Virus record (IMG/VR): IMGVR_UViG_3300037475_000032
Span: 96,766-160,765 of that record
DNA from: a virus
Strand: one strand, 5' to 3'
Length of the DNA stretch: 64,000 nucleotides
Shown: positions 1 to 64,000 of the stretch, in pieces
Layout: every line of letters begins with the position of its first letter
Numbering within the stretch: the stretch's first letter is position 1
The notes under the pieces: model-generated
What the model was told of the DNA's origin: nothing
Database searches by the model: none
Seen by the model: the letters and a program-made list of their open reading frames with translations, nothing else
Position numbers and translations under genes: made by a program

Positions 1-2
1 CC

Positions 3-125
3 GCCGTGGAGCAGGCCCGCAGAGCGGAGCTAGCGTCCCGTCAAGAGACAGCGAGGAAGGAGGCATCGGTGCAGGAGGATGACCTATCTGGCATCCCCGA
101 TGATGTCCTCTTCATGGGAAGGTAG
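3..125 (+). CDS. C-terminal fragment of a probable head-associated protein
   Basis: Frame open from the window edge: AVEQARRAELASRQETARKEASVQEDDLSGIPDDVLFMGR*; contains a KEA motif; stop lies 3 nt before the next ATG. Confidence 0.6.
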   Translation, partial: AVEQARRAELASRQETARKEASVQEDDLSGIPDDVLFMGR

Positions 126-128
126 AGC

Positions 129-2168
129 ATGAGCGACTTTGGTGGAGTATTCGAGGTTCTTGCATCAGACGACTCACAGGCTCGTCTTGCATCCCGCAGA
201 GCCCTCGTCCTTTCAGAATCACGCATCAACGAGCGTCTAGGCAGCTTCCTTGGCTCATCCAAGACCGCAGACGAGTTCGACGCTCGTCTCTCCTACGTCG
301 AGGATGACTTCAAGGGGATCATTGCTGTAGCGTGTGAGGAGGTCGGCCACGGCAACGCCGAGGCCATCTACGCATCCCTCAAGGCTCATTACCGCCCAGC
401 GGTACAAACTCGTACCGCTTCCGTGGTACACGAGGCCCGCAAGCCCAAGATGTGCCCGTACCACTCGGAGGTCGTGGACATCTCGCTTAGCGCCGGAGAC
501 CCGAAGGCCGGTTACGATGTCATGCAGTCACACGCATGGGGCGGCAACCACTGCCAGGGTGACTGGGAGGGCAAGTGCAACTTCAAGCGCGAGATGGTCA
601 CTCAGTCATTCTGGGATGACCGCCAGAAGGCTCTTGATGACCAGAAGGCTGAGCGTCTACAGGCACAGCCCGATAACCCGGTCCCTGAGGGCGTTGATAC
701 GCCAACCGAGGACATCACCCCTTCCGAGTCCACGGAGCCTATTGGAGACGCCGGAGAGGGCTCTGATAGCAACGTTGTTGAGTTCCCCTCACCAGTGGAT
801 GGCGCACCCGACATCGAGGTGCCTATCGCTGTTGCTGCCTCCGTCCAGGATTGGCAGCGTCACGCAGGACTCATCAAGATGGCACTCACCCGCAAGGACT
901 ACAACCTGCTTGCCGGTGCCATCAAGAGTGCCCCCATCAATAACCACGCCGAGGTTGCGGGGCACTTTGCCGATCATCTAGCCGACACCAACGAGCGCTT
1001 TGATCGTGACCGTTTCGTCAACGCCGCAACGCCTGAAAGCAGCGGAGAAAGCGGGGTCGAGTCCAAGGTGGCTGATGCCGCTCCTTCCCAGGAGAGCTTT
1101 CCGTGCCAGCAGTGCGGAACGACCGTAAGAGGCTTCCACGGGCAGGGAAACGGTGAGTGCCCTAACTGCGGCACCGCTCACCTCACAAACGGGCAGCGTG
1201 CCTCTAAGGACTACAACCCGTCTGACCAAAGCGACGACTCCAACAAGAGCGTTCCATGCCCCGAGTGCGGAGGCGACGGCAAGACCAATGGCGGGAAGAA
1301 GTGCCCCCGCTGCAAGGGTCAGGGCCACGTCAACGACTGGGGACCTAGCACCCTAGACGCCGTTAGCAGCCACACGGCTGTCATTGCCGGTGACAAGAAG
1401 TGGATACAGAAAGCCGTCAAGAAGCCGGGCGAGCTTCACAAGGATCTAGGCGTTCCTGAGGGAGAGAAGATTCCCGAGGAGAAGCTAGAGGAGGCCGAGC
1501 ACAGTGACGACCCTAAGGTTCGTGAGCGTGCTCAGTTTGCCGAGAACGTCAAGGGCCTTGGAAAGGGCAAGAAGTCAGCGCTTGTTGAGCCAGCTAGTGG
1601 CAGCGGTGAGGATAATCTTACCGCGCATGAGCGCCAGTTGATTCAGGAAGGAAGGGCCAAGATCGGTCCAAATGGCATCTTCCAGTTGATAAACCCGGAC
1701 ATGCACACCCCTCCCGGCAAAGAGGCAAAGGTAGCTGATAACGGTAGCGGGAATACTGGCCTTGGTGGTCCTGAGCCTAAGATGGACAAGGCGCTCTGGA
1801 CGCCCAAGAACGTTAAGAAGATCGAGGTCCCGAGCGACGAACATCCTACCAAGGAGAAGGACCCCATCCAGCCTATCAAGGCGGTTAACGATGATCCGCT
1901 TGAGGAGATCGGGGAGAAGACAACTGAGCGCGTGGACCTGCCAGAGGCAGGCATCAACCTCGATGACTCTGGTTTCGCAGGCAACAACCAGGAGCAGGCA
2001 CCCGGCACTAAGACGTGGACGGGCACCGATGGACTGGCCGATCCTGTTACCACACAGGCTTTCGCTAAGGCCGACGACGTAGACATTAACCCGCTTCGTC
2101 CGCTTCTCAATGACGGTATTGCCGGATTTGTTCCAGCATCGGTCATTGATCGTGTTACAGTAAGTTAG
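129..2168 (+). CDS. Modular head-associated polyprotein (Zn fingers, TRKDY...FDRDRF module, KKWIQKAVKKPGELH module)
   Basis: 679 aa; modules separated by KTA/RTA/RHA/KMA/KVA/HTA/KSA motifs; several CxxC pairs; lies just upstream of the portal. Confidence 0.65.
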   Translation: MSDFGGVFEVLASDDSQARLASRRALVLSESRINERLGSFLGSSKTADEFDARLSYVEDDFKGIIAVACEEVGHGNAEAIYASLKAHYRPAVQTRTASVVHEARKPKMCPYHSEVVDISLSAGDPKAGYDVMQSHAWGGNHCQGDWEGKCNFKREMVTQSFWDDRQKALDDQKAERLQAQPDNPVPEGVDTPTEDITPSESTEPIGDAGEGSDSNVVEFPSPVDGAPDIEVPIAVAASVQDWQRHAGLIKMALTRKDYNLLAGAIKSAPINNHAEVAGHFADHLADTNERFDRDRFVNAATPESSGESGVESKVADAAPSQESFPCQQCGTTVRGFHGQGNGECPNCGTAHLTNGQRASKDYNPSDQSDDSNKSVPCPECGGDGKTNGGKKCPRCKGQGHVNDWGPSTLDAVSSHTAVIAGDKKWIQKAVKKPGELHKDLGVPEGEKIPEEKLEEAEHSDDPKVRERAQFAENVKGLGKGKKSALVEPASGSGEDNLTAHERQLIQEGRAKIGPNGIFQLINPDMHTPPGKEAKVADNGSGNTGLGGPEPKMDKALWTPKNVKKIEVPSDEHPTKEKDPIQPIKAVNDDPLEEIGEKTTERVDLPEAGINLDDSGFAGNNQEQAPGTKTWTGTDGLADPVTTQAFAKADDVDINPLRPLLNDGIAGFVPASVIDRVTVS

Positions 2169-2204
2169 GTATGGCTCCTAGCTGGGAGCAATCAAGGAGA
2201 GTAG

Positions 2205-2471
2205 ATGAGCAGAGTTACCGATCTGATCCATCCAGACGACATCCGCAACGGGCGTGTACGACCGCCCAATCACATTGCGAACGTCGTCCTTACTCGTTCA
2301 CCCGCAAACGAGTACAACTACCTCAAGGAAAACTTCCCTGAGATCATTCCCTTCGTTGCCGAAGGTGAGGATATTCCACAGGATGTCGTGGAGGCCATGC
2401 TAGCCCGCCTTGAGGGCGATGAAAAGGACAACAAAGCCGCTTCAACCCAGTCAGTAAGTAGTGATGGCTAG
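2205..2471 (+). CDS. Hypothetical protein
   Basis: AAGGAG RBS; stop overlaps the portal start. Confidence 0.7.
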   Translation: MSRVTDLIHPDDIRNGRVRPPNHIANVVLTRSPANEYNYLKENFPEIIPFVAEGEDIPQDVVEAMLARLEGDEKDNKAASTQSVSSDG

Positions 2472-5070
2472 CTCAAGCTCACGACTAGACGCAGATCTCG
2501 CAAGGCTACGCCGCAACGGTCTAGTTTACACGCGCCATCCAGCCCGTGCGTCAAGCACGTACGAGGGTGCCGTCAAGGCATCACGCGACATGCACGAAGC
2601 CGCAGGTACGGATCTGCGCAACATGTCTATGCGCCTTGGCCGTCCGATCACGGAGGCTAACTACGACTCTCCTGAGGTGCAGCGCATCATGGGTGAGAAC
2701 AACGCTCTCACTCAGGCGATGGGAAGCAAGCGCATCGCCTACAAGAAGATGCAGCGTCAGTCGTCCTTGGCTCCGTCGTCACCGATGGGCGGCGATGTCT
2801 ACAATGCCATCCCTCGCTTCTACGACCCGCTTGAGTACTGGGACCTAGCAGGTATCCCCTGGAACGTCGCGGACGAGGGACATCGCCACAAGCTCCATAA
2901 GTGGATGCGTCTCTACTACGCGACCCACTACCTTGTCCCAATCCTCATCGACATCTTTACCCGCTTCCCCCTCGTCGGGATGGAACTTGAGTGCAAGGAC
3001 CCGAAGCTCAAGGAGATCTACGAGAACATCTTCCTCGACAACCTCAACTACGAAGACTTCCTCGTTGCCCTTGGGCGCGAGTTCTGGCTTTGTGGTGAGG
3101 CTTTCCCACTCGGCTCCTTTGACGAGGATTTGGGTGTCTGGGAGCACGAGGAGCTTATCAACCCCGAGGACGTTGTAATCAACAACTTTCCGCTGCTCAA
3201 CACGCAGCAGTTGAAGATCGTCCCGCCCGACTATCTCCGCCGCATCGCTCAGACTAAGAGCCCTGCTCGTGAGTGGTACATGCTGCAAGAGAACTACGAG
3301 GAGTTGATCCCGTACCTTCTCAAGGGCGAGCACATCCCGATCTCGCCAGTCATGTTCCGACAGGTCGGCAACAAGCTCAATCACTGGGACGACCACGGCA
3401 CGCCGATTCTCCTTCGCGGTCTCCGCACGCTTCTCCACGAGGAGAAGCTACTAGCATCCCAGGACGCCATTGCCGAGCGTCTGTACAGCCCCTTCTTGCT
3501 CGCCAAGCTCGGCATCATGGACATGGGAGACGGGCTCCCGCCGTGGCTTCCCGGACCTGACGAGCTTGAGTCCGTACGTGACGATTTGGACATCGCTCTG
3601 TCGAGTGACTTCCGCGTCATGGTTCACCACTTCGGCCTTGACCTTACCTCCGTATTCGGGCGCGAGCAGATGCCTCGACTGGGAGACGATTTCGACCGCA
3701 TCGAACGTCGTCTCATGCAGGTGTTTGGCGTTAACCCCTCTCTGCTCTCGGCAGGCACCAACTCACAGCCCTATGCTAGCTCGGCGCTACAAGCCGAGTT
3801 CATGAACCAGATCCTTCGCACGTTCCAGAAGATGCTCAAGTTGCACTTTAAGGAACGTGCTCTTATCGTGGCCGAGGCACAGGGCCACCAGGAATACGAG
3901 CGCAAGGGTCAGACGCGCATCCCGGTCTTCGAGCGCATCGTTGTGTTCGATGAGGAAGGCAATAAGCAGATCAAGGAGGTTCCGAAGCTGCTTGTACCCG
4001 ATCTCAAGTTTGCCACATTCGATCTTCGTGACGAGGCCACAGAGCGTCAGTTCCTCCAGTCACTACGCGGACTCGGAGTCCCGATTCCTGACGACAAGCT
4101 CATGGTCGGCATCGACTGGAAGATGAAGGATGTCATCGAAGACTACAACCAGGAGCTTAAGACCAAGACCATCGCACAGCAGCGAGCCAAGATGGAGACC
4201 TACATTGCACTCACGGTGCAGGGTCTTCCGGTGCCGCTCGACTTGAAGGCAGAGTGCGAGTCCGTCCTTGTCCACGGCGCAGGAGCCGGTGGAGGTGCCC
4301 CACAGGGCGCTATGGAAGGCGGAGGCGGCATGGGCGGAGCACCGCCCCCAGGCGGAGGGGGAGCAGCCCCAGGAGGACCCCCTGGAGGCCCAGGAGGCGG
4401 TCCTGGGGGCTCACCTATCGTTATGCCTGGCGCACCCCCTGGATTGGGCGGAGGACCCGGTACGGTGCCTCCAGGCGGAGGACCGCCCCCAATCACAGGT
4501 ATGCAGCCTGGACCGGCTGGCACAGTACCACAAGTCTCGAACGAGAGACGACCAGGACTTACCTACAACACGAGCACATCTCGTGAGCGATTTGCTCCCA
4601 AGGAGGGAACAGCGCTTGCGGAGTTCATGGGCGAGCACCCGGACTTGGGTGTCCCGTTCACTGACTACGTGACCGACCATAACTCATCCGACCGTGATGC
4701 TGGAGAGATCGATCAGCTTGACCGTGACGAGATCGAGAGACTTCACTCGGAGTGGCCGGAGCACGCAGGCACCTACGCTCAGAGGGTTGCAGGTGAGATT
4801 GCGCAAAGAGTTTCCGCACTTGTAGAGGCAGAGACAAGTGAAGCTGCTATAGTCGCCGACGAGGAGACAGACGATGGTGAATTCGTTCTTGGTGGTAACC
4901 AGGAACTAACAAAGGATGCAAGCGGTAATGAGATCATCGTGGAGTCACCTCACAAGCGTCGAGTGAAGATCGAGGCAGAGTCGAAGAAGCGCTACTCAAT
5001 AGTAGATCCACTAGCCCCTGAACTAGAAGAGGAAACCGACAGTGAATCAGAATCAAAGCCTGCTAGATAA
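2464..5070 (+). CDS. Portal protein with Gly/Pro-rich and acidic C-terminal extension
   Basis: YYATHYLVPILIDIFTRFP, EFWLCGEAFP, GTPILLRGLRTL, LAKLG, VFGVNPSLLSAG...YASSAL resemble portals of large actinobacterial myoviruses. Confidence 0.75.
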   Translation: MASSSSRLDADLARLRRNGLVYTRHPARASSTYEGAVKASRDMHEAAGTDLRNMSMRLGRPITEANYDSPEVQRIMGENNALTQAMGSKRIAYKKMQRQSSLAPSSPMGGDVYNAIPRFYDPLEYWDLAGIPWNVADEGHRHKLHKWMRLYYATHYLVPILIDIFTRFPLVGMELECKDPKLKEIYENIFLDNLNYEDFLVALGREFWLCGEAFPLGSFDEDLGVWEHEELINPEDVVINNFPLLNTQQLKIVPPDYLRRIAQTKSPAREWYMLQENYEELIPYLLKGEHIPISPVMFRQVGNKLNHWDDHGTPILLRGLRTLLHEEKLLASQDAIAERLYSPFLLAKLGIMDMGDGLPPWLPGPDELESVRDDLDIALSSDFRVMVHHFGLDLTSVFGREQMPRLGDDFDRIERRLMQVFGVNPSLLSAGTNSQPYASSALQAEFMNQILRTFQKMLKLHFKERALIVAEAQGHQEYERKGQTRIPVFERIVVFDEEGNKQIKEVPKLLVPDLKFATFDLRDEATERQFLQSLRGLGVPIPDDKLMVGIDWKMKDVIEDYNQELKTKTIAQQRAKMETYIALTVQGLPVPLDLKAECESVLVHGAGAGGGAPQGAMEGGGGMGGAPPPGGGGAAPGGPPGGPGGGPGGSPIVMPGAPPGLGGGPGTVPPGGGPPPITGMQPGPAGTVPQVSNERRPGLTYNTSTSRERFAPKEGTALAEFMGEHPDLGVPFTDYVTDHNSSDRDAGEIDQLDRDEIERLHSEWPEHAGTYAQRVAGEIAQRVSALVEAETSEAAIVADEETDDGEFVLGGNQELTKDASGNEIIVESPHKRRVKIEAESKKRYSIVDPLAPELEEETDSESESKPAR

Positions 5071-6355
5071 CGAGCCGATCTTCACCTTCGTCAAGGAGCA
5101 GATCGAGAATGGTGAAACCAACGTTTCGACTGCAAAGGCCGTCGAAGAGACCTTCGATTTTCCCACAACTGACGACTCGATCCGACGCTTCCGTGCTCGC
5201 CACGGTCTAGGGATTCCGACGAAGGACAAGGCAGGTGTGAAGGTAGAAGGGGACGAGGCGGTTGTTACTACACCAGCACGTCCCTACCCTCACATGGATG
5301 ACCCGGACACCATGCTCCGTGAGCGTGGCCTTGACCCGGAGAAGTGGAGCATCGAGGGCGCGACCGTTAACGAGTGGGATGGGCCGCAGTCGGGAGGTAC
5401 GACCGTTACCTACCACCAGGCCAAGCTAGTACTCAAGCGCAAGAAGCCTGAGTGCAGCGTTCTTCCGGCACGCTCAGAGGGATGGGTTGCGCCTAAGCGT
5501 ACCCCACGCGATCCGGGCAAGCCGCAGTTGATCGTCGTCACGGGCGACCAGCAGGCACCCTTCCATGACGAGGCCCTACACGCGGCCTTCTGCTCGTGGC
5601 TCGCTGAGAACCAGCCCGACCAGGGCGTCTTGCTCGGAGACACCATTGACCTGCCCGATATCTCCCGTCACCGTCTTGACCCCGAGAACACCGCCATCGT
5701 CAACGAGTGCATCCAGTCGGGATACGATGTCATCCGTGACTACGTGACATCCTCTGCGGATACCGAGTGGCAGATGCTTGAAGGTAACCACGACGAGCGC
5801 CTACGCAACATCCTTCTCGACAAGCCGAGTGTGCGTCCCCTCTACGGGGTCAAGCAGGCTGATACGGCTGAGGAAGACGGCGTACCCGTCCTTGCTGTGC
5901 CTCACTTGCTCCGCTTGGACGAGCTTGGAGTGAAGCACGTTAGCCCGCAAGGAGCTTACGACCTTGGACAGATTAACCTTGGGAACAAGCTCGCAGTACG
6001 ACACGGCTGGATCGCCCGTCAGGGCAGCGGGGTATCGGCGCTGGCAACCCTGGAGCACTTGGGGTACAGTGTCATCGTCGGCCACACTCATCGTCAGTCG
6101 ATCATCTACAAGACGACTCACGACATCGACGGTGCAATCACGACCCTCACCGCTGCCGAAGCAGGGTGCATGTGTCGAGTCAACCAACAGCCGAATTCGG
6201 ATGGTCGCAAGTGGCCGAACTTCACTCCGTTGCCTGATTGGCAGCAGGGATTCTCCACCGTGACTCTTCACCCGAATGGCTTCTTCCGAATCGAGAACGC
6301 AACCTTTGTAAATGGATCGCTCCTTTGGCGCGATCAGTGCTACACCGCCCGATAG
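5042..6355 (+). CDS. Calcineurin-like metallophosphoesterase with N-terminal HTH-like domain
   Basis: GDQQAPFHD, LLGDTID, GNHDER, HG, GHTH motifs. Confidence 0.85.
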   Translation: MNQNQSLLDNEPIFTFVKEQIENGETNVSTAKAVEETFDFPTTDDSIRRFRARHGLGIPTKDKAGVKVEGDEAVVTTPARPYPHMDDPDTMLRERGLDPEKWSIEGATVNEWDGPQSGGTTVTYHQAKLVLKRKKPECSVLPARSEGWVAPKRTPRDPGKPQLIVVTGDQQAPFHDEALHAAFCSWLAENQPDQGVLLGDTIDLPDISRHRLDPENTAIVNECIQSGYDVIRDYVTSSADTEWQMLEGNHDERLRNILLDKPSVRPLYGVKQADTAEEDGVPVLAVPHLLRLDELGVKHVSPQGAYDLGQINLGNKLAVRHGWIARQGSGVSALATLEHLGYSVIVGHTHRQSIIYKTTHDIDGAITTLTAAEAGCMCRVNQQPNSDGRKWPNFTPLPDWQQGFSTVTLHPNGFFRIENATFVNGSLLWRDQCYTAR

Positions 6356-6364
6356 GAGGGTGAC

Positions 6365-6562
6365 ATGGAAGACAAATCAACCAAGCCAAAGAAGCGTCGT
6401 CGCAATCAGCAGACGTATCGACACAAGACGAACGCTGTACATGTGACCCTCTATGACCCGCACGGGGAGACTGTGCCTGCTACCGTCAGGCACAAGGCTG
6501 AACAGGCAATCCTCGACATCGCCCTATCCAACAACCTTCTCATCAACATCGCCACAACGTAG
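6365..6562 (+). CDS. Small basic hypothetical protein
   Basis: AGGAGG RBS; operon context. Confidence 0.6.
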   Translation: MEDKSTKPKKRRRNQQTYRHKTNAVHVTLYDPHGETVPATVRHKAEQAILDIALSNNLLINIATT

Positions 6563-6636
6563 TCAAGTGACCCGTACAGAGAAATGGTTGGATCGCCTTG
6601 GTGCGGTCCTCCGTTTCATACTCAGGAAGTGAAGTC

Positions 6637-6810
6637 ATGGCAACAGTAAGGCTCTCGGATCGAGAGACACCAAAGAGGGCTCCGAAGTGGTGCAAACGAT
6701 GTGGACGTAAGCACAATCGCTTCGAGCCCTGTGGGCTAGTGGAGATCACTCGCACCGCCAAGAGCGGTCGTGAGGTGACACGCCTAGCTCTCCCAGCACA
6801 GGAGGCATAG
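6637..6810 (+). CDS. Small CxxC protein
   Basis: CKRCGRKH; abuts the next gene. Confidence 0.5.
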   Translation: MATVRLSDRETPKRAPKWCKRCGRKHNRFEPCGLVEITRTAKSGREVTRLALPAQEA

Positions 6811-7461
6811 ATGCAACTCATCGGAATCAACGGCTTCATGGGGTCGGGGAAGGACACGACCTACGGCTTCATCGCCAAGCACCACAGGGGCGCTTTGCGC
6901 GTGGCCTTCGCCGACAAGCTCAAGAGTATCGCGGCTCTGGCTATCGGATTCGATCCAGAGATCGACACACAGGGACTTGTCGATCTCATGAACGAGTGCA
7001 AGGAATCCTGGGACTTCGAGGTCACCAAGAGGCTTGCCACGATGCCGGGCGAGCAGGCGTGCATGGAAGTTACGCACTTCACCGGCCGTCAGTACCTCCA
7101 GTGGCTAGGAGCCAATGCCCGAGTCGTGTTCGGAGACACCTTCTGGATCGATCAGGTACTCCCTCAGCCCTACGAGGTCTGGAAGGATCATCGTAAAAGC
7201 ATCGACAACGACCGTGTACTGAGGGAACGCTACCCCGACACGGACCTTGTAGTCGTGACGGACGTGCGCTACCCTAACGAGGCGGAGCGCGTGCAGCAGC
7301 TTGGGGGAAGGGTCTGGGAGGTTGTGAGACCAGGGCTCACTAGCGATGGTCATAGCTCCGAGATCCCTCTGCCAAGGGAGCTAGTTGATACAGTGATTCA
7401 GAACGATGGAAGCCTGGCGGAACTGTCCGCTACGGTCAAGGAGGCGTTGGAGAATGGCTAG
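6811..7461 (+). CDS. Deoxynucleoside monophosphate kinase
   Basis: GINGFMGSGKDT P-loop, FADKLK, RQYLQWLG, VVTDVRYPNE, HSSE, IQNDGS. Confidence 0.9.
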   Translation: MQLIGINGFMGSGKDTTYGFIAKHHRGALRVAFADKLKSIAALAIGFDPEIDTQGLVDLMNECKESWDFEVTKRLATMPGEQACMEVTHFTGRQYLQWLGANARVVFGDTFWIDQVLPQPYEVWKDHRKSIDNDRVLRERYPDTDLVVVTDVRYPNEAERVQQLGGRVWEVVRPGLTSDGHSSEIPLPRELVDTVIQNDGSLAELSATVKEALENG

Positions 7462-8218
7462 AGAGGCACTACAGCTTGTTAGCAGGGCCGATATCACGGA
7501 ACCGATTCCTCAGCCGCAGGCTGCTCCAAAGCTCAGGCTCGTGCCGTCGTCGGGCCACGATGGGAAGGCCAAGTTCGCTATCGACATTGATAGCATCCTC
7601 TACGACTTCTCGACTCCGGCTCGTGAGGCGTTCTTGAAGCTCTCGGAAACGACGGGAGACAGGGGCCTGCTTCGTGGCACGTACATCTCATGGGTCGAGT
7701 GGCGCACGCCAGCGGATGTCTGTGGCCTTGAGACATGGATGGAGGTCATCTCCATGTGCCATGCCCCGGAGGTCATCTTGCGTCAGAAGCCCTTTGCGGG
7801 CGCAGTCGATACCCTCCAGGCATTGGTCAGCGAGGGCTACGATCTCATGTACTGCTCGAACCGCAATGAGGAAGCAGCAGACGCGACCCGTCAGTGGCTC
7901 CAGCAGGAGGGCTTCCCTCTTGGCGACCACGTTGAAGTGAGATGCACGATGGAGGACAAGTGCTCGTACCTGGCCGAGTGCCAGTACATCATCGATGATC
8001 GTCCCAAGACCCTCATTGACTTCATCCATTCACCCAACTGGGACCAGGCGAAGGGCGAGCGCAAGGGCCTGTCGATCATGTACGAGTACAACCGTGCTCT
8101 GACCGACATCCCGAACATCTTCCTTTCACCCACATGGGCGGGATTGGCCGGATGGTTGGTCCGCAAGGGCTTCCTCCCCACGCCGCCACACACTGCATTG
8201 GAGACACATGCCGGATAG
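7454..8218 (+). CDS. HAD-family 5'(3')-nucleotidase/phosphatase
   Basis: AIDIDSILYDF motif I, CSNR motif II, K, IIDDRP motif IV. Confidence 0.8.
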   Translation: MAREALQLVSRADITEPIPQPQAAPKLRLVPSSGHDGKAKFAIDIDSILYDFSTPAREAFLKLSETTGDRGLLRGTYISWVEWRTPADVCGLETWMEVISMCHAPEVILRQKPFAGAVDTLQALVSEGYDLMYCSNRNEEAADATRQWLQQEGFPLGDHVEVRCTMEDKCSYLAECQYIIDDRPKTLIDFIHSPNWDQAKGERKGLSIMYEYNRALTDIPNIFLSPTWAGLAGWLVRKGFLPTPPHTALETHAG

Positions 8219-8787
8219 CGATACCCCTAACCCCAACCTAGAGACGATCCCAGTCCTCGTACCTCACTTGGAGACGCTTCTCTCCACTTTGGAAAGAGCG
8301 CTCAACAAGAGCATGGCCGAGGATTTGGTCGAACACTACAGGACCCAGCGAGGACGTAACCCTCAGCAGTCCGCTATCACCACTGCACTCGACAAGGCAG
8401 TCCAGCGCGTAGCCGGATACCTGGGAGTCCAAGAGGATTATGAGTGACTTTCCGGCTGATAGCCATTTCTCTCAGGCTATAGAGGCAGAGAGAAGGGCGC
8501 ATCCTCTCCAAGTTGTTCACCCATCTGAGGCTCCGCGTGATCCTTACGACGATCAGATCAAGGTCGGGCGCACGGAGCTTGAAAGCTGGTACAACGAGGT
8601 GAATGATCTGGTCCGCAGGTTGGGTGTGAGCACCAGCACAGGCTCACAGCAGCCCCGTAGGGACTCCCAGAAGCGCGCACAAAGGGCTTCGAGCAGCCAA
8701 GGAGGGGGAAGGGCCTCTATGGACACGACGGAGCTTCACGAGCGCCTGACGGATCACCGTAACGCCCTCTACCGCTATCTCCACTAG
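8208..8787 (+). CDS. Two coupled hypothetical genes (8208-8447, 8440-8787)
   Basis: Overlapping start/stop codons; typical codon usage. Confidence 0.6.
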
Positions 8788-8804
8788 GCTGCTATCCTAC
8801 CCGC

Positions 8805-9278
8805 ATGGCAGCGAAGCTATTCATCCTCGTAGGCGTCCCCGGATGCGGCAAGAGCACATGGGCCAGAAGGGTCCTTGGTGGCGTGCATGTAAGCAGCGAT
8901 GAAATCCGTCAGGAGCTATTCGGAGACGAGTACAACGCCAAGCAGAACCAGCAGGTCTTCGAGCGTTTCTACAAGGAAATCGACAAGTTCCTCCTGACCG
9001 GCATCAACGTCATCGCCGATGCTACCAACCTGAACAGCTTCGCTCGCACTGAGCTACGTCGCATCGCCGACATAGTAGGGTGCGAGACTCACTTGTTCTT
9101 CTTCACCAACGTTGAGCAGGCGCTTCTTCGCAACGCCGAGAGAGACGGGGAGCAGCATGGTTCCAAACGAGTCCCCAACGAGGGCATGACGCTCATGCTG
9201 GAGAAGTACGAACTTGCGAGACGCGATATCCCACTGGAGTCGTACAACTCTGTCACCTACATAGGAAGCGTGTCATGA
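8805..9278 (+). CDS. AAA_33/polynucleotide-kinase-like P-loop kinase
   Basis: GVPGCGKSTW, SSDEIR, DATN, RNAER; leaderless TGC-TATCCT-N6-ATG promoter. Confidence 0.85.
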   Translation: MAAKLFILVGVPGCGKSTWARRVLGGVHVSSDEIRQELFGDEYNAKQNQQVFERFYKEIDKFLLTGINVIADATNLNSFARTELRRIADIVGCETHLFFFTNVEQALLRNAERDGEQHGSKRVPNEGMTLMLEKYELARRDIPLESYNSVTYIGSVS

Positions 9279-9583
9279 ACCCACAGCAGCCGAGCCTCAG
9301 TGAAAACCTCATCCACGCCCTAGAAGGACTCCCCAAGTTCGCTCTCAGCTATGTCGTGGGCTTCATCGTCATCGCTATCACCGATGTCATCGTGACGAGC
9401 TTGGCGGTAGGGTGCGTATTCCTTGGTATGCTCACGAGCCCCTTGGTGGCTCTCACAGCCTTCTTCCTCATCTACGCTGTCATTCGCACGCTCAATGGGG
9501 TCGGTAACTCAATCAGCAGTGCTGGTAACATGGTGGCACAGGCCCACTTGCAGGGCGGGTTGCAGCAGACTTCCCACCAGTAG
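9275..9583 (+). CDS. Membrane protein
   Basis: Long hydrophobic hairpin; ATGA overlap. Confidence 0.65.
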   Translation: MNPQQPSLSENLIHALEGLPKFALSYVVGFIVIAITDVIVTSLAVGCVFLGMLTSPLVALTAFFLIYAVIRTLNGVGNSISSAGNMVAQAHLQGGLQQTSHQ

Positions 9584-9639
9584 CAAGCCCGTAATGGGTG
9601 AAAGGTACTCCGCTTATTTGACAGAAAGACAGACATGAC

Positions 9640-10275
9640 ATGCCCCCCCGAATTCCAGACAACACCCGAGTCAAGCTGCGAGATGGAATCAATCCCGAAC
9701 TCTACGATGGATTTGGGCTTGCAGGGAACGAGGGATGGATTAGGAAGCACCAGGGCGACCGCTACGGGCCGGAACAGGTGTTCATCCAATGGGACAAGGA
9801 CCATTGGTCCTACAACGGGGCACAGGATAAGTGGACGTGGGAGGATCACTTCGACATAGTTGAGGAACCAATGACTGACCAGACACCAACCAGACAAGAG
9901 CAGTTGAAGGACTTGATGGGAGCCTTCACGGATTCTCTCCTAGAGATCGTGGGAGAGGGTGAGCCGACCCCTGCTCAGACCGATGTGCCGCCAGCCCCCG
10001 AGGCAGGACAGGAGCAGGCACCTTCCTACGGCGACATCCTCAAGTCCGCCATCAAGGCCAGTGCCGACGCTGAGTCGTTCTTCGTGATTGCTATTCGCAA
10101 GGACGACGATGAGGGTGTCATCTACCCGCTCGTCTACCACGCTTCACAGACGCCCGAGGCCAGCCTGATTGCGCAGCTACAGCTATCGCACGTAGCTTCC
10201 AGCTTCCATGCAAAGCTCATCGGCGAGGCTCTACAGGCTGTTAGTGAGCCCGGCGAGGACGAGAGTGGCGACTAG
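9640..10275 (+). CDS. Hypothetical protein with SH3-like N-terminus
   Basis: TRVKL...GWI...VFIQWD pattern; 211 aa. Confidence 0.6.
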   Translation: MPPRIPDNTRVKLRDGINPELYDGFGLAGNEGWIRKHQGDRYGPEQVFIQWDKDHWSYNGAQDKWTWEDHFDIVEEPMTDQTPTRQEQLKDLMGAFTDSLLEIVGEGEPTPAQTDVPPAPEAGQEQAPSYGDILKSAIKASADAESFFVIAIRKDDDEGVIYPLVYHASQTPEASLIAQLQLSHVASSFHAKLIGEALQAVSEPGEDESGD

Positions 10276-10424
10276 ATGGCTTGCAGCATCACGCTTACAG
10301 ACAAGGCGTCCTTCCGCACTTGTGACGACGGGCATGTTCACTGCACTCGCTGTGGACGCATCGCTCGTAGGTTTCGCAAGGGCCTGACCTGCGGCTTTGG
10401 CTGCAAGCCTCCTAAGAGGTAGAG

Positions 10425-10643
10425 ATGAGCGAGCGTAAGGCAGGTGATATCTGCGAGACTTGCTTGCCCCGATGGAAGCACCGCAAGGTGCCTGGCAAGA
10501 AGCTCGTTGAGCTACCAACCCCCACGGAGCTAGGGTTGAAGGTAGTGGTCTGCCCGTACTGCGATGGCTCGGTCATCGTTGCGTTCGCCAACAAGCCCGA
10601 TAACAAGTTCATTCCCGAGCCTGAGCCGGATGAGGACGAGTAG
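10425..10643 (+). CDS. Small Zn-finger protein
   Basis: CETC...CPYC. Confidence 0.6.
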   Translation: MSERKAGDICETCLPRWKHRKVPGKKLVELPTPTELGLKVVVCPYCDGSVIVAFANKPDNKFIPEPEPDEDE

Positions 10644-11438
10644 ATGAACTTGACGATCCAAGACGGTCAGCTAGCCAATAGCCCCCAGGAGGGTGAAGCT
10701 CTGCGATACGCCGGATACGTCAAGTGCTCTACGCCGAACTGCAACTTCTTCATCAGCCCACAGTCTGAGCAAGCTATACTGGAGCACAATGGTTACTACA
10801 CCTGCCCGAAGTGCCAGCGATCCTATGACCTACAGCAGAACCTACCGTGGCACGGAGCCCCCGAAGAGAGTGGGAACTTCGCCCTTGGTAGGGGGGGTGG
10901 AGGAACCCGCATTGGCCTAGACATGACTGAACAAGCTCAGATCGGCGAGGATCTAATCCGCGACCAGAAAGAGCTACCCGGCTACGGCCAGATCATTTGG
11001 TGGCACGAGGGAGCAGCCAACACGCCATCACCTCTCGATGGTGCGACTCGTGACTGGGGCATCGAGGTCAAGACGCTCGGCTACGACGCCATGCACCACC
11101 GCTTCATCCCTGGCCGTGAACAGGAGAAGGAAGCGAAGAACAACCAGGCGGCGGAAATGGGACTCAAGGGAATCCTTGGAGTCCTTGTGCTGCTTGACTA
11201 TCGCCGCTCCATGGCAGACATCTATGTCAAGGAGATGCCCCTCCAGACGTGGCTCAACAACCAGGGCAAGCCACAGACGGGAGTTGCCGCTTTTCGCAAG
11301 AATACGGCAACTCATTTGCTTGAGGAAATCCCCTTCAAGAACCCGTTCATGGACCCCTCCAACCCTTCACCTGGACCGGCGCAAGAGCACGCCTCACCCT
11401 TCGCCCAAGCAGAGCAACAGGAGCCAGTTCCCTTCTAG
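10644..11438 (+). CDS. Zn finger + PD-(D/E)XK-like nuclease
   Basis: CSTPNC/CPKC; IGE...SPLD...GIEVKT catalytic spacing. Confidence 0.6.
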   Translation: MNLTIQDGQLANSPQEGEALRYAGYVKCSTPNCNFFISPQSEQAILEHNGYYTCPKCQRSYDLQQNLPWHGAPEESGNFALGRGGGGTRIGLDMTEQAQIGEDLIRDQKELPGYGQIIWWHEGAANTPSPLDGATRDWGIEVKTLGYDAMHHRFIPGREQEKEAKNNQAAEMGLKGILGVLVLLDYRRSMADIYVKEMPLQTWLNNQGKPQTGVAAFRKNTATHLLEEIPFKNPFMDPSNPSPGPAQEHASPFAQAEQQEPVPF

Positions 11439-11444
11439 GGAGTA

Positions 11445-14400
11445 ATGTATATGTGGGACCCGAACAGCATCAGTCAGGATCAGTTGCACGAATACCGCAA
11501 CGCCGCTGAATCGGCATGGGGCGATGACACACGTCATCCTGACTTCGTAGGGCACCCAGACCCAAGTGCGGGCCAGTGCTACGTCACGTCCAAGTGGCTC
11601 ACGGGCGAGCTTGGCGGTCATGTTGGGTTGAAGAATGGTCATTACTTCTGGGTCTCACCGGACAAGAGCCACGTCATTGATCTGACCGGCGATCAGTTCT
11701 CTAGTCCACCACCTTCGGGCAGGATGAACTTCCTGGACGGCCAGCCCGTGGATTCAGAGGACGAAGCCTATGAGCCCGAGACACGCGGATGGCGACCAGG
11801 ACCCATCATGTTCAAGCGTGCTAATCACCCGCTCTACAAGGGATTCAGGATCAAGGCCGATCCTCAGCCTCCGCAGGATCAGAGAGATTGGGAAGACCTG
11901 GAACAGTCACCTCGCATCAACGACCGTCTCCAGCGCTTCACTCGTCGTGCGAACGCTGCTCTCACCAATCCCACGAGTCGCACAGCCGATCTCATGGGAA
12001 TCGGGAACCCGATGAGTGAACCGCAGGCAGAAGAGGATCTGAACCAGCGTTACCTTCACGATACAATGAGTGATCTGCAAATGACGCAGGAACCAATCGA
12101 CCGAGAGTACAAGTTCTTCTATGGACACGGACAACTACACGTATCACCCGTTCATTCTCACGACGAACTCCGAGATCACTCTGGGACATCCCCTGACGAG
12201 AACGGACCAATCGCCGTGGGTTACGTTCATGTTCACGGAGGAGATGCTGTTTGGTCTATTGAGACTAACGTTGCCGCTCGCGGACTCGTTCGCGTCCTTA
12301 AGGACTACAGCAAGACTGTGGGTTGGAAATGGAACGGAGTGGTTGGAGGCGACGGAGCACCCATCCATGATGACTTCGGCGCTACGAAGTCTATGTGGTA
12401 CAAGGCCAACGCTGATGGAGAGGTACAGATCGCAGATGGACCTTTCCGAGGAGCCTCCCGCATCGACATCGTTGGCAGGACCGCCCATTATGCTCGATCC
12501 GCGTCTACCAGCAGTTATGGCGATGCTCTCAGAGAATGGGCCGACGACTTCGGATACCGCCTAGCCGAGTACCCAGGCGGCACGGACATGACCGACCGCA
12601 CAAAGAACTGGGAGGACTTGGAGCTTCACAACAACTCCGACCCCGAATGGGACCCGGAGAAGGCATACGACGGAGCGCCTATTGGTCCTCTCACATGCGG
12701 CACATGCGGCTTCGAGGCACCTGACTTCAATACCCTCATCCTCCATCGCAGACTGCACGAGGGAGAGGACGAAGACCGCATCCAGGATGGTCACTTCCCG
12801 ACGCTCAACGACCGTGACGATACGCTACCGCTTAGGCGCAGGAACGTCAACCCTACGGCGTCACCTCTTGCCTCTTTCCGCGAAGCATCAGTGGTGGATG
12901 GCTTCGACCTGTACGCGAGCCTGTGGGGATACGACCGTGACGAGGGATTGCGCTTCTACGGTGGTTACCTGAATGGTCAACTTCTCGGCTACGGGGTCGT
13001 GCGTCCCGGCGATGATGGAGCCGAGGTCGTCATGATCCACTCATCCATCCCCAACGTCGGCATCGGTACGGTACTCGCTGAGAAGATCAAGCAGCACTAC
13101 CCGGTTCTGACCACGCACGCCGATAGTCCCGAGGGCGAACGCCTTGCCAAGCGCATGGGGATGGTCAATGTCGAGGGTCAGCTATACAAGTGGGCCGCAG
13201 GCGAAGAACCGAAGGACATGATCCAGGCCCCCGTCCCGTTTATCTACGACATCCAGCAAGACCACATCACCACGGGTCATCCGGGCATGAAGACATCGGA
13301 CATCATGGGCCAGTTCACGCCCGGTGGTATAGTTGAGGGCTACTACGAGCCGGGCGGCAAGGTGGTCATCAACACGTCCACCAACATGCCGTACAGCACG
13401 TACCACATGATGCAGCTATGGTATTGGACGCACCCACAAATGCAAATCGTCGGCCTTGAACTAGAAGACCAGCAGGGCAAGAGGCAGAAGCTAGCGGCTA
13501 CTGAGATCGGCCCCTACCTCAAGACGCTCGTGGGAACCGACGCCGCTGCATGGAACGCCTACCAGGCGCTACGCAATGCAGGCGGGAAGGTCTATGCCGT
13601 AGGTGGCGCAGTACGCGATGCTCTGCTTGGCAAGGACCCCAAGGATATTGACCTGATGGTCTCCGGCGTTCCGCCCGAGCAGGTCTCTCATGTCCTTGAA
13701 CAGCTTCCTGGCCGCGTAGACTTGACTGGTAAGCGCTTCGGTGTCTACCGCTACAAGACAAAGGGTCAAGAGGTCGAGATTGCTCTGCCACGCGAGGACA
13801 CCTACGATGGTGAGCGTCGCGGTCAGGGCAAGATCACCGTTGATCCTAGCCTTCCGGTTGAGGATGACCTAAGGCGTCGTGACTTTACTGTCAACAGCAT
13901 GGCCGTGGATCTTGACACAGGTAAGCTCATCGACCCATACGGAGGCGAGAAGGATGCCGAGTCCCACACGCTTAGAACCACTCACCCTTCGTCCTTCGAG
14001 GAGGACCCAACTCGCCTTGTACGTGCGCTTGTGGCTTCTTCCCGCCACGGTCTGGTTCCAGACGAGAGGACCCGTCAGGAGATGGCAGAGAACGCATCGC
14101 GCCTCGACCGTGAGTCCCCCGATGCCCTTAAGCAGCAGCTAGACAAGCTGCTTGAAAGCCCCAATCCGGCAGGGGCACTCAGACTAGCCCATGACACAGG
14201 TGTCCTGCGTCATCTATTCCCTGAGGTCGATGCGAACTTCGACTACGATCAGAACAACACGCATCACTCATACTCGCTGGGTGAGCACTCACTGAACGTG
14301 CTCGACAACGCGAGTCGTCTGACTACGGACCCAGATCTTCGTCTCGCTGCCCTGCTCCACGATCAGGGCAAGCCGGACTCGGCATGGGTAGACCCGGAGA

Positions 14401-14936
14401 AGGGCACGACTCACTACTACGAAAAGTTCATCGACGGCCAGCCTGTAGGAGCCGATCACGCACAGGTGGGAGCCGACATGGCCGAGAAGCGCCTGCGCGA
14501 GACCTACAACTTCCCGGTGGCTCGCATCCGTCGTGTGCGTGAACTGATTGAACACCACATGTTCCCGGCCTTCTCGTCACCCAAGGGCGCACGCAAGTTC
14601 CTCAACCGTGTAGGCGACCACGCTGACGATCTCCTTACGCTGCGCGAAGCCGACATGACCGGCAAGGGGCAGAGCGAGGAGGAAGTCGCTGAAAGGACCA
14701 GCGCCGATAGGATGCGCAATCTCGTGGAGCAGGCCCGTCAGGCAGGCGCACCCACAGATCAGTCGTCCCTCAGTCTCAACGGCAACGACATTGTTGGCAT
14801 GGGAGTGAAGCCCGGACCACAGGTCGGGCAGATCCTCCGCCAGTTGACCAATGATGTGGTTGAGGAACCGCAGTTGAACGACAGAGACGCCCTCACTCAG
14901 CGAGCACAGGAGTACATCAATGCACTTCCAGCATAG
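11445..14936 (+). CDS. Polyprotein: YunG-like domain, repeat modules, C2H2 finger, GNAT, CCA-adding tRNA nucleotidyltransferase + HD
   Basis: AGQCYVTS...HYFW...IDLTGDQF; CGTC-x12-HRRLH; NVGIGT acetyl-CoA loop; VGGAVRDALLG...KDIDL, RRDFTVNSMA, EDPTRLVR, LLHDQGK; linkers RTA/RLA/REA/KWA/KLA. Confidence 0.85.
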   Translation: MYMWDPNSISQDQLHEYRNAAESAWGDDTRHPDFVGHPDPSAGQCYVTSKWLTGELGGHVGLKNGHYFWVSPDKSHVIDLTGDQFSSPPPSGRMNFLDGQPVDSEDEAYEPETRGWRPGPIMFKRANHPLYKGFRIKADPQPPQDQRDWEDLEQSPRINDRLQRFTRRANAALTNPTSRTADLMGIGNPMSEPQAEEDLNQRYLHDTMSDLQMTQEPIDREYKFFYGHGQLHVSPVHSHDELRDHSGTSPDENGPIAVGYVHVHGGDAVWSIETNVAARGLVRVLKDYSKTVGWKWNGVVGGDGAPIHDDFGATKSMWYKANADGEVQIADGPFRGASRIDIVGRTAHYARSASTSSYGDALREWADDFGYRLAEYPGGTDMTDRTKNWEDLELHNNSDPEWDPEKAYDGAPIGPLTCGTCGFEAPDFNTLILHRRLHEGEDEDRIQDGHFPTLNDRDDTLPLRRRNVNPTASPLASFREASVVDGFDLYASLWGYDRDEGLRFYGGYLNGQLLGYGVVRPGDDGAEVVMIHSSIPNVGIGTVLAEKIKQHYPVLTTHADSPEGERLAKRMGMVNVEGQLYKWAAGEEPKDMIQAPVPFIYDIQQDHITTGHPGMKTSDIMGQFTPGGIVEGYYEPGGKVVINTSTNMPYSTYHMMQLWYWTHPQMQIVGLELEDQQGKRQKLAATEIGPYLKTLVGTDAAAWNAYQALRNAGGKVYAVGGAVRDALLGKDPKDIDLMVSGVPPEQVSHVLEQLPGRVDLTGKRFGVYRYKTKGQEVEIALPREDTYDGERRGQGKITVDPSLPVEDDLRRRDFTVNSMAVDLDTGKLIDPYGGEKDAESHTLRTTHPSSFEEDPTRLVRALVASSRHGLVPDERTRQEMAENASRLDRESPDALKQQLDKLLESPNPAGALRLAHDTGVLRHLFPEVDANFDYDQNNTHHSYSLGEHSLNVLDNASRLTTDPDLRLAALLHDQGKPDSAWVDPEKGTTHYYEKFIDGQPVGADHAQVGADMAEKRLRETYNFPVARIRRVRELIEHHMFPAFSSPKGARKFLNRVGDHADDLLTLREADMTGKGQSEEEVAERTSADRMRNLVEQARQAGAPTDQSSLSLNGNDIVGMGVKPGPQVGQILRQLTNDVVEEPQLNDRDALTQRAQEYINALPA

Positions 14937-14953
14937 ACCACTCGACACGCCGG

Positions 14954-15348
14954 ATGTGGATAAAGATGACAGACCAAAGAAGTGAGCCTATCCTAATTCC
15001 TCGTCCGCTCAAGCCGGACGTTCTCTGCTTTGGTATCAAGCGAGCCGGACAGACAGTCATCTTCTACAACGAGGATCGTGAGATCCCCGACGCACCCCAT
15101 CCTGACACGATCCCCAAGTTGCCTCAGAGCATCTTCATCATGGAGAACGAATGATGCCCAAGCTGGAGTTTCACGATTACATCGCTATGTGCGAAGATCC
15201 AGAGACGGGTCAGAAAGCCACTTTTCGCTTCCGAGCAAGCTCAGATGCACACGCCGATAGGGAGGCTCGTGATGGCTGGTTTGGCCTTCTAGCACCGCCT
15301 CCTAAGGAGCGCTGGGAAGCATTGAAGGTAGACGTAGCTAGGGTGTAA
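14954..15348 (+). CDS. Two small hypothetical genes (14954-15154, 15151-15348)
   Basis: Coupled ORFs filling the intergenic space. Confidence 0.5.
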
Positions 15349-15356
15349 TACGTGCA

Positions 15357-16466
15357 ATGCCTGTCGCAAATATCCTCGATCCGATCCACGATACCCTAGA
15401 CGCCCGTGTGTGGGATGATCCGGGCGCAGACAAGCCCGTATTGAAGCCCAAGCACCTCCACTGGATCAAGAAGACGATCTACGATGCGCTTGAAAAGGCG
15501 GGCTACACGGATGTCGAGAAGTGGCTGCATCTCGTACTGACCGGTTCGCTTACAACGTACCAGTATTCGGACGAGTCCGACTGTGACGTTTCACTCTTTG
15601 TGGACACGAAGGTCTTCCCCGAGTGGTCGAGGGCAGAGATGATCGGCGTCATGGTAGGAGAGGTCGATGGGACCACGCTACCGGGCACACCTCACCCGAT
15701 GCAGAACTTCGTTGTGCCCTCACACATCAAGCCCCATGACCTTTACAAGAAGGGCTTGCGCTCAGGCTACGACCTAGATACCCAGACGTGGGTCGAGCCG
15801 CCTGAGCATGATCGTGTCCATGACGTAGAGGCTGAGGAGAACGGCTTCTATGCCTACGCACTCCAGATGGCTGACAAGATGGAGCGCCTGTTGAAGTACG
15901 AGCCCGAGAAGGCAGCCGAGTTCTGGCACGCGATCCACAATCGCCGCAGGCGCGACATGGCATCAGGCAAGGGTGACTTCGCTGAGTCGAACATCGTCTA
16001 CAAGTTTCTTGCCAATCGAGGTCTATTCCCGGCCATCTCGGAGGCCACAGGCGAGTACATCGCACATAAGCTAGGAGCTAATAGTGACCCTTCTATTAGC
16101 CCTGAGCTAATGCAGACACATGTCCTCTACAACCCGTTCAATCCCGAGAAGTTTCATCCTCCCGCTCCAGGGCACGAAAAGTCCATGCCGTGGGTCTATG
16201 ACCCTGATACCAAGACCGTTCACCTTGGTCCTCCGCGAGCATACCACTGGGAGTTGATCGAAAGAACACCGGAGCTACGAGGGCAGTATGAAGGAGCATG
16301 GACGAAGCCCGCTATGGGACAGGCGGGGAATATCCATGGGGCGATGTCGTGGCCCGGCCGTAACACTGACTTCATGGGTGAGCAGGTTGACCCCGAGACC
16401 AAGAGATCTATCAATCAAGCACTAGGCGCACCCGAAGAAGATGAGCACGAGTGGAACTTCGCGTAA
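15357..16466 (+). CDS. Pol-beta-superfamily nucleotidyltransferase + C-terminal repeat module
   Basis: LTGSLTTYQYSDESDCDV (GS...DxD); after HKLGA a PWVYDPDTKTVHLGPPRAYH...WNF module. Confidence 0.75.
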   Translation: MPVANILDPIHDTLDARVWDDPGADKPVLKPKHLHWIKKTIYDALEKAGYTDVEKWLHLVLTGSLTTYQYSDESDCDVSLFVDTKVFPEWSRAEMIGVMVGEVDGTTLPGTPHPMQNFVVPSHIKPHDLYKKGLRSGYDLDTQTWVEPPEHDRVHDVEAEENGFYAYALQMADKMERLLKYEPEKAAEFWHAIHNRRRRDMASGKGDFAESNIVYKFLANRGLFPAISEATGEYIAHKLGANSDPSISPELMQTHVLYNPFNPEKFHPPAPGHEKSMPWVYDPDTKTVHLGPPRAYHWELIERTPELRGQYEGAWTKPAMGQAGNIHGAMSWPGRNTDFMGEQVDPETKRSINQALGAPEEDEHEWNFA

Positions 16467-16905
16467 GCGTAAGGGCGTTCTCTTTATAGAACTGCCTGAG
16501 GCTCCCGATGCTCCGCCCGGTACTTGCCGTTGGTGCGGAGCTACGCTTGTGGGGAAGCGAGCCGTCAGTCGTCGCTACTGCTACCCAGATCGTGAGGGGC
16601 GCAATTGCGTCAAAGAGTTCCGTGACTCGATGACGTGGAATCCCCGCCAAGCTCTACGCATCAAGGCGTTTAAACAGGGAGAGCGTGTCCTACGCTGCAT
16701 CGACTGTGGATTCGTTGTGGAGGAACTGCACAGAGGCTCTAGGGCTCGCGTCATTGTCATGCCATGGGAAGCCGATCACGAGATTCCGCTGTGGGATGGA
16801 GGCGAACACACGGTAGCTAATCTGCGCGTGCGTTGTGTCCCCGACCATCGTGCAAAGACCAACCGTGAGAACGCCATCCGTCGTGCTAAGATGGCTGGCA
16901 CATGA
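16441..16905 (+). CDS. HNH endonuclease
   Basis: CRWCG, CIDCG, WEADHEIPLWDGGEH...NL...HRAKT. Confidence 0.85.
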   Translation: MSTSGTSRKRKGVLFIELPEAPDAPPGTCRWCGATLVGKRAVSRRYCYPDREGRNCVKEFRDSMTWNPRQALRIKAFKQGERVLRCIDCGFVVEELHRGSRARVIVMPWEADHEIPLWDGGEHTVANLRVRCVPDHRAKTNRENAIRRAKMAGT

Positions 16906-17357
16906 ACTACTACGCCGCCCGTCAGAGACTCGATAACCAGCGCTACGACTACACGCGCATGAACGATGGAGTAGCCCATCCCGAAGGCTACTGTCGAGAG
17001 AAGGTCATCTGCCCTGAGCAGATAGGCGATACCTTCCTCATCGCCAATCCATGCTCTGAGGAATGTCCCACCTGCCACGGCAAGCAGCGTATCCCTAACC
17101 CCGACTACTGTGGTAGCCATGACACGGCCGAGCAGGCGGAAATCTGCTTCGCCGCGTATATCCTTGACCAGGGCACTAAGCCTGTCGCTTATGGTGACTG
17201 GACAGGATGTGAGATCTGCGACGCACCTACCAAGGACGGCATCATGGCCGTTCATCCATTGGGCCAGATGATGGCTCTATGCGATACCCACCGCACTGGC
17301 GCTGTCTTCGCGGCTCATTCGCCCGAGAAGGTCGGAGAGATCGCAGCGAGTTGGTAA
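16902..17357 (+). CDS. Cys-rich hypothetical protein
   Basis: Several CxxC pairs; ATGA overlap. Confidence 0.65.
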   Translation: MNYYAARQRLDNQRYDYTRMNDGVAHPEGYCREKVICPEQIGDTFLIANPCSEECPTCHGKQRIPNPDYCGSHDTAEQAEICFAAYILDQGTKPVAYGDWTGCEICDAPTKDGIMAVHPLGQMMALCDTHRTGAVFAAHSPEKVGEIAASW

Positions 17358-17914
17358 TGAGCGACCTTCCAACAGAGACAACTCTGCTTCACGGCGGGGA
17401 GGACACATACGAGCAGCGTGGAGGTGAGAGCTTCCGTCGCTGCTCTTACTGTGGTGGTGTGCATCCCCTTGACCTACTCAAGGCACGCGACGAAGGCAAG
17501 ATCGGTAAAGTGGATCGTTCCGTAGATTGGAAGTACGGATGGCCGCACAAGATCTACGTGGACGTGGATGGCTCATATGCCAAGTTCTACAATATCCATA
17601 CGCTTGAGCCTAATCTGAGTGACGAGGAGCGCAAGAAGCTATTCGAATTCGTTGGCTACTCCTTCTCCATGGAGGGCACAAAGATCAAGTGGAAGCGCTG
17701 GGTCTACGATACCCCACCGGCACAGCCCACGAAGGTCTTCCCACCTCTTGCTCAAGCCTTCCTCAACGTACCCGTGACGTTCAACTTCGATCACAACCCA
17801 CGCGGGGAAGTCATCGACGCTCGTGAAGAAGATGGTGGAATCCATGTCACCATGAGGATGGATGATGGCACGATCTTCAATGCCTCTGTCGGCAACCTAA
17901 TCTACGAGGATTGA
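17357..17914 (+). CDS. Hypothetical phage protein
   Basis: RCSYCGGVHP, DWKYGWPHKIY; TAATG coupling. Confidence 0.65.
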   Translation: MSDLPTETTLLHGGEDTYEQRGGESFRRCSYCGGVHPLDLLKARDEGKIGKVDRSVDWKYGWPHKIYVDVDGSYAKFYNIHTLEPNLSDEERKKLFEFVGYSFSMEGTKIKWKRWVYDTPPAQPTKVFPPLAQAFLNVPVTFNFDHNPRGEVIDAREEDGGIHVTMRMDDGTIFNASVGNLIYED

Positions 17915-18432
17915 TGTTCAAGTACGCAGGTGTAGGCTCGCGGTCAACACCTCCCGAGATCCTGAAAGCGATGGATCTCTTTGCTAATGCCATCGCTAGA
18001 GACTCGCTCCTTCGCACGGGCGCAGCCGAGGGAGCAGATCAAGCCTTCGAGTTCGGAGCCGTACTTGGTGGTGGCCGAGTCGAGATTTACCTGCCTTGGA
18101 AGGGCTTCAACGGTCGTCAGGATGGCGAGATCGTGGAGCCCGGTAAGGATGCGCTCGAACTGGCTGAGTACTATCATCCGAACTGGAAGGCGCTCAAGCA
18201 GGGCGCACGCAAGCTCATGGCCCGCAACGGCTATCAGGTGCTCGGACCCAACCTCTATGATCCGGTCGAGATGGTCGTGTGCTGGACGCCGGATGGCTCT
18301 TTGGATGGCAAAGGCTCCAAGGTCGGAGGCACGGGGCAGGCGCTACGCATCGCTGACGACTACGAGATCCCAGTCCTCAATCTCCAGCGCCCCGATCACC
18401 TGGCTGAGATCGAATCCTTCTTCGAGTCTTGA
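17914..18432 (+). CDS. SLOG/DprA-like protein
   Basis: YAGVGSRSTP, LRTGAAEGADQAFE, ARN, VCWTPDG, GGTGQA. Confidence 0.8.
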   Translation: MFKYAGVGSRSTPPEILKAMDLFANAIARDSLLRTGAAEGADQAFEFGAVLGGGRVEIYLPWKGFNGRQDGEIVEPGKDALELAEYYHPNWKALKQGARKLMARNGYQVLGPNLYDPVEMVVCWTPDGSLDGKGSKVGGTGQALRIADDYEIPVLNLQRPDHLAEIESFFES

Positions 18433-18457
18433 CATACGCTACGGCATAGGCTAGACT
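18429..18457 (+). promoter_or_regulatory. SigA-type promoter
   Basis: TTGACA-17-TAGACT, 8 nt before ATG 18466. Confidence 0.8.
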
Positions 18458-18465
18458 TCCTTCCC

Positions 18466-18918
18466 ATGAACAGAGTCACGATCACCTCCCTTCACGTCGA
18501 TGCACGCGGAGCTATCCCCTTCATCAAGGCCCTGCGGGAAACCGCCGACATCCCCTTGAAGACTGCCAAGGATGCCTACGACGGACTCAAGGAGGGTACG
18601 CCCTTCACGTTCGACTCGCCGCTCAATCAGGTGCTCATCACTCGCCAACTGCGGCACTACTGCGATATCTCCTTTGGCGGCGCACGGCGGATAGACCAAG
18701 CCATCGCTGCTCTCCACGCCCTCAATCACACAGCGGTCGAAACCGACATGGACTCCGATCCAGAGGGCTTCCGCATTGCTCGTGAGCTTCAACTGATCGA
18801 GGGCGTCAATCCTGTCCCGACGAGAGTGGGCGATGCAGTGCTCATGTTCTTGGGGATGGCCTTCGACAACTTCAATCCCACAAGAAACGGAGCGCAAGAT
18901 GGACGCGACGCAGCTTGA
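18466..18918 (+). CDS. Protein with ribosomal L7/L12-CTD-like N-terminal motif
   Basis: IPFIKALRETADIPLKTAKDAYD resembles IKxVRExTGLGLKEAKD. Confidence 0.5.
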   Translation: MNRVTITSLHVDARGAIPFIKALRETADIPLKTAKDAYDGLKEGTPFTFDSPLNQVLITRQLRHYCDISFGGARRIDQAIAALHALNHTAVETDMDSDPEGFRIARELQLIEGVNPVPTRVGDAVLMFLGMAFDNFNPTRNGAQDGRDAA

Positions 18919-20001
18919 GGACTACCAGGTACGCGACGTGGAGAAGCTGATTGGTCTCTTCACGGCCAAGGACCCTCGCAGCCTGGAGCAGATCATCGCC
19001 GACGACACCGAATACGAAGACCACAAGATCGAGAAGGTGTCGCCCTCCGGGGAGAACGCCTTCGAGCTTGGTTTCGATGGCTCGTGGGTGAGCTTCTTCA
19101 CCTTCCCCGATGGCGAGTGCCCCCCCGCAGTCGGGGATGCGCTCAGGATCTACGGCTCGTTCGGGCATAGGCGTCACGGCTTTGCCATCAACGGCAAGGT
19201 CATTCACTACGAGACCCCATGGGAGCAGTTCGCTGAGCGAATCACGATGCTGGCGGGCTTCGACCGTAAGCACCGTGAGCACCTTGAAGCGGAGCGCACG
19301 GACATGGCGGTCTGGTACGACCTTCTCGAAGGTCCCTTCAAGGCTCGCATCGACCGTATGCGTGAGTCGAAGCCTGACTTCGACGTTGACGGCGGGAGCT
19401 ATGAGATGTACCCGGTCCTCATGGCTCAGCGCATCGCCGCATGGGTCAAGGAGCAGCCGGAGGGCTTGCCCCTGGAGATCATCAAGGGCTTCCGTGACCT
19501 GCCCTACGAGGAGCAGGCCAAGGTCATTCACGCTGGCGAGGAGGACAAGTACGGGATCAGCGGCCACCAGTTCGACTTCGCTTGCGCAATAGCTCGCGCA
19601 CATTGCGAAGGCGAGGACATCTAGTCAACCATAAAATCTGTTACGATAGGAGCATCATGCCGAAGTTGATGACCACAGACGAGCAGGGCAACGAGTACGA
19701 GATCGGCACTGTCGAGCGGGTGCATCTCGGCTACGAGGACCACGGGCTCTTTGCCTTCGGGGTTAACTTCAAGTTCGAGGGCTCAGGACAGGGCACCGGC
19801 TTGTACGGTCTGCCCGAGGACGCTCCGTCGTCCATCCGTCTCATCAAGCGCGTGACGGATGTCATTGGTCCGATCACGGAGGCGAAAGGCAAGAAGGTGT
19901 TCGCTATTCGCGCAGCAGGAGACCGCTTCGGCAAGATCATCGGCATTGCCCCGCTGGAGGGCGAGCCCGTCTTCTTCGAGGACATCTTCAAGGACGCCTG
20001 A
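18899..20001 (+). CDS. Two hypothetical genes (18899-19624, 19657-20001)
   Basis: Strong GC3 codon bias; AGGAG before 19657. Confidence 0.65.
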
Positions 20002-20263
20002 TGCTCTGGCTGGAAAACTTCTTCCTGGCACTCGTCGGCAAGCAGAGGATCGAGTGCCCGCGATGTCATGGTAAGGGCACCAATGGTCGTGGTGATTGGT
20101 GCTGGCCGTGCAAGGGAAGCGGAACGCAGGTAATCCCTAGAAAGGACCCCTCACTTCGATGACTTCACTACGCCAACAAGCGCGAGAAGATGCCCGTCGC
20201 AGCCGTATCTCCCAGGAGAGAAGGCGTAGGCGGGCCTATAAACCCACAACAAGGAGAACCGCA

Positions 20264-20482
20264 ATGCCATTCAAGATCGCTGGCATGGTTGGTGGAGGGG
20301 TCGTTGGAGTCCTCTTCTTCATCGCCATCGTCTGGTTCATCAGTGCCCTCTTCTGGGGGGGCGTCACGTTCCTCATCTGGAACGATGCAGGTCTGTATCA
20401 CGTATTCCACGGCGCAGGTACGCTCAACTACTTCTGGCAGTCCGTAGGGATTGGAGCAGGTCTCAGTCTCGTGCTGGGCTAG
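20264..20482 (+). CDS. Small membrane protein
   Basis: AAGGAG RBS; hydrophobic; similar to the 58898-59168 product. Confidence 0.65.
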   Translation: MPFKIAGMVGGGVVGVLFFIAIVWFISALFWGGVTFLIWNDAGLYHVFHGAGTLNYFWQSVGIGAGLSLVLG

Positions 20483-20486
20483 CTTC

Positions 20487-20684
20487 GTGAATGGTCGGAA
20501 CAAGGGTCTACGAAAGATCATCAAGGAACTGGAAGCCCAAGGGTGGAGAGTAGAGAAGGGTCCGCACTGGAAGCTATTCTCCCCTAACGGCAAGTCAATC
20601 GTGGTGGTCTCTTCGTCCCCAAAGAGCACTGAGACGCACAAGGTTCGAGCGGATTGCGTGAGAGCCGGAGCAGTCTTCAACTGA
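20487..20684 (+). CDS. HicA-like protein
   Basis: LRKIIKELEAQGWRVEKGPHWKLFSPNG fits the HicA dsRBD-like pattern with G-x-H. Confidence 0.65.
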   Translation: MNGRNKGLRKIIKELEAQGWRVEKGPHWKLFSPNGKSIVVVSSSPKSTETHKVRADCVRAGAVFN

Positions 20685-20686
20685 GC

Positions 20687-20712
20687 CAACGGCACCTTTC
20701 GGGGTGCCGTTG
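20687..20712 (+). terminator. Stem-loop, probable terminator
   Basis: CAACGGCACC-T-TTCG-G-GGTGCCGTTG directly after a stop codon. Confidence 0.65.
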
Positions 20713-20728
20713 CTACGAGGTAATAGAT

Positions 20729-21934
20729 GTGAAGATCGTTGCTACACAAGACCACGAGTCATGGTTCGTGGATTACGTGCGAGAGGCACTTGCGGAGGCT
20801 CCAGCAGAGTTGCCGCCCAAGGAGCAGACCTTTGGTCACGTCACGGCACGCTGGCATGTCTGCGAGCCTGGAATCGCTCACATCGCCGTCGAGGGCGGCA
20901 CGGTCGATGATCGTCTCCTAGTAGAGACAGTTGTCCGCAGTCAACTTGAGGGTCATGGGTTTAAACAGGCAGCCTACACGCTCTCGTGGGACCTGGGAGA
21001 CAAGAAGCTCGTGAAGGAAGCCACCTGGGACGACATCATGGCGAAGGCCAAGCGTCTCATCCAGTCGGGCGATGTCCAGATCTTGCGCAACGGCTACAAC
21101 ATCATCGTGGGTCAGGTGCAGGGTGACCACGGCACTTACCAGACCGAGATCAGCCGTGACGATCCTAACTCGCAGGCGATCACGCTCTGGCAGTGTGAAT
21201 GTCCGTGGGATCAGTTCGCGTGGCAGCGTACAAGGCAGTGGAAGAAGTATGAGGGACGTGTGTGCTCGCACGTTCTCGCTACCTACTGGCAGGCTCAGAC
21301 CATGCCGTTGGACGAAGACAGCGAACCAGGCCAGAGCCCCGAAGCACCGCAAGGCCCACCAGGCACGGTGGCTCCAGGCGCATCCGTTCCACCAGAAGGC
21401 TCAGAAGCCTTCAACCCCAACATGAAGGCGGATCAGGCTGCACCTGGCAGCATGGCCCCCACGCCTCCACCAGGACAGGCACCAGAACCACCGGATCTAC
21501 TCCCGCCCTACCAGATGAATCCGGCCACTCAGCCTGCCACCAATCCCGTCTCTGTGCCGGGCCAGAAGCCTCAGACACCGCTCAACCCTGTCCAGTATCC
21601 TGGCGGCACGTTCTCGTCCATTCACACCTCTGAGCAAGAGTTTGTCAACGGCATGATGGTGTCGAACAAGCAGGAAGACGTAGGGACACTCGTCGGGCGC
21701 TCACCAGAACATGGCGCAGGCAACCAGGCCAGCATCCCGCAGAACAGCGTGGGTGAGGTACTTGGAGTCGATCCAACTACCGGAATGGTGAATGTCTACT
21801 TCGCAGGCCCGCAGGCAGAAGCGGGCAAGATGGAACCGCATGGCATCGTCGGCTGGTTCTTCCCACAGGAACTAGCCGTGCGTGGGGATGTGAGGGCACC
21901 AGGCCCAGCCATCCAGCGCCGTCGTGCGCTATAG
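20729..21934 (+). CDS. Modular protein with SWIM Zn finger, Pro-rich linker and SH3-like C-terminus
   Basis: CECPW...CSHVLA; KQA/KEA/HTS linkers; GTAATAG upstream. Confidence 0.7.
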   Translation: MKIVATQDHESWFVDYVREALAEAPAELPPKEQTFGHVTARWHVCEPGIAHIAVEGGTVDDRLLVETVVRSQLEGHGFKQAAYTLSWDLGDKKLVKEATWDDIMAKAKRLIQSGDVQILRNGYNIIVGQVQGDHGTYQTEISRDDPNSQAITLWQCECPWDQFAWQRTRQWKKYEGRVCSHVLATYWQAQTMPLDEDSEPGQSPEAPQGPPGTVAPGASVPPEGSEAFNPNMKADQAAPGSMAPTPPPGQAPEPPDLLPPYQMNPATQPATNPVSVPGQKPQTPLNPVQYPGGTFSSIHTSEQEFVNGMMVSNKQEDVGTLVGRSPEHGAGNQASIPQNSVGEVLGVDPTTGMVNVYFAGPQAEAGKMEPHGIVGWFFPQELAVRGDVRAPGPAIQRRRAL

Positions 21935-21941
21935 TGACAGG

Positions 21942-22220
21942 ATGCCTTACAAGACTCCGCTCTTGAGTAACCGCTGCGAGGTCAATGGCAAAGAGCTTCC
22001 TCCCGGTATCGGTGTAGATGTTGACCAGATGATGGAGAGGCTAGAGATCCCCATTGGCCCTGTTACGAGCATCCGAGGACCCGAGATCATCTACACCGCC
22101 TACTACCGTTATCAGGACTGTGACGGCGGCTGGCACAAATCGAATAGACGTGTTCGCCCTGGCTCAACCGTCAAACTCTACAGCTATGATGGCGAGAAGG
22201 AGTACGTTGTTCAGGTCTAG
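21942..22220 (+). CDS. Hypothetical protein
   Basis: ORF fills the gap between neighbours. Confidence 0.5.
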   Translation: MPYKTPLLSNRCEVNGKELPPGIGVDVDQMMERLEIPIGPVTSIRGPEIIYTAYYRYQDCDGGWHKSNRRVRPGSTVKLYSYDGEKEYVVQV

Positions 22221-22236
22221 CGAACCGTAATAGGCG

Positions 22237-22686
22237 ATGGCCTTTACGAATATCGAAGTCACCGGCACCTTCAAGGGTCCGAGCAATGAAGCTCTTACGG
22301 GCCGAGTGACAGCCACGCTCTCGACGCCTATCCAGAACGGCACCACGAGCGTCACGCCTACCAAGATCGTAGGCAACGTCACCAATGGCACGCTGAGCAT
22401 GAAACTGGCTGCCAACAACGATCCTGCGACGCTACCCACAGGATCGTTCTACACGTTCCGTGTCGAACTGCAACGAACCGAAGCACGCGAATTCAAGGCC
22501 GTCGTAGAATACAACGTGGCCGAAGGCAAGGTGGACATCTCGAAGCTGTATGAAAGCAGCGGCTTCATCGGGAAGAAAGTCCGCCCGCAGATCTCCGTCT
22601 CACCCACGCTCCAGGAACTATCCGAAGTGCTCGTTGATCTCGGCTTGGTCGAACAAGTGCAGAAGCCCTTCGCCCGAGACCTGTAG
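22237..22686 (+). CDS. Probable virion structural protein
   Basis: Beta-rich (VTGTF, LAANNDPATLPTGSFYT); GTAATAGGCG motif directly upstream. Confidence 0.6.
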   Translation: MAFTNIEVTGTFKGPSNEALTGRVTATLSTPIQNGTTSVTPTKIVGNVTNGTLSMKLAANNDPATLPTGSFYTFRVELQRTEAREFKAVVEYNVAEGKVDISKLYESSGFIGKKVRPQISVSPTLQELSEVLVDLGLVEQVQKPFARDL

Positions 22687-22767
22687 CCATGTGGAGGGAG
22701 TTGAAGTACTGGCTCCAATGGGGAACCCATAGTGGACACAGACGCCGCCGATTGCTAGGATGCTGGC

Positions 22768-23082
22768 ATGAGCTACGAGGGCGTCATTGATGCGTCTCCC
22801 TACGACATAGGCTGGGAGGACATCCGCAGGGACTTCATGATCCGAGGCTATATCAGCTTCGGGATCACGGACTACCGCTCAGTCATCATGCCAACGATGA
22901 CGAACGATGTCTACATTCGTCACGCTCAGCGAGCCGAGGAACTGCTACGCATCTTCCATCGCCGCCCCTCGTGGCGTACGTTCATCCGTCTGCTTCGAGA
23001 GGCGTTCCTATCTGGGTTTGAGGATAGTCGCGGCAGTCGGGACAGATACACCCACGGGCGAGCCGTTGGATCTGCCGGTTGA
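22768..23082 (+). CDS. Hypothetical protein, leaderless
   Basis: TGC-TAGGAT-N6-ATG. Confidence 0.5.
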   Translation: MSYEGVIDASPYDIGWEDIRRDFMIRGYISFGITDYRSVIMPTMTNDVYIRHAQRAEELLRIFHRRPSWRTFIRLLREAFLSGFEDSRGSRDRYTHGRAVGSAG

Positions 23083-23112
23083 GTCGCCAGCGCTTGAAGA
23101 TCGTGATGGGAT

Positions 23113-23364
23113 TCATGGGCGAAGCACGGCTCCTGAGAGATTGGCACCACGCAGGTCAGCCCCTCGTAGGTTGGCCTTCGCCAGTTCGTGGAAGGCACGC
23201 TGCCAGCGCTCATCGAGCGGAGGCGGCACATAGCTTGCGTTTTCCTTACGCACCCGACGATTGTGCGGGTACTGGCGAATCCGTCGTATGGGCTCGTAGA
23301 TGACTAGGGCCATGCCTACGTCGTAGCCGATGATGGCTCCTATGAGGGTCCAAGTAATGTTCAT
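23113..23364 (-). CDS. Small membrane protein ending in three pentapeptide repeats
   Basis: N-terminal TM segment; ANLRGADLRGANLSGA; leaderless promoter. Confidence 0.6.
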   Translation of the reverse strand: MNITWTLIGAIIGYDVGMALVIYEPIRRIRQYPHNRRVRKENASYVPPPLDERWQRAFHELAKANLRGADLRGANLSGAVLRP

Positions 23365-23370
23365 GCTCAT

Positions 23371-23441
23371 AGCATAGCCTATGTTGCGACCTAAGTCAAG
23401 CAAAGAAAAGTCTTGACATAGGCTACATGAGGGTATATACT
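23371..23441. promoter_or_regulatory. Back-to-back divergent SigA promoters
   Basis: Minus TTGACT-17-TATGCT (23399-23371); plus TTGACA-17-TATACT (23413-23441); each 6-7 nt before an ATG. Confidence 0.8.
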
Positions 23442-23448
23442 TCATCCC

Positions 23449-23679
23449 ATGACACGCAAAGACTACAACGCACTGGCCGAGATGGTCCGTACAACACGGA
23501 CGCACTACCAGGGCGCAAAGCCGAAGGCCAAGGTCAGCAAGGACATCAAGGAGCTTGTGAAGGGTGCTTGCACCGATGCCGTTGACCACATGGCTCGTGA
23601 GATCGCCAACATCTGCGAAGCCGACAACCCGCACTTCGACCGTGACCGCTTCATGATCGCCTGTGGGGTGCCGCGATGA
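23449..23679 (+). CDS. Small phage protein (TRKDY...FDRDRF family)
   Basis: MTRKDYNALA...NPHFDRDRFMIAC; leaderless. Confidence 0.75.
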   Translation: MTRKDYNALAEMVRTTRTHYQGAKPKAKVSKDIKELVKGACTDAVDHMAREIANICEADNPHFDRDRFMIACGVPR

Positions 23680-24744
23680 ACCAGCGCTATCTCATCTGGC
23701 CCGTCGAGGATGGCTACGTGGTGCGCGACACCGTACGTGACCATGAAGTCGTCTCGGAGTCGCTGCCCCGCCGAGAAGCACAGGCGGAGGCTCGTCGCAT
23801 GAACAACGAGACCGATCCCGAGGTCACTATTCCTCGTGTGCGTGGAGCGAAGTGGCTCCGCGAGGCCAAGTACATCGACAACGCCCTCAAGCGCGAGGTC
23901 GTGCGAGTCATCGAACTGTGCAAAGAGGAGTTCCCGGATGAGCCAATCATGATCCGGCCAGCCTCATACATCGGCCCTGACGACGACAGCCGTGTGGTAG
24001 TCTGCTACGGGCTCGGTCAGCGAATCTTTAGGAGCGTGTGATGAAGCTCGTGCTGACTCGAAAGAAGGAGATCGATGTCGTGGAAGACGCGCTAGTCCAC
24101 TTTCTTGGCGGCGCGACTAACCGAGAGCTAAGCGAATGGCTCGGATGGAAAGCGGCAGAGATCAATGCGGCCAATGAGGTCGTCAGCAAGATCAACTCTC
24201 AACGTCTACAGGAGACATCATGATTTACACAGACCAACAGATCGATGTCCTTCTGGAGAAGGCCAACGAAATAGGCTTCAACACGGCACTCGGCATCGTG
24301 CGCTCGTTCGATGAGGACGTGCAGGAGAAGTACAAGGACGCATTGCGTCAGGCGATGCGCGAAATCCTGGAGCTTCTTCCCGATGCTGAGCCGCAAGCTG
24401 AGGAGAGCGTCGTCTATGGCGTGCTCTGCCAGCCGTGGTGGGAAAGCGAGCGAGGCTGGGGTCAGCGCCCCGATGGTTTCACACTCCATGCTTCCTTCGA
24501 GGACCACAAGCGCTTCACGGAAGACCACTGGAAGAAGCAGAAGGCGTACTTCGCCGAGCGTGGTCTGCCCGAGGGTCATGTCCCTGACGCCTACACCTTC
24601 GCCAGCGGCGACCCATTCGTGGTCGAAGTGGACGAGGAGACCTACAGGGCCGTCACCGATCCCGCTGTTGCGGGCATCTGGGGACAGGGCAACAAAGCGC
24701 CTGAGAAGGCGAACCGTCGAGACCTGGAACTGGGGCCGAACTAG
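23676..24744 (+). CDS. Three coupled hypothetical genes (23676-24041, 24041-24223, 24220-24744)
   Basis: ATGA/TGATG overlaps. Confidence 0.6.
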
Positions 24745-24922
24745 CCGTGACACGACAGCAGGACATCGAGAAGCACATGCAGGAATCTGGCGAAGCGAGC
24801 GAAGACCAGGAATGGCAGGAGTACTACCACAGGGTTCGCTCCCGCAAGTGTACCTGCGATTTGCTGGAGCCGTACGGTCACGTCACTTGTCCAAGCTGCA
24901 ATGAGTCGATTGGAGACTTCCT

Positions 24923-25399
24923 ATGAGCAACATCACACTCACTTCCGGCGACTTGTTCGCATCGAGGGCTCAGACGCTTGTGAACGCCACCAACTGTCAG
25001 GGTGTTATGGGCGCTGGGATCGCAAGAGCGTTCAAGGAACGCTTTCCCACCATGTTCGAGGACTACCAGCGGGCATGTGAGGCCGGAGAGCACACGGCCA
25101 CGCAGCCACACTTCTGGCGCAACCCTGGCGACAAGCCTCCGTGGATGAGCTACGAACGACAGAGCGTGCTCAACATCGCCAGCACACCGCACATGGGCGA
25201 TACGCCGAAGCTCAGCCTCATCGCCGTCAACCTCGTATGGATCGTGGAGAACTACGAGGAGGTCGGGATCAGGTCGCTGGCGGTTCCGGCGCTCGGATGC
25301 GGGATCGGCGGGGGCGACTGGAGTTTGATGAAGCCCCTGCTCGTCAACTTCTTGAGCCTCATCGACATCCCCGTAGAGATCTACGAGCCACAGTCTTGA
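24923..25399 (+). CDS. Macro-domain ADP-ribose hydrolase (Poa1p/DarG-like)
   Basis: GDLF, LVNATNCQGVMGAGIARAFKERFP, SLAVPALGCGIGGGDW. Confidence 0.9.
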   Translation: MSNITLTSGDLFASRAQTLVNATNCQGVMGAGIARAFKERFPTMFEDYQRACEAGEHTATQPHFWRNPGDKPPWMSYERQSVLNIASTPHMGDTPKLSLIAVNLVWIVENYEEVGIRSLAVPALGCGIGGGDWSLMKPLLVNFLSLIDIPVEIYEPQS

Positions 25400-25424
25400 C
25401 ATAGGTCGAAGGATAGGCTACACT
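25396..25424 (+). promoter_or_regulatory. SigA-type promoter
   Basis: TTGACA-17-TACACT. Confidence 0.8.
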
Positions 25425-25527
25425 ACCGCACACCACTTTGCCGATTCCCATGCCGAGCTAGCCGCCCGGCAAGGGAATCGGCAGATATCCCAACAATCTG
25501 CCACACGATTTCAAGGAGCTAACCAAA

Positions 25528-26343
25528 GTGATCCAGATTCACCACATCAATGGCAGCGTGCTATTCACTGCCGAGAACGCACGGGACGTGCGAGAGGCCG
25601 TGGAAGAGGCACGCAGGGTAGGCGCTAACCTCGAAGGCGCTTACCTCCGAGGCGCTAACCTCGAAGGCGCTAACCTCCGAGGCGCTTACCTCGAAGGCGC
25701 TAACCTCCGAGGCGCTTACCTCCGAGGCGCTAACCTCGAAGGCGCTAACCTCGAAGGCGCTTACCTCCGAGGCGCTAACCTCGAAGGCGCTTACCTCCGA
25801 GGCGCTTACCTCCGAGGCGCTTACCTCCGAGGCGCTAACCTCGAAGGCGCTAACCTCCGAGGCGCTTACCTCGAAGGCGCTTACCTCCGAGGCGCTAACC
25901 TCGAAGGCGCTAACCTCCGAGGCGCTAACCTCGAAGGCGCTAACCTCGAAGGCGCTAACGGGGCAAATCCCTATCTCATCAACGATCTGCTCATGCTGCA
26001 CGATCAGGTCGGGAAGATCAGGGCCTACAAGCTGGTCAACGAGGCAGCGGAGGGTCCGACGTACGGTGGCATCAAGTACGAGAAGGGCAAGGAGTACTCC
26101 GTCGATGGCGCAGACACGGACGTAGATGTCCTGTGTGGCGCTGGCATCAACGTGGCGACGTTGCCTTGGTGCATGAAAGAATGGCGAGAGGGCTTCCGCA
26201 TCCTCGTCATCGAGTTCACGGCCAAGGACATCGCAGCCATCCCCACGGCCAGCGATGGCAAGTTCCGTCTGCATCGCTGCAAGGTCGTGGGTGAGAAGGA
26301 CTTGAAGGAGATCGGTCTCGTCCCGGAGATCGAGAAGGCGTAA
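25528..26343 (+). CDS. Pentapeptide-repeat protein with globular C-terminal domain
   Basis: GA[NY]L[ER] x22; AAGGAG RBS; C-terminal AYK...CGAGIN...GKFR. Confidence 0.9.
   Translation: MIQIHHINGSVLFTAENARDVREAVEEARRVGANLEGAYLRGANLEGANLRGAYLEGANLRGAYLRGANLEGANLEGAYLRGANLEGAYLRGAYLRGAYLRGANLEGANLRGAYLEGAYLRGANLEGANLRGANLEGANLEGANGANPYLINDLLMLHDQVGKIRAYKLVNEAAEGPTYGGIKYEKGKEYSVDGADTDVDVLCGAGINVATLPWCMKEWREGFRILVIEFTAKDIAAIPTASDGKFRLHRCKVVGEKDLKEIGLVPEIEKA
25621..25950 (+). repeat. 22 tandem 15-bp units GGCGCT(A/T)ACCTC(GA/CG)A
   Basis: Counted directly; only four unit variants. Confidence 0.95.
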
Positions 26344-26349
26344 GCCACC

Positions 26350-26604
26350 ATGGTCTTCCACCGCATCGACACCATACGCTATCGCGTCCTTGATGATGAG
26401 GACGGGAAGCTCCTTGGCACCGTCAACAAGGAAACATTCAGGACGTACCCTGATGGCCTTGAGGGCGATGTCAAGGAGGGGTGCTTCTGGTTGGCGCACA
26501 GTCGGGGATACGTTCAGGTCCCTGGCAAGTTCGCCAGCCGGAAGGCAGCGGCGGAAGCGTTGATCGATAGTCAGACGAAACCAGCGGCCAAGCTAGCTGC
26601 TTGA
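26350..26604 (+). CDS. Hypothetical protein
   Basis: Ends ...FASRKAAAEAL. Confidence 0.6.
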   Translation: MVFHRIDTIRYRVLDDEDGKLLGTVNKETFRTYPDGLEGDVKEGCFWLAHSRGYVQVPGKFASRKAAAEALIDSQTKPAAKLAA

Positions 26605-26629
26605 CATTGGTCTCGACATAGGCTACACT
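26601..26629 (+). promoter_or_regulatory. SigA-type promoter of the rII operon
   Basis: TTGACA-17-TACACT; AAGGAG RBS downstream. Confidence 0.8.
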
Positions 26630-26664
26630 ATCGGTACAACGAACTTCAAGGAGCCCCAAACCCC

Positions 26665-28617
26665 ATGATTCCCTCTGTAGCAGAAGACATCAACGTGGAG
26701 AGCACCGTGACTGGCGAGAAGATCGCCATGTCGCTGGACGAGAACAGTCTCGCTCACCTCATGACGGTGCTGACCAACCTGTACTCCGACCCCGAGATGG
26801 CGGTACTGCGTGAGTACAGCACGAACGCCCGTGACTCCCACATCGAGGCGGGCACCACGCGGCCCATCGAGGTCACGTTGCCTTCGGTCCTCAATCCCTT
26901 CCTGCACATCAAGGACTTCGGCATCGGCTTGAACGAATCTGACATCGCCGAGATCTACAGCAAGTACGGCGCGAGCACCAAGCGTGAGACCAACGAACAG
27001 ACGGGCGTCCTTGGCCTTGGCTGCAAGAGCGGCCTGACCTACAGCCCACAGTTCTCGCTCGTCGGCATCAAGGAGGGTACACGCACGATGGTCAGCATTG
27101 CGCGTGACGAGGATGGCACGGGCTCGATGACGATTGTCGAAAGCTCGCCCACCGATGAGCCCAACGGCGTCGAGGTCATCATCCCTGTGCGTCGCTACAA
27201 CAACCTCGAAGACAAGTCCCGTGACTTGTTCCGCTTCTGGGAGCCGGGCACAGTGCTCGTCAACGGCGAGGAACCAGAACGCATCGAGGGCACGAAGGTC
27301 TCGGATACCATGCTTATCGCCGAGCGTCTGCACACGGACTACATCGTCATGGGCGGTGTCCCTTACCCCGTGTCGCTCAACACTCCGCTGGCGGGCAAGT
27401 ACAAGCTCGTGGTCTTCGCTGAGATCGGTGATATCAACTTCACGCCTAGCCGCGAGGACTTGCAGCAGACCAAGCGCACAAAGGACTTCATTGCCCTGGC
27501 CCAGGAGCGCTTCGTCTCGCAGGTACAGGGAGCGATTCAGCGTGATATCGATGGTGCTGAAAGCCCTCGTGCCGCCTTCTACACGGCCATCAAATGGCGC
27601 GATGCACTTCCGCACCTCAAGATGGACATGACCTACAAGCAGCAGGAAATCCCGCTGGAGTTCGTTGCTCCCGAAGGCAAGAAGATCGTGGTCAGTAACC
27701 GCAACAGCGATGTGTTGAGCCGACACAGCAAGCACACCACGCTTGCGGCTGGCACGTTCATCAATGGCCTGCTCGTCTACGGCTACAACATGACGAACTT
27801 CACGGCCAGTCACAAGAAGAAGCTCAAGAAGTTCGCGGAAGAAGCGGGCATCAACGCCGAACACTTCATCCTCAGCGAGGACCGCATCGAATCTGTGTGG
27901 CTCGATCCGGCCAGCATGGTGGAGTGGGAGGCCATTCGTGCCATCAAGCTCGACAATCACGGCAGAGCCGGGGGGGCAGGTCGAGTCAAGGGCTCGTACG
28001 ACATGTGGGAGCAAGGCACGTTCCGCAACGAGGTCCCGGCCGAGGAGATCGATGGCGAACTGCCCTTGTTCTACTTCACCACACACGACTTCAAGGTTGT
28101 GGGTCGCAACGCTACTCGCAACGGCGATGCTGTGCGCCTTGTCACCAAGCACTTCCCTGACTGCACAGTGGTCCTCATGGGAGCCAACCGCACATCGAAG
28201 TTCTGCCGCGACTTCCCGAGCGCCAAGTCCATTCAGCAGGTGCTTCGTGAGACCTATGAGAGGATCGCGGACGAAATCGATCCCAAGTACATCAAGGCGT
28301 ACAAGCTGGACGGCGCAAGTTCGTACGGTCGTCCTCTCAGTCGCCTGGACGCTTCGTTGATCGATGACCCCGACCTGGCCGAATCAGTGCGTCTGTCGGA
28401 CATGACGGGTGTCGAAGGCGCAGTAGAACCACTGCGCGAGTTCAGCGGCTTGATGCAATACGTCGGGATATCTGATAGACTCCAGTATGACTTCGAGCAC
28501 GACCCGCTCGACAACTACCCACTGCTATCCAACTGCAACTTCCGTAACGAAGTCCCGTCTCACCTTTACCTATACGTCAACGCCGTCTACGCGGCATCCC
28601 AAGCAGAAAAGGAGTAG
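26665..28617 (+). CDS. rIIA: rIIA-like protein (GHKL ATPase N-terminus)
   Basis: LYSDPEMAVLREYSTNARDSH, KDFGIGL, YGASTKR, GVLGLGCKS, TPSREDL; followed by an rIIB-like gene. Confidence 0.85.
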   Translation: MIPSVAEDINVESTVTGEKIAMSLDENSLAHLMTVLTNLYSDPEMAVLREYSTNARDSHIEAGTTRPIEVTLPSVLNPFLHIKDFGIGLNESDIAEIYSKYGASTKRETNEQTGVLGLGCKSGLTYSPQFSLVGIKEGTRTMVSIARDEDGTGSMTIVESSPTDEPNGVEVIIPVRRYNNLEDKSRDLFRFWEPGTVLVNGEEPERIEGTKVSDTMLIAERLHTDYIVMGGVPYPVSLNTPLAGKYKLVVFAEIGDINFTPSREDLQQTKRTKDFIALAQERFVSQVQGAIQRDIDGAESPRAAFYTAIKWRDALPHLKMDMTYKQQEIPLEFVAPEGKKIVVSNRNSDVLSRHSKHTTLAAGTFINGLLVYGYNMTNFTASHKKKLKKFAEEAGINAEHFILSEDRIESVWLDPASMVEWEAIRAIKLDNHGRAGGAGRVKGSYDMWEQGTFRNEVPAEEIDGELPLFYFTTHDFKVVGRNATRNGDAVRLVTKHFPDCTVVLMGANRTSKFCRDFPSAKSIQQVLRETYERIADEIDPKYIKAYKLDGASSYGRPLSRLDASLIDDPDLAESVRLSDMTGVEGAVEPLREFSGLMQYVGISDRLQYDFEHDPLDNYPLLSNCNFRNEVPSHLYLYVNAVYAASQAEKE

Positions 28618-28624
28618 GACCATC

Positions 28625-29755
28625 ATGGCCCAGACAGCAAGCCCACTCGATCAGAACGCGAAGGTCTTTGCGTTCGTCAAGGCTGCGCTTGAGAGGGGCG
28701 ATGGTCCCTCCGTAGTTGCAGCAGCCGTAGAGGACAAGTACGGCATCACCACGACCAAGGACTCGATCCGCAGGTTCCGTGAGCGTCACGGCATCGCATC
28801 GGTCAAGAAGACCACCAAGGCCACGCCAAAGGCGAAGGCATCAAAGCCCAAGCCCGTGAAGGCCGCCTTCCAATACTCGATCATCGAGCAGGACGGCGAG
28901 CAGTGCATCACGGTCTTCGCTCCTGGCGAGACGCCGAAGGTGGCGGACTCGTCGCACCCCAACTTCTCTACGATGGTGGAGAAGGCCAAGGCGGGCGACA
29001 TCGACGTGCTCGATCTCTTCGACGTGGAGAGGGTCATCCGCGAGAACTTCACACGACTCTCTGAGCGCGTGTTGGTCCGCGACGGCCGTATCTACTTCGA
29101 CGGCAACGAGTTGGACAACGCGATCACAGAGCACATCCTTCGCTTCCTCGATGAAGGTGGCGCAGATGGCGACTGGAGCCCGCTCGTGAACTTCCTGGAG
29201 AAGATCCAGGACAACCCCATCGAGCACTCACGCGAGCAGCTTTACCGCTGGCTCGCATCGCACAAGTTCTCGATCACCCACGAGGGCGACATCGTTGCCT
29301 ACAAGGGTGTGAAGCGCAACAGTGATGAGGACGCGGAGCACGAGTTCCAGAGCGTCTACGGTGGTCACGCCATCGTGGATGAGGTCGAGGTGCATGGCGA
29401 GGTGCCGCAGTCTATCGGCTCCGTCGTGGAAATGCCTCGTACCGAGGTGGCTCACAACCCACGCGAGGCGTGCTCCAGTGGTCTGCACGTCGCCACGTTC
29501 AGCTACGCCAAGGGATGGGGCGAGGTGGTCCTTGAGGTCCACGTCAACCCGCGTGACATCGTGTCCGTGCCAAACGGCGAGGCAGAAAAGGCCCGTACGT
29601 GCCGCTACTACGTCGAGGATGTCGTGACGGCTCCTTACGAGGCCGCCATCGTCCTCGACACCACGCCTGCGCCAGTCCCGGCGCAGGATGACGACGAGTG
29701 CCTGCACTGCGCGTGCTTCGACGCAGGCGACCAGTGCTGCGTGTGCGGTGCGTAA
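28625..29755 (+). CDS. rIIB: rIIB-like protein with extra N-terminal HTH-like domain
   Basis: LVNFLEK...NP...EQLYRWL, ITHEGDIVAYKGV, VEMPR, CSSGLHV, VNPRDIVSVP, KARTCRY. Confidence 0.85.
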   Translation: MAQTASPLDQNAKVFAFVKAALERGDGPSVVAAAVEDKYGITTTKDSIRRFRERHGIASVKKTTKATPKAKASKPKPVKAAFQYSIIEQDGEQCITVFAPGETPKVADSSHPNFSTMVEKAKAGDIDVLDLFDVERVIRENFTRLSERVLVRDGRIYFDGNELDNAITEHILRFLDEGGADGDWSPLVNFLEKIQDNPIEHSREQLYRWLASHKFSITHEGDIVAYKGVKRNSDEDAEHEFQSVYGGHAIVDEVEVHGEVPQSIGSVVEMPRTEVAHNPREACSSGLHVATFSYAKGWGEVVLEVHVNPRDIVSVPNGEAEKARTCRYYVEDVVTAPYEAAIVLDTTPAPVPAQDDDECLHCACFDAGDQCCVCGA

Positions 29756-29915
29756 ATGGAACACACGATTGCACATCTCAGGCGCGATGTAGAGCGTGAG
29801 CGCGCAAGGGCAGACTTCTTGGAGGCTGCCCTGCGCAACTACGCTGAGCACGCCTGGAATGATCTCAAGCGCACGTTGGCAATCGACTATCCACGAGCAC
29901 TACCAACAACTAACG

Positions 29916-30167
29916 ATGACTAACGAAGACACCAACATCCTGGACGAGTTCCCCGCTCACATGGGCCGCACTCCTATCTATCCGTGGGACGAGTGGACCG
30001 ATGGTCAGATCAGGGAGCTTGTTCAGGGTGAGGACTTCTACTCGGAGGCCACGTCGTTTCGCACGCTCATCCATCGGACAGCGCGTAGACGTGGGCTCAA
30101 GGCCAAGACTCGCATCAGCGACGACAAGAAAAGCGTGATCGTTGCCTTCTACAAGGAGCAGTCATGA
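29916..30167 (+). CDS. Small putative DNA-binding protein
   Basis: GRTPIYPWDEW...GEDF...basic helix. Confidence 0.55.
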   Translation: MTNEDTNILDEFPAHMGRTPIYPWDEWTDGQIRELVQGEDFYSEATSFRTLIHRTARRRGLKAKTRISDDKKSVIVAFYKEQS

Positions 30168-31883
30168 CAGACTCAAAGCCCTGTGGTGATTGCTCCCATG
30201 ATCTAGACCGGCACAGCGCCCAGGAAGGCATGTGCTTGGATTGCGAGTGCCATGGTTGGAGCGCTGAGGCGACTCGTGACTGGAAGATCGACAGCGGTGT
30301 GATAGTTGAGCGCATGGAGGGCTATCGCTGGGTCGAGGTCATCCGCTTCGGTGAGGCGTATATCAGGCAGATCAGCGATATCCCTGACCGAGGCCAATGC
30401 TTTGAATTGCGCATCCCTGCCATTCATCCCCGCACGCACAAATGGACGGACGAAGACGGAGATCGCAACTACGTCCGCAAGGAAATGGAGTGCGGTAGAC
30501 TTGACATCCATCGCGGTTGGCCTACTGTGGTAGGCTACATTCAGGATGAGGATACTGGCTCCTACCACAAGGAGCGTTGGAGCCTATACGAAGAGGACAA
30601 GACATGAGCTACGACCTATACGACTTCAAGGAAAGCCTCCAGATCGCTGGAGTAGAGGCCACACGAGTTGAGCACTGCTCGCTCGGCTTCGGTGACTCGC
30701 CCGAGGGCTATGGCTCATGGGAGGGCGGCTTCGTCTGTCATACACGTAGCGGCAAGCCGTGGATCTTCGTCTTCGGTTGGTGCGACACGACCGGCTGGGG
30801 ATGTCAGGACGGTGCGTACGTCCACGAGTTCGATCACGAGCCCACGCGCGAGGAGATCAGAGAGGCATGGGGCAAGGAGTTGTACTCCAGTGAACGCCTT
30901 GAGAACATGCTCCTGCTCGCCGACGAGGACCCCATCGACATCAACCGCTACCTGCGAGGCGAAACCAATGCCTGAGGTCACGGTCATCGACGGTCGCTGT
31001 GGCGACGACTTGTGCGAATACAAGGGCTCTTACTTCGTGGCCGTGCGTTGTGGTAACTGTGGCCTTGAGGGTGAGCTTCATTGCACCAAGGGTCACGAGG
31101 CATGGCGCACAGCGAAATGGGAGGAGTGCCCGCGTTGCTCCTGTGACAGCTTGAACGCAGGCGACTATCTCCGCGATGGCGAGGATGGTGAGCCCGATGA
31201 GGACTGACGGCCGCGTAGAGCTATTGGCGACTGCCCTGGATGGAGTGCTCATGTCCGGGATCTCGGCAGAGACCGAGGCTCGTAGCCTCTTGAGGCTGCT
31301 AGATCAGCATGACGGTTCGATCCCTCCAGAGCCGCCCATGACCTTCCGCCTTGTCGCTAAAGATGGCGAGTGGCAAGTGCATACAGCCGTACGCCCAAGC
31401 GAGGGCTTGGAGGTCACGTTCACGGTTGGCATACCCGTTTAAACGGGTAGATACGCAGGAGGAATAGAATGACCATTGAACGACTCTCAGAGGCGCAGTA
31501 CATCGCTCTCGTAGCCGTGATCGACGGTAAGACGCCGAGCAATGCGCCAGAACTAGAACGCGAGGGCCTTATCGAGCCCATCACGCAAATCAACATCGAG
31601 GACGAGTTCCGCTATCGCCTAACAGGCGAGGGCAGGCGTCACTACACGATGTTCCGTGAGCGCATGAGCACAGACAATGCTCATCTCCAGTAGTCACAAC
31701 TTCGATGACTACGACAGCGAGATAGGCTTCTATCACAGCATCACGCGCTGGTTCGACCGCCTGTATGGGCGTTCGTCAGAGTGGTGGCATACACGACATG
31801 AGGAACTAGACTGCTCGCCTCTGTCCGCTCTCTGCGAGGGGAGATTTGACGAGGTTCATGCGGCTTGGCTGCCTCGTCGGTAG
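30164..31883 (+). CDS. Run of six small hypothetical genes (30164-30607, 30604-30975, 30968-31207, 31197-31442, 31469-31693, 31677-31883)
   Basis: Mostly overlapping starts/stops; several are Cys-rich. Confidence 0.55.
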
Positions 31884-31965
31884 TTCGCCAACCTCATTCA
31901 CGGTGAAAGCGTAGGGGTAATAGGTGAGTCCTGCTCACCTTCCCCTTAGCGATCTCCAACCATGA

Positions 31966-32286
31966 ATGAAAAGACATTGGCCCATCACGTTCCGCGACCT
32001 GTTTCTGGGGTCACTGGCGCTAGTTATCCTGTACGACCAGGTTTTCATCGCCAGAGCGGCACAGCCGTTGCTCATCTTCCTCGTGATCTTCCTATTCGCT
32101 TCGATCCCAGCCCTCAGGGGAGACAGCAAAGACGATCAATATGGCCCTTTCGCACGTTTCGTCATGATGGCATTGGGTATCGAGGTGCCGCAGCCCCCAG
32201 AGGGAAGAAATCATGGCATGGACTCGTCATCCGCTACCCCAACCTCATCGGGCTCACAGCCATCGGTGGATTCGGAGCAGTCGTAA
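31966..32286 (+). CDS. Two-TM membrane protein (holin-like)
   Basis: Two hydrophobic helices; GTAATAGGTG upstream. Confidence 0.5.
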   Translation: MKRHWPITFRDLFLGSLALVILYDQVFIARAAQPLLIFLVIFLFASIPALRGDSKDDQYGPFARFVMMALGIEVPQPPEGRNHGMDSSSATPTSSGSQPSVDSEQS

Positions 32287-32316
32287 CTCAGATCATCTCT
32301 ACCTTGCACTAAGCCC

Positions 32317-33120
32317 ATGAAGAACAGATTCAGAACGTTCATCGTCCTAGCTGTAGCTATAGCCATCGGGCTTGGTGGTTATTCATTCGCGCAGGTAGAA
32401 CATTCGATTCATCAGCAGGGCATCGAGCTTGCACAAGAACGCCTAAACGCCTGTAAGTTCAAGCTCTACGATCTCGCTGTTGGCTACGAGAGCAAGTCGG
32501 CTCATCTCCAGAAGGGTAGCCCGGAGTACAATCCGCGTCAAGCCGCTGTGTTGGCTGGCGCTTTGCGCGTTGTCCTCACCATTCCATCGGCCAAGGAATG
32601 TATCCCAGTCATCAGGGAATCGCTCTCGAAGCAGAAGAATCCGCAGGGCCTTACGCCCAAGGTTGAACGTGAACTTGTGGGTCTAGCGGTACAAGCAACC
32701 AACTCGACTCTCACCCAGCCTCCTGCCAACAACACCACGCATCCGCCTGGCTCATCGACGCCCAAGCATCACGGGCGCACAACCCCTACTCACCCCGCTC
32801 ACCCGACAACGCCACCGCCTGTAGTTCCGCCTGTTACGGTCACCACACCGGCTCCAGCACATCCCTCTACTCCAGCGCCCAAAGTCACGCCCACGACGCC
32901 CAAAAGCACACCACCAGTCAAAACTCCGCCTGTCACAACACCTACGACAACATCACCGATCACGACTCCACCGATTGAAGTGCCTCCTATCACAGTGCCT
33001 AAGGTCGAAGTCCCACCGATCACGTTGCCACCTGTGGAAGTTCCGCCCATCAAGATCAACCTGGAAGAACCTCTTTGCAAGGTGCCTGTGGTCAAGCTCC
33101 TTACCTGCCCCAAGCCCTAA
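32317..33120 (+). CDS. Membrane-anchored Pro/Thr-rich protein
   Basis: N-terminal TM; long PT-rich tail with VEVPPIT repeats. Confidence 0.65.
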   Translation: MKNRFRTFIVLAVAIAIGLGGYSFAQVEHSIHQQGIELAQERLNACKFKLYDLAVGYESKSAHLQKGSPEYNPRQAAVLAGALRVVLTIPSAKECIPVIRESLSKQKNPQGLTPKVERELVGLAVQATNSTLTQPPANNTTHPPGSSTPKHHGRTTPTHPAHPTTPPPVVPPVTVTTPAPAHPSTPAPKVTPTTPKSTPPVKTPPVTTPTTTSPITTPPIEVPPITVPKVEVPPITLPPVEVPPIKINLEEPLCKVPVVKLLTCPKP

Positions 33121-33150
33121 ACGCCCAAGGCGCGAGCAGTAATAGGTAGT

Positions 33151-34140
33151 ATGGCCCGTGTCCAAATCCCCTTCGCCGTAGAGACAAAGGTCACCGTCTC
33201 CGGTGAACACGTCATTGCTCCCGTAGCGGGAGCTTCTGTGTCTGTGAAGAACCGTGACACATCGGCCACCATCAGCATCTTTGCAGCAGAAACAGGCGGC
33301 TCAACACTCTCGTCTCCTGTCACTGACGAAAACGGCAACATCCCAGGATGGCTTGAAGAAGGATCGTACACGATCACGGTCTCAGGTGGTTCGCCTGCCA
33401 TTGCTCCTGTCGAACGAGCATGGGACGCTGTACGAGGCGATGGTGTAAGCGCTGTGGCAGCAGGCGTCATCACACCCGCCATGCTCGCATCAGCCACTAC
33501 AGCGTTGCTTGTGCCTACTGGCACAGTGCTTCCGTTCGTGTCGGCTGCTCTCCCCACAGGCTATCTATGGGCCACGGGTCAGGCAGTCTCACGCACCACC
33601 TACTCATCACTGTTTGGTGTCATCGGCATCACCTTTGGGGAAGGCAACAAAAGCAGCACATTCAACGTGCCTGACTTGCGTGGTCGTCATCCTGTGGGTG
33701 CTGACAACTTCGGTGGTGCTGGCCGTGCGTTCAGGCTCGAAGAAAAGACGTTCGCCTCTGATGGATTGTTCAATCAGAACATCCTTGGTGGTTCAGGTGG
33801 ACAGGCTCAGCACGTCCTCTCTCAGTTCGAGCTTGCAGAACACAATCACAACGCCGAATCAACGGACTTCGGCCACTTCCACCACGCTGTATCTCCGGGC
33901 CACTTCGCGCTCATGAACAGCAATACAGAAGGTCCGTACCAGATGGTCACAAACCTCAGCATGTCGGGACCAGAGAGTGCGTCGTGGACGAACTTCGACA
34001 TCGGCAACGGACTCTACATTGCTGAAACCACGGCCACAGGCAACGCCAACATCGGCACAACCATCTTCTTCCGTGGTCGTAACGAAGCTCATAACACCAT
34101 GAGCCCGTACCAAGTCTTCAACTGGATTGTGAAGACTTAG
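33151..34140 (+). CDS. Tail-collar-domain tail fibre protein
   Basis: PTGTVLPF, PTGYLWATGQAVSRTTYSSLF, FNVPDLRGR, AHNTMSPYQVFNWIVKT. Confidence 0.9.
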   Translation: MARVQIPFAVETKVTVSGEHVIAPVAGASVSVKNRDTSATISIFAAETGGSTLSSPVTDENGNIPGWLEEGSYTITVSGGSPAIAPVERAWDAVRGDGVSAVAAGVITPAMLASATTALLVPTGTVLPFVSAALPTGYLWATGQAVSRTTYSSLFGVIGITFGEGNKSSTFNVPDLRGRHPVGADNFGGAGRAFRLEEKTFASDGLFNQNILGGSGGQAQHVLSQFELAEHNHNAESTDFGHFHHAVSPGHFALMNSNTEGPYQMVTNLSMSGPESASWTNFDIGNGLYIAETTATGNANIGTTIFFRGRNEAHNTMSPYQVFNWIVKT

Positions 34141-34173
34141 TTATCTCTTAGTTCTCCTTCTCTAATAAGAGAT

Positions 34174-34596
34174 ATGGGATGGGAATGGCTAGGGGGCTTG
34201 TTTGAGGGTGAGGGGCACATTGCTCTGACAGGGCGTAACTCTGTCTCCATCTGCATCAACATGACAGATGAGGACGTGATTCGCAAGGCTCATGAAGTGG
34301 CAGGTGGCATAGTTTCAGGGCCTTACAGTCAAGGAAGACATAAGCCTCTTTGGCGATGGGGAGTCAATCGCTCAGAGGATGTGTTGGTCGTGTTGCAAGA
34401 GATCGAGCCATACCTTGGGGAACGACGCCGAGCCCGTGTTCTGGAAGCATACAAGCGCTTAAAAGGTGTGAGACGCAATGGTTACTGCAAGCGTGGACAT
34501 CCCATGTCGGGGGACAATCTGTACGTGAGCCCAAAGGGCCAGCGTCACTGTCGCACTTGCTCCCGTGACCGCGACCACCGAAGGATCAAGACCTAG
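34174..34596 (+). mobile_element. Free-standing LAGLIDADG-type homing endonuclease with C-terminal Zn finger
   Basis: WLGGLFEGEG; CKRGH...RHCRTC; lower GC than flanks. Confidence 0.75.
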
Positions 34597-34644
34597 CCTA
34601 AGCCGTCTGGAGGCGCTTCTCCGGCGACGTAAAAGAAAAGACGA

Positions 34645-37600
34645 ATGAATACGCAAGCAAAGACACCAAACGGCTCAGATCGCCTCACAGTGGATGGCTG
34701 GACTGCCGCTACCCCAAGGCGCTGGAAGCATGAGTGGATAGCAGAGAGCCCGCACGAGGCGGGCTCTCAAAATGTCGCTCTAGCTCAAGTATTCAACTCT
34801 TCTCCTGCTAATGCTCTAGCGGCTCATCGTGATCCTTTCGCAGAAGGTCAGGGTTTCCATGTCGCACCACACATAGTATCGCACGAGGGATGGACTGTCA
34901 AGAGCGACGTGCCGAGCGAGCCACCGAACTACAAGCCAGCGGCCAAGCGTTTAAACGCCCCGCACTGCGGCTCATGCAAGATGTACGATCACGGCAAGTG
35001 CTGGGGCTACGGCAACAAGCCCGTGGAGGAGGATTACGTCTGCGACAGCTACTCTCCCTCAGACAATAGTCATCAAGACCAAGCTGACAACCTGCCAAGT
35101 GGCGAGAACGAAGTTGACAGCACGACATCCTCATTTGCAGGGGATTTGGATTGGAAGTTGCCGGTTTTTGACACTTCACCCTCTGAGTCAGGTTGGCGAT
35201 TGGCCGCAAGTCCTGATGAGTTGTTCATCGCACTCAATGTGCCTAAGCCAACAGCCGACAAGATCCACGCTTGGGCCAAGGAACAGGACTGGCCTGAGGG
35301 CACTGAACTAGAGGAGCCAAGCGAGTATCACATCACTCTGCTTTACTCACCGAAGGGACATGAGGAGCACAAGGAGGCGGAGTGGTGGACGACCGATAAC
35401 TCCGACAACGTTGTGGTCAAGAAGCTGGACGAGTTCCCATCCCAAGAGCGTGGTGAGCAGAACGCCTTTGTGCTCCGAGTGGATCGACCCGACGACGAGA
35501 TCAAGATTAGGATGGAAAGGCTACTGGACAAGGCTGAGGAGGAAGGCGTGGAGGTCAACCGCTATCCAGGTGGCAGCAAGCCTCACATCACCATCGCCTA
35601 TGGTCCTAAGCTGCCTAAGGGCATCAAGCCACCTGACATCTCATTCAGCACCGATGAGGCGCACTGCGGTAAGCCAAGGACAAGCTCAGTCGCCAGCGAT
35701 ACGCTTGGCGATCTCGAAGCAGACGTTGGTTCCGGTTGGACCAGTGATGAGTTCGAGGCCCTGATATCCCCAGAGCCCAAGACACATAGCGCCTGGCACG
35801 TAGATGAGGAGGCACAGGAAGCGCACGATCATCTCAACGATGCCGAGCAGCAGTATGATTGGGAGGGCGCAGTATCTCATGACTTTAGGCTAGCAGACTA
35901 CAACGTGCAAGTGCCAGTGGTGACGCCAAACCAAGGTGTCGGGCTCGCAACTCCGCATCAAGTAGGTGACTTGCTCTCAATCCAGAGCGTGGCCCACAAC
36001 TTGCACTACAAGTATCAGCAGAGCGGGCTAGACCCCAACAGCGCACAACAGTATGCCAGTAAGCTGCTCCAAGCGATTGGCTACACGAATCCAGATCAGC
36101 CGACCATAGACGCAGCATTGCAGGCTTGGAAGGCAATGTACCCTGAGGATGCTCGCTCCGCATATGCTCTGCCTGGGGTTGCGACATCAAGTCACGATGC
36201 TGACGGTGGCTTTGGTGACGCTGCCTTGGACTGGACTGATGCTCACACTGCCTCCGCCACTGATGGCGAGGCTGAGAGTCTTGCCCTTCTTGAGTTCAGC
36301 GGCCTGAGTGGGCGTAACAGCGATGTTGCCGGTGATGGCAAGGACGATAGTTTGGGCCATGGCTGGACTCTAGCACACCCCAACCATGATGCCAACCACA
36401 CAAGCAACAAGGACGAACAACAGGCTGGAGTAGAACAGCCTGCGTCTGCCGTCACGGCCGAGCTTGGATGGAATGAGCCCCAGTGCAGTGAGATAGGCGA
36501 GCAGCCAGATCACATAGACCGCCAGAGCAATCATGAAGACCATGATTGGAGAGTAGCAGGTTCGCCCCAGACAATCTTCCAGCCCATCAGGGCGATAGTG
36601 GACCAAGGCGGCCAAGTCCATACGTTCAACGATGGTCATGTCCCGTACTCGCAGTCTAATGGCATCGACCCAAACACGAACCAAGCACATCTCCAGATCC
36701 ATCAGCCTAGCGGAGAGGTGGAGGATTTGTCAGGCGCTCACTCACAGCATGAGCAAACAGTGGCAGACTACTTGAACCAGCAGACAGGGGAAGATCGATA
36801 CCACGCAAGGCCCAATGACATGGATTGGGTGTTCGGGTCGGCGGCAGGCGGCGCTCCTCAAAAATCTCAGAGAGCGTATCAGTCACGAATAGGTGAGGAT
36901 ATGCACGTCCACGAGCCTAAACTACACGCTACAGGAGCCCAAACACTGTCCAACCCCTCCCGTCAGCCTGTCACTCAGGCACGCGCACACGAGAGCGATA
37001 GCCGAGGAGGGTCACCCTCCGATGAGTTGACCAGCTTCCTGTCACACATTCATGAGGGCGATTCATGGGACACGAGACAATGGCCTGATCCATTGAGTGA
37101 CAACGGCACTGGAGGTAATGTGCCTCGTGGTTGCACTTGTCAGTCAGGACACAAGCTCGATTGCCCCGTTCATGGCCTTGAGGCCAATGGTGAATACGAC
37201 ACCATGGAGTGGACTATCCCTGAGGCTTCACCTGTTGGCTATCCACAGGATCAACCGCGCAACTGGCAACAGGCTGAGTCGTCAGTACGTCAGTCAGTAA
37301 GGACTAGGCAAGAGGTTGATGACAATGATGAGCCCAAGCCCAACAGCAAGGCCGACCAAGACAGAGCCAAGCAACGCACCAACCACGGCACAGAAGCCAA
37401 TGAGTATGAGTGGCATCAAGTTCATGCGCCTAGCATAGCACACGACACAAGTCAAGGCGCATCAGCCACACCACTAGCACACACAGCACAGGATGTCAAT
37501 AGCCGTCCGTCCTATAAGGCATTGCTTAGACCTTCGGGCTTAAGACAGTCCATCGAAATCTCAGGAAGTGAAAACGACCTAGAGTGGTACTCAAGTCACG

Positions 37601-40401
37601 ACTCATCTTATGACCTAAGTCACCAGAAGACTTCGGGTCCCATATCTGATGGAACAGGGACGCCAGGCGTGACGGTAGAGGAAGTAGATGCCCCCACTCC
37701 GCTAGCCAACGACGATCCTTGGAACGAGAGCTTCCGTGACCGTCGTCCTTTGCTCTACCATGTGCCGACAGGGAGAGTCCTCATGGGGCCTCCTGGTTCC
37801 GAGCACGGGTCCCTTTACAACCACCTGGGGCGCACTACTCCCGAGTGGCTTCCAGAAGAGGTACACGAAGGCATCATTGGGAAGGGCGGAGTGAAGTTCT
37901 TCGATGACAACTCATCCAATCCCGAAGGCTACCCACAGGCCGCTGCCGATGCGGTCGTTCACCACACAGGGATAGCCGAGGACCCGGAGGTGGACAAGGA
38001 ATACGGCTGGGACTTCAATGGGTCCCATAGGATGGGTGCTCAGGTCATCAATGTGCCCGGCAACGAAGACTTCGATTTCCAAGGAAGGGTCCCGTTGATT
38101 GCGCATGGAGAAAACATCTATGCCGGGACTAACGGAGAGACCCACGATTCGTTGAAGGCCAGGCTCGGAGACAGGCTCCAGGGCGTTCATCCCAACGACA
38201 TCGCTCATGGCGGCATGTTCGTGGACCACAACGCCTCTGAATACGGGATCACTCCGGGATCTTATGAGTGGTTCGATACGAACTTCTTCCAGCCCGGTTC
38301 TCCACACAATCAAGCCGTCGAGGATGAGATCAGGCGAAGGGGCCTGGAGCCCAAGAACCTGGATGACGGATTCACCTTCTCCAAGGTTGCGGCCGTGCCT
38401 GTCCAGTACCACGGGGACATCGATCCATCCGAAGGATATCCTGGATGGGAGGATGGGGATATGTTCGGGGACCCCATTGGATACGCGGGTCGCTGGCCGA
38501 CAGTGGTCCATGACGGCACAGTGCATATCGGGCCTGAACAGTCCACTCATGGACAAGTCAGGCAGAAACTAGGCTTGCCTGCCACTGGCGAGGAGCCCGA
38601 AGGCTGGATCGGACCAAACCCTGAGGCCGAAGAAGACAACCACGATCACGAGGGCGTCGAATTCCTGCCAGGCGAACCCGAGGACGGAGAGGGAGCCCCA
38701 TACGGCTGGTACGGGCACAAGGGCGTGCCTCATCAAAACACAGGCATTACCGAAGCCATGATGAACTACTGGAACACGTTCTTGAGGCATCGAGAGCCTA
38801 CGCCCGGAACCGGCTATGGTCATGGGCCACGCATGTCAGGAGTCAGCGTCCATGAAGTCGGGGAGCCCACAGATAGCGGAACTGAGTGGCACGGGACCCG
38901 TCGTCCTTTCACCTACTTCCCCCACACTCAGGATTTGATCCTTGGGGCACCCGGAGCCGACCATGCAGCGATGCTCTACGCGGACAAGAGGCTCTTTCAG
39001 AAGTACAGGCGACAGCAGCTAGAGCCCGACACGGCGCAGGGCGGCGTCTACAATGACCCGGAGGGCAACAAGGTCGTGGAGTACTACTACGGGACGCCCG
39101 AGGATGAGCATGTCCAGGCCGTTCAGAACGCCCTTGGGGCACAAAGGTCACAGCTAAACGAGTGGCATGTCGGCGATGATGTTCACGACAACCCCGACAA
39201 GACCTGGGACTTCAACTCCAAGATCGCTCAGACAATGTACCACTGGGCTCCGAGGGCAATGCGCGACCAGATCTCCCAACAGGGTCTTAGGGCCGCGTTG
39301 CCTGAGGGTGATGAGTACGTGGACTATGACAACCCAGATGCCTACAAGGGCGTCTACTTGTTCAATCGTGTTCCTGCCTACACACCAGGAGGCTCCAAGG
39401 GCTTCTACGGGGATGATTTGTGGGCCGTGGACACCCATGGCTTGAATCCACAAGTAGATGAGGGCGAGTGGGACGCTTCCATGATTCCTCACGACATCAC
39501 TCCCGATAGGATTCAGTTCCTCAACTCACCAGCACATCGCAAGGCATGGGAACAGCAGGAAGAGGAGCGCTACGGAAAGGCTCCCAGAACGTCACAGGAG
39601 GGTCCTACAGGCGATGAATTGCAGAACATAGAGGATTCACAGCCTCAAGAGCGTCAGGGCCTTATACCGCTCTCCTGGGAGCCCGGATTGCACGGCAAGG
39701 GCTTGTACTTCCCCGAGGCCGACAAGCTCACCACCTGGAGTGATCCACGACACCACTCAGATGTCTGGTACGACGATGAGCACTACCCACTCCCCGGCGT
39801 AGCTCACCACCTGGATATTCAGCCTAACGGCCAGTACGTGGATCAGGGCGGCTTCAACCGAGAGATGGAAGACAACAACGAAGGTCTGGACGAAGTTGAC
39901 CTTGCTCAGGCCCTCAAGCGTCACGATCCGAGGCTCACTGACCGTGATCCTGGACACGAGTGGTCATTTGCCAAGGTTGCGCACGCACTCGGCTGGCAGC
40001 CGGGAGAACACGGAAAGGGACTTATCCACGACGGAGAAGTTCATACCTGGGGAGTCGGGGACGATCCAGACGGCCAGCCTACGCATCCCGAATATGCACA
40101 GCAGAACTTCAACATGAACGAAGGTCAGTACGCGAATCACCAGATGTTCGAGTCGGCCTTCCAAATGGACCCCAAGGGCAACGTCAACATCTACGAGGAT
40201 CATCCCGATACCATCAACCAGGTTGCTCAGGCCGTGGAGTCAGCCGACCCGAGACTGAAAGCCAATGTGCTCCATGACTACGACTGGGACTTTGGGAACG
40301 TAGAGCCTATGAAGACAGAGCCCGACATGGACGAACACGGCAACCTACATGGCGTGCAGTTCACCAACGATGAGCCCGGAGTCTCTACAGTCGATGCGTG
40401 A
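34645..40401 (+). CDS. 1918-aa polyprotein: 4-Cys domain, Acb1-like 2H phosphoesterase, ~7 repeat modules, ART/Tpt1-like domain
   Basis: HITLLYS and HITIAY 2H motifs; MYHWAP...ISQQGL...GVYLF; linkers RLA/RTS/RVA/KTS/RMG/KVA/RMS/KIA, often preceded by W-x-F. Confidence 0.75.
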   Translation: MNTQAKTPNGSDRLTVDGWTAATPRRWKHEWIAESPHEAGSQNVALAQVFNSSPANALAAHRDPFAEGQGFHVAPHIVSHEGWTVKSDVPSEPPNYKPAAKRLNAPHCGSCKMYDHGKCWGYGNKPVEEDYVCDSYSPSDNSHQDQADNLPSGENEVDSTTSSFAGDLDWKLPVFDTSPSESGWRLAASPDELFIALNVPKPTADKIHAWAKEQDWPEGTELEEPSEYHITLLYSPKGHEEHKEAEWWTTDNSDNVVVKKLDEFPSQERGEQNAFVLRVDRPDDEIKIRMERLLDKAEEEGVEVNRYPGGSKPHITIAYGPKLPKGIKPPDISFSTDEAHCGKPRTSSVASDTLGDLEADVGSGWTSDEFEALISPEPKTHSAWHVDEEAQEAHDHLNDAEQQYDWEGAVSHDFRLADYNVQVPVVTPNQGVGLATPHQVGDLLSIQSVAHNLHYKYQQSGLDPNSAQQYASKLLQAIGYTNPDQPTIDAALQAWKAMYPEDARSAYALPGVATSSHDADGGFGDAALDWTDAHTASATDGEAESLALLEFSGLSGRNSDVAGDGKDDSLGHGWTLAHPNHDANHTSNKDEQQAGVEQPASAVTAELGWNEPQCSEIGEQPDHIDRQSNHEDHDWRVAGSPQTIFQPIRAIVDQGGQVHTFNDGHVPYSQSNGIDPNTNQAHLQIHQPSGEVEDLSGAHSQHEQTVADYLNQQTGEDRYHARPNDMDWVFGSAAGGAPQKSQRAYQSRIGEDMHVHEPKLHATGAQTLSNPSRQPVTQARAHESDSRGGSPSDELTSFLSHIHEGDSWDTRQWPDPLSDNGTGGNVPRGCTCQSGHKLDCPVHGLEANGEYDTMEWTIPEASPVGYPQDQPRNWQQAESSVRQSVRTRQEVDDNDEPKPNSKADQDRAKQRTNHGTEANEYEWHQVHAPSIAHDTSQGASATPLAHTAQDVNSRPSYKALLRPSGLRQSIEISGSENDLEWYSSHDSSYDLSHQKTSGPISDGTGTPGVTVEEVDAPTPLANDDPWNESFRDRRPLLYHVPTGRVLMGPPGSEHGSLYNHLGRTTPEWLPEEVHEGIIGKGGVKFFDDNSSNPEGYPQAAADAVVHHTGIAEDPEVDKEYGWDFNGSHRMGAQVINVPGNEDFDFQGRVPLIAHGENIYAGTNGETHDSLKARLGDRLQGVHPNDIAHGGMFVDHNASEYGITPGSYEWFDTNFFQPGSPHNQAVEDEIRRRGLEPKNLDDGFTFSKVAAVPVQYHGDIDPSEGYPGWEDGDMFGDPIGYAGRWPTVVHDGTVHIGPEQSTHGQVRQKLGLPATGEEPEGWIGPNPEAEEDNHDHEGVEFLPGEPEDGEGAPYGWYGHKGVPHQNTGITEAMMNYWNTFLRHREPTPGTGYGHGPRMSGVSVHEVGEPTDSGTEWHGTRRPFTYFPHTQDLILGAPGADHAAMLYADKRLFQKYRRQQLEPDTAQGGVYNDPEGNKVVEYYYGTPEDEHVQAVQNALGAQRSQLNEWHVGDDVHDNPDKTWDFNSKIAQTMYHWAPRAMRDQISQQGLRAALPEGDEYVDYDNPDAYKGVYLFNRVPAYTPGGSKGFYGDDLWAVDTHGLNPQVDEGEWDASMIPHDITPDRIQFLNSPAHRKAWEQQEEERYGKAPRTSQEGPTGDELQNIEDSQPQERQGLIPLSWEPGLHGKGLYFPEADKLTTWSDPRHHSDVWYDDEHYPLPGVAHHLDIQPNGQYVDQGGFNREMEDNNEGLDEVDLAQALKRHDPRLTDRDPGHEWSFAKVAHALGWQPGEHGKGLIHDGEVHTWGVGDDPDGQPTHPEYAQQNFNMNEGQYANHQMFESAFQMDPKGNVNIYEDHPDTINQVAQAVESADPRLKANVLHDYDWDFGNVEPMKTEPDMDEHGNLHGVQFTNDEPGVSTVDA
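35686..35880 (-). CDS. Nested antisense membrane peptide 1 (64 aa)
   Basis: TGC-TAGCCT-N6-ATG; MRYCALPIILLLGIVEMIVRFLCLLIYVPGAMCLGLWG... Confidence 0.6.
   Translation of the reverse strand: MRYCALPIILLLGIVEMIVRFLCLLIYVPGAMCLGLWGYQGLELITGPTGTNVCFEIAKRIAGD
36187..36360 (-). CDS. Nested antisense small beta-rich protein 2 (57 aa)
   Basis: TGC-TAGAGT-N6-ATG; MAQTIVLAITGNIAVTPTQAAELKKGKTLSLAISGGGSVSISPVQGSVTKATVSIVT. Confidence 0.6.
   Translation of the reverse strand: MAQTIVLAITGNIAVTPTQAAELKKGKTLSLAISGGGSVSISPVQGSVTKATVSIVT
36370..36543 (-). CDS. Nested antisense two-TM peptide 3 (57 aa)
   Basis: TGC-TACTCT-N6-ATG; MVFMIALAVYVIWLLAYLTALGLI-PSKLGRDGRRR-LFYSSLLFVLVACVVGIMVGVC, with a positive-inside loop. 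Confidence 0.65.
   Translation of the reverse strand: MVFMIALAVYVIWLLAYLTALGLIPSKLGRDGRRRLFYSSLLFVLVACVVGIMVGVC
37294..37425 (-). CDS. Nested antisense membrane peptide 4 (43 aa)
   Basis: TGC-TATGCT-N6-ATG; MNLMPLILIGFCAVVGALLGSVLVGLAVGLGLIIVINLLPSPY. Confidence 0.6.
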   Translation of the reverse strand: MNLMPLILIGFCAVVGALLGSVLVGLAVGLGLIIVINLLPSPY

Positions 40402-40439
40402 ACCAGTTCTCATCAAAGTACGAACCTCTTTGGCTAGAG

Positions 40440-40605
40440 ACTTGGCGGAAGCCGCTGAGAGGAACGGGAACACTACCGGAGCGGTGGAACCTCCCCAATC
40501 CCACCGCCCGGTAGCGAGATAGCCGGACCACCTCCTTTCCCGTCCACGCTTACGCACATTACGCAACGGGAAAGCACCTGGGGACAGGGACAAGTCCGCT
40601 TAGCC
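40440..40605. ncRNA. Candidate structured RNA between convergent genes
   Basis: Stems CTACCGG-A-GCGGTGG/CCACCGC-CCGGTAG and CTTTCCCGT/ACGGGAAAG; possible closing stem GCGGA/TCCGC. Confidence 0.35.
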
Positions 40606-40608
40606 CGT

Positions 40609-42234
40609 TTAAACCTCGACCGTCTGTTGTCGAGGCTTGTTCACTGCATCCGGGAACGATGTAAGCTGATACGAGAAAACGTCAGGATTGTCGCCTCTGG
40701 GGAAGATGCGACCCTCGAAGATCTGCAAGTCGTTGATGACTTCGGCTCCGCCAGGCTGGAGGATCAACTGTGTCACGTCCCCGACCGTGTTTCTGATGAC
40801 TTCTGTCTTCCCAAACGCCTGCGGAGTCTCCGCAAGGTTGTTCTGGATGATCTGACGAGCTTCTCCTGTGACAAGTGTCGGAGGCGCAGGGGTTTCTTCC
40901 GTCGTCACGAGTTGCGGATTCGAGTACGGGATGAGCAGTGTGTCGGTTCCGAGCACCCAGATGAGTCGCCCCATCGTGTGGATAGCGACGGCAAACGCCG
41001 CATCCGTGGCAATCGCATTGTCGGAGGTGTGTCGATTGAAGGTACGAACACGAGTTGCTGCATCCGTCAAAGTAGCTGTATCGACAGCCGTACGGGATGT
41101 GAACGTGACGTGTCGCGCAACATCGGTCGAGACGGCTTTGTCCGCTCCTCTGACGCTCAGGTTGAGCAGGCGATGGGCCGTGTCCGAAACTGTTGCGCTG
41201 TCGCTAGCATTTCGTCCGCCGATGTGAATGTGTCGGGTCGCAGCGTCCATGGACAACGCGGTCTCTGCGGTGCTGCGCAGAAGTGCGAGGATGCGATGTG
41301 ACGTATCCGCTACACCCGATGTATCGGATGCGCTACGGTGACGACTCGACGTACGGGTAGCGGCATCGATACTGACTGCCAAATCGGCCGCTGCACGGTG
41401 CAATGCCTTACGGACTACGGTTGCATCGGTAGCAGTACTGGAATCCGCTAGGAGGCGCGTGAAGGCCAGCATACGGGATGCTAGATCAATGGTGACTACC
41501 GAGTCGGCTCCTCCGCGTGTGAAGCGCTTCCCGGCTTCCGTAACTACGTCCGTCTCGGCGGCAGTGTCGGCAGTTGTGCGAATGAAGTGGAGAAACGCCC
41601 TCGTGGCCGCATCGGTGGCTGCCGCATTGTCTGTGCCCGTGCGTGGGTAGGTGACCGTGCGCCCCGTGTTGGCATCTACGGTAGTGAGTACATCTGAGGC
41701 GCTACGTGTGTGCGAGGCGAACCAAGTTGCGGCATCCGCTGTGGCCGACGCATCGGCTGTGTTCTTGAAGTAGTGAATCCCAAACGTCGGGGCATCGGTC
41801 TCGACGGCGTTATCCGATGGGTGACGAATGAGGTTGAGGACACGGGACGTAGCATCGACTGAGGCAGCCGGGTCGTAGAAGATGCCGCCTGGGTACACTT
41901 CGTTTCCAGGGAACAAGGTTTCCGAGGGGAAGAGACCATTGATGACACCACGGGCGAAGTGCTGGATCTTCGTGGCTGCGTCCGTGGTGACGGAGTTATC
42001 CGCCCCTGTGCGGTTGTGGACGATTTCGTTCTGAGTAGCGACATCAACCGATACCGAAGCATCGGAGGTTGTGCGAGCGACGCTCAGGAGGTGAACACCG
42101 ACATCTGTGTCAACGGCATTATCGGCACCAGTGACCGTGACGGTGATGAGTCCCGCCTTGCCCGCCGACTGGAAGCTGTAAGGCCCTCTGCCAACATCCT
42201 GCCTACCGATGAAGCCACGACCGAAACGAGGCAT
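40609..42234 (-). CDS. Repetitive tail/fibre-like structural protein
   Basis: Repeats of R-x3-D-x5-D-A-A-T-R; GLFPSETLFPG motif. Confidence 0.7.
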   Translation of the reverse strand: MPRFGRGFIGRQDVGRGPYSFQSAGKAGLITVTVTGADNAVDTDVGVHLLSVARTTSDASVSVDVATQNEIVHNRTGADNSVTTDAATKIQHFARGVINGLFPSETLFPGNEVYPGGIFYDPAASVDATSRVLNLIRHPSDNAVETDAPTFGIHYFKNTADASATADAATWFASHTRSASDVLTTVDANTGRTVTYPRTGTDNAAATDAATRAFLHFIRTTADTAAETDVVTEAGKRFTRGGADSVVTIDLASRMLAFTRLLADSSTATDATVVRKALHRAAADLAVSIDAATRTSSRHRSASDTSGVADTSHRILALLRSTAETALSMDAATRHIHIGGRNASDSATVSDTAHRLLNLSVRGADKAVSTDVARHVTFTSRTAVDTATLTDAATRVRTFNRHTSDNAIATDAAFAVAIHTMGRLIWVLGTDTLLIPYSNPQLVTTEETPAPPTLVTGEARQIIQNNLAETPQAFGKTEVIRNTVGDVTQLILQPGGAEVINDLQIFEGRIFPRGDNPDVFSYQLTSFPDAVNKPRQQTVEV

Positions 42235-42245
42235 ACGTCACCGGC

Positions 42246-42734
42246 CTAACTTGGTCCTGAGATAAACTCCATGTAAGCGCGAGCACTCACGGCGTTTGGT
42301 GCAGTAAGGCGCAGTCCAAGTCCCATGGAGGGAACGATTTCCGCCTCACGGCCGAGGGGAAACTGAATCAACTGACCCGATGTCGGCGGGACCCAGTAGC
42401 GCTTGAGAACCGTCAGGACGGTCGGCTCTGAGGTTGAGGCAGAGAAGGCCGTGAATAGAGACGCTAGACCTGCTCCAGAGGTGTTGGATGCACCCCTCGA
42501 CTGGACAGGCGTGACGGATGTGTTGTTGGTTCCCGGAGTGGAGTTGGTGGCCCCCGAGTTCTTCACCAACTCAACAAGGACAGGTTCGTTGGCGGCGTTC
42601 GTGCCGTTAAAGAAGACACCAAACTCGATCAACTGCCCCGAGGAGGTTGAGGGAGCAAGGATCATCAAACTCGTCTTAGCCGTAGTGGCTGAGAGGGAGA
42701 CGACGGTGGAACCTGTATCGGCGACGTATTGCAT
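42246..42734 (-). CDS. Probable virion structural protein
   Basis: Beta/Thr-rich; in the structural block. Confidence 0.6.
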   Translation of the reverse strand: MQYVADTGSTVVSLSATTAKTSLMILAPSTSSGQLIEFGVFFNGTNAANEPVLVELVKNSGATNSTPGTNNTSVTPVQSRGASNTSGAGLASLFTAFSASTSEPTVLTVLKRYWVPPTSGQLIQFPLGREAEIVPSMGLGLRLTAPNAVSARAYMEFISGPS

Positions 42735-42764
42735 CTACTGATTACTGGCTAGAGGTGGCTTGGC

Positions 42765-43385
42765 TTAGAGGATCATGGCAAGCATCTTGCCGCTGAATAG
42801 TGTGCCTGCGTGAAGGCTCTGGAAGTGCGGGTTAGAACCAGAACCATCCATCCCGACGTTCCCGGTGTTGTAGGTGGAGTCGGCGTGTGACAAGAAGCTA
42901 GCCCATTCACCTGAGACCGGCTTGCGCCACGCTTCGAGAGTACCGGCATTGTTCCAGAGCGCAAGTTCTTGACCCGTGAGTTCTTCGGTCTGTTCCGTCG
43001 AGGCTCCAAGTTCGGTTTCCGTACCGGCCGTGACCTTGTAGAGGATGGCCTTCCACTTGTGTTCGGTGTTTTCAGTCGTGTTGACGACCTTGAGCCTATA
43101 CCCGTTGTGGGAGGCAGGAGCGATATCGACCCACAGGGCGAAGTATCGTTCGTTGGCCTGCGAACCCGACTGATACTTGACAGTGACGGCGCTGCCTGAT
43201 CCGAAGGAAGCAGCGTTCCAGTAGGAGCCCGTGGTCGCGGAGAAGGATACGAAAGCGGCACCCGAAGCAGACGGCTGGAGGGGCGAAGTACACCACGACA
43301 TCTTCGTCCAGTTCCCAGTTTCATAGTACCCTGCCGTGCTGCTCGTCAAAGCATCCAGGAGGGTAAGTTCGCTGAGGGACGCCAT
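42765..43385 (-). CDS. Lectin/ConA-like virion protein, paralog A
   Basis: YWNAASF, ERYFALW, HNGYRL, DSTYNTGNVG shared with the 48742 and 49389 products. Confidence 0.65.
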   Translation of the reverse strand: MASLSELTLLDALTSSTAGYYETGNWTKMSWCTSPLQPSASGAAFVSFSATTGSYWNAASFGSGSAVTVKYQSGSQANERYFALWVDIAPASHNGYRLKVVNTTENTEHKWKAILYKVTAGTETELGASTEQTEELTGQELALWNNAGTLEAWRKPVSGEWASFLSHADSTYNTGNVGMDGSGSNPHFQSLHAGTLFSGKMLAMIL

Positions 43386-43871
43386 CTAGCAGATGATTTC
43401 GATGTAGAGAGTGACCGTGAGCCCTACAGGTGAACCTTCGACGGCGCTGATGAGGATGCCAAGCGAATCACTGTTGCTCAGTGCTACGGCGGTAGGTTCG
43501 GTCGTGGCCGCCGTGCCTGTAGCCGAGAGCGGAGAGCCTTCCGTTCCAAACCCTGTAACGTTGGCACCGTTTCTCTGGAGCCTGAACTTGACGGCGGTCC
43601 CAGATTCGATCTTGTAGCGGCAAGCAATGAGCTTGGCTTCGGTGCCCGCCTTCTCCGGTGCGTAGAAGATCGGGACGGCAAGAGAGGATGAGAGCGACAC
43701 GGCTCCCTGCAAAGCGAATGAGGCAGGGATGATGAACGACTTTTTAGGAACGATGGTCCCGTTTTCGACCGCTTCCGTGATGCGACGTTCCATGTCTTCG
43801 AGCGCAGGCCCGTTGACGGGGGTTTCCGTCGAAGGAACGTTGTGCCAACTCTTGATGCTGAAAATCCCCAT
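43386..43871 (-). CDS. Minor tail protein
   Basis: WHNVPSTETPVNGPALEDME tail-fibre N-terminal motif; late motif upstream. Confidence 0.65.
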   Translation of the reverse strand: MGIFSIKSWHNVPSTETPVNGPALEDMERRITEAVENGTIVPKKSFIIPASFALQGAVSLSSSLAVPIFYAPEKAGTEAKLIACRYKIESGTAVKFRLQRNGANVTGFGTEGSPLSATGTAATTEPTAVALSNSDSLGILISAVEGSPVGLTVTLYIEIIC

Positions 43872-43895
43872 CGCCTATTACAGGCGCGCGGAGGA

Positions 43896-44525
43896 TTAGG
43901 TTCCAGTGACGGTCTCTGTGATGGCGACGTTATCGCCGATGCTGGAGAGCGTAGCTGTGGATGAGAGCAGCGTTTCGAAGAGGAGGCGTCCACCGTTCTG
44001 AGCATTGAAAATGCCGATCTTTGCCAACGTGACCGGAAGCGAGTCCGAGCCATTGGCCGTGAACGTGTTGGTGAGCGTGTATGTGTTCGTGCCGGTGGTG
44101 TGAGCCCATGTCGCAAGAGCACGAATCAAGCCTCCACCAGCGGTCGTGATCTCACCTGTAAGAGTCGTGCTGGAGCCACCTACTGTCGGAGAGGTGTTGT
44201 TGGCCGTAAGAGCCATCCAAGCAGCCGGGCAGTTACCGGACTGGATCACGTAGACACCCGAGGCTGGAGTTGAGGCAACAGCACCTCCACGAGATCCAGG
44301 AGTCTCCCAACGAGCAATCGTCAGAACCGTAGCCGAGTTGGAGAGGATCGTACCGACGACACCACCAATCGTCACATCCTGTCCGGCCCACTGGTTCGTT
44401 GTCCAAGTGGCACCCGAGTTAGTGGCGGTTGTGGCGGTCGGGGCAGAAGTAGTCGAGCCGGTTGTTCCAGCTACGCTTCCAAGTGCCTGAGCCCAGAGGT
44501 TACGTCCAACTTCCTGAATAGCCAT
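43896..44525 (-). CDS. Virion structural protein
   Basis: WTTNQWAG, TLTGEI, KIGIFNA; Thr/Gly-rich. Confidence 0.65.
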   Translation of the reverse strand: MAIQEVGRNLWAQALGSVAGTTGSTTSAPTATTATNSGATWTTNQWAGQDVTIGGVVGTILSNSATVLTIARWETPGSRGGAVASTPASGVYVIQSGNCPAAWMALTANNTSPTVGGSSTTLTGEITTAGGGLIRALATWAHTTGTNTYTLTNTFTANGSDSLPVTLAKIGIFNAQNGGRLLFETLLSSTATLSSIGDNVAITETVTGT

Positions 44526-44935
44526 TACGCTGTTGCCTCCGGTGTTGGAGCCTCTGCGACGACTGCGGCCGGAACCGTAGCGACATCAGCGGCAGTGATG
44601 GTCTGGGTCTCTGCGGCTGGCTCAGCCTCAACCGGAGTCGTGTCCCAATCGTTAGGACGCCCAACCGGACAACCAAACTCACGAGAGAGGGCCTGTGCCA
44701 CAACCTCGTCGTCGGACTCAACCCAGGCTGGCTTCTCATCGGAGTGATGGGAGGCGAAGACTGACGAGACAGTCTGTAGGGCCTCACCTACTCCAACGCT
44801 GTCAGGAACCACGAAGGTTGTGACCTGGTTGCCAAGGTCGGGACGAGGCACACGCTCAACAGCGGTGCTCTCATCGTCGGCCTTCACTGCCTGAATTGGG
44901 GCTGTATTTCCAAGGACGATTGTGGGCATCTTCAA
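44525..44935 (-). CDS. Hypothetical protein coupled to the downstream structural gene
   Basis: PAWVESDD; TAATG coupling. Confidence 0.6.
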   Translation of the reverse strand: MKMPTIVLGNTAPIQAVKADDESTAVERVPRPDLGNQVTTFVVPDSVGVGEALQTVSSVFASHHSDEKPAWVESDDEVVAQALSREFGCPVGRPNDWDTTPVEAEPAAETQTITAADVATVPAAVVAEAPTPEATA

Positions 44936-44961
44936 CTCTTACCTCGACGTTGGTATCTCTT

Positions 44962-45321
44962 TTAGAGTGAGCCTACGGCCGTAAGTCTGCCGGTCAGGAG
45001 GGGAAGGGTCTCGTGGGTAGTCGGGTTGACTACCGTGAGGGTGTAGTTGGCGCTCGTCCATCCCAGTGCTTCGGTTTGTTCCTTCGTGAGGATGAGGTCG
45101 ATGTTGCCGCTCGTGCCGTTGAACACGATCCCTCCGTTTTCGTCCGTGAGTGTCTGATACGTGGTGAGGCCATCGATACTCGTAATCGGCATGGAGCCGT
45201 GAAAGCCCGTGAGGTTCTGAGGCGTGTCTACGTTGTCAGCCTGGAGCAACCACTGAAAGCGGTAGTGAAAGGTGGTCTTGACGAACACCTTGAAGTTCTG
45301 ACGAGCAGGCAAGTACGACAT
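44962..45321 (-). CDS. BppU/LtfC-like tail adaptor protein
   Basis: PQNLTGF...LTDENGGI...GNIDLILTKEQTEAL...LLTGRL. Confidence 0.6.
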   Translation of the reverse strand: MSYLPARQNFKVFVKTTFHYRFQWLLQADNVDTPQNLTGFHGSMPITSIDGLTTYQTLTDENGGIVFNGTSGNIDLILTKEQTEALGWTSANYTLTVVNPTTHETLPLLTGRLTAVGSL

Positions 45322-45380
45322 CACCTATTACCCCTCCGGTTGGGGTTGATGAAACAGTAAATGGCTGCTAGCGTGCCTCC

Positions 45381-45825
45381 ATGATTGTTTTGATTGCAGT
45401 TGCAGCCGTAGTTGTGGTGGTCCTCGTGCTATCGTTGTGCGTCACGGCCAAGAGAGCAGACGAGCAGTCCGCTCGATTCTTTAGGAGCCTACGTGGCAAC
45501 GCTAGTCAACGATCCGACCGCTAACTGGCCGATCTCTCCGGGAGAGGAGGCTATCCCCGGAACTATCATCGGGCAGATCCTCGATCCCGAGTCCGAGGAG
45601 GGGAAGGCCGCTATCCGTATCAACGAGCTTGGCCTGTGCCACAAGTGCGGCATCCGCAAGGGCACGGGCGAGTGGGGCAACTCCCTGTCGATCTCCCATG
45701 GCTGGACGACTCCACGCTGCGACACCTGCACCTACGGAGCTATGCTGGATCACGCCTGGGGCAGAGCCAAGGCCCTTCCATCGCTGGCCTACAAGTACGC
45801 CCTTGCAAGATTCTTCCACACGTAG
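45381..45825 (+). CDS. Small TM protein (45381-45524) and Zn-finger protein (45493-45825)
   Basis: TGC-TAGCGT-N6-ATG; AGGAG before GTG 45493; CHKC/CDTC. Confidence 0.55.
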
Positions 45826-45826
45826 C

Positions 45827-45856
45827 TTGACAAGCGTGCCGCCCGTGCGCTAGACT
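45827..45856 (+). promoter_or_regulatory. SigA-type leaderless promoter
   Basis: TTGACA-18-TAGACT-N7-ATG. Confidence 0.75.
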
Positions 45857-45863
45857 ACCGGCC

Positions 45864-48060
45864 ATGCTGCAAAGTACGCAGACGAAGTTTGGCGAAGACG
45901 AGGCTATCGAGATGTACGACCGGCTGGCCGCAGCAGGCTTCCGGGGCGGGCTCGACTTGTCCGCCCACGCCCTACCCCGTGGTCTCTGGCGCGTGACGTG
46001 TACGCCGATCAGGGACGACGCTCGTCAGCGTGCTATCGAGGCTGCCGGGCGCGAGCCCAACTCTGAGCACAACGGGACCCTAGTCTGGGGAGAGCAATGA
46101 ACGCCGTCCATGAGTTCCAGATGTACCCGGAGACCGAGATGACCTTCCGGCTGCCGCACAACGCCAAGGTACTAGGTCTCGTGACCCGACCTGCACGTCT
46201 GCGCATCGAAGCCGATGACAGCGTTCAGCCTCAGGAGATGCGAGTCTTCCGTCTCGTGACGCCGGTCGATGTCGATACCTTCGACACGACGGGATGGACG
46301 CACGTCCACACATCCTTGATCGGCGGAGAGAACCACCATGACATGTGGTACACCGTCCACGTCTGGGAGTTCAAGCTAGGGGATGAGCTTGACTCGCTGG
46401 AAATCGAGCGTCAACTACTGGAGCGACCATGAACATGCTTGAGAAGCTGATCGAGTTGAACGCACGGCTCGATGAATACTCCAGGGTGCTCACACGCACG
46501 CGGGAGGAACGCGACATCATCCACAAGTGCTTGAAGATTAGTCTTCAAGCGCTGGGTGACATCGTGAACAAAGGACTCACGGGAGACGAGGCTCGTGAGC
46601 GTGTCGAAATCGCTATGGACGCAATCGAGGTGCTTTGCTCATGAACGACACACCTTTCCGGGCCTCCGAGAACTTGGCGGCCAACGTTCGAGAGTTCCTT
46701 CTCGATCCCACGGACGAGGAGAAGCGCAAGGCGACGCATGTTGCTCTCCTGCGTTACGAATCGATCACCTTGCTCAGCAAGCACGATCCTCGCTGTGAGG
46801 GCGACTGTGGACCGTGCGGCGGAGTAGGAGGTGTCCCGGATACCGGCCCGAACGGTGAGATGGCGATGACCTGCCTGACCTGCGGAGGCAGTGGCAAATG
46901 CCCCGGCTGCTCGGAGTTCTACCATCTTCGTGTCGAGGAAAATCTTCGAGCATGGGCTAGCGAACCGTGACGTACCGGGAACGGATACGTCTGAGACGCT
47001 ACAAGAAGACCCTCTGGGGTAGTGCTCTGGAGGCGTTTGGAGGAAAGCCTGCGCCTCCTGGTATGCTACGCAGGACAAGAACCGTGTGCTTCTTCCTCAA
47101 GTGGGCGGAGCACGCGGGTATCTACGACTAAAGGAGCAACAACGATGGGATTCTACATCGAGACGGGAACGAACGTCGGGAAGGCGACCGCCCTCCTGGA
47201 GCAGTACCCGCAGCAGGTCATGAGCGGGGGGGCAATCACGTCCTTCGAGGACATCCCCGAGGGTAAGACGGCCGTGTGCGTCGTGAGCAATCCGATGTTC
47301 GATGCGGCCGGTATCGCCTACGACGCAGACGAGTTCGAGGCGTTCCGTGAAGCGGGAGATACCCGTCCGAAGACGTGGCTTCTCGTGGACACGGATCTCG
47401 CCAAGGAGCTTTGCCCGCGCTTCGCCGAGCGCGTGTGAGGTAAGATGATCTGATGGACGCCTGTGGCTGCAATGAGAATCGAATGGCCGAGCTTGGTCTT
47501 GAGAAGAGGCGCTTGCGAAATCGTCTCGATGAGATCAACGCTGAGATGAGGAAGTTGGCTCCCGAAACCGACCTGCCTGTAACGGTCGAGATGGAGGGTC
47601 ATGCGGTCCTTGTCAATAAGCCACTCTACTCAGGGCTGCCACAGGTGACCGTCACTCGAATCTGTAGCGGAGGATCATAGTGCCCGAGAGAGCCAGAGCC
47701 GTGTGTGCAATGGTCGATCACCTTGAGGGAGGCGTCTCCTTCAATGCGGTCGATGACGTTGCACGTCTCGGTCCAGCCGACGACAAGCGCGACATCCCCA
47801 TGGATGAGTACTACGAGCGCTACGACGGTGCTTTCGTAGCAGCCATGGATCGTGTCAACTGGAACCGAGTACTGCTCGAAGCACAGGCCCGTCACATGAC
47901 CTTGAAAGAGAAAGACCCGGACCACAAAACCGCCTTCGATGAGTACGGAGACGACATCTGTCCTGAATGTCTCGGAGAGGCCATACTAGGCTCTGGGTAT
48001 CAGAACTGGGATCGTGAACCAACCTCTTCCCGTACCCGACTGGAGCAAGATCGACTATGA
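45864..48060 (+). CDS. Operon of small hypothetical genes (45864-46100, 46097-46432, 46429-46644, 46641-46970, 47145-47438, 47453-47680, 47680-48060)
   Basis: Mostly coupled ORFs; 46641 has DnaJ-like CxxCxGxG motifs. Confidence 0.6.
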
Positions 48061-48680
48061 CCGCCATACCTCATTACGCAGACTTGCGTAAAGCGAAGTT
48101 CCGTCCTCGTGTCCATCCGAACGGCTTCATTCAGTTGAACCTCGATGACACCGGCTGCTACCGACTTCACGTATGGCCCGACGATGATCTTGTGAAAGGG
48201 CAGAAGACAAATCACCCGATCCACGATCACATCTTCACCATGCACAGCCGAGTCATCTGGGGCGCACTCATGCAGGTGACGATGGATGCCAGCCTCACAC
48301 CGGATTTCGACTACTACAACATCACCTGTGGGGAGGAAATCTTCACCCACGAGATCTTCACGGCTTCCTACTCCACGGCACACGAGTCGGTCCTGTTGCC
48401 GTCCGGGGTAAGGGTACGTCTGCGTAATCTCATAGAGCGCCCCTTCGTTGCAGGCAAGGAGTACACGCAGCCTGCGGGCACGTTCCACGAAACGCGCACC
48501 CTGGAGGGCTTGACCGCTACCTTGATGACGAAGGTGAAGTTGTTCCCCAAGCACACTCCTCGTATCCTGATCCCGCTCGGCGTGGAGCCCGATAACGATT
48601 TCGTGCGCGAGGCGGCCTACGAGGACGACGTACTGTGGGAATACATTGAGCGTGCTCTTGAGCGAGCGCACGCCCTCTAG
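48057..48680 (+). CDS. Cupin-fold-like protein
   Basis: RLHVWP, IHDH, distal FHET metal-ligand pattern. Confidence 0.55.
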   Translation: MTAIPHYADLRKAKFRPRVHPNGFIQLNLDDTGCYRLHVWPDDDLVKGQKTNHPIHDHIFTMHSRVIWGALMQVTMDASLTPDFDYYNITCGEEIFTHEIFTASYSTAHESVLLPSGVRVRLRNLIERPFVAGKEYTQPAGTFHETRTLEGLTATLMTKVKLFPKHTPRILIPLGVEPDNDFVREAAYEDDVLWEYIERALERAHAL

Positions 48681-48683
48681 TGA

Positions 48684-48726
48684 TCCATATGTGGGCGTTT
48701 AAACGCTATACCGCACCACATATGGA
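48684..48726. terminator. Inverted repeat between convergent genes
   Basis: TCCATATGTGG...CCACATATGGA enclosing GCGTTTAAACGC. Confidence 0.55.
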
Positions 48727-48741
48727 CCCTTATGTATAGCG

Positions 48742-49389
48742 CTAGATATTAGAGGCTCGTGCGTTAGCCTGGAGCCTGATGCGTGCAGGCCAAATCTTGC
48801 CGGTAATAGCGCTTTCGCTGCCACCGTGGAATTCGGAAAACTGCGGATCTGATCCCTTTCCTCCCCAACCGACGTTGCCCGTTGTGTAGGTTGAATTAGT
48901 TGCGGAGACTGCCGCAGTCCACGCACCAGACGGATGCTTGTAGTACGCCTTGATCGAGGTCCCTTCCTTCAAGAGTCCAAAGGTGTCACCAACTTCTGCC
49001 GTGACAGCAGCACCTTCTCCAAGCGACGTTTCTATGCCTTCCGTCACTACGAATAGTCTTGGCGTAAACGTGGCTTCGGCAACGTGAATGAACTGCGCTC
49101 GATATCCGTTGTGATGTTCGTTGTTGAAACAGATCCAGAGTTCCCAGTATCGTTCGGCGATGTCCGAACCTCGGTTCGTAACCATCGAGCACGCTTGATT
49201 ACCCGTAAACGATGCGGCGCTCCAATATGTAGCGGAAGTCGAAGAGAAGGATTCAGGTCGGCTACCTGTTTCTTCGGCCGTAGGAACGGTCGCGGCCCAT
49301 GCTTGCTTCGCCCAGTTGCCTGATTCAAAGTAAGGTTTACCGCCTGCGTGCTTTAGGGTATCAAGTAGAGGGATGGTTTCGAGAAGCAT
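48742..49389 (-). CDS. Lectin/ConA-like virion protein, paralog B
   Basis: YWSAASF, ERYWELW, HNGYRA, NSTYTTGNVG. Confidence 0.65.
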   Translation of the reverse strand: MLLETIPLLDTLKHAGGKPYFESGNWAKQAWAATVPTAEETGSRPESFSSTSATYWSAASFTGNQACSMVTNRGSDIAERYWELWICFNNEHHNGYRAQFIHVAEATFTPRLFVVTEGIETSLGEGAAVTAEVGDTFGLLKEGTSIKAYYKHPSGAWTAAVSATNSTYTTGNVGWGGKGSDPQFSEFHGGSESAITGKIWPARIRLQANARASNI

Positions 49390-50057
49390 TAGAAAGAGGA
49401 AGACCTAGATAGTGATTGTGCTGTGATGATGCGTAGGCGACGAGGGATGACGTTTAGTGGTGCCCCCCCAGCCGCAAAGTTGATCTGCCCGAAGTCGGAT
49501 GATTTGCTTTTTGTTTCCATCCCTACATTGCCGTTCGTGTACGTGGAGTCGGCGATGGCTTTCAATTCTTCCCACGCTCCACCTGCACCGATTTTGTGCC
49601 AAGAGATGACTTTACCGGATACGGCACTGATGCCAAGCAGATCTTTGGCTGCGATTTTCAGATTGGCTGTTTCGCCAAGTGTCGTGGCCGTGCCACCCGT
49701 GACTCTCTCGGAGATGATCTTGAAGTTGGCTTCCGCCCCAAGCGATTCCGCACGTAGCCTGTAGCCATTATGGGATGTGGGGTTGAGACAGGCCCAGAGA
49801 GCGAACCACTCTTCTTTCAAGTTTTCGGGAAACAACGGTTCCCATGACACACCCGGTTCGGTGAATTCAGCAGGCGTCCAGTAGCAGCCGTTCAGTTCGA
49901 CGGCCGCCGTAGCAGACGTGTACCCATCCGCTGATCCGTGAATCTCTCCTGCGTTTACGCACCAGGAGAGGATTTTCCACTTGCCACCTTCGTTGATCGG
50001 GTTTTCAGCAGTCGAGCCGTTCAGGGCGGCTAGGATCGATGTGCTCGGAAAGGCCAT
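49389..50057 (-). CDS. Lectin/ConA-like virion protein, paralog C
   Basis: YWTPAEF, WFALW, HNGYRL, DSTYTNGNVG. Confidence 0.65.
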   Translation of the reverse strand: MAFPSTSILAALNGSTAENPINEGGKWKILSWCVNAGEIHGSADGYTSATAAVELNGCYWTPAEFTEPGVSWEPLFPENLKEEWFALWACLNPTSHNGYRLRAESLGAEANFKIISERVTGGTATTLGETANLKIAAKDLLGISAVSGKVISWHKIGAGGAWEELKAIADSTYTNGNVGMETKSKSSDFGQINFAAGGAPLNVIPRRLRIITAQSLSRSSSF

Positions 50058-52540
50058 TACGCCTTACCTGCGTTCTCCTGCAACTGCTCCCATACTTCCG
50101 GTGTGGATAGATGAAGTGACTGAGTAGCGTGTTGCATGATGGTCTGTCCGGGTTCACCCTGGACATGCTCACCCGTCTGGGGATGGGTGAACCAAGGTGC
50201 TCGTACCTGAGCCGCAATCTTGGAGATCGTTGGCACGTACTCGCCGTAGGGGATCTGGTTCTTCGGGTAGTTGGGCGCGATGTTCTGATCCCAGCTTTCC
50301 CCCACTTGATCCCTGAGCGGCTTGGTGTTTTCCCACCAGTCAGGTAGCTTAGACTCCTGCCCCTGTAGGCCAGGGTTGAGCTTGGCAGCCCAGTCAATGG
50401 ACTCGTGCGGGAGCGGGTCGAGCACCTTGAGCCCAGAGTGATCTTGATGCGATCCTTCGCCCGTGCGTCGATTGTCCCACATGCCCCACTGGAAGGCTCC
50501 TAGCGGAACGTGGCTGTAGCCCGCAGCGTCACGCCCGGTCTGTAGCTCGCGCTCGAACTTGAAGTAGTCACGGTTGTTCATCTCCTTGTCGTAGTTGTGG
50601 CCCAACACAGCCATCATGTGAACGTCGATGGTTGCCAACTGCGACGTGACCGGCTGGAGCAACAGCCAAGCAAACGAGCAGACCTTCGGACCCACTCCCG
50701 ATACTCCCATCTGGAGAACGGCTGCGCGGAAGTGGTGGCCCGTTCCGTCGTGTTCATGCACGTCTTCCAGGGCAGCCTTGAGGATCGCGTCTGCGTGCGA
50801 CGAGATCTGTGAGATGGCCTTGAGGTGGCTTCCCATCCATGCCCCATAGCGACCTGCCCTCACAGGCTCCTGTGGGCCTTCCTCCGGGGCGTCGAATAGC
50901 TGGTCCTGGGAAACCCTCGCTGCGAAGTCCAACTGCGGCTGAAAGTCCTTGATGTACGTCTGGAGACGTTTCGCTAGAGCCTCGTTTGCACGTCGCTCGA
51001 TTTCGTCCGTCGAGCGTTGCTTCTTCTTGTCCACGTCTTCGCGCATGATGCGATTCTGCTCCTCAGTCTGCCAGTCGAAGACGAGATCCTTTGCGCGTTG
51101 TGCAGCGGCCGGATAACCCGCCTGCGGGTTCATCTGGAAGATGATGTTCTCAAACGGCTTGAGGAACTTGGCATACGGCATGTGCGCGTAGCGCTCACCC
51201 TCGCCGAAGCGAGCGACGTTCCAGGATTGACGCTTCTGCTCCAGCGTGTTCCAGTAGGTAGCCGGATCGGTGGCTCCTGCCGGGACACTCTGTAGATCCT
51301 GGTAGTGGATGGTGTTCCAGCGCAAGTCCTTCCTGGGGCTCAGGAGCACGGCCCTAAAGGCGTTCACGATGGCCTGCTTCATGCGTTCGTAGTCGGGCTT
51401 GCCCTCACCCGTCGTCAACTGCGCCCACTCGGTATCGATGAGTCGAGCGTTGTCCACGGTCGCTTGCGCCTGTAGAGGATCGCCGTGGTCAAGGTAGGCG
51501 TTAGGTGACTGCGCCTGTACCCCCGATGACCACTGAGCGTTCGGGTCCGTGTTCCCTTCTACACTCCCAGCGTGTATTCCCGTACTCGGGAAGTAGCCAC
51601 TCGGTTCGGTCTGGAACATGTTACCCACCCCATAGTCCGAGTATTCGTGGGGGGGCACGTTATCCTTCGGCAACCCGACGCCAGGTGACTGCGGCAGACC
51701 GGGCATAGCAACCGGGGCGACAGACTGTGAAGGGTGAACACCTTGGGCGGCAGGACCGACACCCTCAGCGCTCTGTGCTGGTTCAGTGAACTGCGGGAAT
51801 AGCGCCACCTTCTGCGGCCCGAAGGCACGGTAGTAGGCGGCGTATCCGGTCTGCGCAATGCACTCCGTAAAGAGGGCCTTCTGAGCGTTTGCACTCAATA
51901 GCGGGAAGTGAGCGGCGCAGGCACGATTCTCGCCTTCCCAGCCGAAGTCACCTCCGCTGACGGCGTGTCCGAGAACATCGTGGACGGTGCGGAAGGCGAC
52001 GTTCTGCTCCGGGGTCCAGATAGGATGCTCAGAGTGTGCCCTAGAGACAACGAAGTGCTTGTGCTTGTGGATGTCTTCGGCCATCTCCTGAGCGTTCGCG
52101 TAGGGCTCGGGGTTGTCCGTGACCTCGATCTTGAGTTGTTTCGCCAAGACGGCCGCACGCTTCACCGAATCGTCGGCTAGCTCCTTAAAGGCTTGGGCGG
52201 CCTGCGGTTCGTACGTCGGAGCCGCTGCGTAGGCTTCGGCAATGGGCCTTAGCTGGTCCGTGAACGTGGTTTTCCACATCCCGACCTTCCACATCGCCGT
52301 CGTACGCATGTGGTTCTTGCGCGTGACTGCGATGAGCAGATTGGCAACAGCGGTCTTGTCTGTGTTGCCCGTCTTCTCTACCTCCTCGCCGTGCGGACTC
52401 TGAGCCGTGGCGACGAAGCACTCACGCTTGTTGTCCCAGCCGACCTTCTTGACACTCCAGCCAAGATCACCGATCTTGGTGTACAGTTCGGGAAGGGGAG
52501 TAGTTATGCCCTGAAAGGCGCTCGTGACATCGACCGGCAT
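50057..52540 (-). CDS. Polyprotein: FRTVHDVLGH metal-binding domain + HhH DNA-glycosylase-like domain + repeat module
   Basis: NVAFRTVHDVLGH...GE...ALFTE; GVGPKVCSF...ATIDVHM...YFKFE; linkers RTTA/RVS/KIA. Confidence 0.65.
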   Translation of the reverse strand: MPVDVTSAFQGITTPLPELYTKIGDLGWSVKKVGWDNKRECFVATAQSPHGEEVEKTGNTDKTAVANLLIAVTRKNHMRTTAMWKVGMWKTTFTDQLRPIAEAYAAAPTYEPQAAQAFKELADDSVKRAAVLAKQLKIEVTDNPEPYANAQEMAEDIHKHKHFVVSRAHSEHPIWTPEQNVAFRTVHDVLGHAVSGGDFGWEGENRACAAHFPLLSANAQKALFTECIAQTGYAAYYRAFGPQKVALFPQFTEPAQSAEGVGPAAQGVHPSQSVAPVAMPGLPQSPGVGLPKDNVPPHEYSDYGVGNMFQTEPSGYFPSTGIHAGSVEGNTDPNAQWSSGVQAQSPNAYLDHGDPLQAQATVDNARLIDTEWAQLTTGEGKPDYERMKQAIVNAFRAVLLSPRKDLRWNTIHYQDLQSVPAGATDPATYWNTLEQKRQSWNVARFGEGERYAHMPYAKFLKPFENIIFQMNPQAGYPAAAQRAKDLVFDWQTEEQNRIMREDVDKKKQRSTDEIERRANEALAKRLQTYIKDFQPQLDFAARVSQDQLFDAPEEGPQEPVRAGRYGAWMGSHLKAISQISSHADAILKAALEDVHEHDGTGHHFRAAVLQMGVSGVGPKVCSFAWLLLQPVTSQLATIDVHMMAVLGHNYDKEMNNRDYFKFERELQTGRDAAGYSHVPLGAFQWGMWDNRRTGEGSHQDHSGLKVLDPLPHESIDWAAKLNPGLQGQESKLPDWWENTKPLRDQVGESWDQNIAPNYPKNQIPYGEYVPTISKIAAQVRAPWFTHPQTGEHVQGEPGQTIMQHATQSLHLSTPEVWEQLQENAGKA

Positions 52541-52579
52541 CACCAGTTACTATACAGGATCGCCCCTGTTCTCTGCGGT

Positions 52580-53618
52580 TTATGCCTGGATCAGAGACTC
52601 CCTCATCTCCTGTTCGCGCTCGTAGTCTTCCAACTCCTGGGGAGTCAGCAGACAATCGAGGTTATCGGGGAACTCGTCCTCGTCATCTGCGAGGTAGGTC
52701 ATGTCACGCCAGTCCTCATCGGGGTCCGGCTCACCCTCGACCTCGACATCCGATTCGATGTCCTCTGAGTCCTCCAGATCCTTGTAGGTCAATAGACCCA
52801 CGCTGATGGACTCGATCAAATCCAAGGCATCCTGACGGCCCTCTGCGGGCGTGATCCGAGCCTGTCGCTGACCGAAGATGATGGGATCGCCCCAGTCGAA
52901 CACGTACCACTTGCCGTTCATGCCTCGCTTGACGAGTCTGACTGTGAAGCGGTCGTTGCCCTTCAACCTGTACTCGATGCTCGACTCGGCCACCTGCAAC
53001 GGACTCTCGACTTCGCCCTCTGCGTCCGGCTCGATGAACTCGGCGTGACACTGCGGGCAGATCGGCGTCCCGGCCTCGTCCAGCCACATGCGCGTGATAC
53101 GAGCGATGTAGCCACACTCCGGGCAAATCGTCTTGAGCAGTGGGTTCCGGGTCTTGCGGTTGGTGGTCGCATCCAGGGCGGCGTGCGGGTAGGGACCCAA
53201 CTCCTCCAAGATGACGTTCAGCTTCTCCACAAGGGCGTCGCCTGCGTGCGTCGATGTCGGCTTGCCCTCCAGTCCCACGCCCTTCGCCAGTCTTGCGAAT
53301 GGCCCACGATGGCCGGTGCCGGGAGGCAGAGCCGCGTGCAGCATCTCGTGGAGCGTCGTCTCCGCCACCTTGATGGGGTCGGAGAGCAGCGGCGAAATGA
53401 ACATCTCGTGCGTCTTGTCGGCTGAGGATTCGGCTCCCCAGCACTCCCCGATACGGTGAGCGTTTTTTTGTGGTCGGGCGTGCGCGTGTACCGGGGAATC
53501 CGCACGAGATCCGCCACTTCGAGAGTTTGTGTCCACGCTCGGCAAGCATGGGCTCCAACCGCTTGACTAGCTCATTCAGCCAGTGCTCGCGGTTGATGAT
53601 CGTGGCATCAGAAGACAT
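52580..53618 (-). pseudogene. SprT-like zincin + Zn ribbon, frameshifted at an A7 run (53463-53469)
   Basis: N-part NREHWL...RISCGFP; C-part RIGECW, HEMLHAAL, GHRGPF, CPECGY, CPQC; removing one A joins them. Confidence 0.75.
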
Positions 53619-53781
53619 CTTCGTCCTCCCAGTCGTAAGGCTTCCGGGCCTGCGCCTCCATCTGCGCTAGGGCAAGCTCAGGGTGCTGGATCTGAGCAAA
53701 CGTCCGCTGCCAGTCGCGCGTCTCATGCGCTCCAGCACGAATGTAGATCAGATCGTCAGTTGAGAGATCCGGGTTATCCAT
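53608..53781 (-). CDS. Small hypothetical protein
   Basis: Leaderless, 7 nt after TATACT. Confidence 0.6.
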   Translation of the reverse strand: MDNPDLSTDDLIYIRAGAHETRDWQRTFAQIQHPELALAQMEAQARKPYDWEDEDVF

Positions 53782-53788
53782 GCCAGGT

Positions 53789-53817
53789 AGTATAGCGCGT
53801 TTAAACGCTGATGTCAA
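53789..53817 (-). promoter_or_regulatory. SigA promoter with GCGTTTAAACGC palindrome in the spacer
   Basis: TTGACA-tcagcgtttaaacgcgc-TATACT. Confidence 0.8.
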
Positions 53818-53863
53818 ACAAGTCGTAGCATGAAGTTGGACCCTACCTGCGACCTAATGGGCG

Positions 53864-54223
53864 ATGATCGGCCTCCTCGCTACCCTCCATTTCGTAAGCC
53901 AGGCTCAGCAAGCAGGCGAGTCCGTCATCATCACGTCCTGGGTCGAATTGCTGACCATCACGGTCATCATCACGGGCCTCTCGGCCTTCTGGCACAAGCA
54001 CAACTGCCACGAACACCATTGTCTGCGCCTAAGCTGGCATCCTGACGAGAACGGACACCCTGTTTGCAAGAAGCATCACCCAGATCATCCGTCACGCGGT
54101 CTGTGGTGGGAGATCAAGCACTTCCTCAAGACGGGCCAGTTCGGGGACCACGATCATCCCCGCCACGCCAAGAACAACGCTCAGCCGGGCCAAACCCCGC
54201 CGATCTCGTCAAGCAACTCGTAG
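53864..54223 (+). CDS. Membrane protein with His/Cys cluster
   Basis: TM helix, then HNCH...C...CKKHHP; TAATGGGCG upstream. Confidence 0.6.
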   Translation: MIGLLATLHFVSQAQQAGESVIITSWVELLTITVIITGLSAFWHKHNCHEHHCLRLSWHPDENGHPVCKKHHPDHPSRGLWWEIKHFLKTGQFGDHDHPRHAKNNAQPGQTPPISSSNS

Positions 54224-55040
54224 TAGCGATCCTCCCAGTAGTCGCGGTCCTCTTGGACTTCCTTCAACTCCTGTTGCAGATCCTTCACGTCTTGCTCGAC
54301 CTGTGAGCCAGCGGTCGAGCAGATGTCGAGGGAGAGGATGTTCTGGCCGGAGCCTAGCGGGTCACGATCCATTGCTCAGCACCTCCTCCATCGTAGCGTT
54401 CTTGAACAAGGGCTTGTAGCCAACGGGTCGGCGTTTAAACAGGCGCTTGTACCATGGCAGAGCATACCACGCGATCCACTCGCGTTCGCCCTCTACCTTC
54501 TCTGTGTGGTACTCCACTAGCTTGCGATCAACCTCTTCTATCGTGTCCGGGTCGCGGCTCAACAGGAGAGGGATTTTGACTACTCGGGCCGGTTCGAGCC
54601 AGTAGTCCTGCGTCGAGGATGCGTACCAGCGCCGACTCTTTGGCGCTTGGTGGTACGTCGTGACCCTAAGCAGGTGGTTCGAGTTCTGCGATGGCATTGC
54701 GGCACATGGTTCGGACGTAATCGGGATACGTGGCTGGGTCGCCCATGATGCCAGCGCCTTCGGCGATAGCCCTGCAAGTCTGGACGGCATCGGCGCAGCG
54801 AGCCATGGCGCTCCTGTAGCCGTGGTCGAACGCCTCGTAAGGCTGGATGGGACCTGCGGAGATGTCCTGCATCCCCAGGTCTTCCCAACACGCCTCTTTG
54901 TGGTTCTCTGGAAATCCGTCTCTGTCCATGTCAGTACCAGCTTGCAATGTCCTGAGCGCCGCACTTGCGACACCAACGTACACGGTAACTGAGTCCGAGA
55001 AGATTCTGAAAGCGCCGTGGGTCCCAAGCGCCCCAGTCAT
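54181..55040 (-). CDS. Several small hypothetical genes (54181-54372, ~54362-54670, ~54666-54929)
   Basis: Coupled minus-strand ORFs; exact starts uncertain. Confidence 0.45.
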
Positions 55041-55079
55041 GCCCCGACCACGTAGCGCACGCTAGCCACCGGAGCGGTC

Positions 55080-55481
55080 TCATAGATAGTCGCCCTCGCG
55101 TTGCGGCGGAACGTCTGTTGGCATCCCGTGATGACGGATATGCGGCAGAGGCTTGTGCGGCTGCTCGCCCTTGAGGGCAGCGATGACCTGCTTGATGACG
55201 AACGGGTCCTCCAGCTTCTTGTGATCGTCCGTCGTGATCCTGAATCCGCCCTGGATCTTGTAGGCATAGCCGTTCAGGCGGCCAGGGTGCGTGACTTCGG
55301 GGGCAAGCTCGTCGTGAGTCTTGGCCTCCGCACGCGACGTGTCCTCGTTGTGATGGACCGTGACGTGGCCGCTCTCGGGATCGAAGACCCAGAGCCAGTA
55401 GATCGGCCCGTCGTAGGGCTCGTGCAGGATCGCTGTGCGATGCGGCAGAAGCTCTTGGAAGTCTGGAGCAATGTCGCCCAT
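55080..55481 (-). CDS. Stand-alone copy of the repeat module
   Basis: HRTA, then WLWVFDPESGHVTVH...THDEL...GYAY. Confidence 0.6.
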   Translation of the reverse strand: MGDIAPDFQELLPHRTAILHEPYDGPIYWLWVFDPESGHVTVHHNEDTSRAEAKTHDELAPEVTHPGRLNGYAYKIQGGFRITTDDHKKLEDPFVIKQVIAALKGEQPHKPLPHIRHHGMPTDVPPQREGDYL

Positions 55482-55499
55482 ACCCCAAAGAATACCAGA

Positions 55500-56054
55500 T
55501 TAGAAGGTCGCTGGCAAGTGTTCTGAGGTGCTTGAAAGCGTCTCGTCCGACACCGTAGCTTCGGACACGAGGAAGGACGCATACTTGCCGTCCTTGTTGG
55601 TCGAGATGGCAGCCTGTCCGTTGGCGTCGAAGCCATCCACAGCTTCGAATCGATTGATGATTTCGTACTTCGACTGCGAGGGATTGAAGAACAGCACCAT
55701 CCAGGCTCCGCCCGATGAAGGAGAGCCAGGAGCCTGGAGGAACAGCCCGTAGGGGTCTCGGGCTTCGGCGAAAATACGGAAGGCGGTCTGAGTGATCCCT
55801 TCGTTGGCGAAGCGGATGCGGAAGTGCTGGGCGACTAGCGGGACCTCGAAGCCCTCTCCGGTGCCGCCTGTGATCGAGTAGGACGACGAGACATCGAAGT
55901 CCGTGCCGTCTCCGCTCTGCTCAATAAAGAGAGTCCCGTTGGTGTTCGAGAAGACCGTACCGCTGATGTTGATGGCCCTCTGGACGGTCTTTGTGGGGCT
56001 CACGTAGACCTGAGAGGCTTCGAGCGGAGTGGTCGTTTCAATCAAGGCGGCCAT
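55500..56054 (-). CDS. Probable virion structural protein
   Basis: GTLFIEQSGDGTDFD, FRIRFAN; GTAATAGGTG upstream. Confidence 0.65.
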   Translation of the reverse strand: MAALIETTTPLEASQVYVSPTKTVQRAINISGTVFSNTNGTLFIEQSGDGTDFDVSSSYSITGGTGEGFEVPLVAQHFRIRFANEGITQTAFRIFAEARDPYGLFLQAPGSPSSGGAWMVLFFNPSQSKYEIINRFEAVDGFDANGQAAISTNKDGKYASFLVSEATVSDETLSSTSEHLPATF

Positions 56055-56082
56055 AGTCACCTATTACGCCCGTGGTTCGAGG

Positions 56083-56472
56083 CTACTTATCAGCGTAGAT
56101 GTCCCCGTTGCGCTGCATATCGCCCTCGTATTTGATCCCGAAGTAGTCGCTGTAGAAGTTGTCCATGTAGTCGGCCAAGTAGTCGAGGATGAACAGCTTC
56201 TCCCTAGATGTCTCCCAGTGACGCCTACGTTCGTACTCGCGCTTGGCGATGGATAGGCTGCCGAAGAAGACTGTCAGTTGTTCTGGCCTTGCGTCACGCC
56301 TGTCTTTGGGAAGGTAGCGTTCAACGAGATCGGGGAGGCTTTCGCTGAGGTGAATCTCCTGGTTCTCATGATCCAGGATCGCCTTCGTGAGGAGGTACTG
56401 CAAGTCACTCGACGTGACGACATGCGACCTCGGATTCTCCAGGTGCTTACGACGACTCTCAGCCAGATACAT
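56083..56472 (-). CDS. Conserved-type phage hypothetical protein
   Basis: LQYLLT...AKREYERR...NGDIY. Confidence 0.6.
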   Translation of the reverse strand: MYLAESRRKHLENPRSHVVTSSDLQYLLTKAILDHENQEIHLSESLPDLVERYLPKDRRDARPEQLTVFFGSLSIAKREYERRRHWETSREKLFILDYLADYMDNFYSDYFGIKYEGDMQRNGDIYADK

Positions 56473-56854
56473 GGTCTATTCCGTGTGTTTGTAGATGACG
56501 GGGCATGTGCCAGTGGACAATCTTCTTGCCGCACTCCTCACATTCTACACGATGACCACGTTCCTGCATAGTCCTCGCGTAGTTCTCTCCTGCATTGGGC
56601 TTGCTCCATCGGATCGTTCGCATACGCTCCAGGTTGGATCTATCTCCGTCCTGACGATAGTGAAGTCTCTGATGGCAGGGACGATGGGTCGCAACTAGAT
56701 TCTTCGGGTCATTGTTGCGATCATTCCCGTCAAGGTGGTGAACGCACAGCGTCTCGAATACAACAGGTTCTCCGCACTCATAACAAGTCCAAGGCCCCGG
56801 ACCATTCCAGCGGAGGAAGATGCGTCGATACTTGCGGTTCTCACGAACTAGCAG
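56459..56854 (-). mobile_element. HNH endonuclease missing from the ORF track (no ATG/GTG/TTG upstream of the HNH core)
   Basis: CYECG...VHHLDGNDRNNDPKNLVATHRPCHQRLH...CEECGK...HLQTH. Confidence 0.75.
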
Positions 56855-57741
56855 GATCGAGCAGCGAGTAGTTCTGCATAGTTGTCTTGATACGGGATAT
56901 CGGCCCTGTACTGGTGCCAGGCGAAGAAGTTGCCGCTCCAGTTGTAGCGATTACGACGACTCGGCGGAGGCTTGAGCGCCATGGGAGTGGCAACGTGCTC
57001 AAACGGAGATAGGTGTCCGTTCCCCATCAGGCGGTCGTGCAGTTCGATGTCCTTCTCGAAGTCACGCTTGCCATCGTGAGTCAAGTAGCTGACCCTTGCG
57101 CAGCGGCCGACACTGAGCTTCTTGCCAAGCTCCCAGTCGGTTCGGCACGGCCCGGTCATGTCACCTGGGTACTTGGTGATTTCCTCACGTTTGACGAGCG
57201 GGAGATGCCATTCACCTGGTTTCACGACGGTCGGCGTGTGGAGAGCAAGAAGCTCCTGCATTTCCAGAGCCGTCCTACGGATCTCCGGCTGAGCGTTCTT
57301 GTCCGTGCGCAGCGCCAAGAAGTTGTCCCACTCGGTAGCCGTGATGATGGCTGTGTGCCACTTGAACGGCTCCAAGATGCGGTTAGCCAGCGCCTTGTGT
57401 AGCTCAAGGCGCTCCAGTGCCGTTGCGGCACCCAACGCAGCCCACTTGGCAGCGTGCCAGGTGATTCTAGCGGCATCGGCCTTCCAGTCCTCCAGTACGA
57501 AGTCCCCGGACATGCCCGGCTGATTCTGCACGAACGCCTCGGGCACGAACGGGTCCTCACGCACCATCCCAATGGCCTTCTTGACCGGGATGGCACGAGA
57601 GGATGCGCTGTTGCGGGAGAGAACACGGTGAGTGTTCATCTCCGCTAGCACGAGTCGAGGGAACGTGACCTCGAATGTCGTGAGACGGACTCCTGAGTCA
57701 GGGGAGAGGGAGTCCGCCAGTATCCTAGCTGTGTACGCCAT
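56848..57741 (-). CDS. thyX: Flavin-dependent thymidylate synthase, phage ThyX type
   Basis: ILADS, RLTTFE...PR..LAEMNTHR..SRNSASSRAIP, HK..ANRILEPF, AQPEI, RCARVSY, HLSPFEH. Confidence 0.9.
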   Translation of the reverse strand: MAYTARILADSLSPDSGVRLTTFEVTFPRLVLAEMNTHRVLSRNSASSRAIPVKKAIGMVREDPFVPEAFVQNQPGMSGDFVLEDWKADAARITWHAAKWAALGAATALERLELHKALANRILEPFKWHTAIITATEWDNFLALRTDKNAQPEIRRTALEMQELLALHTPTVVKPGEWHLPLVKREEITKYPGDMTGPCRTDWELGKKLSVGRCARVSYLTHDGKRDFEKDIELHDRLMGNGHLSPFEHVATPMALKPPPSRRNRYNWSGNFFAWHQYRADIPYQDNYAELLAARSC

Positions 57742-57742
57742 C

Positions 57743-58895
57743 TCAGCGAGGCTGTCCGATCTCACACTCGGCGAGGATCGATTCTGCGAGTCCCTTGATG
57801 ACCTCGACGTTGTTGCCGCCGTAGAGGGTGATGGAGTTGACGACATGCAGGACGAAGTTCTGCTGCGCCTCACGGATGGAGACAAGTCTCTCCAAGCCAT
57901 CGACCAACTCCTCGGAGGCAGCAAGTCCGGCTTCGGCGATGCGAAGTGACTCCTGCAAACCGCCGATGCGCCTGCTTTGATCCGCAATGATCCTTGCGTC
58001 CTCGGAGCGTCGGGCCTGCTCGTCGCATAGCGCGTAGTAGTAGCTGTCCGTCTGCTGCATGAGTCCGGCGTTGGACGATTGCAGGATCTCGATGTCGGAC
58101 TGAGCGACCTCAAGCTGAGCTTCGAGATCCTTCTTCGTTACCTTCGTGGATGCTACTGCCTTATCGGCCATGCGACTCTCCTTACGTGATCTGGATTGGC
58201 TTGTCTAGCTTCCTGCGAAAATCGTCATAGACGGCCTCAGGAAGCTCACCCGCCGTCTCAACCCTAAAGTATTCAAGTGCCTCTTGGAGATCGAGCCACG
58301 CATCTGCCTCGTCGCGTAGTGCCTCGATTCTCGCCCTGCCAGCCTCGATCTGATCCCAGGCTCGCTTGTTCCCACGGTCGCAGTCGCCACTCGTGGTCTG
58401 TGTGAAACGCCTTGAGGTGAAACCTCCGAGCGTGGATTCGTCACTGATTACCGGCATCGTCTCTCCAGTAGGCAACAATCTCGTCGGTCACGGGCCACTC
58501 GACTACCTCGTAATGACCCTCGTCCCAATGGAACGACGCCATGAACGTGTACCCGATCTGCGGGTCCGCGATCTCAACGTAGTCCCCATTGTAAGGACCG
58601 TCGCAACACAGCACTGACGTTAGCTTGCTTGTCATACCTCTCCGGTTCTGGCCTGTAGTGCTCGGCTGAGCAAGATGATCCATCCTAGCACGTTCAGTGC
58701 CTCTACCACCATCACGTACCAGTATTCCATCGTGAGATAGTTGAGAGTGAAGACGAGCAACGTGCCGCCGATGGCGACGCACGACTTCACAGGGAGGATC
58801 ACTTTACTCATGATCTGAGGAATAAGTCCCCAGAGCAGCACGAGCGCTCCGATGGAGAAGATCAAATCGTGTACCTGGGGACTGATTCCGAACAT
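57743..58895 (-). CDS. Coiled-coil protein (57743-58171), small hypotheticals, and a three-TM protein (58632-58895)
   Basis: GGAG RBS before 58171; hydrophobic helices in 58632-58895. Confidence 0.55.
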
Positions 58896-58897
58896 AT

Positions 58898-59168
58898 TTA
58901 GTCGTTCTCGTTTGCGTAGATGGACATGTTACGGGCAAAGAACTTGGCGCTCCAGAAGGCGAGCGCGAAGGCTGAGATCACACTGCTGACTGTGAAATCA
59001 ACACCCAGAGCCGTCCAGTAGTTGACGGTCCCGAGTCCATGACCTATGGCTTCGTGTACCTGGAAGATGTTCCAGTAGAGGCAGAAGGCCGCCGCCTCAA
59101 GCGGGCCAAGAAGGAGTTGTGCGATTACTTTCGCGCCCTTGGATGGGGGGGGTACTGCGATTGCTCAT
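58898..59168 (-). pseudogene. Small membrane protein frameshifted at a C8 run (59145-59152)
   Basis: ATG with GAAAGGA RBS gives MSNRSTP; the downstream frame has no start and reads HPRAKVIAQLLLG...YWNIFQVHEAIGHGLGTVNYWTALGV..., similar to the 20264 product. Confidence 0.6.
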
Positions 59169-59178
59169 GGCTTTCCTT

Positions 59179-60167
59179 TCATAGACCGACTGCTCTGCGA
59201 ACGGTGTCTAGTGTAGCACACACGAAGTACGGATCTGCACAACTTTTCATGTTGAGCAGTTCTGCGTCCGTGCTGTCGGGCGTGATCGCACAATGACAGT
59301 TCTGGGATTTGGGATGAGAGATGATACCGGCGATGATGCCTCGTCGGTTTTCTTCGGCCTTGCGAGCACGACCTTCCTGCATCTTGCTCACAGACTTCTC
59401 TTGTTTCGCCGAAGGCTTGGGTGTGTGGTCGGGGCAGTTGGCGGGGATGCGACCACGTTTGCTGGGCCGCTCCCACTCGTGATTGCCCGCCTCACAGCGG
59501 AGGGTTATGGTCTTACCACTCATACTCGTTCTGGATTTCCTGATCTTCTAGCTCGGCCGTGTACTCGGCGTCAGGATCAATGTCGGGATCGATGTTCTCA
59601 CAGATCTCGCAGTAGGGTCCGGGGCGCTCGGCCTCCGAAAGTACTTTGCCACAGTCGTCACAGAAATCGATGTCCAGGTCAGTCATCTGCCCCATGCGTC
59701 CATACCTCGGTACAGTTCGATGACAAGAATCTCTACGTTACAGTCGTCACGGATATAGACCCCGATCTGAGTATCAGAGACGTATGGTCCTGTCTCTGAC
59801 ATGGGGTGTCCGAGTGCTACATTCTCGTCACCATAGCGGCGCTGTAGTCCGCGTATGTTGTAACGAGCCATGTTGTTGGCGCTGTGACAACTGATACCCA
59901 GATTGCACTCAAAGCGCCAACCCTCTCCTCGCCAGTGGTCCCAGTCTGCCGCCCAAACAATGGGCGTGTCAGGGTGAATCCCGTAGCGGTCCATCAAGTA
60001 GCCGCCATGATCTCGTTGACTGCCATCATTCTGAGATGGTCACAGTACGTCTGCACAACCATCTCAGGGCTACCTCCCAGTCCGCCGCAGTCTACGATAG
60101 CACGGCTGAAAGCCGCCTGTAGCTTCTCTGGTCCATAGCCTTCAACGATGGAGTCAATCGAGTGCAT
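59179..60167 (-). CDS. Four small genes (59179-59523 and 59513-59695 Cys-rich; 59683-59994; 59994-60167)
   Basis: Coupled ORFs. Confidence 0.55.
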
Positions 60168-60181
60168 GACGGAAGGGCTCC

Positions 60182-60394
60182 TTAGGAGATGTGGGCTTCT
60201 GCGCCGAGTTCTTCGAGGAAGTCGCCCCACGAGCCGAACACGGTGACGATCTGGTCCACTGACGGAAGCTCGGGGTCGGCCTTTGCCAACGCCCTCCACT
60301 CGTCGCGCGTAGGAGGAATCCCACCGCTGTTGTCCAGATAGTCCTCTCCGGCCTCCAGGTAATCGTCTTCTCGTTGGATTTGAGTTGCGGACAT
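60182..60394 (-). CDS. Homing-endonuclease-associated-repeat-like small protein
   Basis: GGIPPTRDEW...PS...FGSW...LEELG; AAGGAG RBS; TTGAAG-17-TAGAGT promoter at 60427-60455. Confidence 0.6.
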   Translation of the reverse strand: MSATQIQREDDYLEAGEDYLDNSGGIPPTRDEWRALAKADPELPSVDQIVTVFGSWGDFLEELGAEAHIS

Positions 60395-60490
60395 CCGTTC
60401 TCCTTGCCGTGTGATTTGTCTCGATGACTCTAGCAAAGCACCACGGGCACTTCAAGAGTCATATCTGGTTGGGGACCATCATAGCACGGC

Positions 60491-61381
60491 CTAGCCGACC
60501 GCCGCCTTGAGCAGCTTACGGGCCTCGGGGTCTTGGATCAAGGACCAATCCATGTTCCCCGTGTTGATTTCGCCGCCCTTCTGGGCCGCTGATGGGGATT
60601 CCGACCATACAAGAGCCTTGATCCACGGACGAGCACGCAACGAGCCATGTAGTTGACTGAGCCACGAGTATCGATTCCCGTACGTGACCTTCATCTCGGA
60701 CAAGATCATGGGCTTGTGATAGGTTGCGTGGAGGAAGTCAATACGTTGGAAGAAATACGCTTGACCGTACACTACGTTCAATGCGAAGGCGACAGTCGTC
60801 ATCCCGACATAGCTGACGTACTTGCTGCCCGGATACCATTGAGTCACGATGGACTTCCAATGCGCTGGAAGTTGGCCGATCATGCCATCCGGGGACCAGA
60901 CGAAGCGTACATTGGAAGCTCCAAGGTTGTGGAAAATCGTCCAGACGTGTCTCCATGCAGCTATGAAGTCTGTTGGTCCGGTCGCGTACCAAGGAGACCA
61001 CATGCCGTTCATCTCCTGGGCTAGGCGAATATAGACGACATGTTTATATTCCCTCAGAGCCGTCGCCCATGAGGCGATATACGAGTCATACTGGCCTGTG
61101 ATGATGCTGGGGATGATGTTCGGAGAGCCAAACACAGCCCCAGACTTCGGCATCCAGGTGATGAACGGAGTAGCTTTTAGTTCATCAGACTCGGCTAGGA
61201 AGCGTCCAGGAGTTGCTTCGCTCCACGACATGAAGCCTCCGAAGATCTGCTGTCCAAGCCTCTGATTGCGAAGCGTCTGGTACTGCTGCGTCGAACCTGT
61301 CACGCCTAGCATGACATGTGCCTGAGTGCTCGCCGGAAGGGCAAGGAGTAGTATGACGATGAGAACTAGCGAACGCCTCAT
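60491..61381 (-). CDS. Secreted GH26-like glycoside hydrolase
   Basis: Signal peptide; PFITW, YIRLAQEMNG (acid/base E), FIAAWRH, FVWSP, WYPG..YV, KPMILSE (nucleophile E). Confidence 0.85.
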   Translation of the reverse strand: MRRSLVLIVILLLALPASTQAHVMLGVTGSTQQYQTLRNQRLGQQIFGGFMSWSEATPGRFLAESDELKATPFITWMPKSGAVFGSPNIIPSIITGQYDSYIASWATALREYKHVVYIRLAQEMNGMWSPWYATGPTDFIAAWRHVWTIFHNLGASNVRFVWSPDGMIGQLPAHWKSIVTQWYPGSKYVSYVGMTTVAFALNVVYGQAYFFQRIDFLHATYHKPMILSEMKVTYGNRYSWLSQLHGSLRARPWIKALVWSESPSAAQKGGEINTGNMDWSLIQDPEARKLLKAAVG

Positions 61382-62737
61382 ATCTCCACCTCGACCTTTG
61401 AGCGCGTTCCCCAGCCGGTTCGATAGCAGGTCACGATGGCGAACATGCGCAATGGCCTCAGCACGAACGCAGTCCAGATCAACATAAAGGGAGCCAGGAG
61501 GAAAGTCGTGATCTGGAATAGAAGACCCTGATCGCTCCTCCAGATCGTCAGATACTTCAAGCTGACGATATAACACACCAACAAGCTGAACAACAGCATC
61601 AATGGTGTAAAATCGACCGTATGCAGTAGGGGGCCAAGGATGAAGATGTACACAAACGCAAAGGAGATCAGCGCGAAGTTCACCCAGGCGATGAAGTGCT
61701 CCCAGTATGCGAAGCCTTTGAGCGGTAGGTAACGGAACCTCCATACTGAGCGGATAGTCGATCCTCGCATCCAGCGAAGTTGTTGCCTCAGATGATGAGA
61801 TACATTGTCCGGCAACACCGTGAAGGCAAAGCTAGATGGCTGCTGTACAGTGCGCCCCTTCAAGTGTGCCAGGAGAGTAAGCAGCGAATCGTCTGAGAAC
61901 TGCACGGGGCGACCCATGAAGGTCTCGTTCTCGTAGGTTGCAATGCCCCCCCCGAATCACGTCTGAGCGATACATGGAGAAGTTGCCGCTGTTGACGAGC
62001 ACGCATCCGAGCTTGCTCATAGCTCCGCGCACCGCAAGCTGGAAGGCCAAGAGCCACGGATCGGTGAGACGGACAAACAGGTCTCGGTTGTTGTACGCGA
62101 GGATTACGGACGCGACCGATGCCACCTTGGCGGATGCAAAGGGCTTCATGCCCTCCTCGACACAACGGGGGTCGAGTACGGTATCAGAGTCCATGGTGGC
62201 GAAGATGTCAGAGTCATCCCCTCGGAACGTCGTTAGCTGAGCGTGACGCTTGCCTGCGTTTGGCACATCGACCCACTCCAATGTCGAGTGTGGATGATCC
62301 TGCGACAACCACCATCTCTTGATTGCTGCCAACTCATCCAGATACGCTGTTGAGCCATCATTTACAACCTGTACGCGCTGGATAGGACGTGTTTGGTCAA
62401 GGATCGATTGGAGAGCCGTACGGAGCGCTACCGGGTCCTCGTTGTAGGCCGGGACATTCAGGGTGATCGTCAGATCATCCAGTTCTCGCCCTTGATCCTC
62501 CGTTACCGTGAATGGCTTCTCGAACCATGCAAGGGTCAGGTGCCACACGAGCGAGAGAAACGTGAGACTCCACAGAAACGCGAACGCATGACTGCTCGTG
62601 GCACCCATGATTGCGTTGTAGTCGGAGATAAGGTGACGGGTCGTCCATGCGAGGCCGATGACGAGCAGCACAGGCACGATGAACCATCGCGCCCGTCTGC
62701 GAATGAACGCAGAAGGGATGAGATTTGTCTCAGGCAT
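61378..62737 (-). pseudogene. Processive GT2 polysaccharide synthase (HasA/NodC-like), frameshifted at a G8 run (61946-61953)
   Basis: VPAYNED, VNDGS, GKRHAQ, MDSDT, SG...YR, SDDSLLT, QQLRW, C-terminal TMs, GWGTR; removing one G restores the frame. Confidence 0.85.
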
Positions 62738-62897
62738 CGGTGGCCTTCTTTCCTCGACGGAAACCAAATCGGATGGCGACAGCGGCAATCACGATGAGGG
62801 ATACGCAGAGAATGGGAATCCACATCTGCTGCCATGCCATCGCCCCGATAACCGCCAGGCTGAACCCGCCAGAGTGAATTGAGTTGTCGTAGTCCAT
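62730..62897 (-). CDS. 55-aa single-TM peptide coupled to the GT2 gene
   Basis: MDYDNSIHSGGFSLAVIGAMAWQQMWIPILCVSLIVIAAVAIRFGFRRGKKATDA; ATGCCTGA overlap. Confidence 0.65.
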   Translation of the reverse strand: MDYDNSIHSGGFSLAVIGAMAWQQMWIPILCVSLIVIAAVAIRFGFRRGKKATDA

Positions 62898-62924
62898 TGC
62901 TTCTTGTTGTCCTTGGGTTGGTGT

Positions 62925-63816
62925 TTAAACGATCTCGATGAAGACGCACGGTCTGATCGTGGAGCAGGTACAGCTTCTCGACATCCAGCCATGAACGAGC
63001 GGGGTCCCAATCGCTCCAACGCTCCACTGCGGCCATGTCCATCCAGCCATGACCCTCGCAGGTCGGGCACGTTGATTCGATGCCAAGCACCTCACATCGG
63101 TTCTGGACGAGGATCATGCGATTGATCCCATCGTGGCTGTCCGTGCCGACATCGGTGTTCAGGGCGTTGATCTCAGCGGCCGTGCGAGGAACGCTCACCC
63201 AGCCCTCCTCCTTGCCTTTCCACTCACGCAGGCGACCGGCCGCTATGAGTGCATCGACCTCAGCCTGACCGATCTTGTCGTGCCAAGCCAACTCCTTGGC
63301 GTTCGGGCCGCCGATCTGATGCGGGTAGAAGGTCTGGGAGATAGCCCTTGCCGCAGGCGTCAAGCCGTCTCCAGCCTCTTCGTTGTGGATGGCACCGTAG
63401 CCACCGCCAGCGGCCGGACCACAAGCCGTGCAAGCCTGCGGAGTTGGAGGCTCAGGGCCACGATCCGGCTTGACGCCCACGTAGGGACCGTACTCGCTGT
63501 GCATGATGCGCAGAAGCTCACCAGTTCCCAGCGTGTGGATGCTCCCGACTGTCGCGGCCTCATCCTCGTCAGGAGGACCCTCGCCACGGGCGAAGTCGCC
63601 GATGTGACCCGACTGACGGGTCTCCAGGACTTCGGCCTTGAGCGTTGCGGTCGAGCCGAATGGAAGATCCTCGACGGCGGTCAGGAAGGCATCGGATAGC
63701 GGTTCCCCTCCGGGCGTGGAGAAGAGACCCACGGAGCCATAGCGGTCACTCACGCGCTCGCTTTTGTGCCAGCCGAGTACGCCGGTCCCGATGTCGATGG
63801 TCTGTGTGTCAGTCAT
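62925..63816 (-). CDS. Hypothetical protein with Zn-finger region; 3' end uncertain
   Basis: AGGAG RBS; CTAC...CPTCEGHG; probable true stop at 62925 if there is a 1-nt indel near 62941. Confidence 0.55.
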
Positions 63817-64000
63817 GCGGATGTCTCCTATAGAGCGTTGTAGGATGCGATTGCGTCGTCCATCCATTGGGCGACCTTACGGATGTTCTTGACCTTGCCT
63901 CGCAACTCGAAGCGGATGGTCGTGAACAGGAAGTGCTTTTCCTCCTCGACAACGCACTCCACATCGTAGTTCCAGCAAGTGGTCTTGAGCGCACTTGCAG

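Follow-up and report, generated by a model that had tools for sequence, protein, structure and literature searches.

Possible capsid loading and cleavage of multi-enzyme soil-phage proteins at a joint peptide that is most enriched in the capsid protease-scaffold

Sequence comparison supports the view that the joints between protein modules carry a conserved basic-hydrophobic-alanine peptide in four different protein families of a large soil phage. This peptide is found at the breakpoints of ORF 34645, at domain ends of ORF 11445, where the nucleotidyltransferase meets the module in ORF 15357, and, in the ORF 50057 family, at the hot spot for insertions; a joint of the type [KR]-x-A(A) precedes the 2H domain in four different carriers. 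Since the joint peptide is most enriched in the capsid protease-scaffold, the multi-enzyme proteins may enter the capsid as cargo and be cut apart inside it. The window analysed here is a stretch of 64,000 nt from the ~161-kb (160.8 kb) genome of phage IMGVR_UViG_3300037475_000032; positions are those of the window unless given as genome positions. The best explanation is that the window encodes several proteins of a modular system restricted to this phage lineage. In ORFs 34645, 15357, 11445, 50057, and 129, modules with enzymatic or binding functions (2H phosphoesterase, GNAT, nucleotidyltransferases, zinc ribbons, and a rare alpha/beta module of ~100 amino acids) would be strung together by short peptides that terminate in [KR]-[TVIL]-A, after which comes a small residue. 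The joint peptide would be the recognition site of the prohead protease, and the carriers would be late products that enter the prohead, are cleaved at their joints, and are then delivered together with the DNA. That the carriers are cargo proteins cut by the prohead protease is considered close to evenly balanced and is put forward tentatively. Of the carriers, ORF 129 is the best supported. Support is moderate for ORFs 34645 and 15357 and lower again for ORFs 50057 and 11445, while a cargo role of ORF 20654 has none.

The initial annotation had placed domain boundaries at a loose motif, [K/R/H]-x-[A/S/G], in a set of named ORFs. These ORFs are present as described, with an ambiguous start in the case of ORF 20729/20654 and with ORFs 50057 and 55080 on the minus strand. 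The loose motif itself did not hold up, its genome-wide frequency being 2.96% per residue compared to 3.04% expected from composition, with each named ORF at most 1.4 sd from its own shuffles. At this chance frequency of approximately one per 33 residues it will be near any boundary whatever and, thus, has no proof value. The narrower motif [KR]-[TVIL]-A-[small], by contrast with chance expectation, is non-random. It was refined after inspection of ORFs 34645 and 11445, so that the motif ranks of these two proteins are partly circular; independent tests are limited to the scaffold, ORF 129, the Pleione proteins, and the related phages.

In the phage genome, a prohead protease gene adjoins those for the scaffold and the major capsid protein. 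As had been stated, the protease gene is located outside the window. The protease-scaffold gene (genome 13860-16193) matches the head maturation protease profile phrog_18299 (E 6.4e-19, residues 97-260); the protease domain is recognised through this PHROG profile only, with neither a Pfam match nor a PDB sequence match. Downstream follow a cement protein (PF23968) and the major capsid protein (phrog_2522, 1.2e-93; 57% identity to Pleione gp102). The protease-scaffold contains 11 copies of [KR][ILVMTW]A versus 1.9 expected from composition (P 5e-6), which is rank 1 among the proteins of the genome with at least 150 amino acids; ORF 11445 is ranked second, ORF 129 third, and ORF 34645 sixth, and the major capsid, cement, and portal proteins are devoid of enrichment in this genome-wide ranking. 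In three related complete phages the scaffold is again at the top, and the top ten include homologues of ORFs 129, 34645, 15357, 50057, and 11445. Reading the motif in the opposite direction served as a control; the proteome as a whole gives 150 forward and 153 reverse matches, the scaffold 11 and 2. For the four-residue motif, forward and reverse counts are 5 versus 1 in ORF 129, 4 versus 0 in ORF 34645, and 3 versus 5 in ORF 11445. In mycobacteriophage Pleione, [KR]TA[GA] occurs 14 times versus 1.0 expected, with five copies in gp100 (P 6e-7), four in gp91 (P 1.4e-5), and three in gp99. Since it is packed into the protease-scaffold, the peptide is most probably the site that this protease recognises.

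Among the carriers in the window, ORF 129 (129..2168, plus strand; 679 amino acids) is part of the head-gene block. It is located between the portal gene and the gene for a 335-amino acid protein that comes after the terminase, matches phrog_2922 (a profile of 1237 amino acids; E 3.1e-9), and is related to Pleione gp91, whose syntenic position it occupies. The portal protein (2461..5070, plus strand; phrog_2833, E 3.7e-160) is ~40% identical to the Bxz1-type mycobacteriophage portal (tblastn against 209 Mycobacterium phage records). ORF 129 has zinc ribbons as well as a middle region that is variable and in part acidic, and contains five copies of [KR][TVIL]A[GADS] versus 0.44 expected, namely, RLAS (183-194), KTAD (261-272), RTAS (411-422), and KVAD (1065-1076 and 1728-1739). 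The RLAS site is retained in all three related phages, and the ORF 129 homologues hold the second and the fourth motif rank in two of them (G002 and G003, resp.).

ORF 34645 (34645..40401, plus strand; 1918 amino acids) is a mosaic protein. It includes an N-terminal Cys motif, a 2H phosphoesterase-like domain (residues 193-322), a CxC...C...H motif at about residues 830-843, acidic low-complexity stretches bearing W-x-hydrophobic motifs, six of the ~100-amino acid alpha/beta modules (1029-1886), and one mobile domain of 120 amino acids (1526-1645), which corresponds to residues 708-827 in the homologue P0003 and 590-709 in P0004. The strings WDFNSKIA, WSFAKVA, and FTFSKVA, cited in the initial annotation, were found at residues 1521, 1773, and 1243, respectively. 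The joints are WRLAA (35194-35208), WRVAG (36547-36561), WDFNGSHRMGA (38008-38040), FTFSKVA (38371-38391), PRMSG (38827-38841), WDFNSKIA (39205-39228), PRTSQ (39583-39597), WSFAKVA (39961-39981), and WDFGN (40285-40299), the joint peptide usually being preceded by W-x-F. In close relatives [KR]-x(1,2)-[AGS] follows W-x-F at 69% of the sites versus 18% in controls, and more distant members of the module family have W-x-F-x-[ST]-A, without the basic residue. Module order is shuffled across six homologues, with breakpoints immediately after the alanine; the mean distance of 12 recurrent breakpoints to a motif end is 6.9 residues versus 15.1 +/- 4.3 for random positions (P about 0.017). In the AlphaFold model the modules have pLDDT values of 76-89, and every W-x-F joint is in a linker with pLDDT<50. 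That W-x-F would form the last strand of the module was considered and rejected on account of these low-confidence linkers in the model, the underlying alignment being shallow (11 sequences).

The ~100-amino acid module is rare, with only 27 relatives among 1.84 billion proteins and no usable match in the ESM Atlas. A megablast search with ORF 34645 against the phage collection gave no match, and the search for related loci returned five with an alignment as query and none with a single protein. Foldseek with the ORF 34645 model found nothing at E<=0.001, the only rows being weak ADF-H/gelsolin-like ones. Concerning the domain labels that had been proposed, GNAT and CCA nucleotidyltransferase stand, 2H is weakly supported, and ART and glycosylase are without support. 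The 2H region of ORF 34645 matches PF23474 (Acb1/2H) with E 2.9e-4 and 21 bits, below the cut-off of 27; a relative in L012 scores 32 bits, and ORF 34645 shows HITLL and HITIA. The ART candidate (residues 1529-1645) has no Pfam or PDB sequence match and an AlphaFold pLDDT of about 25-30.

ORF 11445 (11445..14936, plus strand; 1163 amino acids) is a fusion of five folded domains with a CCA-adding enzyme (Pfam PolyA_pol 2.4e-26, HD 1.7e-9). Its N-terminal part comprises a YunG-like domain (residues 1-174), a linker, a domain at 219-375, and a zinc finger (409-441); these are followed by GNAT (468-586), an alpha/beta module (589-684), and the CCA-adding enzyme plus HD (688-1163). In the confident AlphaFold model (pLDDT 79) the narrow motif is found at four of the five domain ends, as RTAD (11979-11990), RLAE (12558-12569), KWAA (13188-13199), and KLAA (13488-13499). 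Parsing of the model thus bears out the RTA, RLA, KWA, and KLA boundaries that had been claimed, while the claimed REA is inside the GNAT fold. For three of the four joint sites conservation was counted in 120 homologues, in which they are kept in 98 of 101, 81 of 98, and 108 of 110 sequences, and split homologues terminate precisely at ...K-[LV]-A. The KWA and KLA sites are ordered terminal beta-strands (pLDDT about 70-90), KWA being the last strand of a complete GNAT fold. The latter assignment is firm, with Z 13.7 and an rmsd of 2.2 over 116 residues to 1y9k_A, more than 200 chains with Z >=8, and a Foldseek probability of 1.00; the wide structure search on the 700-residue model was filled by GNAT and barely covered the other domains. 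Gelsolin was discounted as a fold of this model, since the Foldseek rows have TM values of about 0.1. The YunG-like domain matches Pfam YunG with E 2.3e-5, below the cut-off of that family, and its C45, H66, and D79 show little or no variation in an alignment of 68 homologues. No peptidase family match that would indicate a built-in processing peptidase (zincin-like MPTase or similar) was obtained in Pfam, PHROGs, or NCBIfam. Like polyvalent proteins, ORF 11445 unites several unrelated domains in one polypeptide, and ORF 34645 has a module order that varies between relatives. For a CCA-adding enzyme and tRNA-related enzymes, a cytoplasmic site of action alongside the large tRNA set of the phage is just as conceivable.

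ORF 15357 (15357..16466, plus strand; 369 amino acids) has an N-terminal part up to about residue 236 with a Pol-beta-type GS...DxD motif, read by eye, the joint ...GEYIAHKLGA (16065-16079, plus strand), and a single copy of the ~100-amino acid module (module HMM match 272-369), ending in ...EHEWNFA-stop (16452-16463). Like several module proteins, it naturally terminates at W-x-F. In the related phage L007 the same N-terminal part runs through ...GEYIAKTAA, in frame, into a 2H domain of the ORF 34645 type. ORF 50057 (50057..52543, minus strand; 828 amino acids) is a well conserved core protein of large phages with 206 homologues of 48-98% identity, some of which contain inteins or 2H, GNAT, or DUF7701 inserts. 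According to the insert map, its S-K-I-A-A (50210-50224) is at the hot spot of the family for module insertion, and [KR][TVILM]A follows the anchor in 49% versus 11%. As the glycosylase candidate, it has no Pfam, NCBIfam, or named PHROG match; a helix-hairpin-helix-like GVGPK was seen by eye only. ORF 55080 (55080..55481, minus strand; 133 amino acids) carries H-R-T-A-I (55428-55442) near its N-terminus, followed by a stretch that is similar to the alpha/beta module by eye only; PHROG and Pfam gave no match, and the module HMM also misses it. ORF 20654/20729 (20654..21934, plus strand; 426 or 401 amino acids; phrog_2940/30974, E about 1e-18) includes a Cys/His motif and a Pro-rich middle, and its residues 118-217 resemble part of Pleione gp99 (tblastn). 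It is without joint-motif signal, having 0 copies of [KR]hA versus 0.8.

The upstream sequences link some of the carriers to the head genes. The proposed GTAA motif is borne out by the 30 nt before gene starts, in which TAATA is enriched 32-fold, GTAAT 8.8-fold, and AGTAA 7.3-fold. It precedes ORFs 15357, 20729, 34645, and 50057, and is absent before ORFs 129 and 11445. An explanation of GTAA as the mere stop codon of the upstream gene was dismissed, as the positions at 33151 and at the portal gene do not fit. The 10-mer GTAATACGTG (15345..15354, plus strand), 3 nt before the start of ORF 15357, has two copies in 160.8 kb, the other one being 3 nt before the head-cluster gene at genome 12809. 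The only other genome copy of the 11-mer GGCGACGTAAA (34623..34633, plus strand), which is 12 nt before the start of ORF 34645, is found 7 nt before the prohead protease-scaffold gene. The start context of ORF 50057, AGTAACTG-GTGATG, matches those of the portal gene and of the gene for the 335-amino acid head-region protein, and GGTAATAG precedes the GTG at 20729.

To a substantial degree it is possible that the joint peptide is purely structural or evolutionary in nature. The peptide would then represent a conserved terminal strand, or a linker, at which the modules recombine, the carriers would act whole in the cytoplasm as multi-enzyme proteins for RNA/tRNA processing and repair, and the enrichment in the scaffold would be a separate matter. 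A plain domain end would fit the N-terminal units of split ORF 11445, which keep K-[LV]-A as their natural C-terminus, the natural W-x-F ends of ORF 15357 and several module proteins, and the strands formed by KWA (the last of GNAT) and KLA. The domain content, with the CCA enzyme, 2H, and a cREC_REC domain in a relative, points to RNA repair, and ORF 11445 shows neither directional bias nor an upstream late motif. Such a structural role leaves unexplained, however, that the same peptide ends such unrelated module types as YunG-like, GNAT, nucleotidyltransferase, and alpha/beta modules and disordered acidic stretches, that directional enrichment is at the top in the protease-scaffold of five phages, and that unique upstream sequences are common to ORFs 34645 and 15357 and to head genes.

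Cleavage could also take place in the cytoplasm, on polyproteins that are not packaged, by the YunG-like domain of ORF 11445 or a host enzyme. We regard this as improbable. The near-invariant C45, H66, and D79 of that domain are in its favour, as is the self-processing by built-in peptidases proposed in the polyvalent-protein literature (PMC5512222), but Pfam names the domain as YunG only, and below the cut-off, ORFs 34645, 129, and 50057 do not contain it, and the scaffold enrichment would not be accounted for. Chance combined with after-the-fact choice of the motif is very improbable as a source of the coincidences. The loose motif is indeed at chance, the refined one was picked after inspection, and several enrichments are only about 2-fold; yet the P value for the scaffold (5e-6) is backed by repetition in three phages and by Pleione gp100 (6e-7) and gp91 (1.4e-5), the forward/reverse control was passed, and one site is kept in 108 of 110 homologues. 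The replicated and directional enrichment already largely refutes this explanation.

The reading of the carriers as capsid cargo cut by the prohead protease has precedents. The prohead core of T4 contains the gp21 protease, the scaffold gp22, the internal proteins IPI-III, and Alt, and in the giant phages phiKZ and SPN3US a short motif marks the cleavage sites of many head and ejection proteins (PMC5694885, PMC10052503, PMC9026906). As in these phages, a short motif of the cleavage type is found at high density in the scaffold and again in other proteins whose genes are close to the head genes, and transport of enzymes in the head with subsequent injection is proposed. Different from these phages, the motif is [KR]-[TVIL]-A-small instead of L/I-x-E or A/S/G-x-E, the protease, seen by phrog_18299 only, is fused to its scaffold, and the carriers are long, many-jointed mosaics without an identified N-terminal capsid-targeting peptide. 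For the polyvalent proteins of phages and conjugative elements, Iyer, Burroughs, Anand, de Souza, and Aravind predicted in 2017 a transfer along with the DNA as well as processing, and proposed mainly built-in zincin-like peptidases for the latter (PMC5512222). The carriers are likewise very large and bring together GNAT, 2H, nucleotidyltransferase, and novel modules whose order is shuffled, whereas a zincin-like peptidase domain was not found here, and they are set apart by the joint motif, the W-x-F signature, and the ~100-amino acid module, none of which belongs to the Pfam families matched here.

In herpesvirus assemblin, the maturational and release sites are (V/L/I)-x-A followed by S. 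Common to both systems are the alanine before the presumed cut, the small residue after it, and the fusion of protease and scaffold, while the preference for a basic residue two positions before the alanine is peculiar to the phage. The likeness is one of site and fusion, the phage protease being without a Pfam or PDB sequence match. Also close are the large head-region proteins gp91, gp99, and gp100 of the Bxz1-type (cluster C) mycobacteriophages, for example, Pleione, which share segments and positions with ORF 129, ORF 20654, and the genome genes 8510 and 13860, concentrate the same [KR]-T-A-[GA] motif, and are labelled as hypothetical or LysM proteins in Pleione-type records. A literature search for Bxz1 virion proteomics or N-terminal sequencing gave nothing relevant. 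Unlike in Pleione, further motif-bearing carriers are spread over 50 kb outside the head block in the phage investigated here.

Cleavage at the joints, the identity of the protease, packaging, ejection, and a role in RNA repair or counter-defence are what we infer from these patterns. A wider proposal, which we consider doubtful, is that large actinobacterial phages of the Bxz1 type use an undescribed prohead-protease code, [KR]-[TVIL]-A plus a small residue, and that the scattered genes constitute a plug-in cargo system whose modules are cut free and injected. Any module placed behind a joint (2H, GNAT, nucleotidyltransferase, or even the CCA-adding enzyme) would be carried on a conserved carrier, W-x-F before the joint would possibly serve as a docking or recognition element, and the phage would be equipped for RNA repair and counter-defence on arrival.

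If cutting at the joints does occur in the capsid, a cleavage rule would for the first time be available for the capsid protease of a large and much-isolated phage group, which comprises the cluster C mycobacteriophages and their relatives from soil. The unannotated giant proteins of the head region would be explained, and tRNA and RNA repair enzymes would be deliverable as injected cargo. The joint motif would also provide a simple sequence rule for the search for cargo modules in metagenomes. If the joints are not cut, they would still constitute a defined recombination joint for module shuffling, together with a rare new family of ~100-amino acid modules.

The motif [K/R/H]-x-[A/S/G], which the initial annotation had proposed as a marker of domain boundaries, is found at chance frequency. 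It occurs 1515 times in 51,108 proteome residues (2.96%, versus 3.04% expected from composition), and in no named ORF does its count deviate by more than 1.4 sd from that ORF's own shuffles. With one occurrence per approximately 33 residues, proximity to any boundary is therefore expected, and the observation as written is weightless alone. What does stand is a narrower motif, [KR]-[TVIL]-A-[small], which is real, conserved, and placed at the module joints of multi-module proteins. These proteins, termed carriers here, are encoded by ORFs 34645, 15357, 11445, 50057, and 129, each ORF being named after its lowest window position.

The ORF 34645 protein has six homologues in metagenomic phages, among which the module order varies, with breakpoints immediately after the motif. 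Residues 1526-1645, for instance, starting at ...WDFNSKIA|Q, correspond to residues 708-827 of homologue P0003 and 590-709 of P0004. The 12 recurrent breakpoints are on average 6.9 residues away from a motif end, compared to 15.1 +/- 4.3 residues for random positions (P ~0.017). The joint pattern of the family is W-x-F-(N/S)-...-[KR]-[IVL]-[AGS]; the earlier remark that boundary motifs in this ORF often follow W/F-x-F was borne out for W-x-F, which in the close clade has [KR]-x(1,2)-[AGS] behind it in 69% of cases, versus 18% of control windows. In an AlphaFold model of residues 1400-1918, for which the alignment held only 11 rows, the modules have pLDDT values of 76-89 and the W-x-F joints (3/3) are located in linkers with pLDDT <50. 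As judged from sequence comparison, both the mosaic nature of the predicted protein and its joint are real. A public gene call places its start at Val127 (1792 aa); residues 1-126 (window 34645-35022, +), including the cysteine motif PHCGSCKM...CWGYG, are kept in 6/6 homologues, and this conservation favours the ATG at 34645 as the start. The tail-collar fibre gene (33151-34140) and ORF 34645 are separated by an HNH endonuclease gene (window 34174-34596, +). A short version of the giant protein (at least 704 aa; L012:9818-11929, +) occupies the corresponding position behind the tail fibre gene in a 170-kb relative and comprises, in this order, a phosphoesterase-like (2H) domain, the 120-aa mobile domain, the cysteine motif, one module, WDFQSRLA, and a cREC_REC receiver domain (PF20274, E 1.5e-11).

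Comparable joints are seen in two further carriers. In the related phage locus L007, the N-terminal part of the ORF 15357 protein is fused in frame, past ...GEYIAKTAA, to a 2H domain like that of ORF 34645; at that point ORF 15357 itself reads ...GEYIAHKLGA. ORF 50057 (window 50057-52543, -) has 206 homologues with 48-98% identity, several of which contain inteins and several inserted 2H, GNAT, or DUF7701 modules. The module inserts cluster at residues 766-780, directly past S-K-[VIT]-A, a site present in 49% of the homologues versus 11% of control windows, and some inserts bear the motif on both flanks. In all, four different carriers thus have a [KR]-x-A(A) joint ahead of the 2H module. Large phages share the approximately 830-aa protein of the ORF 50057 family as a highly conserved core protein; as seen in ORF 50057 and its homologues P0202, P0207, P0224, P0246, P0254, and P0264, the family has inteins at several different positions and three hot spots for module inserts (approximately residues 210-300, 530-560, and 766-780).

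The C-terminal half of the ORF 34645 protein contains six copies of a module of about 100 aa. A seventh copy forms the end of the ORF 15357 protein, and partial copies occur in genome genes 8510 and 23454 (genome coordinates refer to the whole record). A profile search with this module retrieved only 27 proteins among 1.84 billion, most of them giant (up to 4942 aa) and with many copies; fold comparison of the module gave no significant match. In these 27 proteins W-x-F is 5- to 8-fold enriched, with the consensus W-x-F-x-[ST]-A, and the basic residue of the joint is lost in distant members. Several stop at or just after W-x-F, like ORF 15357 (...EHEWNFA-stop). In a related 160-kb phage (L009:5260-9966, +), two giant module proteins of at least 1758 and 1569 aa are encoded side by side next to an ORF 50057 homologue, the second containing an intein-like insert (Cys...HNC).

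The window extends over 64 kb (96766-160765) to the end of a complete 160,765-bp record that carries direct terminal repeats; GC content is approximately 58%. The portal (window 2461-5070) shares about 40% identity with its counterparts in Bxz1-type (cluster C) mycobacteriophages and is followed by a metallophosphoesterase-like gene (window 5042-6355, +; phrog_20266, E 1.1e-32) whose N-terminal 160 residues are without match. Other genes encode a ThyX-like protein (window 56848-58113, -; PF02511, 1.4e-16) and a protein, part of which resembles glycosyl hydrolase family 26 (60491-61744, -; 1.9e-7). The head genes are placed outside the window, and so, as had been claimed, is the prohead protease. 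It is part of a 777-aa protein (genome 13860-16193), the protease-scaffold, in which residues 97-260 match a head maturation protease profile and the C-terminal part is long; downstream follow a cement protein and a major capsid protein that shares 57% identity with Pleione gp102.

When the motif was narrowed to [KR]-[ILVMTW]-A from the observed joints and proteins of at least 150 aa were ranked against their own composition, the protease-scaffold ranked first (11 seen versus 1.9 expected, P 5e-6). It was followed by ORF 11445 (rank 2; 8 versus 2.5), ORF 129 (rank 3; 6 versus 1.6), the 335-aa gene before ORF 129 (rank 5; 4 versus 1.2), ORF 34645 (rank 6; 6 versus 2.4), and the head-cluster genes at genome 8510 (rank 7; 5 versus 1.8) and 12809 (rank 8; 2 versus 0.5). 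Since ORFs 11445 and 34645 served to refine the motif, their own ranks are in part circular; independent tests are provided by the scaffold and ORF 129. The scaffold again ranks #1 in each of three related phages with complete genomes (10 versus 2.1, 8 versus 1.9, and 10 versus 1.7), with conserved positions, and homologues of ORFs 129, 34645, 15357, 50057, and 11445 are among the first ten of approximately 105-118 proteins there. Over 30 kb of mycobacteriophage Pleione, [KR]-T-A-[GA] occurs 14 times versus 1.0 expected, namely, in gp100 (5, P 6e-7), gp91 (4, P 1.4e-5), gp99 (3), gp92, and gp85. Composition or helicity as the cause of the enrichment is ruled out by a reverse-motif control, with 150 forward and 153 reverse occurrences in the whole proteome and 11 versus 2 in the scaffold. 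The four-residue motif gives 5 versus 1 in ORF 129 and 4-6 versus 0 in ORF 34645, genome gene 8510, gp91, and gp99. Composition-corrected counts revealed no enrichment in the portal, the cement protein, or the body of the major capsid protein; the N-terminus of the latter, R-[QF]-[AV]-[VK]-A-S, is kept in 5/5 phages and is compatible with the motif, though this is weak evidence.

A GTAA late motif had been reported before several of these genes. TAATA is 32-fold enriched in the 30 nt preceding starts, and 10 of the 16 genomic GTAATA copies are within 7 nt of a predicted start. GTAATA(G), found 1-7 nt upstream of numerous predicted starts that belong for the most part to structural-region genes (e.g., window 33139-33145, 22227-22233, and the 55502-55508 region), may be a late promoter or an element of leaderless starts. 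The sequence GGCGACGTAAA has only two genome copies, before the protease-scaffold (genome 13843-13853) and ORF 34645 (window 34623-34633), and so has GTAATACGTG, before head-cluster gene 12809 (genome 12797-12806) and ORF 15357 (window 15345-15354); each of these exact words thus pairs one head gene with one "cargo" gene. The start context AGTAA(C/G)..GTGATG is common to ORF 50057, the portal, and the 335-aa gene. The claim holds for ORFs 34645, 15357, 20729, and 50057, but not for ORFs 129 and 11445, which are without a GTAA-type upstream motif. These common sequences support a putative co-regulation of some carriers with head genes, the late timing of which is presumed. In contrast to the GTAATA-class starts, an rIIA-like gene (window 26665-28617, +) has a textbook promoter of the sigma-70 type upstream (TTGACA, spacer, TACACT; 26570-26664).

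A strong alternative is that the joint peptide is no more than a conserved domain end and a recombination joint in multi-enzyme proteins of the cytoplasm; this alternative is strongest for ORF 11445. At least 161 homologues match the N-terminal 700 residues of this protein, and nearly all are fusions with a CCA-adding enzyme. Among 120 aligned homologues the motif fits at RTA in 98/101, at KWA in 81/98, and at KLA in 108/110, K being present at the latter site in 112 and A in 108. Stand-alone N-terminal units terminate exactly at ...HKVA (P0050, P0071, P0078) or 2-5 residues past K-L-A. The AlphaFold model (68 sequences, pLDDT 79) predicts a domain at 1-174, a linker, a domain at 219-375, a linker with a zinc finger, a GNAT domain at 468-586 (fold match, Z 13.7), a module at 589-684, and the CCA enzyme. 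RTA, RLA, KWA, and KLA are at domain ends in this model, as had been stated, but REA is within the GNAT fold. By a rough estimate, 4/8 [KR]hA sites at domain ends would far exceed chance. KWA and KLA are ordered terminal strands, and the four-residue motif (3 forward, 5 reverse) is without directional bias overall. In the YunG-like first domain (window 11445-11966, +), Cys45, His66, and Asp79 are kept in nearly all 68 aligned homologues, and it may be a Cys-His-Asp hydrolase.

Against this alternative, a link of the joint peptide to the prohead protease is argued for by the replicated, directional enrichment in scaffold and head-region proteins and by the common upstream sequences. The original idea of polyproteins cut by the prohead protease, carried in the head, and injected as counter-defence cargo is thereby partly supported, with the carriers as putative cleaved cargo, next to a strong rival. 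Of the enzyme domains named initially, GNAT and nucleotidyltransferase, the latter as a CCA-adding enzyme with HD, are recognizable and a 2H/Acb1-like domain is weakly so, but ART and glycosylase found no support; the short relative adds a cyclic-phosphate-processing receiver domain. This set of domains is typical of RNA repair, and a role of the carriers in tRNA repair or counter-defence would be plausible.

Follow-up and report, generated by a model that had tools for sequence, protein, structure and literature searches.

Four putative leaderless genes lie antisense and in register inside a giant modular phage gene, at its interdomain linkers

Genes embedded on the opposite strand of a larger gene are already known, and set1B in pic is one example. 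In pic (she) of Shigella flexneri 2a and enteroaggregative Escherichia coli, set1B lies within pic, the two overlapping on opposite strands, and set1A and set1B (ShET1) are under one promoter (PMC3626585). In enterohemorrhagic E. coli (EHEC) O157:H7, antisense overlapping genes (OLGs) embedded in annotated genes have been argued for from expression signals and purifying selection (PMC9927249), and olg1 and olg2 of Pseudomonas aeruginosa are antisense embedded ORFs put forward with the same kinds of argument (PMC8850804). The genes in these studies are mostly lineage-restricted and presumed to be de novo (overprinted), and have support from RNA-seq and ribosome profiling. Among viruses, HIV-1 has an antisense ORF, ASP, that overlaps env (PMC8781085, PMC8156140); this is a single ORF of a eukaryotic retrovirus, thought to be de novo, with no linker arrangement. 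The leaderless genes of actinobacteria, including mycobacterial leaderless transcripts and small proteins, are treated by Shell et al. (2015; PMC4633059). Whether protein is really encoded by long antisense overlaps remains contentious for both prokaryotes and phages, and such ORFs are left out by design when genes are called.

The window analyzed here is a 64-kb stretch of DNA that forms the 3' end of a 160.8-kb (160,765 bp) soil phage genome, to which cluster-C mycobacteriophages are distant relatives. A sequence-only reading of the window had proposed that four promoter-bearing antisense genes are nested in one giant ORF, each starting 6 nt after TGC-TANNNT. All four minus-strand ORFs were confirmed at the proposed positions, wholly inside the giant gene and in codon-complementary register (register 0). 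The features were as follows:

34645..40401, plus strand: giant modular gene, an ORF of 1918 aa that carries the four antisense genes
37294..37425, minus strand: antisense gene A, predicted 43-aa membrane peptide of a widespread small-protein family of phages, at an internal ATG of a 53-aa TTG ORF
37432..37440, minus strand: extended -10 TGCTATGCT of gene A, read on the plus strand as S-I-A
36187..36360, minus strand: antisense gene B, a T/S/V/G-rich peptide of 57 aa that is not hydrophobic, conserved in relatives
36367..36375, minus strand: extended -10 TGCTAGAGT of gene B, whose TAG doubles as the stop codon of the upstream gene D
36390..36395, minus strand: -35-like hexamer TTGGCA of the gene B promoter (TTGGCA-17-TAGAGT with TG), found by consensus scan
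35686..35880, minus strand: antisense gene C, a hydrophobic peptide of 64 aa with what appear to be two membrane segments; the gene fills the linker that joins the 2H domain to the ADYNVQ module
35887..35895, minus strand: TGCTAGCCT, the extended -10 for gene C, 6 nt ahead of the ATG, read on the plus strand as R-L-A
36370..36543, minus strand: antisense gene D, 57 aa, with an arginine-rich loop joining two hydrophobic segments, at an internal ATG of a 110-aa ORF
36550..36558, minus strand: extended -10 TGCTACTCT of gene D, read on the plus strand as R-V-A

Judged from the sequence comparisons below, the four ORFs are probably real, independently transcribed, leaderless protein-coding genes that lie antisense and in register within interdomain linkers. 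For a contested type of gene overlap their support would be unusually strong, and their linker layout is a variant of the embedded arrangement known from set1B. Like set1A and set1B, they are small opposite-strand genes inside a large gene and have promoters of their own. The set1A/set1B pair is a two-gene operon at one chromosomal locus, whereas the phage has four putative mini-genes, separately promoted and leaderless, none of them extending beyond a single interdomain linker, in a layout that recurs with exchangeable cassettes across a lineage of giant genes. Compared with the EHEC and Pseudomonas OLGs, phage gene A differs in having many free-standing homologues. HIV-1 ASP is a hydrophobic membrane protein; it shares with the phage ORFs its position as a viral antisense ORF over a large gene. 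Mycobacterial leaderless genes reportedly carry a TANNNT -10 a few nucleotides ahead of the ATG and no Shine-Dalgarno sequence. The phage genes likewise have a -10 followed by the ATG within a few nucleotides and no Shine-Dalgarno sequence, but they differ in the fixed extended -10 (TGC), the exact N6 spacing and the antisense position inside coding sequence.

The strict motif TGCTANNNT-N6-ATG was found nine times on the two strands of the 160,765-bp genome: four times antisense in the giant ORF, four times at the starts of ordinary ORFs of 47–157 aa, and once at a dubious site. An ATG stood at N6 after TGCTANNNT at 9 of 34 genome sites, against about 0.5 expected. The motif precedes the ordinary ORFs at 8805, 22768 and 45381, the three genes originally cited as having the same layout. 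A looser form, TG[A/G/T]TANNNT-N6-ATG, occurred at five sites, every one of which (5/5) opened an ORF (68–280 aa). Canonical promoters elsewhere in the genome had TGCTANNNT as their -10 and TTGAAG at 16–17 nt, and in an unrelated 100-kb phage contig (L013) three called genes begin exactly at TGCTATACT-N6-ATG. At the four antisense ATGs the hexamers were TAGCCT, TAGAGT, TACTCT and TATGCT, each after TGC and 6 nt ahead of the ATG. Only some motif sites had a canonical -35. All four genes had the sequence features of a leaderless sigma-70/sigma-A gene, that is, TANNNT with an extended TGN about 6–7 nt from the start and no ribosome-binding site.

On the plus strand the promoters read HDFRLA, HGWTLA, HDWRVA and HAPSIA, as had been stated, with the codons AGG-CTA-GCA, ACT-CTA-GCA, AGA-GTA-GCA and AGC-ATA-GCA. 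The further claim that the promoters are overprinted on module boundaries was borne out: they were placed where the next plus-strand module begins, and the boundary peptide [KR]-[ILV]-A is recurrent in the giant protein. One plus-strand module start was encoded as K-I-A (AAG ATC GCT) and lacked a promoter in the absence of an adjoining cassette; next to a cassette it was R-V-A (AGG GTA GCA) and carried the promoter. The two codings of the same module start indicate that a [KR]-[ILV]-A boundary may become a -10 by little beyond codon choice. The first reading also made the boundary motif a protease site of a processed polyprotein, an idea that gained no support here: the plus-strand peptide H-x-x-[R/T/S/K]-[L/V/I]-A is what the DNA motif necessarily encodes and is explained by it in full.

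The comparison set consisted of six giant-gene homologues (36–77% identity), all from metagenomes other than that of the window, which brought the total to seven. Each of the six relatives contained one to three antisense TGCTANNNT-N6-ATG sites. In total, strict sites lay antisense in the seven giant genes 19 times, invariably in register 0 (19/19), compared with 0.47 in synonymous-codon shuffles; these sites are non-independent and correspond to roughly 9–12 distinct cassettes. Shuffles of the window gene gave 0.07 antisense sites against the four observed, and strict sites on the sense strand of the seven giant genes numbered zero. The ATG was exactly at N6 in 19 of 26 antisense TGCTANNNT sites, a C preceded it at -1 in 17 of the 19, and the ORFs behind motif ATGs were 43–94 aa long, compared with a median length of 32 behind the remaining antisense ATGs in register (p=5e-4). 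The codons CAT, NTA and GCA make up approximately 31%, 5–13% and 19% of their own codon families, yet they were used at 19/19 sites. Between the window and L007 the defined motif positions persisted and the N positions changed. This conservation of motif and ORFs in six independent giant-gene homologues supports the proposal of promoter-bearing antisense genes in the linkers.

Substitution patterns in the relatives pointed to constraint on the minus frame of A and B. Inside cassettes A and B, differences at plus codon positions 1:2:3 numbered 22:4:3 between L001 and L002 and 28:6:10 between L001 and L003, versus 274:221:527 and 324:281:596 outside the cassettes (Fisher p=7e-8 and p=3e-6, respectively). 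The substitutions in cassettes 37294–37425 and 36187–36360 were concentrated at the third codon position of the minus frame, a sliding scan of the reversed codon-position signal peaked exactly at these two intervals, and gene B gave the strongest reversed signal of the entire giant gene. For most pairs dN/dS in the cassettes was 0.05–0.4 in the minus frame versus 0.5–1.7 in the plus frame; the minus frame of gene B had values of 0.12–0.30 in most pairs. Purifying selection on the embedded frame was found for A and B and was weak for C, resting on one distant pair. Along the branch of the window itself, A and B showed substitutions of 12:4:4 at minus codon positions 1:2:3, which is not a minus-coding pattern, and between the window and L001 the minus-frame dN/dS was no lower than that of the plus frame. 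The expected frame-specific constraint thus held among the relatives and not on the window's branch. Because of this branch pattern, we infer constraint on the window's own copies of A and B from the relatives together with the intact promoters, ATGs and frames.

The plus frame was also maintained. The cassettes contained none of the codons CTA, TTA and TCA, which would stop the plus frame, versus 32.9 expected, and the conserved modules kept a plus-coding codon-position pattern right up to the cassette edges. As predicted, the plus frame was continuous, running uninterrupted over 5.7–7.9 kb in seven full-length assemblies and through an 857-codon fragment. The codon-usage score of the cassettes was approximately 0, midway between the sense and antisense nulls, and did not discriminate the strands. 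In GC-rich genes the in-register antisense frame is often open (median stop-to-stop length 21–30 codons, up to 242).

The four peptides differed in their homologues. Three had a best 19-residue hydropathy of 2.6–2.8 (strongly hydrophobic) and the fourth, B, of 1.16, in agreement with the initial call of three transmembrane peptides. The AlphaFold model of B was uninformative at low confidence (pLDDT 60.6). None of the four peptides had a significant match in Pfam or PHROG. Peptide conservation, a further part of the proposal, was found for A, B and C, and D occurred in this window only.

Gene A homologues were nested in L001, L002, L003, L007 and L008, and its promoter in L007 kept all defined positions and differed at two of three and four of six N positions. 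A profile search with family A (motif LIAFCAVVGALLGSVLIGLAVGLG) returned 24 small proteins in metagenomes, with E from 7e-26 to 1.5e-3; one of them, P0027, was 84% identical to peptide A over 72% of the query. Gene A thereby shows whole-peptide homology to a small phage membrane-protein family. At the six loci inspected (L009–L015), family A was an ordinary same-strand gene, and a giant antisense ORF was absent. Translated in register from the opposite strand, free-standing family A genes were stop-free in four of five and very hydrophilic. The free-standing homologues rule out a de novo origin of family A and mark gene A as a pre-existing gene that was later embedded. Growth of the giant gene by read-through across convergent genes, the origin first suggested, is compatible with a pre-existing gene A; insertion into a linker fits equally. 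A tblastn search with peptides A, C and D in isolated phages gave no match, with a sensitivity probably limited by low-complexity filtering.

Gene B was 81–84% identical in L001, L002, L003 and L008. A free-standing homologue was found for A and not for B: a profile search of 1.84 billion representatives returned peptide B's own nested copy and heterogeneous beta-repeat proteins (Big_9, InlB B-repeat), which were read as compositional matches and not as homology. An Atlas look-up of B scored 0.81, which is chance level. Gene B may have arisen de novo.

Gene C had a homologue in L007 (43% identity, E=4e-10). Its promoter 18-mer was identical in L002 and L003, but unrelated hydrophobic peptides lay behind it there; in L007 the defined promoter positions were kept and the N positions differed. 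In L001 a deletion had removed cassette C along with its linker. Gene D showed weak full-length similarity to cassettes of L007 and L004 (E about 0.01–0.02) and a weak PHROG match (E=0.012); its Atlas look-up (0.88, to generic proteins of ~60 aa) is a lead only. The sliding scan suggested a fifth antisense gene at 37440–37700, but this interval lacked an ORF of useful length and the candidate was rejected.

In the proposed mechanism, each gene would be transcribed from a sigma-70/sigma-A-type extended -10 (TGC-TANNNT), starting on the A of the ATG, usually after a C; with such a start a ribosome-binding site would not be needed. The products would be three small membrane peptides and one small soluble peptide. 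Hydrophobic codons have hydrophilic complements (GTC/GAC, CTC/GAG, ATC/GAT), so that a membrane mini-gene would read on the plus strand as an acidic, polar stretch, a tolerable linker in a multi-module protein. Selection would hold both frames open, with amino-acid constraint in cassettes A and B acting on the minus frame only. As the next plus-strand module begins with the [K/R/T/S]-[L/V/I]-A that the -10 overlies, mainly a choice of codons (NTA, GCA) would be needed. Transcription from these sites, leaderless translation and membrane insertion would follow, presumably with expression by host RNA polymerase ahead of the giant gene and possibly with mutual control of sense and antisense RNA.

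Three other explanations were weighed against protein-coding antisense genes. The antisense promoters could be real with a regulatory antisense RNA as their product; transcriptional interference or the formation of RNA duplexes would then restrain the giant gene, and the peptides would be incidental. The full complementarity expected between such transcripts and the giant mRNA, the wholly different site C cassettes between phages, as if sequence mattered little, the window-branch substitutions and the absence of a conserved peptide in D all fit. The exact N6 position of the ATG, ORFs behind the motif that are never shorter than 43 aa, the amino-acid-level constraint on A and B and the membership of A in a family of free-standing protein genes are against it, and we regard it as improbable as the sole explanation; it may coexist with protein coding.

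That the 1918-codon frame is not one protein, the plus modules being separate genes with minus genes as the linkers between them and plus continuity incidental, would suit the shuffling, gain and loss of modules among relatives and the joint absence of cassette C and its linker in L001. It conflicts with the unbroken plus frame in the seven assemblies and the fragment, the avoidance of stop-generating codons, the register 0 of every cassette and the plus-coding pattern up to the cassettes, and is very unlikely. Slightly less credible still, and strongly disfavored, is the view that motif and open antisense frames are by-products of the plus protein, created by its recurring boundary peptide and GC-rich codon usage, with a functionless minus strand. 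Open in-register antisense frames in GC-rich genes, the recurrence of [KR]-[ILV]-A and the ambiguous codon-usage score are what this would predict. Against it, minority codons were used at every site, synonymous shuffles yielded far fewer sites than observed, the codon-position pattern was reversed inside cassettes, and A has free-standing homologues.

For the protein-coding reading, three independent arguments favor the view that both strands are read: constraint on the embedded frame, free-standing homologues of one gene, and avoidance of host-frame stops. They suggest a rule for tolerated overlap, in which a hydrophobic peptide on one strand is a hydrophilic linker on the other, and the locus suggests that phage annotation misses a class of small membrane proteins made early. 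A more speculative extension, which we consider less likely than not, is that linkers of giant modular phage proteins are general docking sites for leaderless, cassette-exchangeable antisense mini-genes, with an early membrane peptide/late giant gene switch through complementary mRNAs. If so, mini-genes could be inserted and swapped in the stretches between conserved modules while the giant protein stays intact, and the early/late switch would be built in, comparable to a type I toxin-antitoxin pair. Type I systems pair a toxic membrane peptide with a dedicated antisense RNA that acts on its mRNA; the likeness would be a functional analogy only, drawn from three small hydrophobic peptides and from the complementarity expected between their mRNAs and that of the giant gene.

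The giant gene had no match among isolated phages by megablast or tblastn, no confirmed relatives emerged when IMG/VR was scanned using the giant protein or peptide A, C or D as query, and neither Rfam families nor intrinsic terminators were found in the region. The giant protein consists of repeated modules of ~100 aa, most of them without a name. Residues 193–322 form a weak 2H-phosphoesterase/Acb1-like domain (Pfam Acb1, E=2.9e-4, under the curated cut-off), and a PHROG search matched RNA ligase (E=8.7e-5). Polyvalent proteins of phages and conjugative elements were described by Iyer et al. (2017; PMC5512222), a paper in which the word "antisense" occurs 0 times. The phage protein may belong with them, being a giant multi-module protein with a weak 2H-phosphoesterase/Acb1-like domain, GNAT in some relatives and free module shuffling; polyvalent proteins have several unrelated enzymatic or anti-defence domains, and the window protein has that one weak Acb1/2H call. 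Homologues of the giant gene in metagenomes encode 1427–2630 aa, with modules shuffled, gained and lost among them, and two carry the JGI names 2'-5' RNA ligase and GNAT. A tail "Collar" gene precedes the giant gene in 6/6 fetched relative loci.

The layout of predicted antisense mini-genes within the giant gene is, judged from sequence comparison, both real and unusual. All four minus-strand ORFs named in the sequence-only reading were found where it had placed them, in codon-complementary register with plus ORF 34645-40401:

34645-40401, plus strand: giant gene, 1918 aa
35686-35880, minus strand: antisense ORF C, 64 aa
36187-36360, minus strand: antisense ORF B, 57 aa
36370-36543, minus strand: antisense ORF D, 57 aa
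37294-37425, minus strand: antisense ORF A, 43 aa

At each ORF (4/4) exactly 6 nt lay between the putative extended -10, TGCTANNNT, and the ATG, as had been described (together, the strict motif). The plus-strand readings reported for the four promoters (HDFRLA, HGWTLA, HDWRVA and HAPSIA) were likewise confirmed, with codons CAT, NTA type and GCA. Their resemblance to a module-boundary motif also held, as they agree with [KR]-[ILV]-A, the opening of other modules; the pattern H-x-x-[R/T/S/K]-[L/V/I]-A is nevertheless what the DNA motif must encode. Three of the four peptides were strongly hydrophobic and the remaining one was not.

The window was compared with giant-gene homologues from six other loci, which came from different samples, had a GC content of 50-57% and were 36-77% identical. 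Each contained one to three strict antisense sites which, with the window's four, made 19 in seven genes, all in the codon-complementary register and followed by ORFs of 43-94 aa; the sense strand of the seven genes contained no strict sites. Synonymous-codon shuffles, the control proposed in the sequence-only reading, gave 0.47 sites in total versus the 19 observed. The 19 sites have common ancestry and comprise about 9-12 distinct cassettes (linker segments with an antisense mini-gene). Distant homologues kept the defined motif positions and differed at the N positions, and relaxed motif rules revealed further hydrophobic ORFs in three homologous loci (L004, L005 and L007). Median ORF length was 59 aa after motif ATGs versus 32 aa after other in-register antisense ATGs (p=5e-4).

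The module starting AQTMYHW provides a natural experiment that supports a tie between the predicted promoter and the presence of a cassette. In the window, where no cassette adjoins, this module is preceded by AAG ATC GCT; in homologous loci L002 and L003, where cassette B adjoins, it is preceded by CAT GAG CCA AGG GTA GCA, i.e., promoter and ATG. In L001, linker and cassette C were jointly absent and the -10 TGCTAGCTT alone was left (L001:2370-2390; giant protein aa 454-459), apparently a remnant of an antisense gene that was deleted.

Differences outside the cassettes were distributed over plus codon positions 1:2:3 at about 1:0.8:2, versus 22:4:3 (L001-L002; Fisher p=7e-8) and 28:6:10 (L001-L003; Fisher p=3e-6) inside them. 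A sliding scan of the whole giant gene placed the strongest reversed signal exactly at 36187-36360 (B) and another at 37294-37425 (A). On the window's own branch, A and B substitutions numbered 12:4:4 at minus positions 1:2:3, many of them hydrophobic-to-hydrophobic residue exchanges. Frame-specific dN/dS, suggested earlier as a check in relatives, pointed to minus-frame constraint in most pairs (0.05-0.4 vs 0.5-1.7 for the plus frame), but did not favour the minus frame between the window and L001. The plus frame is also kept open, because the plus-stopping codons CTA, TTA and TCA did not occur in the cassettes (0 vs 32.9 expected from Leu/Ser content). Codon usage in the cassettes was intermediate between the two strands.

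Genome-wide, the strict motif occurred in only nine copies on both strands; an ATG stood at N6 after 9 of 34 TGCTANNNT sites, versus about 0.5 expected. The five non-nested strict sites preceded ORFs of 157, 104, 47 and 157 aa and one dubious 13-aa ORF, bearing out at four sites (47-157 aa) the claim that ordinary genes share the layout. Five sites with TGA, TGG or TGT in place of TGC each opened an ORF of 68-280 aa. At 17 of the 19 antisense sites C preceded the ATG, which fits the usual pyrimidine-purine start dinucleotide, and some had TTGNNN at 17 nt. TGCTANNNT also formed the -10 element of canonical promoters, in which TTGAAG precedes it by 16-17 nt; these appear to be the phage's leadered sigma-70-type class. 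Three called genes of L013, a 100-kb contig unrelated to the window, start exactly at TGCTATACT-N6-ATG.

Window 60435, minus strand: canonical promoter, cTTGAAG-16-17 nt (incl. TGC)-TANNNT
Genome 20090 and 68326, minus strand: canonical promoters of the same form
Genome 78405, plus strand: canonical promoter of the same form
Window 45381-45524, plus strand: free-standing 47-aa single-pass membrane peptide starting at TGCTAGCGT-N6-ATG in a divergent intergenic region, a predicted ordinary counterpart of the nested genes
L013:2203-2712, plus strand: free-standing 169-aa protein with a YHITLMYSP motif like that of the giant protein's 2H-phosphoesterase module

In the giant protein alignment, conserved modules, gained, lost and moved among homologues, were separated by highly variable, indel-rich linkers. 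The antisense ORFs coincided with these linkers, in agreement with the proposal that they overlap spacers between modules. The location of one module, 82% identical between the two giant proteins, differed widely: aa 1526-1645 in the window (39220-39579) and aa 590-709 in L002. This indicates module shuffling inside the family. Because the L013 169-aa protein has the YHITLMYSP motif and its gene starts at TGCTATACT-N6-ATG, the 2H-phosphoesterase module would also be a separate, predicted leaderless gene in another phage lineage.

The search for free-standing homologues succeeded for A and found none for B. Family A was conserved in L001, L002, L003, L007 and L008, and a profile search retrieved 24 small proteins sharing its core motif. 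At the inspected loci (L009/L010, L011, L012/L013, L014 and L015; contigs of 58-75% GC) these were ordinary same-strand genes neighbouring an SSB, RecA or Acb2/Tad1-like gene, and none of the L009-L015 contigs had a giant antisense ORF over them; A is therefore a pre-existing small phage membrane protein (predicted) that was later embedded. Such a gene can sit in a linker because its in-register antisense reading was stop-free in four of five free-standing genes and very hydrophilic. Family B was 81-84% identical across relatives. Family C had one homologue, in L007; at the C promoter L002 and L003 carried unrelated hydrophobic peptides within the same conserved flanks, which points to cassette exchange at this site. 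Gene D occurred in the window only; from L004 and L007, two-segment hairpin peptides were weakly similar to it.

Opposite-strand genes inside a large gene are already in print, and the novelty is the combination of features. Like the window genes, set1B/set1A lie on the opposite strand wholly within a large gene, pic (PMC3626585). There are proposals of antisense overlapping genes for EHEC and Pseudomonas, and for HIV-1; the word "antisense" is absent from the text of the polyvalent-protein paper. New in combination are several separately promoted, predicted leaderless mini-genes, one per interdomain linker; a layout that a lineage of phages has conserved while its cassettes can be exchanged; and the origin of at least one embedded gene in a free-standing family.

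The window takes up the final 64 kb of a phage genome that is 160,765 bp long and comes from a soil assembly. The portal protein shared about 40% identity with portal proteins of myoviruses in mycobacteriophage cluster C, and the phage, a distant relative of actinobacteriophages, also carried a CCA-adding enzyme and tail-fibre genes.

26665-29755, plus strand: RIIA-like and RIIB-like genes
34174-34596, plus strand: HNH endonuclease gene, separating the tail "Collar" gene from the giant gene

The giant protein had a single weak named domain (2H-phosphoesterase/Acb1-like, aa 193-322) and eight homologues of 1427-2630 aa, all metagenomic. A "Collar" gene preceded the giant gene in all six loci fetched. 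The HNH gene is probably a mobile insertion in the window phage, because the "Collar"-giant gene gap was only about 40-50 nt in L002-L005 and none of the six relative loci had a called HNH gene. The database copy of the giant protein (P0002, 1792 aa) covered 93% of the 1918-aa ORF and therefore implies a later start, the disagreement concerning window 34645-35022; in L002-L005 conservation of the N-terminus (MNTQ/MNTP...) reaches back to the first ATG, which favours the longer predicted form.

What the first reader, a model, noticed from the sequence alone, without database searches (positions are those of the whole stretch)
37741..40300. Unnamed ~100-aa module repeated about 12 times across five genes
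Seen: a core of P-hydrophobic-Y/H-x(3-5)-hydrophobic-x-hydrophobic-G-x(4-5)-H followed by a G-hydrophobic strand, often ending in W-x-F. Copies: RRPLLYHVPTGRVLMGPPGSEH (37741), RVPLIAHGENIYAGTNGETH (~38086), RWPTVVHDGTVHIGPEQSTH (~38491), RRPFTYFPHTQDLILGAPGADH (~38899), two W[EQ]PGxHGKGL variants (~39676, ~39994), PWVYDPDTKTVHLGPPRAYH (15357 C-terminus), PFIYDIQQDHITTGHPG and KFFYGHGQLHVSPVHSH (11445), WVFDPESGHVTVH...TH (55080 stand-alone) and PWFTHPQTGEHVQGEPG (50057). The copies are diverged at DNA level. Inference: a capsid-targeting tag, or a His-dependent effector/sponge family under diversifying selection.
Basis: partly seen in the sequence, partly recalled or inferred. Interest (0 to 1): 0.8.

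Follow-up and report, generated by a model that had tools for sequence, protein, structure and literature searches.

The report
New repeated module in giant phage proteins
The repeats are real: a roughly 90-residue protein domain, absent from the domain and structure libraries searched, recurs seven times in this phage's 1918-residue multi-enzyme protein, in four to five other genes of the phage, and hundreds of times in giant proteins of related uncultured phages; its job is still unknown.

Summary
Observation largely confirmed. ORF 34645-40401 (1918 aa, a polyvalent phage protein) carries four 'type A' modules (RRP-x-x-Y...G-x5-H) and two 'type B' modules (W-x-P-G-x-x-G-K-G...H-x-W...DPRL). 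I also found a seventh, B-like copy at aa 646-733.

- **Other copies:** the gene 15357 C-terminus, one of two claimed copies in 11445, and stand-alone 55083-55484 are supported. The 50057 copy is a 45-residue remnant. The copy at aa 223 of 11445 is not supported. A further B copy lies outside the window, beside the head protease and capsid genes.
- **One superfamily:** A and B are related by profile comparison (23.7 against a null of 8.2±1.9). Both have predicted order β-β-α-α-β-β-α, with the invariant His opening helix 1. Both have the same weak top structural neighbour.
- **No known match:** Pfam, PHROGs, NCBIfam, PDB and BFVD give nothing significant.
- **Spread:** 138 representative clusters, and 551 A plus 282 B modules in 162 metagenomic proteins, up to 34 per protein.
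- **Selection:** orthologous modules are 82-97% identical in the close relatives P0012-P0014 (two outliers, about 50%), so the diversifying-selection idea is not supported.

This module family was not seen on other DNA in the scan.

The parts
34645..40401 (+). 1918-aa polyvalent protein gene that holds seven modules
   Evidence: ORF. Orthologues P0012-P0015 share the modules but shuffle, add or drop them. Weak Acb1/2H match at aa 193-322 (21 bits, below the cut-off of 27), and PHROG RNA ligase (2H-type) at 2.7e-5.
36580..36843 (+). Newly found diverged B-like module (aa 646-733), ending in DWVF
   Evidence: hhalign against the B profile: prob 78%, P = 1.8e-5 over 59 columns. Score 25.1 against a permuted null of 9.6±2.4, 0/60.
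37741..38016 (+). Type A module A1 (aa 1033-1124)
   Evidence: Enriched A HMM E = 6e-16. 92-97% identical in orthologues.
38086..38379 (+). Type A module A2 (aa 1148-1245), the most diverged A copy
   Evidence: Enriched A HMM E = 2e-3, covering the N-terminal 70 columns. hhalign against A1 gives P = 0.008.
38491..38820 (+). Type A module A3 (aa 1283-1392), with a long acidic insert and no W-x-F end
   Evidence: Enriched A HMM E = 2e-6.
38899..39213 (+). Type A module A4 (aa 1419-1523), the one modelled
   Evidence: Enriched A HMM E = 1e-20. AlphaFold2 mean pLDDT 81.6, core 85-94, order β-β-α-α-β-β-α.
39226..39594 (+). Unrelated inserted domain 'X' (YHWAPR...); not a module
   Evidence: No A or B HMM match. 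It sits at other positions in P0013 and P0014, and lies between two B modules in P0022.
39676..39969 (+). Type B module B1 (aa 1678-1775)
   Evidence: Enriched B HMM E = 5e-10. AlphaFold2 core pLDDT 70-83, same order of elements.
39994..40293 (+). Type B module B2 (aa 1784-1883)
   Evidence: Enriched B HMM E = 4e-22. AlphaFold2 core pLDDT 77-87.
40294..40398 (+). Conserved C-terminal tail peptide (TEP-M-x-x-EP ... HGVQ-x-x-ND)
   Evidence: The tail HMM hits 21 sequences (20 distinct proteins; the window's own appears twice) of 247-2630 aa, always within 2 residues of the C-terminus. Predicted disordered.
16188..16463 (+). Type A module at the C-terminus of gene 15357 (aa 278-369)
   Evidence: Enriched A HMM E = 2e-19. 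Many orthologues carry the same module.
13227..13514 (+). His-less A-like module in gene 11445 (aa 595-690), upstream of the CCA-adding enzyme
   Evidence: hhalign against A: prob 96%, P = 8e-9 over 34 columns. Score 33.1 against a null of 9.5±1.8, 0/60.
12087..12419 (+). Claimed copy at aa 223 of gene 11445: not supported
   Evidence: hhalign against A gives P = 0.0085, and 6 of 60 column permutations reach the score.
50060..50212 (-). Vestigial A remnant (β-hairpin only, no His) at the C-terminus of gene 50057
   Evidence: HMM E = 0.79 alone. It lies where orthologues P0058 and P0140 have complete A modules.
55083..55484 (-). Stand-alone 134-aa protein, distant relative of type A
   Evidence: Ten homologues, P0001-P0010. 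hhalign against A gives P = 2e-4 over 74 columns. Score 26.0 against a null of 10.2±1.9, 0/60. Not modelled.

Best explanation
**What is shown.** The repeats are copies of one old superfamily of small α/β domains, about 90 residues long. It has two main sequence families, A and B, plus a stand-alone type. None of the protein-family or structure libraries I searched holds it. Each domain has two β-hairpins and three helices (β-β-α-α-β-β-α). An invariant histidine is the first residue of helix 1. About half the domains are followed by a flexible acidic linker ending in W-x-F and then small residues. The domains make up about a third of giant multi-enzyme ('polyvalent') proteins in a clade of uncultured 100-170-kb phages.

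**What I infer.** The most likely role is non-catalytic. The modules would act as protein-protein docking or assembly units. They would hold very different cargo enzymes (2H phosphoesterase, GNAT, nucleotidyltransferases, CCA-adding enzyme) in a common assembly, probably the virion. The W-x-F linkers would then be docking or processing sites.
For: **Family is real.**
- HMM E-values run from 1e-20 to 2e-3 for the window copies.
- There are 138 representative clusters at E <= 1e-3.
- There are 551 A and 282 B modules in 162 proteins, up to 34 in one protein.

**A, B and the stand-alone type are related.**
- Profile scores sit far above column-permuted nulls. A against B: 23.7 against 8.2±1.9, 0/150. 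A against the stand-alone type: 26.0 against 10.2±1.9, 0/60.
- The predicted order of elements is the same, and the His opens helix 1 in both A and B.
- The two independent models share 8 of their top 50 chains out of 48,161, including the same rank-1 chain.

**Probably non-catalytic.** Only one polar residue is invariant.

**A chassis rather than an effector.**
- The modules sit beside many unrelated enzymes, and they are inserted, lost or reordered between orthologues.
- Orthologous copies are under purifying selection.

**Virion link.**
- The B-bearing protein at genome 8510-12466 lies directly upstream of the head maturation protease and major head protein.
- The 1918-aa gene follows a tail-fibre gene. 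Its relative in L008 lies near a minor-tail gene.

**Linker motif.** W-x-F occurs 614 times against 210±11 expected, and 370 of these are at module ends. The motif falls in low-confidence, unstructured tails.
Against: - Nothing shows directly that any of these proteins is in the virion. No MuF or other known head-attachment domain was found.
- Most module-bearing genes of this phage lie among nucleotide and RNA metabolism genes, not head genes.
- The capsid and protease/scaffold proteins carry no W-x-F site, so cutting by the head protease is unsupported.
- An absolutely invariant His is unusual for a purely structural domain.
- Up to 34 copies per protein is more than a tag needs.
- The structure of the stand-alone type was not modelled, and the A and B models could not be superposed directly.
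Confidence: 0.35

Rival explanations
1. The modules are passive spacers or 'beads'. They would be small, independently folding units that keep neighbouring enzyme domains soluble and apart, or let a very long protein unfold and pass through the tail channel. They would have no specific partner.
For: - The modules make up about 35% of the proteins, are acidic like the rest of the protein, and occur between unrelated enzymes.
- The copy number is highly variable.
Against: - The His, Gly, Trp and Lys positions are 94-100% conserved over hundreds of copies that are otherwise 20-29% identical.
- Proteins made of modules alone, and a stand-alone 134-aa form with its own conserved family, are hard to explain for a pure spacer.
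Confidence: 0.2
2. Each module is a ligand-binding pocket, for example for host immune signalling nucleotides. The giant proteins would then act as high-capacity sponges working beside an Acb1-like phosphodiesterase.
For: - There is an invariant His, plus conserved basic residues (RR in A; K/R in the GKG of B) and aromatic residues (Y in A; W in B) near the first hairpin.
- The host protein has a 2H/Acb1-like domain.
- Stand-alone and module-only proteins exist, as known sponges do.
Against: - No structural match to any solved protein reached significance, so known sponge structures did not match either.
- The modules also accompany enzymes unrelated to signalling, and a head-module protein.
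- No binding data exist.
Confidence: 0.15
3. The module is a small enzyme that uses the invariant His, for example a phosphohistidine-phosphatase-like hydrolase.
Against: - No sequence match to any solved chain at E <= 10 for the A profile.
- Only one polar residue is invariant.
- His-less copies persist in genes 11445 and 50057.
- Dozens of copies of one enzyme in a single chain is implausible.
Confidence: 0.07
4. The similarity is a chance recurrence of a short motif in a His/Trp/Gly/Pro-rich protein.
For: - Pairwise BLAST between window copies is weak, E 3e-4 to above 1 in a tiny database.
- One claimed copy failed the test.
Against: - Profile E-values go down to 1e-20.
- There are 138 outside clusters.
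- The permutation nulls are never reached.
- The predicted structures are concordant.
Confidence: 0.01

Closest known systems
Polyvalent proteins of phages and conjugative elements, with their uncharacterised 'LPD' domains (Iyer, Burroughs, Anand, de Souza, Aravind 2017, PMC5512222)
   Same: - Giant phage proteins that string domains of unrelated activity.
- They include a 2H phosphoesterase, GNAT and Pol-β-type nucleotidyltransferases.
- They also hold many uncharacterised non-catalytic domains, some of which occur solo.
   Different: - No Pfam family of any kind, LPD families included, matched the modules.
- No MuF or other known virion-attachment domain was found.
- A single module family repeated up to 34 times per protein is not described in the abstract or the LPD section of that paper, the only parts I read.
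Human phosphohistidine phosphatase PHPT1 (PDB 2nmm; Janus/Ocnus family)
   Same: It is the best structural neighbour of both the A4 and the B2 models. It is a small α/β sandwich of similar size.
   Different: - No sequence-profile match.
- I treat it as a shared general arrangement, not membership.
Gelsolin / ADF-H (cofilin) domains
   Same: - They recur in the weak hit lists of both models.
- They are also about 100-residue α/β units used in tandem arrays.
   Different: - No sequence similarity was detected (identity 6-18% in the structural alignments).
Repeated cut-site linkers in other phage polyproteins seen in this scan (e1-5950660, peptide GFASRG)
   Same: A short conserved peptide recurs at module boundaries of a giant phage polyvalent protein.
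   Different: - The motif differs (W-x-F followed by small residues).
- Here it follows only about half of the modules.
- No protease is linked to it, and the capsid and scaffold lack it.

Membership tests
Polyvalent proteins (Iyer et al. 2017) | Two or more domains of disparate biochemical activity in one polypeptide of a phage or plasmid | tested here: met
   - 2H/Acb1-like domain at aa 193-322, with both H-x-T motifs visible.
- An unrelated X domain is also present.
- Orthologues add GNAT, per the JGI names.
- The genome is a complete phage record.
Polyvalent proteins (Iyer et al. 2017) | Delivery with the DNA: virion association, shown by a virion domain such as MuF or by head / type IV secretion gene context | tested here: inconclusive
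   - No MuF match.
- The gene lies after a tail-fibre gene.
- Another B-bearing gene lies next to the head protease and capsid genes.
- No proteomics are available.
Any Pfam-A / PHROGs / NCBIfam family | Profile match of the module above threshold | tested here: not met
   - No Pfam match at E <= 5.
- No PHROG match at E <= 0.1.
- No NCBIfam match at E <= 0.1.
- No Pfam family is common to 21 module-rich giant proteins.
Janus/Ocnus phosphohistidine phosphatase (PHPT1) | Shared fold at a convincing level, and a sequence-profile relationship | tested here: inconclusive
   [not shown]
Gelsolin / ADF-H | Shared fold at a convincing level | tested here: inconclusive
   [not shown]
Acb1 / 2H phosphoesterase (host protein, aa 193-322, not the module) | Pfam match above the gathering score, and two H-x-T/S motifs | tested here: inconclusive
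   21 bits against a cut-off of 27. HITLLY and HITIAY are present in the sequence. PHROG RNA ligase (2H-type) scores 2.7e-5.

The most novel reading that the evidence does not exclude
The module is a new fold whose invariant His pocket binds a small molecule, such as host immune signalling nucleotides. Arrays of 7 to 34 modules would then form very high-capacity sponges, fused to enzymes that destroy or repair the same targets and delivered with the phage DNA.
Probability: 0.1. Interest if true: 0.85.

Novelty: new variant of a known kind. Interest (0 to 1): 0.55.

Why it matters
- A domain that fills about a third of hundreds of giant phage proteins, yet has no entry in Pfam, PHROGs, NCBIfam, the PDB or BFVD, is a clear gap in phage annotation.
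- Naming it would let these proteins be parsed into modules and cargo, which exposes their enzyme payloads.
- If the modules prove to be a generic virion-loading chassis or a ligand sponge, that would explain how this phage clade deploys dozens of counter-defence and RNA-repair enzymes from a few genes.

Tried and rejected
**Searches that found nothing**
- Megablast and tblastn against 50,697 phage records.
- IMG/VR pattern scans with single proteins. A scan with the B alignment found one locus, L008.
- The metagenome scan returned only three distant loci matched through the Zn-ribbon, and none held modules.
- The ESM Atlas gave no usable lead.
- Pfam capsid and protease families did not ring in the genome. 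PHROGs did find the head protease and major head protein.
- A search of the L008 genome with the A profile found nothing, which the tool itself calls uninformative.

**Methods that failed or were unavailable**
I could therefore not fetch DNA of the orthologues, compute dN/dS or survey contexts.
- A first HMM iteration drifted to 300 positions and was discarded.
- A combined multi-module alignment for AlphaFold2 was rejected, because MAFFT placed the A modules on the B modules.
- A mis-indexed permutation script was rerun.

**Ideas rejected**
- Nucleic-acid binding: the modules have a pI of about 5.
- Cell-wall binding: the cargo enzymes act inside the cell.
- DUF7701 as the module: it does not overlap any module in P0039.
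- W-x-F as a head-protease site: it is left open only weakly, because the capsid and scaffold lack it.
Full report
**Setting.** The window is the last 64 kb of a complete 160,765-bp uncultured phage record with direct terminal repeats. The finding lies in the C-terminal half of one ORF, 34645-40401 (+), of 1918 aa. The gene follows RIIA/RIIB genes and a tail-fibre gene. Pfam finds only a sub-threshold Acb1/2H phosphoesterase match at aa 193-322. PHROGs calls the same stretch an RNA ligase of the 2H type. Four orthologues of 1936-2226 aa (P0012-P0015) come from 18-121-kb metagenomic contigs.

Reading the orthologues side by side shows discrete units that are kept, dropped, inserted or reordered between phages. 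They fall into two sequence types:
- Type A: R-R-P-h-h-Y ... h-h-h-G-x-x-G-x-x-H ... W-x-F. In the window these are A1 (aa 1033-1124), A2 (1148-1245), A3 (1283-1392) and A4 (1419-1523).
- Type B: W-x-P-G-x-x-G-K-G ... H-x-W ... P-x-H ... I-x-P-x-G ... D-P-R-L ... W-x-F. In the window these are B1 (1678-1775) and B2 (1784-1883).

Pairwise BLAST among the window copies is weak. Small-profile hhalign already links A1-A4-A5 (P about 1e-6) and the B types (1e-7 to 1e-17), but not A to B. At the DNA level only motif-sized repeats remain.

**Family size.**
- A profile of five window copies, searched against 1.84 billion representative proteins, found 138 clusters at E <= 1e-3 and 51 at E <= 1e-10. 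Many are giant proteins with up to 13 matched stretches.
- A profile of three B copies found 26 proteins of 241-1977 aa.
- I iterated fixed-length HMMs on these 164 proteins. This gave 551 A and 282 B modules in 162 proteins, covering about 35% of their residues. One 4942-aa protein has 10 A and 24 B modules.
- All members I looked up are metagenomic 'hypothetical proteins'.

- A1 6e-16, A2 2e-3, A3 2e-6, A4 1e-20, B1 5e-10, B2 4e-22.
- The C-terminus of gene 15357 scores 2e-19.
- The copy at aa 598 of gene 11445 matches the first 34 columns (hhalign prob 96%, P = 8e-9) and has lost the His.
- The claimed copy at aa 223 of that gene is not supported.
- The copy at the end of gene 50057 is a 45-residue remnant without the His. 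Alone it scores E = 0.79, but it sits where orthologues P0058 and P0140 have full A modules.
- The stand-alone 134-aa protein (55083-55484, minus strand) has ten homologues. It aligns to the A profile over 74 columns (P = 2e-4).
- New copy 1: a B-like module at aa 646-733 of the big protein (P = 1.8e-5).
- New copy 2: a B module in a 1319-aa protein at genome 8510-12466, outside the window (E = 6e-16).

**Are A, B and the stand-alone type one superfamily?** Enriched profile-profile scores were compared with nulls made by permuting the columns of one profile:
- A against B: 23.7 local and 18.6 global, against nulls of 8.2±1.9 and 2.7±2.1 (0 of 150).
- A against the stand-alone type: 26.0 against 10.2±1.9 (0 of 60).
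- B against the stand-alone type: not significant.

The global A-B alignment is collinear from the first strand to the terminal W-x-F.

AlphaFold2 results:
- A4, with 22 aligned modules, gave mean pLDDT 81.6 (core 85-94). The elements are β10-15, β20-23, α30-35, α38-44, β54-60, β66-71 and α77-87.
- B1-B2-tail gave module cores of 70-87, with the same order of elements in each module.
- In both A4 and B2 the invariant His is the first residue of helix 1.

I could not superpose the models directly. However, the two independent searches of 48,161 chains share 8 of their top 50 entries, including the same rank-1 chain (2nmm_A), where chance predicts about 0.05. I take A and B to be homologous (about 0.8) and the stand-alone type to be a distant A relative (about 0.65).

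**What is it like?** Nothing known.
- No Pfam, PHROG or NCBIfam family matches the modules.
- No Pfam family is common to 21 module-rich proteins.
- The A profile found no PDB sequence at E <= 10. The B profile found only five non-significant matches, best E 0.39.
- Foldseek finds nothing at E <= 0.001 in the PDB or BFVD. The best values are 0.11, 0.28 and 0.018.

**Conservation and selection.**
- In 398 A modules, His is 100%, Gly 94% and Pro 90% conserved.
- In 236 B modules, two Trp are 95-99%, three Gly 97-98%, Lys/Arg 99% and His 94% conserved.
- Against the close relatives P0012-P0014, orthologous modules are 82-97% identical, apart from two outliers (A4 in P0012 53%; B2 in P0013/P0014 61% and 49%). 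The whole proteins are 73-79% identical.
- Against the distant P0015 (43% overall) the modules are 47-52% identical.
- Paralogues in one protein are 20-29% identical. The copies are therefore old and under purifying selection, not diversifying selection.
- The modules are acidic (median pI about 5), like the whole proteins.

**The W-x-F end.**
- W-x-F occurs 614 times in the 162 proteins, against 210±11 in shuffles. 370 of these lie at module ends, after about half of the modules.
- The context is acidic/Pro residues, then W, then D/H/N/K, then F, then G/S/A/T, S/A/K, A/V/T and A.
- The motif lies in low-confidence, unstructured tails of the models.
- In the window protein, looser versions (W/F-x-L/V/F followed by A/G/S/N) mark ten domain boundaries.
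- The phage's protease/scaffold and major head proteins lack such a site. Cutting by the head protease is therefore not supported. It stays open whether the motif is a docking or a processing site.

**Architecture and context.**
- Twenty distinct proteins of 247-2630 aa end in the same tail peptide, always at the extreme C-terminus (one search lists 21 hits, two of them the window's own protein).
- The smallest are just B-B-tail. Others insert an enzyme domain between the two B modules. There are also 3xA, 2xA and single-A proteins. The modules therefore have a role of their own.
- Elsewhere they accompany a CCA-adding enzyme, a domain with a G-S...D-x-D motif that looks like a nucleotidyltransferase (inferred from the sequence alone), an H-E-x-x-H peptidase-like domain (P0080), and 2H and GNAT domains.
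- In this genome the single-B protein lies directly upstream of the head protease and major head protein. The big gene follows a tail-fibre gene. Its relative in a 170-kb phage (L008) lies near a minor-tail gene. The other carriers lie among nucleotide and RNA metabolism genes.

**Interpretation.** The protein fits the 'polyvalent protein' class of Iyer et al. 2017 (PMC5512222), which lists many uncharacterised accessory domains. These modules are not among the Pfam families. My preferred reading is a non-catalytic docking or assembly unit of virion-associated polyvalent proteins (0.35). The rivals are a passive spacer (0.2), a ligand-binding sponge (0.15), a small His enzyme (0.07) and chance (0.01). 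The rest is left open. Shown: the family, its spread, its predicted topology and its conservation. Inferred: everything about function.

**Limits.**
- Only two structure predictions were allowed, so the stand-alone type was not modelled.
- The models could not be superposed on each other.

Noticed in passing
window 40294-40398 (aa 1884-1918): A conserved C-terminal peptide (TEP-M-x-x-EP ... HGVQ-x-x-ND) ends 20 distinct proteins of 247-2630 aa, always at the extreme C-terminus. It could be a docking or sorting signal.
   Followed up: partly
window 34645-40401, boundaries at aa 184, 414, 574, 635, 728, 1122, 1243, 1521, 1773, 1881: The motif [W/F]-x-[F/L/V] followed by A/G/S/N marks ten domain boundaries. 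Family-wide, W-x-F is threefold enriched and concentrated at module ends.
   Followed up: partly
genome 8510-12466 (outside the window; L004:111-4067): A 1319-aa protein with several Zn-ribbons, Gly/Ala-rich stretches and one B module lies directly upstream of the head protease(/scaffold) gene 13860-16190 and the major head protein gene 16886-18004.
   Followed up: partly
window 15357-16100 (gene 15357, aa 1-236): The N-terminal domain carries a G-S ... D-x-D pattern typical of small Pol-β-type nucleotidyltransferases. It is fused to an A module and widely conserved (P0064, P0107, P0108, P0112 and others). Pfam gave no match.
   Followed up: no
P0080 (278 aa, metagenomic): An H-E-L-T-H (HExxH) zincin-like domain is fused to a single A module. 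It is a candidate processing peptidase for these polyproteins.
   Followed up: no
window 39226-39594 (aa 1528-1650): The domain starting YHWAPR moves between positions in orthologues and sits between two B modules in P0022. No Pfam, PHROG or NCBIfam match. Another first-stage note calls it ART/Tpt1-like.
   Followed up: no
window 36580-36843: The newly found seventh module overlaps the stretch where another report of this scan describes antisense mini-genes. Constraint on both strands would fall on a folded domain, not only on linkers.
   Followed up: no
window 40609-42234 (-): A 541-aa protein built of about 20 repeats of a T-D-A-A-T-R-like unit, with no PHROG match, lies next to the big gene on the other strand.
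   Followed up: no
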